A stretch of 26,244 bases of DNA, taken from the NCBI GenBank assembly GCA_965220745.1, contig CBDCQT010000008.1:1-26244 (forward strand), written 5' to 3'. Origin of the DNA: Alphaproteobacteria bacterium (GTDB lineage: Bacteria; Pseudomonadota; Alphaproteobacteria; UBA828). The notes under the pieces are model-generated. The model was not told the origin of the DNA and did no database searches. It saw only the letters and a list, made by a program, of their open reading frames with translations. Every line of letters starts with the position of its first letter. The stretch's first letter is position 1. Below are positions 1 to 26,244 of this stretch, piece by piece. The position numbers and the translations under genes were made by a program.

Positions 1-651
1 TCGGTGTTCGCGTCCATCAGTAACCGGGGACCGGCGTGAAGGGACACGGAGGCTTCGTCGAAGGCGGAGCCGGAATGCTCCCGGCGCAGAATATTGGCAC
101 CCGAGCGCAGGCGGGTCCGGTCGTTCATCGGGTACTGGTATTCGGCACCGCCCCACAGCACGAGGCCGACGCCCGAAGTGGTGAGCTGAGCCGCGTCCCG
201 CGTGAAGGGCAGGCCGTAGATGGTGATGATCCGCTCGTCGGAGCCTGCGCCGATGTTGGTGTCGGGGGCAAGGGCGAAGCCGGCGTTGTAGCTCCCAGCG
301 CTTGCGGGCGCGGATATCCGAAAGGAACGCGTGAATGTTGGCGGCGACCTCCGGGGGCACCCCGCCGGCAAGGACCGCCTCGAAGTGCCGGCGGGCGAGG
401 GAGTCCTCCCCCTTGAGATAGAAGGAGCGGGCCAGCTCCAGGCGGACGCGAACGAGGCCGGGGTCGACCACCAGCATCCGGCGGAGGACGGCGATCGCCT
501 TGTCGAGCAGCTTGTCCCGCCGGTCGCCTTCGGCCGCCACGGCGGCCTCGATCGCCTGCATGCCATCGCGAAACATGCTGCTGAGATCCTGCGCTGCGGC
601 GGGGAGGGGAAGGCCGAACACCAAAACCACAGCGGCCAGGAAACTTCGTAT
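1..651 (-). pseudogene. Slam-family exporter 2, left copy: 5' part only, with a +1 frameshift (real or sequencing error)
   Basis: Mirror of 16469-17118. GCTCCCAGC at 291-299 has three C where the intact right copy implies GCTCCAGC. Truncated by the window edge. Confidence 0.8.
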
Positions 652-744
652 CGAAACTCCTCCTGATGCCCTCCCCTGAATGCCCCTGCCGCTTGCACGC
701 GCCGAGGTCGGCATGGTGCTCGTCGCCGGTGCGCGCTCAGTCAA

Positions 745-2364
745 TCACTGGGGGGTGGCGGCAAAGGCTCCGGCCAGCGAGGCACTCGTGCCCGTGGCAT
801 CGAACCAGCCAGCCACGCCCGCGAGGTCGACCACCGGGTACTGGTTCGCCGGGTATTTGGTGCGGTCACTGAGCACCGCGTTGTCGTGGCCGTAGAAGTT
901 GGCGCCCCACGAACCTGCCACCGGCAGGCCGCCGATGTTCGCCACGGTGATTCCGCTGGCATCATCGGCGTTATCGGCCAGAGTTATATCGACGGGCATA
1001 CCGACATTTGCAGGGCTTCCTCCCCCGCCCAACGTAACCCCCCAGCCTTCCAGGAGGCGGCCGTCTTCGTGGAACCCGGTGATGCTGCCACTAAGGGTGC
1101 CAGCGGCGTCAGCGGCACCAAAATCAACGTTCAAGGTGGCGGTCGCGGTGAAGTCGCCGATCTTGGCGTTCTGCCCGCCGACCTGCCCCTGCGTGACGTA
1201 TCTGCCGACCGCGCCGCCGCGAAACGTCGCTGAGCCGGTAAGTTGGTTGAAGTTGACCAAGTTGGTTGAACCCGATTCGGCTCCACCGCCTGCAACGTAC
1301 CTGAAGTTGTAAGTCGTCCCACTGATGTTGTCCGGGATGGAGGACCAGATGCCGAAGTAGAGGAATGCATCGTCCTGATCCAGCGGCACGCCGGAAGCAA
1401 TACTGCGAGGCTTGAAGGTCCAGTTGCTTGGCGTCGTAAAGGTTGGCTGCCCTTGGCTAAATGTGACATGAGTGGCGATGTGCGCGTTGATCTCGGCGCT
1501 GGTGGGGGCGTCGCCGCTACCAACGTCAGATGCAGCGCAGCCGGTGGCACAAGTGAACGAGCCACCCGCGCCGTCGAAGCTGCCGCTTACCGTAAGCTCC
1601 GTGACGTTGGTAGTGGTAGTACCCGCCGGAGTTTCGGTTGTGGCTTGTGCCGAGCGGCCCGTCGCAAGCGATGCGTGGTCGGATATTGTGGATATATCCG
1701 GAATTGACACACCATACCGCTTCCAGAACGCCCTGGTGCTGGGCGCCTGGATGTTGGTGTAGAGGTCGACGGTTTCGTCGGTGAGTGTGTCAGCCGTTCC
1801 GGTCTGGCCGGTGAACCTGGCGCTGCGCCAGCCGCCGGGAACGGGGGGTGCCGCAGAGCCAGAGGTCAGAGTCCCCGAAGGCCTGAATGTGAGGCTGCTT
1901 CCGTGCGGCCACGAGACGGTTACCGGCCCTTGCTCATCCGCACCACCTGTCCCCAGGTCCAGCACAGCGCCAAACGAGCTGGCGCGGGCCCTGAATTCCG
2001 CTTGTTCGGCCTCGGTCAGCTTCTGCTGCGCCTCGTCGCGATCCCCTATGGCCTCGTCGCGATCCTCTACGGCCTCGTCCCGGTCCTCTACGGCCTCGTC
2101 CCGGTCCTCTATGGCCTCGTCCCGGTCCTCTATGGCCTCGTCCCGGTCCTCTATGGCCTCGTCCCGGTCCTCTATGGCCTCGTCCCGGTCCTCTACGGCC
2201 TCGTCGCGCACCCGCTCGGCTTCTTCCAGCTGCTCTTGGAGAGCCTCCTCCTCGGCCTTGGTCAGGCCGTCACTGCCCGAGCAAGCCGAGAGGGCGAAAC
2301 CGGCCGCCGCAATAAGAGCGATTGCGCTTCCGCGGGTGAGCCATGCAGCTTTCGTGCGTTTCAT
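745..2364 (-). CDS. Surface lipoprotein B with heptad-repeat stalk and C-terminal TbpB-like beta-barrel (left copy)
   Basis: 539 aa. Signal II with lipobox LSAC (Cys28). RDEA(I/V)ED repeats. C-terminal motifs GSATFRGGAVGRY, ATLNVDFG, GSWGANFYG, SLAGAFAAT resemble TbpB/fHbp-type barrels. Identical to 14756-16375. Confidence 0.85.
   Translation of the reverse strand: MKRTKAAWLTRGSAIALIAAAGFALSACSGSDGLTKAEEEALQEQLEEAERVRDEAVEDRDEAIEDRDEAIEDRDEAIEDRDEAIEDRDEAVEDRDEAVEDRDEAIGDRDEAQQKLTEAEQAEFRARASSFGAVLDLGTGGADEQGPVTVSWPHGSSLTFRPSGTLTSGSAAPPVPGGWRSARFTGQTGTADTLTDETVDLYTNIQAPSTRAFWKRYGVSIPDISTISDHASLATGRSAQATTETPAGTTTTNVTELTVSGSFDGAGGSFTCATGCAASDVGSGDAPTSAEINAHIATHVTFSQGQPTFTTPSNWTFKPRSIASGVPLDQDDAFLYFGIWSSIPDNISGTTYNFRYVAGGGAESGSTNLVNFNQLTGSATFRGGAVGRYVTQGQVGGQNAKIGDFTATATLNVDFGAADAAGTLSGSITGFHEDGRLLEGWGVTLGGGGSPANVGMPVDITLADNADDASGITVANIGGLPVAGSWGANFYGHDNAVLSDRTKYPANQYPVVDLAGVAGWFDATGTSASLAGAFAATPQ
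2029..2208 (-). repeat. 21-bp coding tandem repeat, 8 full units plus a partial unit (left copy)
   Basis: Repeated GGCCTCGTCCCGGTCCTCTA(T/C) on the + strand; mirror of 14912-15091. Confidence 0.95.
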
Positions 2365-2650
2365 CGGTGTTCTCCTTCAGAATGCATGATCACGTCTGCG
2401 GCCGGCCAAGTGGGAGCACGGCAGGGTCAGGCCGCATCTTGAGGACCCCGCCGCGCGGAACCGCCCGAGAGCACAGCGGCCACGGTCTCGTCTGTTGCAC
2501 CGTCGAACCCGCCGACCCCCTTCAACCGCTCCCGATTGGTCCCACGGGTTCCGGGTTCCGGTCATCGCCCCTGCCTCCTCCGGATGGCGTCGCGCACGCC
2601 GTGCATATCCGTCCTCATCCCGTTGCGTCGCGGGCAGTTGCTGTGTTCTC

Positions 2651-4009
2651 CTAGAACGTCCGCACCACTCCGAGCTCCGCCACGCTGCGCTCGTACTCGT
2701 AGAGCCCGAGATTGCTGTCGCGCACCTCGTGCCTCACCGTGACCTCCGGCATGAAGCCGAACAGGTCGATATGGCGGTTCGACACCGTGATCCGTCCCGC
2801 AAGCGTCTCGTCCTGCCGCGCGTCCGGCCCGTAGATCGGAAGAGGCGCCCCGTATTCCCGCCAGCGAAAGCTCGGGCCCGCCGTCACGACGAACCCGCGG
2901 GGAAGCTCCCGCGCCACGGAAAGTCCGACGATGAACTCGCGCCACGAATAGGCGTCGCTGTCGAGCGCCTCCCGGCGCCAGCCCGCAATGCCCTGCAGCA
3001 GGGTCGTCTGGCCCAGGGCGTGGGACAGGCCAACCTGCGCCGTGTAGAGGACGCCCTCGCCCAGGAAGGTCTCGTACGAGTTCCACTCCGCTCCCGCCGA
3101 CCCGCTCAGACGCCATGTCGGCGCCATCAGCCAGTCGCCTGAAAGCTCCACTCCCCCGGCACGGCTGTAGGTCTCGTTCCCCAGCTGCCGGCCCCGCGCC
3201 ACAAGCTCGGGCCGCAGCTCGAAGCGCTCGAAGAGAAACCGCGGGCCGGCCCGCAGGCTCAGCGTCTGCTCGTTGAACGCGCTCTTGCCGCTGCCGTAGG
3301 TGCGCGTGTGCAAGTGAGCCGAGGTGCGCAGCCGCACGTCGGGCGAGAGCCGCGCCTCGTAGCCGCCGCCTACGCTCGCGCTCAGCCCCACGCCGCTGGT
3401 CTGTCGTGCGTCCTCCGACAGCGTCGCAGGAAGCCCGAACAGGTCGATCTCCCGCGCGCTGGTGGCGGCGTTGATATTGGTGTCGGGGGCAAGCGAGAGG
3501 GTGCCCGTGACCGACCAGGACTTGCGTCGCCGGATGCGGTCCAGGAAGGACAGCGCGTTCGCCCGCACGGTGGGGGGCAGGTCCTCGGCCGCAAGTGCCT
3601 GACGGAAGTGGTAGGCGGCGCTGCCGTCCTCGCCCGCCTGGAAGTAGGCCAGCGCAAGGTCGAGACGGACCCGCAGCAGGGACGGGTCTCTGGCGAGCAT
3701 GGCGCGGAAGCGCGCGATCGCCTCCTGCCACTCGCCGCGCATCATCGCGATCGTGCCCCAGAGGAAGTCGATGTCGTCGATGTTCCCCTGACCCAGCTTG
3801 ACGCCCTCCAGCAGCAGCGCGGCATTGTCCGGCTCGCCCGCCGCCAACGCAGCACGGGCAGCCTCGATCAGGGCCTCTGCGGAGAGCCCCGGCGTCGGCG
3901 GCTCCTGCGCGCGCGCGGGACCGGGCAACGCCAGTGCCACAAGGACCAGGACGAGCAGCAGTATCGGGACCGGGACGAACAGGACCGCGGGCCGAACCGT
4001 GAGAGCCAT
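2651..4009 (-). CDS. Slam-family surface lipoprotein assembly modulator 1 (TPR plus DUF560-type outer-membrane barrel), left copy
   Basis: 452 aa. Sec signal ending ARA-Q. TPR-like RVRLDLALAYFQAG. APDTNINAA motif at the barrel start, amphipathic strands, C-terminal Phe (VVRTF). Directly downstream of a TbpB-barrel lipoprotein. Confidence 0.88.
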   Translation of the reverse strand: MALTVRPAVLFVPVPILLLVLVLVALALPGPARAQEPPTPGLSAEALIEAARAALAAGEPDNAALLLEGVKLGQGNIDDIDFLWGTIAMMRGEWQEAIARFRAMLARDPSLLRVRLDLALAYFQAGEDGSAAYHFRQALAAEDLPPTVRANALSFLDRIRRRKSWSVTGTLSLAPDTNINAATSAREIDLFGLPATLSEDARQTSGVGLSASVGGGYEARLSPDVRLRTSAHLHTRTYGSGKSAFNEQTLSLRAGPRFLFERFELRPELVARGRQLGNETYSRAGGVELSGDWLMAPTWRLSGSAGAEWNSYETFLGEGVLYTAQVGLSHALGQTTLLQGIAGWRREALDSDAYSWREFIVGLSVARELPRGFVVTAGPSFRWREYGAPLPIYGPDARQDETLAGRITVSNRHIDLFGFMPEVTVRHEVRDSNLGLYEYERSVAELGVVRTF

Positions 4010-4048
4010 GGAGACCTTCAGGCCATCGCGCGAGTGGCATCGGGTGAG

Positions 4049-4084
4049 AAAAAGGCGCCCGGCCCGTACCCGGACCGGGCGCCT
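4049..4084 (-). terminator. Rho-independent terminator after lipoprotein A (left copy)
   Basis: Mirror of 13036-13071; GC-rich stem followed by a T-run on the minus strand. Confidence 0.8.
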
Positions 4085-4116
4085 GCACTGGTTGAACCGT
4101 CGAGCGAGCGGGGCCG

Positions 4117-5949
4117 TTAGTCGTCTGCCTCCTTGGCCCCGCCGAAGGCACCGACGAATGCGCCGCCCTCGTTGCCTTCAGAGGCGAAGTCGAAGATGCC
4201 GCCGGCCTCCGCATTCTTCGCGCCATAGAACCCGCCACTGAACGAGCCGGTGAAGGTGGCGTCGGAGTCCAATCCGTGCATGCCGTCAATGCCCGATGCG
4301 TCGTCGTCGCCAGAGAACGTGTTGCCCGATATATCGCCCTTCAGCGTGGCGAGGTTAGTCAGGGTTGCGGTGATCGTGGCCTTGTCGAAGTCCGCTATGA
4401 TAGCGGCATCGTCGTGCAGAAGCCTGATCGTGCCTTCCCCATCCGGGTGGGCTTCCTGCACGGCAGCGGCCCAGTTGCCGTTGTACGTGGCCGAGCCAGC
4501 GTTCTGCATGTCAGCCCCAGTCATCCCGTCGCCGATGCTCTGGACGAAGCCGATGCCGAGATCCACAACCTCTTGCGTGCCGTCCTTGGCGGCCTCACCC
4601 AGCCCAGCCCAGACGCCGAAGTGCACGTGGCTGTAGTCCTTGGCCGCTGGAAGGTCGGCGGTCACGAAGACGTTTTCGTCGCCTTCGGTCGTGTCGTTGG
4701 TTCCGAGCCCGTCTTGATTGACCGCAAAATGCACGTCGACGAGTACATACTCATACTCCGCGCTCGTCTCGCCATCGCCATCAGTCGTAGCGGTGGTTTC
4801 ATTCAGCACCACATAGACCGTTGGGCTACCCGTGGCCGCAGTGTTCACAAAGGAGTACACCTGCTTTGCCTTGGTGCCCGCCTCAACTATGTCTCCAGCC
4901 GGACTATCAGTAGACCCGTCGCCAGGGGTAAGTGTTCCCGCAGTGCCGCTATTCGTCGTTGTGTCAACCTCGAAGAACATACCCACAGGGCGCAACGTAA
5001 GCTCCACGTTGGTGTCTGTTGCGAGATCGGCTCCAGAGGTAATTCCAGTCCCTCCAGAGGCCACCTCAACTGTTCCTTCCTTTTCACCCATGTGCGCGGT
5101 AGCGGCACCAGCGGCATACACCTTGACAGACCGAGTGCTTGCATAGGCTGTGATGATCTGCAAGCGCGCCATGTCGTCAGCCGAATCCACCTTCTTGCCG
5201 ATTTTGAGGTCATCACGCATCTCTGCGTTCACCTTGGGCGACACATACTCAGTTTCGGTGATGAGAACAGCATCGATAGCCACACGGCCATACGTCGCAT
5301 CACCCGTCGTCATCGGCGTGCTGAGCAGCCCCGTGGTAACCACTTGCGCGTCATCGCCAGACCCGGAAGTCACCTCGATCTTCGGCGCTTCCGCATCGAT
5401 GGTCGTCTCGCCGACGCTCTTCATCGTGCCGTCGATCTTCAACTCCATATTGGCGCTCGCGATGGCCTTTTTGCTGTATTCGTCGGCCTTCATGGCCGCC
5501 GCTTCGGCATCCGCCTGGGCTGCCCTGGCCTTCGCCAACTCTTCGCCGGCAACGCTCGCGAGCGTTGCCGCCGCCGCCGCGTCGCTGGCCGCCTTGGCTG
5601 CCATGTACGCCGTCATGGCCGCGTCGGCTTGCATCTGAGCCTTATCGGCTTGAGACATTGCCATCGCGCCGGTCTGTGCGGTCGCGAGGTTCTCCGTCGC
5701 GTCCCCGGCGTCGCTGGCCGCCATCGCTGCATTGTCCGACGCCATCTTGGCGGCATCAGCCGCGTCTGCGGCCGCCGTCTGGGTCTCCTCAAGATCCGTC
5801 GGACCCGGATCCGGCGTGGGCGTCGGCGTCTCCTCTACGACCGGCTCCGGATCATCGCCGCCGTCGTGGACGCAGCCGTACATGACGGCGGTGAGGGCGA
5901 CGATCGAGCACGCCGCCAGCAAACTGCGAGTCAACTTCGTCTTCTTCAT
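4117..5949 (-). CDS. Surface lipoprotein A with Ala-rich stalk and C-terminal TbpB-like beta-barrel (left copy)
   Basis: 610 aa. Signal II ending MYGC (Cys26). Pro/Thr linker and Ala-rich helix. C-terminal GSATYNGNW, ADFDKATITA, GSFSGGFYGAKNAEAGGIF, GAFVGAFGG typical of TbpB C-terminal barrels. SD AGGAG upstream. Confidence 0.88.
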   Translation of the reverse strand: MKKTKLTRSLLAACSIVALTAVMYGCVHDGGDDPEPVVEETPTPTPDPGPTDLEETQTAAADAADAAKMASDNAAMAASDAGDATENLATAQTGAMAMSQADKAQMQADAAMTAYMAAKAASDAAAAATLASVAGEELAKARAAQADAEAAAMKADEYSKKAIASANMELKIDGTMKSVGETTIDAEAPKIEVTSGSGDDAQVVTTGLLSTPMTTGDATYGRVAIDAVLITETEYVSPKVNAEMRDDLKIGKKVDSADDMARLQIITAYASTRSVKVYAAGAATAHMGEKEGTVEVASGGTGITSGADLATDTNVELTLRPVGMFFEVDTTTNSGTAGTLTPGDGSTDSPAGDIVEAGTKAKQVYSFVNTAATGSPTVYVVLNETTATTDGDGETSAEYEYVLVDVHFAVNQDGLGTNDTTEGDENVFVTADLPAAKDYSHVHFGVWAGLGEAAKDGTQEVVDLGIGFVQSIGDGMTGADMQNAGSATYNGNWAAAVQEAHPDGEGTIRLLHDDAAIIADFDKATITATLTNLATLKGDISGNTFSGDDDASGIDGMHGLDSDATFTGSFSGGFYGAKNAEAGGIFDFASEGNEGGAFVGAFGGAKEADD

Positions 5950-5976
5950 GGCTTCGAGGCTCTCCTTTGCATCTAG

Positions 5977-5996
5977 GAGGCCTCGGCCGAGGCCTC
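5977..5996. promoter_or_regulatory. Perfect 20-bp palindrome in the leader of left lipoprotein A
   Basis: GAGGCCTCGGCCGAGGCCTC, 10 bp outside the inverted-repeat boundary. The palindrome is seen directly; its function is inferred. Confidence 0.5.
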
Positions 5997-6246
5997 GCTG
6001 GGTTCAACAAGTCGGCCGTCAACGTACCTGACGACTCGGCAACTGTCCATAGCCCGTGAACTTCACCATACCGGCGCCCGCTTGTCTACATCGGAAAAGC
6101 GGCCATGAGCCATGAAGCGATCCCAAACCGTCATGGGGACTCCGCCCCTCGTCGCTGCTGCCTCCCTGCACATCCGCAGGCCTCCTTCGTGCCGCGCGAT
6201 GTGCTGAGCCGAATTCTCGCCACAATTCCGCGCCCTTTGCAAGCCC

Positions 6247-6264
6247 GAAATTCGACCGAATTTC
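6247..6264. promoter_or_regulatory. 8-2-8 palindrome, candidate protein-binding site
   Basis: GAAATTCG-AC-CGAATTTC. A near copy, CGAAATCGACCGAATTT, lies at 10951-10967 at the other end of the core. Confidence 0.5.
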
Positions 6265-6925
6265 AACTTGCCGAACAAAGCCTTACAGCCATGCCCCTCC
6301 GCACCTCGCCGCTCCCGGCCCCTCGCAGGAACGCGGCCTGCAGCAACCGACCGGGCCGGCCCTCGCACGGAACGCGAGGCTTCCGGTCGAACTGCCGACG
6401 CCAGACGCCGTATCGGAGCCGTCGGCACAGCGGCATCGGCATCCTCGGCGGGGTCGCGACGGTGCGCGTGGTGGAGCCAGCGACAGTGGTCACGCCAGGT
6501 TCCCGCAGCCCGCGATGTGAACGTCGACACTCAGTTAAACATGGAACAGGAGCGGGAGGTTCGCGAGCTGCCCGACCGGGGGGAATTCGGCGGTTTGAGG
6601 GGCTTTTTCGGCCTCCGGCGGACTCCTTGATGACGGTGGATTCCGGTGATTCCAGGGCCGCTACGGTGAGGGTCGCCATCAGCGCGCGCCACGAAGCGGA
6701 ACGGATTCTGGCTCGGACGCCTCCAAGTGTGATCCGCAGATGGCCTTGCCGGTTGCACCAGACGCGGCAATGAATCGGAATCGGTACGGGCCGCACCGTG
6801 TGTCCCCGCCCGTCGCCGTGAGGCAGCGCGCCGCCGTGCGCTCGTGGCATCCCGCCAGGCCCTCCGCTACTATCCTGGCCGACGGTTGCAGCATGAGCAC
6901 GCGGCTGCCCGAAGAGGATGCGGCC

Positions 6926-7957
6926 ATGCGGCACGACGAAGCCTTCAAAGCCATTTTCTCCCACAAGATTTCGGTCGAGCATCTGCTCCGCTTTCTCGCC
7001 GGCACGATCGACGACGGCCCGGACTGGATCGCAGCCTTCGACCCCGAGACCCTGGAGCCGGTGCCCACCGAGCGCATCGACGAGACCCTGCACCGCCACC
7101 TCAGCGATCTGGTCTGGCGCATGCGCCGGCGTGACGGCGGCGAAGAGGACTGGGCCTACCTCTTCGTGCTGATCGAGCTTCAGTCGTCGGTGGATCATCT
7201 GATGGCGTTCAGGGTTCGCACCTACGTGGACCTGCTCTATCGCGGGCTCCTGGCGGGTCGCCGCTTCGGCGCCTCGGACCGCCTGCCGCCGGTGCTCCCC
7301 GTGGTGCTCTACAACGGGAAATCTCCATGGACGGCGGCGACGAGCGTGGAGGAGCTGGTTGCGCCGGCGGTCCGCCCCTCCGGCGACTTGGTCCCCGTGC
7401 CCTTCTACGCCGGCGCGTCTTACGTGACGCTTGACGTCGGTCGGGTCGGGGGCGGAGACTCCCCATCGGACGATGTGCTCTCTCTCGTGATCGGCATCGA
7501 GCGGATGTCATCTTATAGTGAGGGACACGCGACGCTGCGTGAGGCGTTCTCCGTCCTTCGCGGTCCCGAGCACCGGCAGTTGCGCCGGACGTTTTATGAC
7601 TGGTTCACGATGCTCGCCGGGCAGGGCGCCGAAGGCACTTTGATCGAGGAGTTCGAGGAGATGGAACGGATTCCTGCAGAAGGAGAGATGCGGACGCCGG
7701 TGCAGGATCGCGTGCGCGCGTGGCGAGAGGCGGACCGTGAGCAGGGCCGCGCGGAGGGCTTCGAGAAGGGTATCGCGCAAGAACGCGCCTTGCTGCGACG
7801 CCTCATCGAACGCAAGTTCGGTGCGGACACCGCCGGGCGTGCTGCCTCCCTGCTGGCCGGGATCGGGGAGCCGGAGCGGCTAGCCGACGTCGGCGACTGG
7901 ATCATCGACTGCGCCTCGGGCGACGAGCTGATCGCGCGGCTGGAGCGCGCAAACTAA
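6926..7957 (+). CDS. Rpn/YhgA-like recombination-promoting nuclease (Transposase_31, PD-(D/E)XK)
   Basis: Motifs HDEAFKAIFS, SDLVWR, VLIELQSSVDHLMAFRV, LPPVLPVVLYNG..PW and C-terminal EQGRAEGFEKG..LLRRLIERKFG. Start moved from 6740 to ATG 6926, which follows GAAGAGGA and begins the family-like N-terminus. Confidence 0.88.
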   Translation: MRHDEAFKAIFSHKISVEHLLRFLAGTIDDGPDWIAAFDPETLEPVPTERIDETLHRHLSDLVWRMRRRDGGEEDWAYLFVLIELQSSVDHLMAFRVRTYVDLLYRGLLAGRRFGASDRLPPVLPVVLYNGKSPWTAATSVEELVAPAVRPSGDLVPVPFYAGASYVTLDVGRVGGGDSPSDDVLSLVIGIERMSSYSEGHATLREAFSVLRGPEHRQLRRTFYDWFTMLAGQGAEGTLIEEFEEMERIPAEGEMRTPVQDRVRAWREADREQGRAEGFEKGIAQERALLRRLIERKFGADTAGRAASLLAGIGEPERLADVGDWIIDCASGDELIARLERAN

Positions 7958-8185
7958 AGAGTGCTTCCGCCCCCTCGCGCGAAGTCGAGAGGGGGCGATA
8001 CCGCCTCGCGCTGCCCGAAGCCACGCCTGCTCGTCTTCCCATTCCGGCCATTTGCGTGTGCTCTCGCCGGTCCCCCGGCAGAAGTGGCACGTCTCCGTTC
8101 GGTAGCTGGCGCGCACGCGCAAGTCAGCCATCATGCCGGCGAGCAGGACGAGCCGGCCGGTGCCGGCGCAGAGGCGGCACCGCAT
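7880..8185 (-). CDS. Small hypothetical protein with two CxxCxGxG (DnaJ-type zinc-finger) motifs; 3' end uncertain
   Basis: CRLCAGTG and CHFCRGTG. The ORF runs through the 7968-7997 hairpin and overlaps the rpn 3' end. Confidence 0.45.
   Translation of the reverse strand: MRCRLCAGTGRLVLLAGMMADLRVRASYRTETCHFCRGTGESTRKWPEWEDEQAWLRAARGGIAPSRLRARGRKHSLVCALQPRDQLVARGAVDDPVADVG
7968..7997. terminator. Hairpin just after the rpn stop (putative terminator)
   Basis: CGCCCCCTC/GAGGGGGCG 9-bp stem 10 nt after TAA; no clear U-tract. Confidence 0.5.
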
Positions 8186-8285
8186 CACCAAGCGTCATCC
8201 CGATCCCGCAGACTGCTCAGGCAGTTGCATCCCGGAGCGGTCCACGGTGAAGGAGGGCCAGTCGGGATGCTACCAGACCCACGTC

Positions 8286-8316
8286 ATGAGCGATAGAAGC
8301 GCCGCCTATCGCTCAT
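8286..8316. terminator. 11-9-11 inverted repeat downstream of recombinase 2 (terminator or binding site)
   Basis: ATGAGCGATAG-N9-CTATCGCTCAT, 20 nt past the 8337 stop. Confidence 0.5.
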
Positions 8317-8336
8317 TCCGGGCGCGCTCCCCGGCA

Positions 8337-9533
8337 TCACGCAGGCCCGCTCCGGTCGCTCCCGCCCGGCATGATATCGGCGAAGATGCTGGCGGCCACC
8401 AGGGCTGCGGATTCCTTCACCGAGTCCCGCGCCAGGTGCGCGTACCGTGAGGTGGTCTGTATCTTCCGGTGACCCAGAAGCTTGCCGATCATCGTGAGGT
8501 CTTCGCCCAGCGCCAGGGCGCGCGACGCGAAGGAATGACGCAGGTCATGAAGCCGCACGTCGTCGAGATCGGCGCGCTCCCTGACCCGATACCAGTAGTA
8601 GGCAATGTGCTTCTGCCGCTCGCCGTGCTCCCTGCCCGCGATCACCCAGGGATTGTCCGCGAGACGCGGCAGCCCGGCCAGAACACGCGCCGCCGCCGGC
8701 GACAGCGGAACGATGCGAGGACCGGTCTTGCTATCGCGAAGCTGGATCTCGTTCCGGTGAAGCGCCACGTCGTCCCAGCGAAGCGTCAGCACCTCGCCGG
8801 ACCGGCACCCGGTCAGCATCAGGAGCTTGATCGCCGCAGCCGCGTGAACCGGAACCCGGCCCTCGGCTTCAAGATCTTCCAGGGCCTGACCGAGACGGCG
8901 GAACTCGTCCTCGGTCAGGAAGCGCTCCAGCCGCCGCGTCGGGTTGCGCGTCACGAAGCGGCAGGGGTTGCTGCCGGCAGGCAGCAGGCCCCACGCCTCC
9001 GCCCGGTTCAGCATCCGCGACAGCGCGCCCACCGTGTCGTTCGCAGCCACCGGCGTCTTGCGCAGGCGGTAGTGGAGCTCGGCAACGTGCTTGCGGTCGA
9101 GCTCGGCGATCGGCACCTTGCCCAGCTTCGGCAGGATGTGCCGCTCGATCGATTGCCTGTAGCCCTTGACCGTGTTCGGCTTGCAACGGACCGCTACGTG
9201 CTCGCGGAGGTATCTATCCGCGAGCTCCGCCACCGTCGGCCCGCCGGCTGCGTCCCGCCCGGCCCCCGGCTCGTCGCCCGCCTCGATACGGGTGAGAACC
9301 ACGGCGCCCTCCTGGCGCGCCTCGTCGGCGGAGATCACCCCGTGCCGGCCGATCGAGATCCGTTTCGTGCCCCGCGGGCCCTTGCGCTGCACCATGTAGC
9401 TCTTGCACCCGTTGGGATAGACCCGGACCCCGAAGCCGGGAAGCTCCCGGTCCCAGCACATGAACTCCTTCTCACCGGGCGTCAATGCGTCGACCACCCG
9501 GTTGGACAGCGATCTCTTCTTCAGTCGCGGCAT
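8337..9533 (-). CDS. Tyrosine recombinase/integrase 2 with N-terminal arm-DNA-binding domain (P4-like)
   Basis: 398 aa. WDRELPGFGVRVYPNG arm domain. Catalytic set TGCR, DSKTG, HDLRH, LLGH, TSRY. SD GGAGG upstream. Confidence 0.93.
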   Translation of the reverse strand: MPRLKKRSLSNRVVDALTPGEKEFMCWDRELPGFGVRVYPNGCKSYMVQRKGPRGTKRISIGRHGVISADEARQEGAVVLTRIEAGDEPGAGRDAAGGPTVAELADRYLREHVAVRCKPNTVKGYRQSIERHILPKLGKVPIAELDRKHVAELHYRLRKTPVAANDTVGALSRMLNRAEAWGLLPAGSNPCRFVTRNPTRRLERFLTEDEFRRLGQALEDLEAEGRVPVHAAAAIKLLMLTGCRSGEVLTLRWDDVALHRNEIQLRDSKTGPRIVPLSPAAARVLAGLPRLADNPWVIAGREHGERQKHIAYYWYRVRERADLDDVRLHDLRHSFASRALALGEDLTMIGKLLGHRKIQTTSRYAHLARDSVKESAALVAASIFADIMPGGSDRSGPA

Positions 9534-9551
9534 GTTCCTGTCCTCCGTCCC

Positions 9552-10772
9552 TTACGCCGCCTCCGCCGACGGCATGCCGTCGGCGGAGGCCTGGGTGGCA
9601 CCCTCCGTGCGCAGGATGTCGTCCTCGATGCTGCCGCCCACGCGGGCAACGGCAACCTTCTCCGCCTCCTGCGACAGGTGCGCATACCGCGCCGTGCTGC
9701 TCACGTCCGTGTGGCCGAGAAGGCGGCCGATCATCGGAAGCTGAAGACCGAGGGCCAGGGCGCGCGAGGCGAACGAATGACGCAGGTCATGAATGCGCAC
9801 GTCCTCGACCTCTGCCTTCTCGCGCACTCGGTGCCAGTGGCTGGTCAGCGTCGCCAGATGGCGGTTGGGCTTGCCCCCCGTGATCACCCAGGGGCTGCGC
9901 CTCACCCGCTTGATCCCCGCCAGCACCTCCAGCACGGCGGGCGTCAGCGGCACCATCCGCGCACCGGTCTTCGCGTCGCGCAGGCGAATCTCCCCTGCCT
10001 TGCGGTCGATGTCGCTCCACCTGAGCGTCTGTATCTCCCCGAGCCGGCACCCCGTCAGCATCAGCAGGCGCAGCGCCGCCGCAGCCCGCGCCGACACCGG
10101 GCCCTCGGCCTCAAGCTCGCACAGCGCCTCGCCCACCCTGCGGTACTCATCCTCCGTGAGGAAGCGCTCGCGGCGGCCCTCCTTGTAGCGCAGAACGAAC
10201 CGGCACGGGTTGCCGCCGGGGGACGCAATACCCCACGCCTCGGCCAACGAGAACATCTTTGACAGCACCATCAGCGCCCGGTTCGCAGCGCGCGGCGTCT
10301 CCCGCAGGCCATAGTGCAGGGCTTCGACCTCGGCACGCCCCACCTTGTCCAGGGACATCGCGCCCAGCGCCGGCAGGATGTGGTTCCTGAGCGAGCCCTT
10401 GTAGATGCCCTGCGTGTGGGCGTTGCAGTGCACCGCGACATGGGCCTCGAGGTAGCGCTCGGCCAGTTGGGCGACGGTGAGCACAGGCTCGGACTCCGCC
10501 TTCGCCGGGTCCTCGCCCTTCTTGATGCGGGCGATGGCCGCAGCAGCCTTCTTGCGCGCCTGATCGGGGGTAAGATCGCCGTGGCGTCCGAGCGAGACGC
10601 GCCTGATGCCCACCGGCCCCCGGCACTGCGCGACATAGATCTTGGCGCCTGAGGGGTAGACCCTGACGCCGAAGCCGGGCAGCTCCTTGTCCCAGAAGGT
10701 GGCGTCCTTCTTCTCGACGGCGAGCGCGTCGACGGTGCGCTTCGAGATCGAGAGCTCACTTCGTTTAGGCAT
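9552..10772 (-). CDS. Tyrosine recombinase/integrase 1 with N-terminal arm-DNA-binding domain (P4-like)
   Basis: WDKELPGFGVRVYPSG, TGCR, DAKTG, HDLRH, LLGH, TARY. ATG 10772 preferred over TTG 10778 because GGAG lies at 10783-10780. Confidence 0.93.
   Translation of the reverse strand: MPKRSELSISKRTVDALAVEKKDATFWDKELPGFGVRVYPSGAKIYVAQCRGPVGIRRVSLGRHGDLTPDQARKKAAAAIARIKKGEDPAKAESEPVLTVAQLAERYLEAHVAVHCNAHTQGIYKGSLRNHILPALGAMSLDKVGRAEVEALHYGLRETPRAANRALMVLSKMFSLAEAWGIASPGGNPCRFVLRYKEGRRERFLTEDEYRRVGEALCELEAEGPVSARAAAALRLLMLTGCRLGEIQTLRWSDIDRKAGEIRLRDAKTGARMVPLTPAVLEVLAGIKRVRRSPWVITGGKPNRHLATLTSHWHRVREKAEVEDVRIHDLRHSFASRALALGLQLPMIGRLLGHTDVSSTARYAHLSQEAEKVAVARVGGSIEDDILRTEGATQASADGMPSAEAA
9559..9590. 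repeat. Perfect 32-bp palindrome in the last codons of recombinase 1
   Basis: GCCTCCGCCGACGGCA|TGCCGTCGGCGGAGGC. Confidence 0.9.
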
Positions 10773-11030
10773 CGTCAAGCTCCGCGTTCATCATACCTTC
10801 GTTCACCGGTTGGCGCAGTCACCGGGGGCCTGAGCAACGCCGTGCGGCGCCTCGTCATGAACGGCCCGTCCAGGTCCTGTCCTCACGGCCATCACCCCTT
10901 CCGTCACCCGAGGACCGAATCCCGGCCTCCGGCGGGAAATTCGGGGTGGGCGAAATCGACCGAATTTACCGTCATCACTTCGGTAATCTCCGACATCAAA
11001 CTCCAGCGTATTGGATCGTACATCTGACGT

Positions 11031-11059
11031 ATCGTAGAGGCATGTGGGCGAATAGTCAA
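11031..11059 (-). promoter_or_regulatory. Putative sigma70 promoter for the recombinase pair
   Basis: Minus strand TTGACT (11059-11054), 17-nt spacer, TACGAT (11036-11031), in an AT-rich intergenic region. Confidence 0.6.
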
Positions 11060-11088
11060 CCCACTGTATAAACACTAAATATCGTACT

Positions 11089-11108
11089 CCTACGTAGCTC
11101 TACGTAGG
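11089..11108. promoter_or_regulatory. 9-2-9 palindrome upstream of right lipoprotein A
   Basis: CCTACGTAG-CT-CTACGTAGG; two self-complementary CTACGTAG units with a 10-bp period. Confidence 0.5.
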
Positions 11109-11170
11109 TCTGACGGCAAAAGTGGGGAAAACGCTACACCCTACTTTTACAAGAGGAGAGCCTCGAAGCC

Positions 11171-13003
11171 ATGAAGAAGACGAAGTTGACTCGCAGTTTG
11201 CTGGCGGCGTGCTCGATCGTCGCCCTCACCGCCGTCATGTACGGCTGCGTCCACGACGGCGGCGATGATCCGGAGCCGGTCGTAGAGGAGACGCCGACGC
11301 CCACGCCGGATCCGGGTCCGACGGATCTTGAGGAGACCCAGACGGCGGCCGCAGACGCGGCTGATGCCGCCAAGATGGCGTCGGACAATGCAGCGATGGC
11401 GGCCAGCGACGCCGGGGACGCGACGGAGAACCTCGCGACCGCACAGACCGGCGCGATGGCAATGTCTCAAGCCGATAAGGCTCAGATGCAAGCCGACGCG
11501 GCCATGACGGCGTACATGGCAGCCAAGGCGGCCAGCGACGCGGCGGCGGCGGCAACGCTCGCGAGCGTTGCCGGCGAAGAGTTGGCGAAGGCCAGGGCAG
11601 CCCAGGCGGATGCCGAAGCGGCGGCCATGAAGGCCGACGAATACAGCAAAAAGGCCATCGCGAGCGCCAATATGGAGTTGAAGATCGACGGCACGATGAA
11701 GAGCGTCGGCGAGACGACCATCGATGCGGAAGCGCCGAAGATCGAGGTGACTTCCGGGTCTGGCGATGACGCGCAAGTGGTTACCACGGGGCTGCTCAGC
11801 ACGCCGATGACGACGGGTGATGCGACGTATGGCCGTGTGGCTATCGATGCTGTTCTCATCACCGAAACTGAGTATGTGTCGCCCAAGGTGAACGCAGAGA
11901 TGCGTGATGACCTCAAAATCGGCAAGAAGGTGGATTCGGCTGACGACATGGCGCGCTTGCAGATCATCACAGCCTATGCAAGCACTCGGTCTGTCAAGGT
12001 GTATGCCGCTGGTGCCGCTACCGCGCACATGGGTGAAAAGGAAGGAACAGTTGAGGTGGCCTCTGGAGGGACTGGAATTACCTCTGGAGCCGATCTCGCA
12101 ACAGACACCAACGTGGAGCTTACGTTGCGCCCTGTGGGTATGTTCTTCGAGGTTGACACAACGACGAATAGCGGCACTGCGGGAACACTTACCCCTGGCG
12201 ACGGGTCTACTGATAGTCCGGCTGGAGACATAGTTGAGGCGGGCACCAAGGCAAAGCAGGTGTACTCCTTTGTGAACACTGCGGCCACGGGTAGCCCAAC
12301 GGTCTATGTGGTGCTGAATGAAACCACCGCTACGACTGATGGCGATGGCGAGACGAGCGCGGAGTATGAGTATGTACTCGTCGACGTGCATTTTGCGGTC
12401 AATCAAGACGGGCTCGGAACCAACGACACGACCGAAGGCGACGAAAACGTCTTCGTGACCGCCGACCTTCCAGCGGCCAAGGACTACAGCCACGTGCACT
12501 TCGGCGTCTGGGCTGGGCTGGGTGAGGCCGCCAAGGACGGCACGCAAGAGGTTGTGGATCTCGGCATCGGCTTCGTCCAGAGCATCGGCGACGGGATGAC
12601 TGGGGCTGACATGCAGAACGCTGGCTCGGCCACGTACAACGGCAACTGGGCCGCTGCCGTGCAGGAAGCCCACCCGGATGGGGAAGGCACGATCAGGCTT
12701 CTGCACGACGATGCCGCTATCATAGCGGACTTCGACAAGGCCACGATCACCGCAACCCTGACTAACCTCGCCACGCTGAAGGGCGATATATCGGGCAACA
12801 CGTTCTCTGGCGACGACGACGCATCGGGCATTGACGGCATGCACGGATTGGACTCCGACGCCACCTTCACCGGCTCGTTCAGTGGCGGGTTCTATGGCGC
12901 GAAGAATGCGGAGGCCGGCGGCATCTTCGACTTCGCCTCTGAAGGCAACGAGGGCGGCGCATTCGTCGGTGCCTTCGGCGGGGCCAAGGAGGCAGACGAC
13001 TAA
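11171..13003 (+). CDS. Surface lipoprotein A with C-terminal TbpB-like barrel (right copy)
   Basis: Same protein as 4117-5949; lipobox Cys26; SD AGGAG at 11154-11158. Confidence 0.88.
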   Translation: MKKTKLTRSLLAACSIVALTAVMYGCVHDGGDDPEPVVEETPTPTPDPGPTDLEETQTAAADAADAAKMASDNAAMAASDAGDATENLATAQTGAMAMSQADKAQMQADAAMTAYMAAKAASDAAAAATLASVAGEELAKARAAQADAEAAAMKADEYSKKAIASANMELKIDGTMKSVGETTIDAEAPKIEVTSGSGDDAQVVTTGLLSTPMTTGDATYGRVAIDAVLITETEYVSPKVNAEMRDDLKIGKKVDSADDMARLQIITAYASTRSVKVYAAGAATAHMGEKEGTVEVASGGTGITSGADLATDTNVELTLRPVGMFFEVDTTTNSGTAGTLTPGDGSTDSPAGDIVEAGTKAKQVYSFVNTAATGSPTVYVVLNETTATTDGDGETSAEYEYVLVDVHFAVNQDGLGTNDTTEGDENVFVTADLPAAKDYSHVHFGVWAGLGEAAKDGTQEVVDLGIGFVQSIGDGMTGADMQNAGSATYNGNWAAAVQEAHPDGEGTIRLLHDDAAIIADFDKATITATLTNLATLKGDISGNTFSGDDDASGIDGMHGLDSDATFTGSFSGGFYGAKNAEAGGIFDFASEGNEGGAFVGAFGGAKEADD

Positions 13004-13035
13004 CGGCCCCGCTCGCTCGACGGTTCAACCAGTGC

Positions 13036-13071
13036 AGGCGCCCGGTCCGGGTACGGGCCGGGCGCCTTTTT
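13036..13071 (+). terminator. Rho-independent terminator between lipoprotein A and Slam 1
   Basis: AGGCGCCCGGTCCG-GGTA-CGGGCCGGGCGCCT followed by TTTT. Confidence 0.82.
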
Positions 13072-13110
13072 CTCACCCGATGCCACTCGCGCGATGGCCT
13101 GAAGGTCTCC

Positions 13111-14469
13111 ATGGCTCTCACGGTTCGGCCCGCGGTCCTGTTCGTCCCGGTCCCGATACTGCTGCTCGTCCTGGTCCTTGTGGCACTGGCGTTGCCCGGT
13201 CCCGCGCGCGCGCAGGAGCCGCCGACGCCGGGGCTCTCCGCAGAGGCCCTGATCGAGGCTGCCCGTGCTGCGTTGGCGGCGGGCGAGCCGGACAATGCCG
13301 CGCTGCTGCTGGAGGGCGTCAAGCTGGGTCAGGGGAACATCGACGACATCGACTTCCTCTGGGGCACGATCGCGATGATGCGCGGCGAGTGGCAGGAGGC
13401 GATCGCGCGCTTCCGCGCCATGCTCGCCAGAGACCCGTCCCTGCTGCGGGTCCGTCTCGACCTTGCGCTGGCCTACTTCCAGGCGGGCGAGGACGGCAGC
13501 GCCGCCTACCACTTCCGTCAGGCACTTGCGGCCGAGGACCTGCCCCCCACCGTGCGGGCGAACGCGCTGTCCTTCCTGGACCGCATCCGGCGACGCAAGT
13601 CCTGGTCGGTCACGGGCACCCTCTCGCTTGCCCCCGACACCAATATCAACGCCGCCACCAGCGCGCGGGAGATCGACCTGTTCGGGCTTCCTGCGACGCT
13701 GTCGGAGGACGCACGACAGACCAGCGGCGTGGGGCTGAGCGCGAGCGTAGGCGGCGGCTACGAGGCGCGGCTCTCGCCCGACGTGCGGCTGCGCACCTCG
13801 GCTCACTTGCACACGCGCACCTACGGCAGCGGCAAGAGCGCGTTCAACGAGCAGACGCTGAGCCTGCGGGCCGGCCCGCGGTTTCTCTTCGAGCGCTTCG
13901 AGCTGCGGCCCGAGCTTGTGGCGCGGGGCCGGCAGCTGGGGAACGAGACCTACAGCCGTGCCGGGGGAGTGGAGCTTTCAGGCGACTGGCTGATGGCGCC
14001 GACATGGCGTCTGAGCGGGTCGGCGGGAGCGGAGTGGAACTCGTACGAGACCTTCCTGGGCGAGGGCGTCCTCTACACGGCGCAGGTTGGCCTGTCCCAC
14101 GCCCTGGGCCAGACGACCCTGCTGCAGGGCATTGCGGGCTGGCGCCGGGAGGCGCTCGACAGCGACGCCTATTCGTGGCGCGAGTTCATCGTCGGACTTT
14201 CCGTGGCGCGGGAGCTTCCCCGCGGGTTCGTCGTGACGGCGGGCCCGAGCTTTCGCTGGCGGGAATACGGGGCGCCTCTTCCGATCTACGGGCCGGACGC
14301 GCGGCAGGACGAGACGCTTGCGGGACGGATCACGGTGTCGAACCGCCATATCGACCTGTTCGGCTTCATGCCGGAGGTCACGGTGAGGCACGAGGTGCGC
14401 GACAGCAATCTCGGGCTCTACGAGTACGAGCGCAGCGTGGCGGAGCTCGGAGTGGTGCGGACGTTCTAG
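13111..14469 (+). CDS. Slam-family exporter 1 (right copy)
   Basis: Same protein as 2651-4009: signal peptide, TPR, barrel, terminal Phe. Confidence 0.88.
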   Translation: MALTVRPAVLFVPVPILLLVLVLVALALPGPARAQEPPTPGLSAEALIEAARAALAAGEPDNAALLLEGVKLGQGNIDDIDFLWGTIAMMRGEWQEAIARFRAMLARDPSLLRVRLDLALAYFQAGEDGSAAYHFRQALAAEDLPPTVRANALSFLDRIRRRKSWSVTGTLSLAPDTNINAATSAREIDLFGLPATLSEDARQTSGVGLSASVGGGYEARLSPDVRLRTSAHLHTRTYGSGKSAFNEQTLSLRAGPRFLFERFELRPELVARGRQLGNETYSRAGGVELSGDWLMAPTWRLSGSAGAEWNSYETFLGEGVLYTAQVGLSHALGQTTLLQGIAGWRREALDSDAYSWREFIVGLSVARELPRGFVVTAGPSFRWREYGAPLPIYGPDARQDETLAGRITVSNRHIDLFGFMPEVTVRHEVRDSNLGLYEYERSVAELGVVRTF

Positions 14470-14755
14470 GAGAACACAGCAACTGCCCGCGACGCAACGG
14501 GATGAGGACGGATATGCACGGCGTGCGCGACGCCATCCGGAGGAGGCAGGGGCGATGACCGGAACCCGGAACCCGTGGGACCAATCGGGAGCGGTTGAAG
14601 GGGGTCGGCGGGTTCGACGGTGCAACAGACGAGACCGTGGCCGCTGTGCTCTCGGGCGGTTCCGCGCGGCGGGGTCCTCAAGATGCGGCCTGACCCTGCC
14701 GTGCTCCCACTTGGCCGGCCGCAGACGTGATCATGCATTCTGAAGGAGAACACCG

Positions 14756-16375
14756 ATGAAACGCACGAAAGCTGCATGGCTCACCCGCGGAAGCGCAATC
14801 GCTCTTATTGCGGCGGCCGGTTTCGCCCTCTCGGCTTGCTCGGGCAGTGACGGCCTGACCAAGGCCGAGGAGGAGGCTCTCCAAGAGCAGCTGGAAGAAG
14901 CCGAGCGGGTGCGCGACGAGGCCGTAGAGGACCGGGACGAGGCCATAGAGGACCGGGACGAGGCCATAGAGGACCGGGACGAGGCCATAGAGGACCGGGA
15001 CGAGGCCATAGAGGACCGGGACGAGGCCGTAGAGGACCGGGACGAGGCCGTAGAGGATCGCGACGAGGCCATAGGGGATCGCGACGAGGCGCAGCAGAAG
15101 CTGACCGAGGCCGAACAAGCGGAATTCAGGGCCCGCGCCAGCTCGTTTGGCGCTGTGCTGGACCTGGGGACAGGTGGTGCGGATGAGCAAGGGCCGGTAA
15201 CCGTCTCGTGGCCGCACGGAAGCAGCCTCACATTCAGGCCTTCGGGGACTCTGACCTCTGGCTCTGCGGCACCCCCCGTTCCCGGCGGCTGGCGCAGCGC
15301 CAGGTTCACCGGCCAGACCGGAACGGCTGACACACTCACCGACGAAACCGTCGACCTCTACACCAACATCCAGGCGCCCAGCACCAGGGCGTTCTGGAAG
15401 CGGTATGGTGTGTCAATTCCGGATATATCCACAATATCCGACCACGCATCGCTTGCGACGGGCCGCTCGGCACAAGCCACAACCGAAACTCCGGCGGGTA
15501 CTACCACTACCAACGTCACGGAGCTTACGGTAAGCGGCAGCTTCGACGGCGCGGGTGGCTCGTTCACTTGTGCCACCGGCTGCGCTGCATCTGACGTTGG
15601 TAGCGGCGACGCCCCCACCAGCGCCGAGATCAACGCGCACATCGCCACTCATGTCACATTTAGCCAAGGGCAGCCAACCTTTACGACGCCAAGCAACTGG
15701 ACCTTCAAGCCTCGCAGTATTGCTTCCGGCGTGCCGCTGGATCAGGACGATGCATTCCTCTACTTCGGCATCTGGTCCTCCATCCCGGACAACATCAGTG
15801 GGACGACTTACAACTTCAGGTACGTTGCAGGCGGTGGAGCCGAATCGGGTTCAACCAACTTGGTCAACTTCAACCAACTTACCGGCTCAGCGACGTTTCG
15901 CGGCGGCGCGGTCGGCAGATACGTCACGCAGGGGCAGGTCGGCGGGCAGAACGCCAAGATCGGCGACTTCACCGCGACCGCCACCTTGAACGTTGATTTT
16001 GGTGCCGCTGACGCCGCTGGCACCCTTAGTGGCAGCATCACCGGGTTCCACGAAGACGGCCGCCTCCTGGAAGGCTGGGGGGTTACGTTGGGCGGGGGAG
16101 GAAGCCCTGCAAATGTCGGTATGCCCGTCGATATAACTCTGGCCGATAACGCCGATGATGCCAGCGGAATCACCGTGGCGAACATCGGCGGCCTGCCGGT
16201 GGCAGGTTCGTGGGGCGCCAACTTCTACGGCCACGACAACGCGGTGCTCAGTGACCGCACCAAATACCCGGCGAACCAGTACCCGGTGGTCGACCTCGCG
16301 GGCGTGGCTGGCTGGTTCGATGCCACGGGCACGAGTGCCTCGCTGGCCGGAGCCTTTGCCGCCACCCCCCAGTGA
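14756..16375 (+). CDS. Surface lipoprotein B with heptad stalk and TbpB-like barrel (right copy)
   Basis: Same protein as 745-2364; SD GAAGGAG at 14742-14748; lipobox LSAC. Confidence 0.85.
   Translation: MKRTKAAWLTRGSAIALIAAAGFALSACSGSDGLTKAEEEALQEQLEEAERVRDEAVEDRDEAIEDRDEAIEDRDEAIEDRDEAIEDRDEAVEDRDEAVEDRDEAIGDRDEAQQKLTEAEQAEFRARASSFGAVLDLGTGGADEQGPVTVSWPHGSSLTFRPSGTLTSGSAAPPVPGGWRSARFTGQTGTADTLTDETVDLYTNIQAPSTRAFWKRYGVSIPDISTISDHASLATGRSAQATTETPAGTTTTNVTELTVSGSFDGAGGSFTCATGCAASDVGSGDAPTSAEINAHIATHVTFSQGQPTFTTPSNWTFKPRSIASGVPLDQDDAFLYFGIWSSIPDNISGTTYNFRYVAGGGAESGSTNLVNFNQLTGSATFRGGAVGRYVTQGQVGGQNAKIGDFTATATLNVDFGAADAAGTLSGSITGFHEDGRLLEGWGVTLGGGGSPANVGMPVDITLADNADDASGITVANIGGLPVAGSWGANFYGHDNAVLSDRTKYPANQYPVVDLAGVAGWFDATGTSASLAGAFAATPQ
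14912..15091 (+). repeat. 21-bp coding tandem repeat (RDEA[IV]ED x8 plus RDEA)
   Basis: CGGGACGAGGCC(A/G)TAGAGGAC units read directly; the last full unit encodes RDEAIGD. Confidence 0.95.
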
Positions 16376-16468
16376 TTGACTGAGCGCGCACCGGCGACGA
16401 GCACCATGCCGACCTCGGCGCGTGCAAGCGGCAGGGGCATTCAGGGGAGGGCATCAGGAGGAGTTTCG

Positions 16469-17695
16469 ATACGAAGTTTCCTGGCCGCTGTGGTTTTGGT
16501 GTTCGGCCTTCCCCTCCCCGCCGCAGCGCAGGATCTCAGCAGCATGTTTCGCGATGGCATGCAGGCGATCGAGGCCGCCGTGGCGGCCGAAGGCGACCGG
16601 CGGGACAAGCTGCTCGACAAGGCGATCGCCGTCCTCCGCCGGATGCTGGTGGTCGACCCCGGCCTCGTTCGCGTCCGCCTGGAGCTGGCCCGCTCCTTCT
16701 ATCTCAAGGGGGAGGACTCCCTCGCCCGCCGGCACTTCGAGGCGGTCCTTGCCGGCGGGGTGCCCCCGGAGGTCGCCGCCAACATTCACGCGTTCCTTTC
16801 GGATATCCGCGCCCGCAAGCGCTGGAGCTACAACGCCGGCTTCGCCCTTGCCCCCGACACCAACATCGGCGCAGGCTCCGACGAGCGGATCATCACCATC
16901 TACGGCCTGCCCTTCACGCGGGACGCGGCTCAGCTCACCACTTCGGGCGTCGGCCTCGTGCTGTGGGGCGGTGCCGAATACCAGTACCCGATGAACGACC
17001 GGACCCGCCTGCGCTCGGGTGCCAATATTCTGCGCCGGGAGCATTCCGGCTCCGCCTTCGACGAAGCCTCCGTGTCCCTTCACGCCGGTCCCCGGTTACT
17101 GATGGACGCGAACACCGAGGCCAGCGTGCTGTCCACCGCGAGGCAGCACTGGATCGGCACCGAGAAGGACCACCACGCCTTGGGCGGGCGCATCGAGGTC
17201 GGCCACCGCCTCACCCGGCGTGCCACCATATTCGGCCGTGTGTCCCTCGAGGATCGGCATTACCGGACCCGCACGAGCCTCGATGGCACGGCTCTAGATG
17301 TCTCCCTCATCGGCGCCTACGTGATCACCCCCACCGTTCGCGCAGATGTCTCCGCCGGTTACGGGCAGGAACGCCCCGACCGGATGCGCGAGCGGAACGA
17401 GCGGTATCGCGTGGGCGCCAACGTTTCCGTCATCCTTCCCGCCGGCTTCACCGTGAGCGGCGGTGGCGACTATCGCTGGACCAATTACGAGGCCGGCTGG
17501 TTCCCCCATGTCCTTGATAACGGCGCGCGCAAGGACAAGACCTGGAGCGCCCGCGCCTCCGTCTACAACCGCGGCTTCACGCTCATGGGCTTCAGCCCCG
17601 AGCTTGGCGTTGTGCACGAGGTTCGGAACACCAACGCGCAGCTCTACGACTACGAGCGCACATCCGGCGAGCTGCGCTTCGTGCGCCAGTTCTGA
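16469..17695 (+). CDS. Slam-family exporter 2 (intact right copy); probable start at an ATA codon
   Basis: RVRLELARSFYLKG TPR, APDTNIGAG motif, C-terminal LRFVRQF. AGGAGGAG at 16456-16463 precedes the in-frame ATA 16469, which opens a signal peptide (RSFLAAVVLVFGLPLPAAA-Q). Alternative starts: TTG 16376, ATG 16406. Confidence 0.85.
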   Translation: MRSFLAAVVLVFGLPLPAAAQDLSSMFRDGMQAIEAAVAAEGDRRDKLLDKAIAVLRRMLVVDPGLVRVRLELARSFYLKGEDSLARRHFEAVLAGGVPPEVAANIHAFLSDIRARKRWSYNAGFALAPDTNIGAGSDERIITIYGLPFTRDAAQLTTSGVGLVLWGGAEYQYPMNDRTRLRSGANILRREHSGSAFDEASVSLHAGPRLLMDANTEASVLSTARQHWIGTEKDHHALGGRIEVGHRLTRRATIFGRVSLEDRHYRTRTSLDGTALDVSLIGAYVITPTVRADVSAGYGQERPDRMRERNERYRVGANVSVILPAGFTVSGGGDYRWTNYEAGWFPHVLDNGARKDKTWSARASVYNRGFTLMGFSPELGVVHEVRNTNAQLYDYERTSGELRFVRQF

Positions 17696-17748
17696 GGCTG
17701 GCCCGTCGGGACCGGCGTCCGGAAGTCGCGTCTCTCTATCGGGAGATG

Positions 17749-18050
17749 TTGAACGAAGCCGCTACGCGGAGTTGGGGGCGTAGGGTTCGCTCAGTTTCGC
17801 GATGCCGCAGGTGCTTCTGGCGGGTGTCGCGTGCATTGCAAGTCGTGCCGAATGTCGAAGCGCCCGTGAGGTGAGAGACGCCGGCAGCCCCTCGATCACC
17901 AGTGGTTAGCATCGATCTCCGAGACGGTCCGCCGTCGGAACGGTTCGGCGGCTCGCCGTCGCGATCACGGGAGATCGACGATGACCGAGAAAGCCGCCAA
18001 CGGGGCAACCGGCACCCCTCTTCGCCAGAAGATGATCGACCAGATGTGCA
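17749..18050 (+). mobile_element. Left 302 bp of the outer IS91-like element (left terminus plus first 23 codons of its recombinase, ATG 17981)
   Basis: 17750-18050 is repeated at 18052-18352. Starts TTGAACGAAGCCGC. The interrupted sequence resumes at 23980. Confidence 0.88.
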
Positions 18051-18282
18051 ATGAACGAAGCCGCTACGCGGAGTTGGGGGCGTAGGGTTCGCTCAGTTTC
18101 GCGATGCCGCAGGTGCTTCTGGCGGGTGTCGCGTGCATTGCAAGTCGTGCCGAATGTCGAAGCGCCCGTGAGGTGAGAGACGCCGGCAGCCCCTCGATCA
18201 CCAGTGGTTAGCATCGATCTCCGAGACGGTCCGCCGTCGGAACGGTTCGGCGGCTCGCCGTCGCGATCACGGGAGATCGACG

Positions 18283-19161
18283 ATGACCGAGAAAGCCGCC
18301 AACGGGGCAACCGGCACCCCTCTTCGCCAGAAGATGATCGACCAGATGTGCATTGCCGGTCTGGCCGAGAACACGCAGACCAGCTACATCGGCGAGATCG
18401 AGCAGCTGGCCAAGCACTTCAAGGCCTCGCCTGTCGACCTCGATGCCGACCAGCTGCGGATCTGGGTCTTGTCCGGCATCAAGCGTGGCCTGAAGCCGGC
18501 GACGACCAATGTCACGGTCGCCGCCCTGAAGTTCCTCTACGCGGACACGCTCGGATGCCCCGAGCGCGTGAGCGGACTGCGCTCCCGCAGGAAGCCGCGC
18601 AAGCTGCCCCGTCACATAACGGAGGAGGAGGTCGAGCGCCTGATCCTTGCAACGCCCGACCTCCGGTACCGCGCCGCCTTCGTCACCGCTTATGGCTCAG
18701 GGCTTCGCATCTCCGAGACCGTTGCCATCAAGATCGGCGACATCATGTCGGACAAGAAGCTGCTACACATCCCTTCCAGCAAGGGCGGCGCCGAGAGGAT
18801 GGCACCGATGCCGGAAGCCGTCATCCATTATCTGCGCCGCTACTACAAGAACATCTGGCCGGAGCCGGAGAGCTGGCTCTTCTATGGCACCTCACCCGAC
18901 GTGCCCATCCGGGCAGGGACCCTGCAGGCTGCCTTCAGGAAGGCGCGCGAGCAGGCCGGCATCGACAGCCGCTGCACCTTCCACTGCCTGCGTCACTCGA
19001 CCGCGACCCATCTTCACGAGCGCGGCGCCAACATGGAGGTGATCCGCGACGCGCTCGGGCATCGGAGAGCCGACACGACCCGCGAGTACGCGCGGTCCAC
19101 CGCCAGAATGTTCGAGGGCCTCGACCACCCCGTCTCGGGCTTCTCTGTGCTTCGCAACTGA
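18283..19161 (+). CDS. IS91-associated tyrosine recombinase (N-terminal SAM-like domain)
   Basis: 292 aa. LRQKMIDQM..AGLAENTQTSY N-terminus. Catalytic SGLRISE, SKGG, HCLRHSTATH, LGH, TREY. Confidence 0.92.
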   Translation: MTEKAANGATGTPLRQKMIDQMCIAGLAENTQTSYIGEIEQLAKHFKASPVDLDADQLRIWVLSGIKRGLKPATTNVTVAALKFLYADTLGCPERVSGLRSRRKPRKLPRHITEEEVERLILATPDLRYRAAFVTAYGSGLRISETVAIKIGDIMSDKKLLHIPSSKGGAERMAPMPEAVIHYLRRYYKNIWPEPESWLFYGTSPDVPIRAGTLQAAFRKAREQAGIDSRCTFHCLRHSTATHLHERGANMEVIRDALGHRRADTTREYARSTARMFEGLDHPVSGFSVLRN

Positions 19162-19167
19162 GCGCGC

Positions 19168-20421
19168 GTGGAGCGCGAGCGCGCCGGCGTGGCGGAGATC
19201 TTCCGCCGCGCCGGCGGCGCTTACCGTGAGCGCATGGCCGGCCGGCTCGACGCCGGACGGCTCAAGGTCATGGCGGCGATCGAGGCATGCCGCACCGCCG
19301 TGCTCGGTGGGCACATGTACGCGTGTGAGAGCTGCGGGCGCGAGCATCCGCTGTTCAACTCCTGCCGCAACCGGCACTGTCCGACCTGCCAGGGCATGGC
19401 CGCCAAGCGCTGGAGCGAGGCGCGCGCCGCCGAACTCCTGCCGGTGCCCTACTTCCACGTGGTCTTCACCCTGCCCAAGGAGGTCGCCGAGATCGCCTTC
19501 TGCAACCGCAGGGTCGTCTTCGACATCCTGTTCCGGACGGTGGCCGAGACCCTGCGCACCATCGTCGCCGATCCTGGGCATGGGGGCATGCGCATCGGCG
19601 GCACCGCCGTCCTCCATACCTGGGATCAGAAGCTCCGCTTCCATCCCCATTTGCACGTGGTCGTGCCCAACGCGGGCTTCGACGTCGAGAGCGGCGAGTG
19701 GAAGACGGGGAGCGGCACCTGGCTCGCCCCCGTCAAGGTCCTCGCCAGCTTCTTCCGCCGCCGCTTCCTCGAAGACCTCGCCCGCGCCCATGGGCGGGGC
19801 GAGCTGGAGTTCCACGGCACCGTCGAGCATCTCGCCAATCCCGGCGAGTTCCATGCCGTCCTCGCCGCCGCCCGCGGCAGGGACTGGGTGGTCTACGCCA
19901 AGCGGCCCTTCCGCGGGCCGGTGCAGGTGTTCCGATACCTCGCCCGCTACACGCACAGGATCGCCATCGGTGACAGCCGCATCGCCGGCTTCGATGGCGA
20001 GACCGTCTCCTTCCGGCACCGGAAGCCGAAGCAGCCAGGGCAGAAGAAGCCGCGCTACGGCACCATGACCGTCAGCGCCGACGAGTTCATCCGCCGCTTC
20101 CTGCTCCACGTCCTGCCCGACGGGATGCACCGCATCCGTCACTTCGGCATCCTCGCCAACGGATGCCGGGCCACCACGCTGGAGCATGCCCGCGAGGCTC
20201 TCGGCTCTATCGGCTGCCCCGACGGCGAGGGTGTTGATGACGATGCGCCCGAAGGTGAACGTGAGCGCGACGAAGCAGTGCAGCCCGAGGCGGCTCCCGT
20301 GGCCTGTCCCGATTGCGGGGCGGCGCTGCGCCTCGTCCGCCAGATCCCTCGCCAGCGTCCCGCCCACGCGAGCCGGGCGCCACCCGGCGGCCGACCGAAC
20401 ACGGGTCGCAGCCGTGAGTAG
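19168..20421 (+). CDS. IS91-family rolling-circle (HUH/Y2) transposase with zinc-binding domain
   Basis: 417 aa. CRT..LGGH...CESCG...NSCRNRHCPTCQ zinc domain, YFHVVFTLP, LHTW, HPHLH, YLARY, FIRRFLLHVLP..RIRHFG. Confidence 0.95.
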   Translation: MERERAGVAEIFRRAGGAYRERMAGRLDAGRLKVMAAIEACRTAVLGGHMYACESCGREHPLFNSCRNRHCPTCQGMAAKRWSEARAAELLPVPYFHVVFTLPKEVAEIAFCNRRVVFDILFRTVAETLRTIVADPGHGGMRIGGTAVLHTWDQKLRFHPHLHVVVPNAGFDVESGEWKTGSGTWLAPVKVLASFFRRRFLEDLARAHGRGELEFHGTVEHLANPGEFHAVLAAARGRDWVVYAKRPFRGPVQVFRYLARYTHRIAIGDSRIAGFDGETVSFRHRKPKQPGQKKPRYGTMTVSADEFIRRFLLHVLPDGMHRIRHFGILANGCRATTLEHAREALGSIGCPDGEGVDDDAPEGERERDEAVQPEAAPVACPDCGAALRLVRQIPRQRPAHASRAPPGGRPNTGRSRE

Positions 20422-20700
20422 TCCCCTCGCTTCAGCTTCTTGCGCCGATGCCGTCACCCCGGCAGGCCAACGAGCTCGTGCGCGGTCTCACGCGCGGGTG
20501 AAGCCTCCCCGCCGACTCAGGGCGATCCCCCCATCATCGTGACGACCGGCATCTCGGCAGCGGCGGAAACAGCGGCAACGGCCCCGCCAATCGTCCCTTG
20601 TCGGTGATCATCTAAAAGCGCGGATAGTTGATCATTTCGCCCGGTGGGCGCGGTGAGTTGCCTGCTGCCGCGTTGGCGGTTGGAGGCATTCCTCATAAAA

Positions 20701-20769
20701 GCTGTGGGTAAGTAGCCCGGCGCAGCGACCGGCGACGAGTCTGGCGGCGCCGGGCTACTTATCCACAGC
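20701..20769. promoter_or_regulatory. 23-bp-arm inverted repeat with DnaA-box-like 9-mers in the IS21 left end
   Basis: GCTGTGGGTAAGTAGCCCGGCGC ... GCGCCGGGCTACTTATCCACAGC. TTATCCACA at 20759-20767 is the consensus DnaA box; the partner has one mismatch. Confidence 0.65.
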
Positions 20770-20977
20770 GGGCATCCGGCACGCGGCCAGCGGTCCCTCG
20801 AACCTGACAGGGGGATCGGCGGGAGTACACTCGACCGGCTGAGAACGATGCGACGCCGGCCCGATTTGCTTGGTGGCAACGGCCGGCGCCGCACCCCCCG
20901 GGCCATGCCGGGCACGGCCCAGACGCGCAGTATCGTGCGGCCTTTGGCGGGGGTCCACACCGTTCTCATCGGTCGCG

Positions 20978-21424
20978 ATGAAGAACGCCGCCCGCTTGTT
21001 CGCCTGCGCCTCCTGTCACCGTCAGGTCGTCCTTTGCCGGCGCTGCGACCACGGCAACATCTACTGCTCCAGGGGTTGTGGCGATCGGGCGCGGCGGCAT
21101 GCGCAGCGCCTTGCCGGGCGGCGCTACCAGGACAGCCGGCGGGGCCGTCACAAGCATGCGCAGCGTCAGCGACGCTACCGCGAACGCCGCCGGCGCCGGG
21201 CGCCGGCGAAGCGGCCCGTCGGGCAGAAAGTGACGCATCACCCTTTGACCGCGGCGCGGCGGCGTTCTGTTGTGACGGAGATGTCGGCGGGGCACTCGGG
21301 CACACAACCCTTCGGGCCGGACCGGCCCGCCCGGGTGTTCCGATGCGACCGCTGCGGCCGGTTCTGCGCCCGCGCGGTCTATCCGGGGCTGCGTCCGGCC
21401 CGCCGTCCGGCGCGAGAGGGGTGA
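20978..21424 (+). CDS. Cys- and Arg-rich accessory protein of the IS21 element (putative zinc-binding)
   Basis: 148 aa from ATG 20978: CASC, CRRC, YCSRGC, Arg-rich helix, CDRCGRFC. Stop is 1 nt before the istA ATG. Confidence 0.7.
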   Translation: MKNAARLFACASCHRQVVLCRRCDHGNIYCSRGCGDRARRHAQRLAGRRYQDSRRGRHKHAQRQRRYRERRRRRAPAKRPVGQKVTHHPLTAARRRSVVTEMSAGHSGTQPFGPDRPARVFRCDRCGRFCARAVYPGLRPARRPAREG

Positions 21425-21425
21425 G

Positions 21426-22931
21426 ATGGCCATCGATGACAAGACCCGCGCCGAGATCCTGCGCCTGTATTACGCCGAGAAGTGGAAGATCGGCACGATC
21501 GCACGCCAGCTCGGGGTTCATCACTCGACCGTCGACCGGGTTCTGGCCGCAGCCGGGGTGCCCAGGCAGGAGAGACGGCGGCGGCGTTCGAAGTTCGATC
21601 CCTTCCTGCCCTTCATCCGCCAGACCCTGGCGGTCTATCCCAGGCTGACCGCCAGCCGGCTCTACCAGATGGCGCACGAGCGCGGCTATCGCGGCAGCCA
21701 GAGCCACTTCCGCCGCCTCGTCGCCCGCGAGCGGCCGAGGCCCGTGGCCGAGGCCTATCTGCGCCTCAAGACCCTTCCCGGCGAGCAGGCCCAGGTCGAC
21801 TGGGCCCACTTCGGCACGGTGAGGATCGGCCGCGCGGAGCGTCGCCTGATGGGCTTCGTGATGGTGCTGAGCTACTCGCGGCGGGTCTTCCTGCGCTTCT
21901 ACCTCGACGCCGGCATGAGCAACTTCCTGCGCGGCCACGGCGCGGCCTTCGAGGCGTGGCAGGGCGTGCCGCGCGAGCTCTGGTACGACAACCTCAAGAG
22001 CGTCGTGGCGGAGCGCCAGGGCGACGCCATCCGGTTCAACCCGCAGCTCCTCGCTTTCGCCGGCCACTACCTGTTCCTGCCCCGGCCGGTGGCGGTCGCG
22101 CGCGGTAACGAGAAGGGGCGCGTGGAACGCGCCATCCGCTATGTTCGCGACAACTTCTTCGCCGCCCGCGCCTGGCGCGACATCGACGACCTGAACGCCC
22201 AAGCCGAGGACTGGTGCGACGGCATCGCCGCCGACCGTCCTTGGCCGGAAGACCGCTCGATCGCCGTGCGCGAGGCCTTCGAGCGCGAGCGCGGCGCCCT
22301 GATCGCGCTGCCCGGCGATCCCTTCCCGGCCCACGACCGGGTCGAGGTCGTCATCGGCAAGACCCCCTACGCCAGGTTCGATCTCAACGATTACAGCGTG
22401 CCGCACACCCATGTCGGCCGCACCCTGGTCGTGGTCGCGACGCTCGATGAGGTGCGCATCCTCGACGGCGTGAAGGTGATCGCCGCTCACCCGCGCAGCT
22501 TCGACAAGGATGATTGCGTCGAGATCCCCGGACATATCGCCGACCTCGCCAGGCACAAGCGCCATGCGCGGCGCCTTCGCGGCCAGGGCCGGCTGTTCAA
22601 CGCCGCGCCCGCAAGCGAGCGCCTGCTCGCCGACGCAGCCATGCGCGGCGACAATCTCGGCACCATCGTCGCCGCCCTGTTGCGCCTGCTCGACGCCTAC
22701 GGCGCCGCCGAACTCGAGGCGGCCATCGGCGAGGCCCTCGAGCGTGGCGTCCCGCATCCTAACGCCGTGCGCCTGAGCCTCACCCGGCGCCGCGAGCAGC
22801 GCAACCAGCCCCCGCCCGTCCCGGTCGACCTGCCCAGCGACGCGAAGGCACGCGACATCGCGGTGCGCGACCACGACCTCGGCGGATACGACGGGCTGAC
22901 CGAAGACCCCGAGGAGGACAGTGAAGAATGA
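21426..22931 (+). CDS. istA: IS21 transposase IstA (HTH plus DDE)
   Basis: 501 aa. N-terminal HTH ([16 protein letters not shown]), [35 protein letters not shown]. Confidence 0.96.
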
Positions 22932-23719
22932 CCGATCCCCTCATGGAACGCGCCCGGGCGCTGGGCCTGCACGGCCTCGTCGCCCACTGGGACGACATCG
23001 GCGAGACCGGCTGGTTACCCGAGCTGATCGCCTGGGAAGAGGAGGAGAAGCGCAGCCGCAGCCTCAAGCGCCGCCTCGGCGCCGCCCGCATCGGCCGCTT
23101 CAAGCCGCTTGCCGACTTCGACTGGGACTGGCCGAGGCGCTGCGACCGCATGGCCGTCGAGGACCTCATGACCCTCGGCTTCCTCAACGAGGCCGCCAAC
23201 GTCGTCCTCGTCGGCCCCAACGGCGTCGGCAAGTCGACTATCGCCGCCAACATCGCCCACCGCGCCGTCCTGGCCGGCCACACCGTGCGCTTCGCCACCG
23301 CCGCCAGCTTGCTCGGCGAACTCGCCACCATCGACTCCGACAGCCTGCTCCAGCGCAAGCTGCGCTTCTACGCCCGCCAGCAGCTCCTGGTGATCGACGA
23401 GGTCGGATACCTGTCCTACAGCAACCGCCATGCCGACCTGTTGTTCAACATCGTCTCCAGCCGCTCGCAAAGACACTCCACCATGATCACCACCAATCGC
23501 CCCTTCGCCGAGTGGGGCGAGGCCTTCCCCAACGCCGCCTGCCTCGTCGCCCTAGTCGACCGCCTCGTCCACAACGCCGAGATCGTCGCCATCGACGGCG
23601 ATTCCTATCGCCGCAAGGAGGCCGAGGAACGCCAGAAGGAACGCTCGGCCGAGCGCCGGCGGCGGCGGAGCCATGCACGGCCTTCCTCCAGAGCATCGGC
23701 GCAGACGCCAACTGGCTGA
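22928..23719 (+). CDS. istB: IS21 helper AAA+ ATPase IstB
   Basis: 263 aa. Walker A GPNGVGKS, Walker B LLVIDEVGY, ITTNRPFAEW, DRLVH, GDSYR. ATGA overlap with istA. Confidence 0.96.
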   Translation: MTDPLMERARALGLHGLVAHWDDIGETGWLPELIAWEEEEKRSRSLKRRLGAARIGRFKPLADFDWDWPRRCDRMAVEDLMTLGFLNEAANVVLVGPNGVGKSTIAANIAHRAVLAGHTVRFATAASLLGELATIDSDSLLQRKLRFYARQQLLVIDEVGYLSYSNRHADLLFNIVSSRSQRHSTMITTNRPFAEWGEAFPNAACLVALVDRLVHNAEIVAIDGDSYRRKEAEERQKERSAERRRRRSHARPSSRASAQTPTG

Positions 23720-23937
23720 TCAACCCATCGAGACCGCCCGGCAGCACCGCGGCGGAGCCGGGCCAACCGCCAAACCCCGATCGTCAGGACTGCACCCCAC
23801 CGACCGCGCCAAACCGCGGATGATGATCAAATATGCGCGCTTCTAAGTGATCGCCAACATCCCTTCGTAAGCCCTCCATCAGCGCACTTTCCACATACCA
23901 GCCACCTGAACTCGGGGCCCGCGGCTTCGTTCAAACA

Positions 23938-23973
23938 GGTTGAGCAGGCTCGCTCCCGCGAACCTGCTCAACC
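23938..23973. repeat. Long hairpin immediately outside the IS91-like right inverted repeat
   Basis: GGTTGAGCAGG-C-TCGC-TCCC-GCGA-A-CCTGCTCAACC. Confidence 0.85.
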
Positions 23974-23979
23974 CTTAAG

Positions 23980-24789
23980 ATTGCCGGTCTGGCCGAGAAC
24001 ACGCAGACCAGCTACATCGGCGAGATCGAGCAGCTGGCCAAGCACTTCAAGGCCTCGCCTGTCGACCTCGATGCCGACCAGCTGCGGATCTGGGTCTTGT
24101 CCGGCATCAAGCGTGGCCTGAAGCCGGCGACGACCAATGTCACGGTCGCCGCCCTGAAGTTCCTCTACGCGGACACGCTCGGATGCCCCGAGCGCGTGAG
24201 CGGACTGCGCTCCCGCAGGAAGCCGCGCAAGCTGCCCCGTCACATAACGGAGGAGGAGGTCGAGCGCCTGATCCTTGCAACGCCCGACCTCCGGTACCGC
24301 GCCGCCTTCGTCACCGCTTATGGCTCAGGGCTTCGCATCTCCGAGACCGTTGCCATCAAGATCGGCGACATCATGTCGGACAAGAAGCTGCTACACATCC
24401 CTTCCAGCAAGGGCGGCGCCGAGAGGATGGCACCGATGCCGGAAGCCGTCATCCATTATCTGCGCCGCTACTACAAGAACATCTGGCCGGAGCCGGAGAG
24501 CTGGCTCTTCTATGGCACCTCACCCGACGTGCCCATCCGGGCAGGGACCCTGCAGGCTGCCTTCAGGAAGGCGCGCGAGCAGGCCGGCATCGACAGCCGC
24601 TGCACCTTCCACTGCCTGCGTCACTCGACCGCGACCCATCTTCACGAGCGCGGCGCCAACATGGAGGTGATCCGCGACGCGCTCGGGCATCGGAGAGCCG
24701 ACACGACCCGCGAGTACGCGCGGTCCACCGCCAGAATGTTCGAGGGCCTCGACCACCCCGTCTCGGGCTTCTCTGTGCTTCGCAACTGA
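23980..24789 (+). pseudogene. Outer-copy tyrosine recombinase, split after codon 23 by the nested insertion
   Basis: 5' part at 17981-18050; the remainder begins ATTGCCGGTCTG at 23980 and lacks the native start. Confidence 0.88.
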
Positions 24790-24795
24790 GCGCGC

Positions 24796-26049
24796 GTGGA
24801 GCGCGAGCGCGCCGGCGTGGCGGAGATCTTCCGCCGCGCCGGCGGCGCTTACCGTGAGCGCATGGCCGGCCGGCTCGACGCCGGACGGCTCAAGGTCATG
24901 GCGGCGATCGAGGCATGCCGCACCGCCGTGCTCGGTGGGCACATGTACGCGTGTGAGAGCTGCGGGCGCGAGCATCCGCTGTTCAACTCCTGCCGCAACC
25001 GGCACTGTCCGACCTGCCAGGGCATGGCCGCCAAGCGCTGGAGCGAGGCGCGCGCCGCCGAACTCCTGCCGGTGCCCTACTTCCACGTGGTCTTCACCCT
25101 GCCCAAGGAGGTCGCCGAGATCGCCTTCTGCAACCGCAGGGTCGTCTTCGACATCCTGTTCCGGACGGTGGCCGAGACCCTGCGCACCATCGTCGCCGAT
25201 CCTGGGCATGGGGGCATGCGCATCGGCGGCACCGCCGTCCTCCATACCTGGGATCAGAAGCTCCGCTTCCATCCCCATTTGCACGTGGTCGTGCCCAACG
25301 CGGGCTTCGACGTCGAGAGCGGCGAGTGGAAGACGGGGAGCGGCACCTGGCTCGCCCCCGTCAAGGTCCTCGCCAGCTTCTTCCGCCGCCGCTTCCTCGA
25401 AGACCTCGCCCGCGCCCATGGGCGGGGCGAGCTGGAGTTCCACGGCACCGTCGAGCATCTCGCCAATCCCGGCGAGTTCCATGCCGTCCTCGCCGCCGCC
25501 CGCGGCAGGGACTGGGTGGTCTACGCCAAGCGGCCCTTCCGCGGGCCGGTGCAGGTGTTCCGATACCTCGCCCGCTACACGCACAGGATCGCCATCGGTG
25601 ACAGCCGCATCGCCGGCTTCGATGGCGAGACCGTCTCCTTCCGGCACCGGAAGCCGAAGCAGCCAGGGCAGAAGAAGCCGCGCTACGGCACCATGACCGT
25701 CAGCGCCGACGAGTTCATCCGCCGCTTCCTGCTCCACGTCCTGCCCGACGGGATGCACCGCATCCGTCACTTCGGCATCCTCGCCAACGGATGCCGGGCC
25801 ACCACGCTGGAGCATGCCCGCGAGGCTCTCGGCTCTATCGGCTGCCCCGACGGCGAGGGTGTTGATGACGATGCGCCCGAAGGTGAACGTGAGCGCGACG
25901 AAGCAGTGCAGCCCGAGGCGGCTCCCGTGGCCTGTCCCGATTGCGGGGCGGCGCTGCGCCTCGTCCGCCAGATCCCTCGCCAGCGTCCCGCCCACGCGAG
26001 CCGGGCGCCACCCGGCGGCCGACCGAACACGGGTCGCAGCCGTGAGTAG
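24796..26049 (+). CDS. IS91-family Y2 transposase, second identical copy
   Basis: Same 417-aa protein as 19168-20421. Confidence 0.95.
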   Translation: MERERAGVAEIFRRAGGAYRERMAGRLDAGRLKVMAAIEACRTAVLGGHMYACESCGREHPLFNSCRNRHCPTCQGMAAKRWSEARAAELLPVPYFHVVFTLPKEVAEIAFCNRRVVFDILFRTVAETLRTIVADPGHGGMRIGGTAVLHTWDQKLRFHPHLHVVVPNAGFDVESGEWKTGSGTWLAPVKVLASFFRRRFLEDLARAHGRGELEFHGTVEHLANPGEFHAVLAAARGRDWVVYAKRPFRGPVQVFRYLARYTHRIAIGDSRIAGFDGETVSFRHRKPKQPGQKKPRYGTMTVSADEFIRRFLLHVLPDGMHRIRHFGILANGCRATTLEHAREALGSIGCPDGEGVDDDAPEGERERDEAVQPEAAPVACPDCGAALRLVRQIPRQRPAHASRAPPGGRPNTGRSRE

Positions 26050-26244
26050 TCCCCTCGCTTCAGCTTCTTGCGCCGATGCCGTCACCCCGGCAGGCCAACG
26101 AGCTCGTGCGCGGTCTCACGCGCGGGTGAAGCCTCCCCGCCGACTCAGGGCGATCCCCCCCATCATCGTGACGACCGGCATCTCGGCAGCGGCGGAAACA
26201 GCGGCAACGGCCCCGCCAATCGTCCCTTCGTAAGCCCTCCATCA

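Follow-up and report, generated by a model that had tools for sequence, protein, structure and literature searches.

Our analysis suggests that the core of the 26-kb stretch studied here (the window, which is the whole of contig C8 in a 13-contig assembly) forms one end, the integrase end, of an integrative mobile element, and that attP of this element has recombined with a copy of the element's own internal site, leaving the core between two mirrored lipoprotein-Slam clusters. We consider this account probable as a whole. That the window belongs to the element family is judged from its homology with relatives, and because its two arms are identical we infer that the partner site was the element's own; as far as sequence can tell, so perfect a mirror most likely arose by recombination of the island with a copy of the site that it targets.

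The element, as we picture it, would comprise an int2-int1 pair and two arms, P beside int2 and P' at the opposite end. Its attachment site would be the 5' region of a family of genes for Slam-dependent surface lipoproteins, with strand exchange in or beside a 10-nt sequence that we call O. In a native gene O would be bordered by a GAGGCCTC hairpin (B) on one side and by the leader from the ATG through the signal peptide (B') on the other. Every element would bring its own lipoprotein-Slam cluster, placed behind an internal B-O-B' site that faces away from the integrases, and comparison with relatives indicates that this inverted internal site is what produces the arrangement of cluster, core and mirrored cluster. 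From its outer end an integrated element would then read B-O-P', cargo, a cluster running from Slam back to lipoprotein and B'-O-B, followed by orf222, yhgA, int1, int2 and a P-O-B' that leads into the resident lipoprotein-Slam cluster; the left copy of lipoprotein A in the window would be the element's own cargo gene.

Two routes to the mirror are conceivable. In cis, the integrase segment would be inverted, and canonical and flipped isomers would coexist and be merged by the assembler; in trans, the element would be self-nested or dimeric, with two real copies. We rate the two alike for the window, each as a serious possibility that falls short of probable. Integration or inversion would in either case swap the hairpin side of the lipoprotein 5' region for the int2-side arm, a swap that may change lipoprotein expression.

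The mirrored arms and the core they enclose

The arms (1-5966 and 11154-17118) are reverse complements of each other, made up of segments of 5672 nt (I1) and 295 nt (I2) that are each 100% identical, and in a global alignment they differ only in CCC (about 294-296) against CC (about 16824). The core (5967-11153, 5187 bp) is present once in the contig; a diverged paralogue on contig C9 matches it at 78-87% of nucleotides over three stretches. Arm identity breaks off 17 nt upstream of the lipoprotein A ATG on both sides, and the two core ends give the same lipoprotein A gene two different upstream sequences. Only one cluster sequence occurs in the window, with no second lipoprotein allele. Base 1 of the contig is the exact end of the left arm, within the second Slam gene, and the mirror identity of the right arm stops at 17118, inside Slam 2. 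The right end of the contig also repeats internal sequence (18352-20599 equals 23980-26228, C6 versus C7 being the sole difference), and both terminal repeats differ from their internal twins in homopolymer length alone. Read contigs from runs X14 and X15 cross 17118/17119 without any difference, and therefore the outer end of the arm is no repeat boundary there.

Table 1. Genes and site elements in the window.
Feature	Position	Strand	Evidence and remarks
Slam 2, left copy, truncated by contig end	1-744	-	extra C near 294 gives a frameshift
Lipoprotein B, left copy, 539 aa	745-2364	-	lipobox; 21-nt acidic tandem array 1987-2259
Slam 1, left copy	2651-4009	-	SlipAM and TPR_Slam
Lipoprotein A, left copy, 610 aa	4117-5949	-	signal peptide MKKTKLTRSLLAACSIVALTAVMYGC; C-terminal TbpB_B_D barrel
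O, left junction, inner limit of left arm	5957-5966	-	AGGAGAGCCT, SD-like motif of left lipoprotein A
Half-site B	5967-6104	-	spacer CTAGATGCAAAG, paired GAGGCCTC hairpin 5977-5996, conserved sequence to orf222
orf222, no family	6105-6773	+	N-terminal part conserved beside B in related cores
YhgA-like / Rpn-family PD-(D/E)XK nuclease	6740-7957	+	Transposase_31 66.1 bits (cut-off 21)
int1, tyrosine recombinase	8337-9533	-	arm-DNA-binding, SAM-like and catalytic domains; Phage_integrase 86.4 bits
int2, tyrosine recombinase	9552-10778	-	Phage_integrase 92.8 bits; 52% identical to int1
Half-site P, element arm	10779-11153	+	CGTA(G/C) repeats at 11017, 11033, 11083, 11093, 11103
O, right junction (P-O-B')	11154-11163	+	AGGAGAGCCT
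Half-site B'	11164-11265	+	leader remainder: CGAAGCC, ATG, signal peptide, lipobox
Right-arm cluster, lipoprotein A to Slam 2	11171-17695	+	ORFs, profile matches
Lipoprotein A, right copy	11171-13003	+	TbpB_B_D 48.9 bits (cut-off 26)
Slam 1, right copy	13111-14469	+	SlipAM 78.6 bits (cut-off 22)
Lipoprotein B, right copy	14756-16375	+	lipobox, no family match
Slam 2, right copy, intact	16376-17695	+	SlipAM 78.2 bits (cut-off 22)

Lipoprotein A combines a lipobox (MYGC) with a C-terminal TbpB-like barrel and adjoins a gene with a SlipAM barrel; the NCBIfam model slam_lipo scores 47.6 bits on the lipoprotein, under its cut-off of 80. The true start of the yhgA-like ORF is probably near its residue 55-63.

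Both integrases exceed the Phage_integrase cut-off of 27.1 bits, and Arm-DNA-bind_3 matches them at 37.4 and 52.8 bits (cut-off 27 bits); they are arm-binding integrases of the P4 island type. The catalytic residues R244, K269, H329-x-x-R332, H355 and Y364 (Int1 numbering) are kept in both and are invariant in all six paralogues compared, and in an alignment with XerD the R, HxxR, H and Y positions coincide, so by their residues both are to be regarded as catalytically intact tyrosine recombinases. Across loci int1 and int2 form separate orthologous groups, and the pair is probably heteromeric. This genome holds 27 near-full-length integrase paralogues and at least 10 adjacent pairs, of which only three adjoin O. 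A point against the island account is that integrase pairs of the C10 type are flanked by hairpin-type sequence at either end and may cross over at a different point. At 55-62% identity the integrase family is found in metagenome-assembled genomes (MAGs) of several phyla with no Slam genes close by; 22 loci of other lineages keep the pair, at 50-62% identity, without lipoprotein or Slam matches, 13 of them with 10 kb on either side.

Proposed attachment sites in the window and across the genus

O is the SD-like motif of the lipoprotein gene, and it forms the first half of a 20-mer singled out in an earlier note on this DNA. The paired GAGGCCTC hairpin of half-site B occurs only three times in the whole genome and always marks the far end of an integrase module. 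Half-site P contains GCTACACCC 14 nt upstream of O, and its clusters of CGTA repeats are common to leader-less islands on C3 and C13, which identifies P as an element arm; P', the other arm, also has CGTA-type repeats. B' is nearly invariant at the nucleotide level across all leader sites. Past O, about 95 nt of leader show much stronger conservation than a 10-nt core would need, which counts against the island reading.

Our comparison set comprised 21 genomes of the genus, and the leader was looked for in the 20 others and found in 12. From 12 genomes and two further contigs we classified 51 sites: 21 B-O-B', 18 P-O-B', 11 B-O-P', one B-O-? and no P-O-P', with tandem integrases adjoining all 18 of the P-O-B' sites. 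The earlier note had described a mirrored cluster around a unique core with two intact recombinases, each core end supplying the same gene with a different upstream region, and we confirm both points; it had placed recombination around the lipoprotein SD and signal sequence, which is borne out by O joining four kinds of flank in these sites. The association of tandem integrases with TbpB-barrel and Slam genes, which it had proposed to look for elsewhere, proves conserved in the genus and extends to a Defluviicoccus MAG and a gammaproteobacterial MAG.

In relatives, elements are bounded by directly oriented sites that read as hybrid att sites. Six such pairs of P-O-B' and B-O-P' occur in G043, G035 and G037, nested up to three deep. 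In G043:C1 the pair 1532213+/1639759+ surrounds 1559824-/1617310-, which in turn surrounds 1567793+/1596779+, with an intact internal site at 1584371-; in G035:C2, 439700-/534156- surrounds 448065+/478960+, with an internal site at 469889-; G037:C7 has the pair 17623-/57365- and an internal site at 26585+. Orientation alternates with each nesting level, as expected for insertion into the inverted internal site of the previous element. The innermost G043 element has lipoA-Slam1-lipo-Slam2 leading away from B-O-B', then int1, int2 and P-O-B', followed by lipoA-Slam1. The layout of cluster, core and mirrored cluster recurs in other genomes with diverged arms, and in relatives with differing arms about 110 nt of near-identical inverted leader flank the cores. 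An unoccupied site is present at locus L037 of G024, which reads hairpin-O-leader-lipoprotein..Slam and has no integrase match in its 20 kb.

On the orf222 side, the inner sequence as far as GAGAGCCT runs into the leader in the window and in L035, L031 and L057, and into arm P' in C9, L087 and L036; both core types are found with both continuations. The left end of the core abuts the leader, as in the window, at L031, L035, L057 and G034:1721932. G035 shares 100% of RpoB amino acids with this genome and at most 82% of core nucleotides, while G037 shares 95% of RpoB amino acids and 95% of nucleotides in the integrase half of the core. Similarity of the core is thus incongruent with that of RpoB, which argues for mobility of the element. 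The two arms of contig C89 in G025 differ by 2 SNPs in 218 nt, which for that contig favours a pair of physical copies over flip states alone.

Contig C9 closes to a 30.5-kb circle: an ORF runs through its ends, and a single HSP (aa 29-465) against a C7 homologue spans the join. The circle carries a single core, its P-O-B' and B-O-P' sites being inverted relative to each other, which is what recombination of attP with an internal attB in cis would give; it has these hybrid sites instead of the reconstituted attP of an excised element. An intact attP (P-O-P') was found in none of the 21 genomes nor in viral_contigs, and no excised canonical circle is documented. The window itself carries only P-O-B' and the internal-type B-O-B', with no B-O-P' end.

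Other explanations of the mirror

Could the locus instead be a dedicated phase switch, in which the integrase segment flips reversibly between inverted sites at the lipoprotein SD and thereby alters the upstream region and expression of the cluster? We think this doubtful. Copies of O do lie inverted at the two core ends with int1 and int2 encoded between them, the same lipoprotein gene is joined to both core ends, and C9 resembles a flipped isomer. Moreover, in the B context the SD-like motif pairs with a proximal GAGGCCUC (MFE -28.7 kcal/mol, z -2.3, 6 of 200 shuffles as good), while in the P context a 4-bp stem only touches it; with the motif paired in one context and nearly free in the other, the two states could differ in translation. 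The folding signal is weak, however, and the empty site L037 reaches only z -0.96. Integration with directly oriented pairs explains every locus on large contigs, the P-O-P' joint that a reverse flip requires is seen in none of the 51 sites, and the integrases are of an island-type, arm-binding kind that is widespread without Slam genes. A consensus scan for sigma-70-like sites found none in 5900-6200 and one in 10700-11200 that is directed at int2; by that scan neither core end has an outward promoter-like site. No other lipoprotein allele with this leader stands at a contig end among the 13 contigs. The partner joint B-O-P' of a second orientation appears in one contig of run X16, where a core-left end of the window's type at 5957 runs into 20 letters that match the P' arm of G037 exactly; this junction, which also fits the island account, is missing from all 13 contigs of the assembly and may come from a co-resident relative. 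Logan contigs are too short for linking joints. The earlier note's proposal that the core is a switch choosing the promoter for each lipoprotein cluster is therefore not upheld, given the single cluster sequence, the lack of an outward promoter-like site and the fit of ordinary integration. Its related idea that the mirror is the footprint of active inversion survives in part: two coexisting orientations may account for the mirror, but a self-nested copy in trans is rated equally.

A combination of the two ideas is conceivable, though we hold it unlikely: attP of the element and the attB inside its own cargo would invert the segment reversibly, and the mobile island would double as a phase switch. 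One state would set the cluster behind the native hairpin, paired to the SD-like motif, and the other behind the integrase arm with the motif free. If true, serial self-similar integration would yield arrays of alternative surface lipoproteins, an element-driven surface variation in a host-associated alphaproteobacterium.

That the mirror is purely an assembly artefact, with one arm and one core in the genome and a left arm drawn from a wrong path or a chimeric read, seems to us quite improbable. The left arm does stop at contig base 1 with one homopolymer base different, the right contig end behaves alike, and read contigs show no branch at 17118. Against this, the left joint falls non-randomly on the same 10-nt O as 51 other sites, the left core end abuts the leader likewise in four other loci, and a fold-back read would have copied the core too. 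Contigs about 95-96% identical from an independent metagenome run (X1) extend from the left and right core ends 28 and 30 nt into the leader, overlaps that fall below the 31-nt threshold and are only suggestive. Very improbable, in our view, is a real inverted duplication without site-specific recombination, by break-induced replication or RecA-dependent exchange from the inverted leaders of about 110 nt, that placed cluster A over another resident cluster. Such leaders beside cores with unlike arms in relatives would provide the homology, the arm ends in a Slam gene (Slam 2) that has 60-77% identical paralogues, where a conversion tract could resolve, and the core encodes a YhgA/Rpn-type nuclease. 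A conversion tract ending at 17118/17119 would make a branch, however, and the read contigs there are unbranched; the inner limit of identity, moreover, is O and not the end of leader homology.

Known systems and biological meaning

Arm-binding integrase islands of the P4 type insert at tRNA genes or at the ends of genes, dusA among them. They share with the mobile element proposed here the domain order Arm-DNA-bind_3, SAM-like, catalytic, an int gene beside an att arm with repeated arm-type motifs, and a tendency to pile up at one kind of site; here, however, tandem diverged paralogues take the place of one integrase, no tRNA gene was found near the site, and attB lies in a 5' untranslated region. 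FimB/FimE, the R64 Rci shufflon and the Mycoplasma vsa/vsp loci use inversion by tyrosine recombinases in dedicated switches with short symmetric sites. As in those systems, a segment lies between inverted sites and the effect falls on surface structures, but the sites here are of att type with long arms, and any inversion would be incidental to the activity of a mobile element. C9, and perhaps the window, have attP-like and attB-like sites inverted in one molecule, as in integrase-mediated att inversion. In known Slam/type XI pairs, as here, a Slam gene adjoins a lipoprotein with a C-terminal TbpB-like barrel; unlike them, the clusters here would be both cargo and target of mobile elements, and we found no literature tying Slam loci to integrases.

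GInts are genomic islands with an operon of three contiguous integrases plus ginD, bounded by short imperfect direct repeats as attL/attR and able to form circles; for some of them the insertion point is the 5' end of a gene, and in one case the neighbour stays expressed from an outward promoter (PMC5385486). Like the present element, they group more than one tyrosine recombinase gene side by side at an end of an island that inserts site-specifically. There are two integrases here, the next genes being yhgA-like and orf222 on the opposite strand; unlike in GInts, moreover, the integrases have a domain for binding arm DNA, insertion is directed at the SD-like motif of a family of lipoproteins, and the island brings along a homologue of the gene that it targets, which includes an internal copy of the site. 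Tn554 has two adjacent tyrosine recombinases, both needed for movement (PMC3414803, PMC5385486). Its likeness to our element is one of gene layout; no tnpC-like third gene was recognised here, and the repeat arms and hybrid att sites suggest lambda-like integration.

The island model would explain why the leader is conserved at the nucleotide level and has a sharp 5' edge, why clusters lie head to head, and why these loci show nested arrays of variant lipoproteins together with assembly breaks. In genome curation, long-read proof is needed before the mirror arm is counted as a second chromosomal copy. What is known of Slam-dependent surface lipoproteins comes mainly from pathogens, in which they vary by mutation and allelic exchange. 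In the present case entire lipoprotein-Slam clusters appear to be carried about by integrative elements aimed at the translation-start regions of resident genes of the same family, each element supplying a new copy of the target. Once confirmed, the element would represent a natural island with its own attB built in, for which inversion and self-nesting are therefore predicted, and a new route to cell-surface diversification in host-associated bacteria.

Mirrored arms and a probable crossover site at the lipoprotein start

The G000 assembly comprises 13 contigs (4.82 Mb, 67% GC), and the window is its entire contig C8 of 26,244 bp. When C8 is compared with itself, its two arms are indeed reverse complements of each other, as the earlier note had observed, and a global alignment leaves a single homopolymer base as their sole difference (CCC vs CC near 294/16824). 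Each arm carries lipoprotein A, Slam (a surface lipoprotein exporter), lipoprotein B and a second Slam, in that order; lipoprotein A has the lipobox MYGC and a TbpB_B_D barrel at its C-terminal end, and the first Slam of each arm has SlipAM and TPR_Slam domains. The left arm is cut by contig base 1 within the second Slam gene, which is out of frame through the extra C, while the right contig end is a repeat of an internal IS91-family element and differs from its twin only in C6 versus C7. These differences, confined to homopolymer length, look like consensus noise rather than divergence. The 5187-bp core between the arms encodes orf222, a YhgA/Rpn-like nuclease and the two tyrosine recombinases, int1 and int2, that had been called intact; both have the full set of arm-binding, SAM-like and catalytic domains, with catalytic residues unchanged across six paralogues. 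For orf222 we found no Pfam, NCBIfam or PHROG family, and its best atlas score, 0.81, is under the useful range.

Several further features of C8 are placed in the table. Within lipoprotein B a 21-nt unit, which encodes an acidic 7-residue repeat, recurs in tandem about 13 times; tandem arrays of this type can change in length. A perfect tandem duplication of 301 nt adjoins the first IS91-family copy, and the contig ends 16 nt past the second.

Coordinates of features in C8 and of sites and genes in other contigs and genomes
Location	Feature	Position	Remark
C8	left arm	1-5966	
C8	core	5967-11153	
C8	right arm	11154-17118	
C8	half-site B' (rest of leader, including ATG, signal peptide and lipobox)	11164-11265	
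C8	tandem array in lipoprotein B	14863-15135	mirror 1987-2259
C8	tandem duplication	17750-18050 / 18052-18352	
C8	IS91-family element, first copy	18352-20599	direct copies, 5628 nt apart
C8	IS91-family element, second copy	23980-26228	
C8	Xer-like recombinase of IS91-family element	18283-19161	
C8	Y2 transposase of IS91-family element	19168-20421	
C8	istA of IS21	21426-22931	between IS91-family copies
C8	istB of IS21	22928-23719	between IS91-family copies
C10	integrase pair (L003)	806298-809400	
G035:C1	RpoB	1420752-1423643	
G043	outer pair	B-O-P' 1532213+, P-O-B' 1639759+	
G043	second pair	P-O-B' 1559824-, B-O-P' 1617310-	inside outer pair
G043	third pair	B-O-P' 1567793+, P-O-B' 1596779+	inside second pair
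G043	innermost intact site	B-O-B' 1584371-	

The sequences flanking the leader, that is, the start region of lipoprotein A with its ATG, signal peptide and lipobox, sort into four kinds of half-site about a 10-nt core O, AGGAGAGCCT. On the int2 side, P has CGTA(G/C) repeats in clusters, with a spacing of about 10 nt, and GCTACACCC immediately before O; since the same repeats occur in leader-less islands on contigs C3 and C13, P is an arm of the element. B is a hairpin of paired GAGGCCTC motifs with a spacer, a paired form found only 3 times in G000, always where an integrase module has its far end. B' is the remainder of the leader, and P', the second arm, has three CGTAG repeats. Five loci have the same sequence on the orf222 side as far as GAGAGCCT and then continue either with the leader (C8 and G037 locus L035) or with P' (C9, G025 locus L087 and G037 locus L036), and either continuation is seen for both core types.

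Among 51 classified sites we count 21 B-O-B', 18 P-O-B', 11 B-O-P' and one B-O-?, with no P-O-P' joint. This tally leaves out L126, L134, L135, L136 and L141, five of 19 newly fetched sites, which have a chance 10-mer; the 10-mer alone is unspecific because a backwards-read control matches 2-13 times per strand per genome. In viral_contigs the leader pattern gave 0 matches and the O-P' pattern 11 chance matches, none with hairpin or arm by motif, one of which (L158) matches an integrase distantly, at about 27%.

At all leader sites a stretch of about 95 nt, from the ATG through the lipobox, is near-invariant in nucleotides across paralogues and species, and the mature proteins behind it share less than 40% identity. 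Conservation of the leader to this extent is more than a 10-nt core by itself accounts for.

Integrated, nested and circular forms

On large contigs the hybrid sites form pairs in direct orientation, and in the single-contig genome G043 such pairs lie nested within one another; contigs G035:C2 and G037:C7 follow the same pairing logic. That the orientation alternates by nesting level is expected, because each newcomer would enter the inverted internal site of the previous element. In the innermost element of G043, lipoA-Slam1-lipoprotein-Slam2 reads away from B-O-B' and is followed by int1, int2, P-O-B' and another lipoA-Slam1, which is the layout of C8, but with diverged arms. In G024 the site is unoccupied, reading hairpin-O-leader, integrase-free over 20 kb. 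From the direct pairs, the gene content and this empty site we conclude that the order cluster, core, mirror cluster is the normal integrated form. The left cluster would be the cargo of the element and the right cluster the resident target, and the whole system is, judging from sequence comparison, apparently a family of integrative elements aimed at lipoprotein gene starts. The earlier note had proposed a recombinase-flipped promoter switch between lipoprotein-Slam clusters; its recombination site and enzymes stand, while the switch itself gives way to this probable element family.

Elsewhere in G000 the tandem integrase pair stands head to head with a lipoprotein gene on C9 and at the end of C10, making three places with C8, and only these three pairs adjoin a leader in an integrase family of 27 near-full-length paralogues (our count) with at least 10 adjacent pairs. 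The paralogues of the lipoprotein A N-terminus that the earlier note proposed to search for are the three at these loci, near-identical letter by letter in SD-like motif and signal peptide and completely diverged beyond, and the 20-mer singled out in the earlier note occurs 4 times in G000 at ≤1 mismatch, always at these loci. C9 closes upon itself: an ORF open at the contig end runs on in frame into the contig start, and one alignment of the 465-aa join-spanning product to a C7 homologue, over aa 29-465, crosses the join, which makes C9 either circular, at 30.5 kb, or a tandem unit. Besides int1-int2 and the leader it holds a lipoprotein-Slam cluster of its own and island-type cargo (Toprim primase, SNF2 and other helicases, IS66), and also an HExxH lipoprotein. 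Its two O sites (L001, L002) are both hybrid, P-O-B' and B-O-P', and mutually inverted.

The C10 integrase pair has hairpin-type sequence on either side. At the C10-type far end GAGGCCTCTTCA gives way to unrelated sequence, suggesting that crossover there takes place some 12 nt upstream of the point used in the C8/C9-type elements. At the start of contig C6 lies a series of ~6.3-kb units with 83-91% similarity to one another, and G000 has at least 15 near-identical copies of a 1087-nt insertion sequence, one of them at a contig end (C6 and C5 starts examined).

Two other views of the core were rejected: read as a transposon with 10-nt inverted ends, it gives no plausible empty site when its flanks are joined, and against a tRNA target stands the result that no tRNA gene was found in the window, on C9 or at the end of C10. 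The C8 recombinases share their domain set with P4-type island integrases, whose usual targets are tRNA genes, but no tRNA gene lies near the C8 site. GInts resemble the C8 elements in contiguous integrases, site-specific insertion, short imperfect att repeats and circles; some insert at a gene 5' end with an outward promoter, but they differ in having three integrases and ginD (PMC5385486). Tn554-type elements have two adjacent recombinases (PMC3414803), and BIM elements have one recombinase with an unrelated protein rather than a recombinase pair. In the literature searched, no publication was found that combines a surface lipoprotein assembly modulator with an integrase; judged by titles and the opening lines of abstracts, those listed on Slam, TbpB, surface lipoproteins and phase variation or inversion included none on recombinases, and those listed on sponge symbionts and integrases nothing relevant.

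Origin of the perfect mirror

The cargo and target clusters of C8 are identical across at least 5966 nt, and the simplest reading is that attP would have recombined with a copy of the internal B-O-B' of the same element. This could have occurred in cis, by inversion of the integrase segment, with both isomers, B-O-B'(A) and P-O-B'(A) on a single-copy cluster A, present in the population and joined by the assembler as arm-core-mirror arm; we consider this a real possibility, somewhat short of even. The C9 circle, with its one core between P-O-B' and an inverted B-O-P', matches the product expected of such a cis reaction. In trans, a self-nested or dimeric element would hold two true copies, a reading that we rate as equally likely. 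In G025, contig C89 has two SNPs between its two 218-nt arms, which speaks for two physical copies there. The coexisting orientations suspected by the earlier note survive as one of two live explanations.

Four sequencing runs were compared with the window, all as Logan contigs whose depth is no measure of copy number and which, being mostly <1.7 kb, do not link two joints. The arm was found without difference in three runs from one sample, and X15 record 23 and X14 record 15 cross 17118/17119 unbranched, so that the outer arm end is no repeat boundary. A contig of run X16 has core-left joined, at 5957, to a 20-letter stretch that is the same as in the G037 P' arm; this is the partner joint predicted by the cis and trans variants alike, and since its sequence is in none of the 13 G000 contigs its origin may be a part of the element that the assembly lacks or a related organism in the sample. 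Cover of core positions 6069-6470 is close to nil in X15 and X16 and limited to a variant in X14, which is uninformative, and X1 records 1 and 7 stop 28 and 30 nt inside the leader, below the 31-nt bridging threshold.

Spread among lineages and effect on the lipoprotein gene

Of the 20 other genomes in the genus, 12 have a 28-nt leader pattern that occurs in none of 23 genomes from nine other genera of the family. At the fetched loci the leader is nearly always head to head with the int2-int1 pair, and double-leader cores are found on large contigs in other species too. In scans with int2 the int2-int1 pair turns up together, with 50-62% identity, in MAGs whose titles name several phyla; at 22 such distant loci (our count; 10 kb on both sides in 13) there was no lipoprotein or Slam match. 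A metagenome scan with int2 returned 25 loci, of which only L057 was informative. The association of integrase pairs with lipoprotein and Slam genes, which the earlier note had proposed to check in other genomes, is present in the genus and kept in closer relatives (L057, L083, a Defluviicoccus MAG at L099 and a gammaproteobacterial MAG at L086), with no such match at the 22 distant loci. Orthologues of the lipoprotein A body were matched in 2 of 20 other genus genomes, at 52% identity at best, too diverged to compare their placement at the core ends. Part of the window occurs in 17 runs belonging to 6 studies. One of these studies may be the source; the runs of the others, of which X1 was compared with the window, bear the labels sponge, marine or coral metagenome and contain shares of 0.11-0.30.

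Similarity of the core is incongruent with that of RpoB: G035, with RpoB at 100% aa, has a best core match of ≤82% nt, while G037 (RpoB 95%) and G025 (97%) match at 95% and 97% nt, respectively, in the integrase half. From this incongruence we conclude that the module moves between lineages.

Although its RpoB protein is identical to that of G000, G035 (7.9 Mb, 9% contamination) is classed as a different species; a mixed bin is one possible explanation, very close kinship another. One record of another lineage's MAG, OZ244653.1, contains at least nine int2-like copies (L088-L090, L101, L104, L105, L107, L110, L114), several within int2-int1 pairs and some truncated, suggesting that the element family multiplied in a burst in that lineage.

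What would such an event do to the lipoprotein gene? No outward promoter-like site was found at the core ends, and promoter and terminator scans yielded nothing usable. The sequence AGGAG lies 12 nt ahead of the ATG, a long spacing for an SD. Integration or inversion would swap the hairpin side of the lipoprotein 5' region for arm P. In RNA folding the SD-like motif, which coincides with O, is paired with the proximal GAGGCCUC in the B context and nearly free in the P context, with statistics that are suggestive for the C8 B context (z -2.3) and weak for the other sequences. As a whole, the system is probably an integrative element family that targets lipoprotein starts rather than a promoter switch.

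Follow-up and report, generated by a model that had tools for sequence, protein, structure and literature searches.

Why do two inverted copies of a lipoprotein operon cease to be identical exactly at the first base of a ribosome-binding site? The question is raised by a contig of an uncultured alphaproteobacterium (C8, 26 kb), which was analysed in its entirety; this stretch of 26,244 nucleotides is referred to here as the window.

Results

Identity of the inverted arms ends at a ribosome-binding site

A repeat search of the window found an inverted pair of arms at 295-5966/11154-16825 with 100% identity, which a further inverted pair (1-295/16824-17118) extends. In a global alignment the left arm (1..5966, minus strand) and the right arm (11154..17118, plus strand) show one difference in 5966 nt, a homopolymer at ~294 that reads CCC on the left and CC on the right. 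Ungapped identity stops at 5966/11154, the first A of AGGAGAGCCTCGAAGCCATG; BLAST carries it 3-4 nt further, solely by opening gaps. An earlier note on this DNA had placed the end of identity at the first base of AGGAG, and both the arm alignment and the repeat search put it there; the flanking leader sequences that it quoted match the window sequence. The 20-mer at this boundary occurs twice in the window (5947-5966 on the minus strand and 11154-11173 on the plus strand; expected 0 from 100 shuffles). Outside C8, the 20-mer recurs exactly at C9:27710 and with one mismatch at C10:809377.

Each arm encodes two putatively Slam-dependent surface lipoproteins and their Slam partners. On the plus strand of the right arm these are SLP610 (11171-13003), which has a TbpB-like C-terminal barrel, SlamA (13111-14469), P539 (14756-16375), which has an LSAC lipobox and nine 7-aa repeats, and SlamB (16376-17695), which runs past the arm end. 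The left arm carries SLP610 (4117-5949), SlamA (2651-4009), the second lipoprotein P539 (745-2364) and SlamB' (1-744), all on the minus strand. Because the window is the whole of contig C8, this arm is truncated by the contig start, which cuts SlamB', and the same SlamB copy is frameshifted because it has CCC at ~294 instead of CC. The Slam genes of the right arm match PF04575 (DUF560/SlipAM; 78.6 bits at 13111-14469 and 78.2 bits at 16376-17695, cut-off 22) and TPR_Slam (35.7 bits, cut-off 35.2). The signal peptide of SLP610 ends in ...MYGC and its residues 483-606 match PF01298 (48.9 bits, cut-off 26); with NCBIfam slam_lipo it scores 47.6, under the cut-off of 80. P539 has the lipobox and no family match. 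Judged from these predicted proteins, with an outer-membrane Slam neighbour, a lipobox and a TbpB-like barrel, the operon is of the Slam-dependent kind.

The element between the arms

The 5.2-kb centre contains two P4-type tyrosine integrases and a YhgA/Rpn-like nuclease, and 5966 and 11154 are the outer ends of an element that consists of a La leader, the YhgA/Rpn-like gene, Int1, Int2 and an R leader. Both ends finish in the invariant AGGAGAGCCT(CGAAG), which is the ribosome-binding site of the abutting Slam-lipoprotein operon; the 10-mer itself, the proposed core, lies at 5957..5966 (minus strand) and at 11154..11163 (plus strand). The repeat ends at the ribosome site because copies of the operon abut both ends of an integrase-carrying element, and since the same operon stands at both termini behind unrelated leaders, arm identity must end at the first AGGAG base. 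The boundary is not a random breakpoint.

The nuclease gene (6740..7957, plus strand) encodes a PD-(D/E)XK protein of the Transposase_31 family (PF04754, 66.1 bits), and its match to the NCBIfam Rpn family is under the cut-off of that model. An Arg/Pro/Ser-rich ORF of 222 aa (6105..6773, plus strand) is doubtful as a gene; no Pfam or NCBIfam profile matches it, and it shares 48% identity with the same place in genome G005. Int1 (8337..9533) and Int2 (9552..10778), both on the minus strand, are ~52% identical to each other, and the catalytic TGCR, HDLRH, LLGH and RYAH (R..HxxR..H..Y) are kept in both; Int2 adjoins the R leader and aligns to XerD. Each has the Arm-DNA-bind_3, SAM-like and catalytic domains that define P4-type integrases. 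Integration at a tRNA 3' end between direct repeats was not found here, the window containing no tRNA and the cores at the element ends being inverted. With the integron-integrase model TIGR02249, whose cut-off is 265 bits, the two proteins reach 58.8 and 55.7 bits, and they are not classed as IntI. A plasmid collection returned generic integrases only (<50% identity), PADLOC gave zero matches for five proteins, and nothing in Rfam matched 5700-11500 at E<=1.

The La leader (5967..6104, minus strand) forms the terminus distal to the integrases, belongs to a conserved class and contains the palindrome GAGGCCTC twice (5977-5984 and 5989-5996). The minus strand of 5930-6010 is predicted to fold at -27.5 kcal/mol (z -2.9) with the ribosome site paired, and it is with the two palindrome copies that this site pairs in the predicted RNA. 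At the other terminus, beside Int2, the R leader (10779..11153, plus strand; aligned with others of the R class) carries the motif cgctacac and, in 10951-11153, nine CGTA/TACG where 1.5 are expected, a number that 0 of 2000 shuffles reached. Across the leader classes, L-type leaders are predicted to pair the ribosome site and R-type leaders mostly to leave it unpaired. A predicted integrase promoter in the R leader (minus strand, 11059-11031) points inward, and a simple consensus scan recognised no outward sigma-70 promoter in La or R, which leaves the earlier note's idea of a cassette joined to either promoter without support from the scan. The layout is one expected of an invertible switch, i.e. 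a segment between inverted repeats with a recombinase inside or beside it, as is also the case at locus L033, and both leaders lie inside the segment so bounded.

Inspection of the core by eye showed none of the dyads of core-type binding sites that are usual for tyrosine recombinases; the symmetry around it amounts to GAG-C-CTC together with AAGCTG-N5-CAGTTT, which is weak. Immediately inside the core, La, Lb and R leaders have different sequences. A direct repeat near both ends of the centre, gaaattcgaccgaattt, was dropped as a candidate, being an exact match of 12 nt only and not conserved in C9.

An invariant joint and 5' module in relatives

Loci totalling ~0.41 Mb, drawn from ten genomes or assemblies, contain 31 distinct occurrences of AGGAGAGCCT, 27 at leader/gene joints, 4 at leader/non-gene joints and 0 elsewhere, and none of the 31 leader/gene or leader/flank joints examined departs from this sequence. 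On its own the 10-mer occurs more widely, with 23 copies in the genome, 5 of them at element joints. At gene starts it begins a 5' module of ~95 nt, which in the right arm spans 11154..11250 (plus strand) and is supported by column conservation at 35 sites; its parts are the ribosome site, 7 nt of spacer and, as far as the lipobox cysteine, the signal peptide MKKTKLTRSLLAACSIVALTAVMYGC. The earlier note had proposed that the stretch from ribosome site to signal peptide is common to paralogous lipoprotein loci, and this is supported: the module stands at 4 gene starts in the genome, and 15 of the 20 further genomes searched in its genus gave matches. Among the matches listed in relatives, 36 of 68 start at query 370-375, <=5 nt from AGGAG.

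Every module-bearing gene start examined abuts an element terminus (4/4 in G000 and 6/6 in the G004 region), and a separate leader, belonging to class R, La or Lb, precedes every gene start that was examined. The spacer from 10-mer to ATG varies (cgaagcc, caaccg, cgagcc, cagac, cgaag). At five joints, located at C9:17589, twice in G004, and in G011 and G015, a La leader and AGGAGAGCCT are followed by non-gene sequence, and just the 10-13-mer is retained. The conserved flank of these gene-less joints (motif ggggtaggacattcgctacaccc) shares a 42-nt motif and cgctacac with the R leaders; no consistent attP/attB scheme was derivable from the comparison of the two. Divergent lipoprotein genes around a La...Int-Int...R element recur in G004 (on one contig), G005, G011, G013, G014 and G020, where the assemblies are better and the genes on the two sides are different.

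The core is also found in three other lineages. AGGAGAGCCTCGAA(G) adjoins relatives of Int2/Int1 (68-73% identity) in L045, G195 (3 sites) and L033, where the lipoproteins have signal peptides unrelated to that of the module; in L033 it again forms an inverted pair around the element. Among 400 other genomes of the class, 5 contain the 15-mer, and only G195 has more than one copy. By this sequence comparison, the core travels with the integrase pair and not with the signal peptide. At least ten other tandem pairs of the same integrase family in the genome have no neighbouring lipoprotein, and in another organism a related pair forms a simple mobile unit, present in several copies whose flanks are unrelated. 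The integrases could therefore be ordinary mobile-element genes.

Leaders and genes reassort around the invariant 10-mer

Among 47 sites compared, six pairs (the duplicated L077/L079 of G011 still included) have the same gene behind unrelated leaders. In all six the module stays with the gene, differing at 0-3 positions (+43, +73 and +76 only). Eight pairs have the same leader before different genes, with the first difference at +10 or +12 in three and at +32 to +56 in five. One metagenome contains R joined to gene A, R joined to gene B and Lb joined to gene B, which places the joint between -1 and +11. Comparative mapping thus locates the exchange of leader and gene at -1 to +10/+12, on or at the edge of AGGAGAGCCT. 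This agrees with the suggestion in the earlier note that the shared stretch contains or borders the crossover; the 20-mer on which that suggestion hinged occurs elsewhere too, as described above, with joints near it.

In G011, two copies of one La...R element are 99.7-100% identical internally, and at the La end their identity ends exactly after the 10-mer. L077/L079, in the same genome, was considered as a cassette exchange but is instead a segmental duplication that spans >11 kb at 96-100% identity, the only differing patch being ~33 nt directly upstream of the core, and it therefore adds no independent support for such an exchange at the core.

The G015 element has a different module variant at each end; the variants are distinguished at +43 and +76 and merge beyond that, a pattern that homologous recombination between two real copies explains no less well than exchange at the core does. 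The orthologous arms in G004 have diverged (83% identity in the 5' part of the lipoprotein gene, 87% in SlamA, and an unalignable middle), so that identical arms are the derived state. Modules of the two arms are mutual nearest relatives in just 3-4 of 10 elements (G000, G004 and G014, with G015 about tied) and not in G005, G011, G013, G020, the L145/L146 contig and L033. Concerted evolution of the two arms is not general.

Discussion

The ribosome site as a candidate crossover core

Our preferred reading, to which we give a probability of about 0.45, is that the ribosome site has a second role as the crossover core, or the terminus, of an element with paired integrases, and that this element re-joins lipoprotein operons to one leader or another. 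The 10-15-mer would then be the core at which the paired tyrosine integrases Int1 and Int2 act. Recombination between two inverted cores would invert the element, and recombination between cores of different loci would re-join translation-ready lipoprotein operons to other leaders. L-type leaders are predicted to fold an upstream GAGGCCUC/CCUCCU onto the ribosome site and R-type leaders to leave it open; the leader that a gene receives may set its translation efficiency, and the leaders might accordingly differ in expression. Because the arms are the same operon, a swap in this window would change the leader and not the gene expressed.

No element was seen in both orientations between the same flanks among reads, contigs and genome pairs, nor was a reciprocal recombinant, the Logan contigs being too short to tell. 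These contigs are short unitigs from mixed strains, no piece of which spans a junction with informative flanks, and no joint at 5966/11154 is listed among them. Arm and centre unitigs have similar depths, which in these data are no measure of copy number. One X1 contig departs from the window at 11261 into another lipoprotein gene, which indicates that related strains have other genes behind the same module and nothing more.

Alternative explanations

Identity might end at AGGAG merely because family homology begins there, conserved for translation and secretion. The operons would form a multigene family whose inverted arms were equalised by RecA-dependent gene conversion, a well-known process between inverted repeats, and the integrase element would be a bystander between divergent operons. 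Such an account is in line with the conservation of the module across all paralogs, with the diverged arms of G004, which make identical arms derived, with the G015 ends that differ at +43 and +76 and merge afterwards, and with the many integrase pairs (most of the family in the genome) that have no lipoprotein link. However, homologous crossovers should scatter over ~95 nt, whereas module variants track the gene from position 0 and same-leader pairs diverge from +10/+12. Homology of the genes also does not account for a 15-mer kept beside related integrase pairs in three lineages with signal peptides unlike the module, for five joints that retain the 10-13-mer with no gene, or for the position of module gene starts, all of which abut an element terminus in G000 (4/4) and the G004 region (6/6). 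We consider a mere edge of homology unlikely. Another explanation to which we assign a low probability is that AGGAGAGCCT is the 10-bp terminal inverted repeat of a two-tyrosine-recombinase transposon like SE, GInt, RIT or Tn554, with outward-facing ribosome sites and insertion just upstream of lipoprotein starts, so that joints arise by insertion and not by reciprocal exchange or inversion. The two near-identical element copies at separate places in G011, each bounded by the 10-mer, the variable spacer between 10-mer and ATG, and the multi-copy relative with unrelated flanks in another organism all fit a transposon, and PMC10214605 describes multi-recombinase elements that are target-specific and have terminal inverted repeats of 13-34 bp. 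An element that repeatedly inserts with both ends 5-7 nt ahead of a lipoprotein ATG would nevertheless need a terminus-like target, and since the target must already resemble the terminus, insertion is hard to separate from a shared core. Target duplications and empty sites were not found, nor did Pfam or NCBIfam, which have no models for these partners, recognise a tfp/srap-like gene or a third recombinase.

The left arm might also be absent from the genome as drawn, having been produced by a chimeric join or by stitching two orientation states of an invertible element into a palindrome. In favour of this, the left arm stops mid-gene at the start of a small contig that is the entire window, the sole arm difference is a homopolymer error near that start, all lipoprotein-Slam loci of the assembly are on small contigs or at a contig end, and BLAST found the arm sequence on no other contig. 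Fold-back chimeras, however, lack a unique spacer of 5.2 kb, and the joint of La leader, core and gene is a natural type across many assemblies. In G015, an independent short-read assembly, the ends of a related element carry one and the same gene, they are separated by 2 SNPs, and the assembly does not branch at the core, an indication of two real copies; a stitched palindrome would, moreover, itself be evidence for inversion. We consider an artefact very improbable.

Implications

The lipoproteins studied here are, from their sequences, a recombining multigene family in uncultured alphaproteobacteria, in which nearly all gene starts lie directly against an integrase-pair element, whose terminus meets them at a single invariant 10-15-mer. 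Contigs 92-99% similar were found in runs labelled sponge metagenome (X1, X3). If the integrases act at the core, whole operons could be re-wired compactly with coding sequence untouched, P4-like integrases would have a new type of target (a ribosome site instead of a tRNA end), and there would be a testable handle on symbiont surface variation towards host or phage. A wider proposal, which we regard as rather doubtful, is that of a horizontally spread 'expression-site' system in host-associated marine bacteria, in which the ribosome-binding site AGGAGAGCCTCGAAG would be the crossover core of a dedicated integrase pair that moves complete Slam-lipoprotein operons between an open and a site-sequestering leader by inversion and inter-locus exchange; surface variation of Gram-negative symbionts would then be programmed by a domesticated integrase-pair mobile element. 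Read conservatively, the locus still gives a clear example, in a lipoprotein family of Gram-negative bacteria, of a 5' recombination module with sharp limits.

Comparison with known systems

Slam-exported lipoproteins are known mainly as host-interaction and immune-evasion factors in Neisseria, Moraxella and Pasteurellaceae, and a literature search found no report tying them to inversion, phase variation or site-specific recombination. In the integron platform (intI, attI, Pc), units that lack a promoter but are ready for translation are joined to a resident leader, and the integrase gene, which encodes a tyrosine recombinase, is transcribed away from the site of joining. The integrases here likewise read away from the site where units join a resident leader, but the units are whole operons of 2-6 kb and Int1 and Int2 score far under the integron-integrase cut-off.

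Slam loci, as described in PMC5449769, pair a lipoprotein that ends in a TbpB-like barrel with a DUF560/Slam outer-membrane protein encoded behind it. The same gene order is present here, whereas recombinases and a shared 5' cassette are not mentioned in the abstract of that paper. SE, GInt, RIT and Tn554 elements have two or more tandem tyrosine recombinase genes at one end, short terminal inverted repeats, target-site specificity and several copies per genome, according to PMC10214605. Tandem tyrosine recombinases and several element copies per genome are found here as well, and the short inverted ends and the preferred site of the present element are comparable. The partner genes of those elements (tfp/srap, ginC/D, the third rit gene, tnpC) were, however, unrecognised here by Pfam and NCBIfam, which lack models for them, and the integrases are P4-type with Arm-DNA-bind_3, with termini that are ribosome-binding sites abutting lipoprotein genes.

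In Borrelia hermsii, all vmp cassettes share an upstream homology sequence (UHS) of 61-62 bp that comprises the ribosome site and the first 26 bp of coding sequence and is the proposed upstream crossover; gene conversion on linear plasmids moves silent, promoter-less archives into one expression site without a dedicated site-specific recombinase (PMC6011951). The non-reciprocal outcome there, two copies of one gene, resembles the identical arms described here, although the copies here are complete operons with leaders and are flanked by integrases.

The vpma/Xer1 system of Mycoplasma agalactiae (also vsp/Mbr of M. bovis) is a variable family of surface lipoproteins with a conserved 5' UTR and signal-peptide region; a tyrosine recombinase encoded in the locus re-joins intact genes to other upstream sequence by recombination between -72 and the start codon (PMC2268961). 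According to the same source, six genes depend on a single Xer-like recombinase and a single promoter in that system, and experiments proved the inversions. Both systems have a conserved 5' UTR and signal peptide with recombination mapped inside, by comparison alone in our case. The present host, in contrast, is a Gram-negative alphaproteobacterium whose lipoproteins are predicted to be Slam-exported. Instead of a single promoter for many silent genes, as in that description, each gene here has its own leader, nearly every gene has its own P4-type integrase pair bearing arm-binding domains, and the mapped joint is the ribosome site itself.

Inverted lipoprotein operons and the central element

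The source assembly comprises 13 contigs (4.82 Mb, 67% G+C), one of which, C8 (26,244 nt), makes up the entire window. A repeat search of the window placed the inverted arms at 1-5966 and 11154-17118, spaced 5187 nt apart. Each arm is made up of a four-gene operon. The first two genes encode a lipoprotein of 610 aa, whose C-terminal barrel is TbpB-like, and a Slam (DUF560) protein; the other two encode P539, a lipoprotein of 539 aa with an LSAC lipobox and nine 7-aa repeats, and another Slam protein (SlamB). Both flanking lipoprotein genes are transcribed outward from the centre. P539 has its own Slam gene downstream, and its heptad run (EDRDEAI/V, near the N-terminus) is encoded by nine tandem 21-nt repeats at 14863-15135 (1987-2259 in the left arm).

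In the centre lie a 222-aa ORF of doubtful status, a gene for a YhgA/Rpn-like nuclease and a tandem pair of tyrosine integrases, Int1 (8337..9533, minus strand) and Int2 (9552..10778, minus strand). Both integrases have the P4 architecture (Arm-DNA-bind_3, SAM-like and catalytic domains) and retain the R-H-R-Y residues. Integron-integrase models ruled out an integron, and a tRNA-targeting island was ruled out by the lack of any tRNA gene in the window. The leader and centre region searched gave no Rfam match.

Global alignment of the arms found a single difference over 5966 nt, an extra homopolymer C at ~294 (CCC vs CC) that frameshifts the left SlamB copy and probably arose as a consensus error where coverage thins out at the end of the contig. 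The left arm is interrupted by the contig start, and a similarity search of the assembly found arm sequence on no contig other than C8. Because the contig stops at the start of a further repeat with a 2363-nt period (23860-23881 = 26223-26244), its right end also lies in repeats. Just past SlamB, a ~301-nt unit is perfectly duplicated in tandem at 17750-18351 (17750-18050 = 18052-18352). A small tyrosine recombinase (SAM_4 type) and an IS91-family Y2 transposase form a unit that occurs twice, 5628 nt apart (18352-20599 and 23980-26228), and 21426-23823 carries a Mu/rve-type transposase gene (HTH, rve, Mu-transpos_C_2) followed by an ORF without a family match, which together look like an IS21-like pair.

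A recurrent joint at the ribosome-binding site

The first A of AGGAGAGCCTCGAAGCCATG (5966/11154) is where arm identity stops, a limit that the earlier note had likewise placed at the first base of AGGAG; past that point the leaders are unrelated. The 20-mer shared at the inner ends of the arms (5947-5966, minus strand; 11154-11173, plus strand) has two copies in the window against none expected; a search of the genome's contigs added a third copy on C9 and a one-mismatch copy near the end of C10.

Using the R leader (10779..11153, beside Int2) plus gene start as query, we searched 20 other genomes of the genus, each handle standing as a sample of its group, and obtained matches in 15. Among the 68 matches listed, 36 start at query positions 370-375, at most 5 nt from AGGAG. 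Over 35 sites the first 10 bases of the proposed core (5957-5966 and 11154-11163 in the window) are invariant, and the following ~85 nt (spacer and signal peptide MKKTKLTRSLLAACSIVALSAVMYGC) are conserved at the nucleotide level, including codons ACT, AGT and TTG; beyond this module the sequences are unalignable. Loci totalling ~0.41 Mb, drawn from ten genomes or assemblies, contain 31 distinct copies of AGGAGAGCCT, all of them at leader joints. On this comparative evidence the boundary is a recurrent joint and not a one-off breakpoint, in line with the earlier doubt that a random breakpoint would fall there.

G004 (one contig), G005, G011, G013, G014, G020 and one metagenome contig share the order lipoprotein-Slam, La, (YhgA), Int1, Int2, R, lipoprotein-Slam, usually with different genes on the two sides of the element. 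In G004 the corresponding arms have diverged, with 83% identity where the gene starts and 87% in SlamA, and the stretch between these cannot be aligned.

Position of leader and gene exchange

Pairwise comparison among 47 sites yielded six pairs of near-identical genes with unrelated leaders, whose modules differ at 0-3 positions (+43, +73, +76); one of these, in G011, lies within a large segmental duplication whose copies differ only in a patch of ~33 nt just before the core. Of the eight pairs that combine near-identical leaders with different genes, three first differ at +10 or +12 and five at +32 to +56. In one metagenome R|geneA and R|geneB occur together with Lb|geneB, locating the joint between -1 and +11. 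G011 carries one element twice, with 99.7-100% identity inside, and at the La end identity ends exactly after the 10-mer. At five gene-less joints (C9:17589, equivalent to L001 ~5380-5590; L103 17793; G004 region 67310; L113 16065; L032 8464), La and a 10-13-mer are followed by non-gene sequence with a conserved motif; the neighbouring genes are ICE-like (SSB, Toprim, PIN) in G004, and on C9 the neighbour is a gene for an SNF2 helicase. From these pair differences, metagenome joints, G011 copies and gene-less joints, the exchange point maps to AGGAGAGCCT or to one of its edges, which agrees with the earlier proposal that the shared stretch contains or borders the crossover.

The gene-less joints La|AGGAGAGCCT share the conserved flank ggggtaggacattcgctacaccc, and ~130-160 nt past it is a segment like the integrase-proximal part of R leaders. 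The G011 patch, from the last gcgtag repeat to the core (L115 ~1925-1960 vs L116 ~1960-1995), is completely different between copies of a >11-kb duplication otherwise 96-100% identical, and both patch types are found again in further genomes, which makes this spacer look like a third module open to exchange.

Leader classes

By eye, upstream sequences fell into three classes in the alignments: R beside Int2, La at the element's opposite end (5967..6104 in the window) and Lb beside other integrase pairs, which form a class of 55-65% identity. The 375-nt R leader, which separates the Int2 start from the right ribosome site, contains nine CGTA repeats (1.5 expected; 0 of 2000 shuffles reached nine), and La carries the palindrome GAGGCCTC twice. 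A promoter scan predicted an inward-facing integrase promoter in R and no outward promoter in either leader. In predicted RNA folds of L-type leaders the ribosome site pairs with upstream GAGGCCUC/CCUCCU (C8 La, -27.5 kcal/mol, z -2.9; C10 Lb, -31.4, z -2.3; G020 La, -31.5, z -1.2), and in R leaders it is largely open (C8 R, z -2.1, with the stem elsewhere; C9 R, z +0.9). L-type leaders are predicted to occlude the ribosome site and R leaders to leave it largely open.

The core and integrase pair in other lineages

AGGAGAGCCTCGAA(G) adjoins integrase relatives in three further records. In L045 (Int2 relative, 72% identity) it precedes a lipoprotein beginning MSTYRNLM and then a Slam gene; G195, from another family, has three sites (Int2 73%, Int1 69%) with a lipoprotein beginning MSTQKNLI; and in L033, labelled Gammaproteobacteria, an inverted pair of the 15-mer bounds YhgA-Int2-Int1, with its own 148-nt module and a lipoprotein beginning MTTDTQIRTPF. 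Their signal peptides have nothing in common with the genus module. The 15-mer occurs in five of 400 other genomes of the class, in more than one copy only in G195. Judged from these sequences, it is the integrase pair that the core accompanies.

The more distant relatives of the pair that we examined have no adjoining lipoproteins. An unrelated organism carries a compact 2.6-kb unit of a ~230-nt leader and Int2-Int1 relatives only, in at least nine copies with 84-93% identity (L034-L036, L047, L050, L051, L053, L056, L060); some copies are truncated, and their flanks are unrelated. Elsewhere in the source genome, C3, C5, C10, C12 and C13 carry at least ten more tandem pairs, plus one trio, of integrases from this family (30-57% identity), for example three in a row at C12:31405-35249, with no lipoprotein or Slam gene alongside. 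One element copy in G011 has an insertion sequence, bounded by long terminal inverted repeats, directly against its Int2 start codon (L112 13160-16730); in the other copy (L113), Int2 is split by a separate insertion.

Interpretation and comparison with known systems

We give a probability of roughly 0.45 to the reading that the 10-15-mer is the crossover core, or terminus, of the integrase-pair element. Such an element would have come to specialise in ribosome sites belonging to Slam-dependent lipoprotein operons, and joining of the same operon to both of its termini would produce the inverted arms; arm identity would then have to end at AGGAG because the same operon is joined at both ends. 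The arms may be two physical copies: in G015, a related short-read assembly, one gene also lies at both element ends, with two SNPs between the ends and no branch at the core, which favours real duplicates kept alike by conversion. The truncated left arm, with its homopolymer error near the contig end, would be just as compatible with reads from a flipped minority form. It is unlikely that the boundary is instead a homology edge shaped by RecA-dependent conversion. That the joints are those of a transposon with 10-bp terminal repeats seems improbable to us as well. We consider it quite improbable that the arms are an assembly artefact.

Our literature search found no paper connecting Slam lipoproteins with inversion or phase variation, and a term search of a programmed-inversion survey (PMC9881135) gave no mention of DUF560 or signal peptides. 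The Mycoplasma vpma/vsp lipoprotein switches recombine in a conserved 5' UTR (PMC2268961), and the upstream homology sequence of Borrelia hermsii covers the ribosome site and first codons (PMC6011951). The element we describe would work like both of these systems, and its enzymes resemble those of the SE, GInt, RIT and Tn554 elements, which carry several tyrosine recombinases (PMC10214605).
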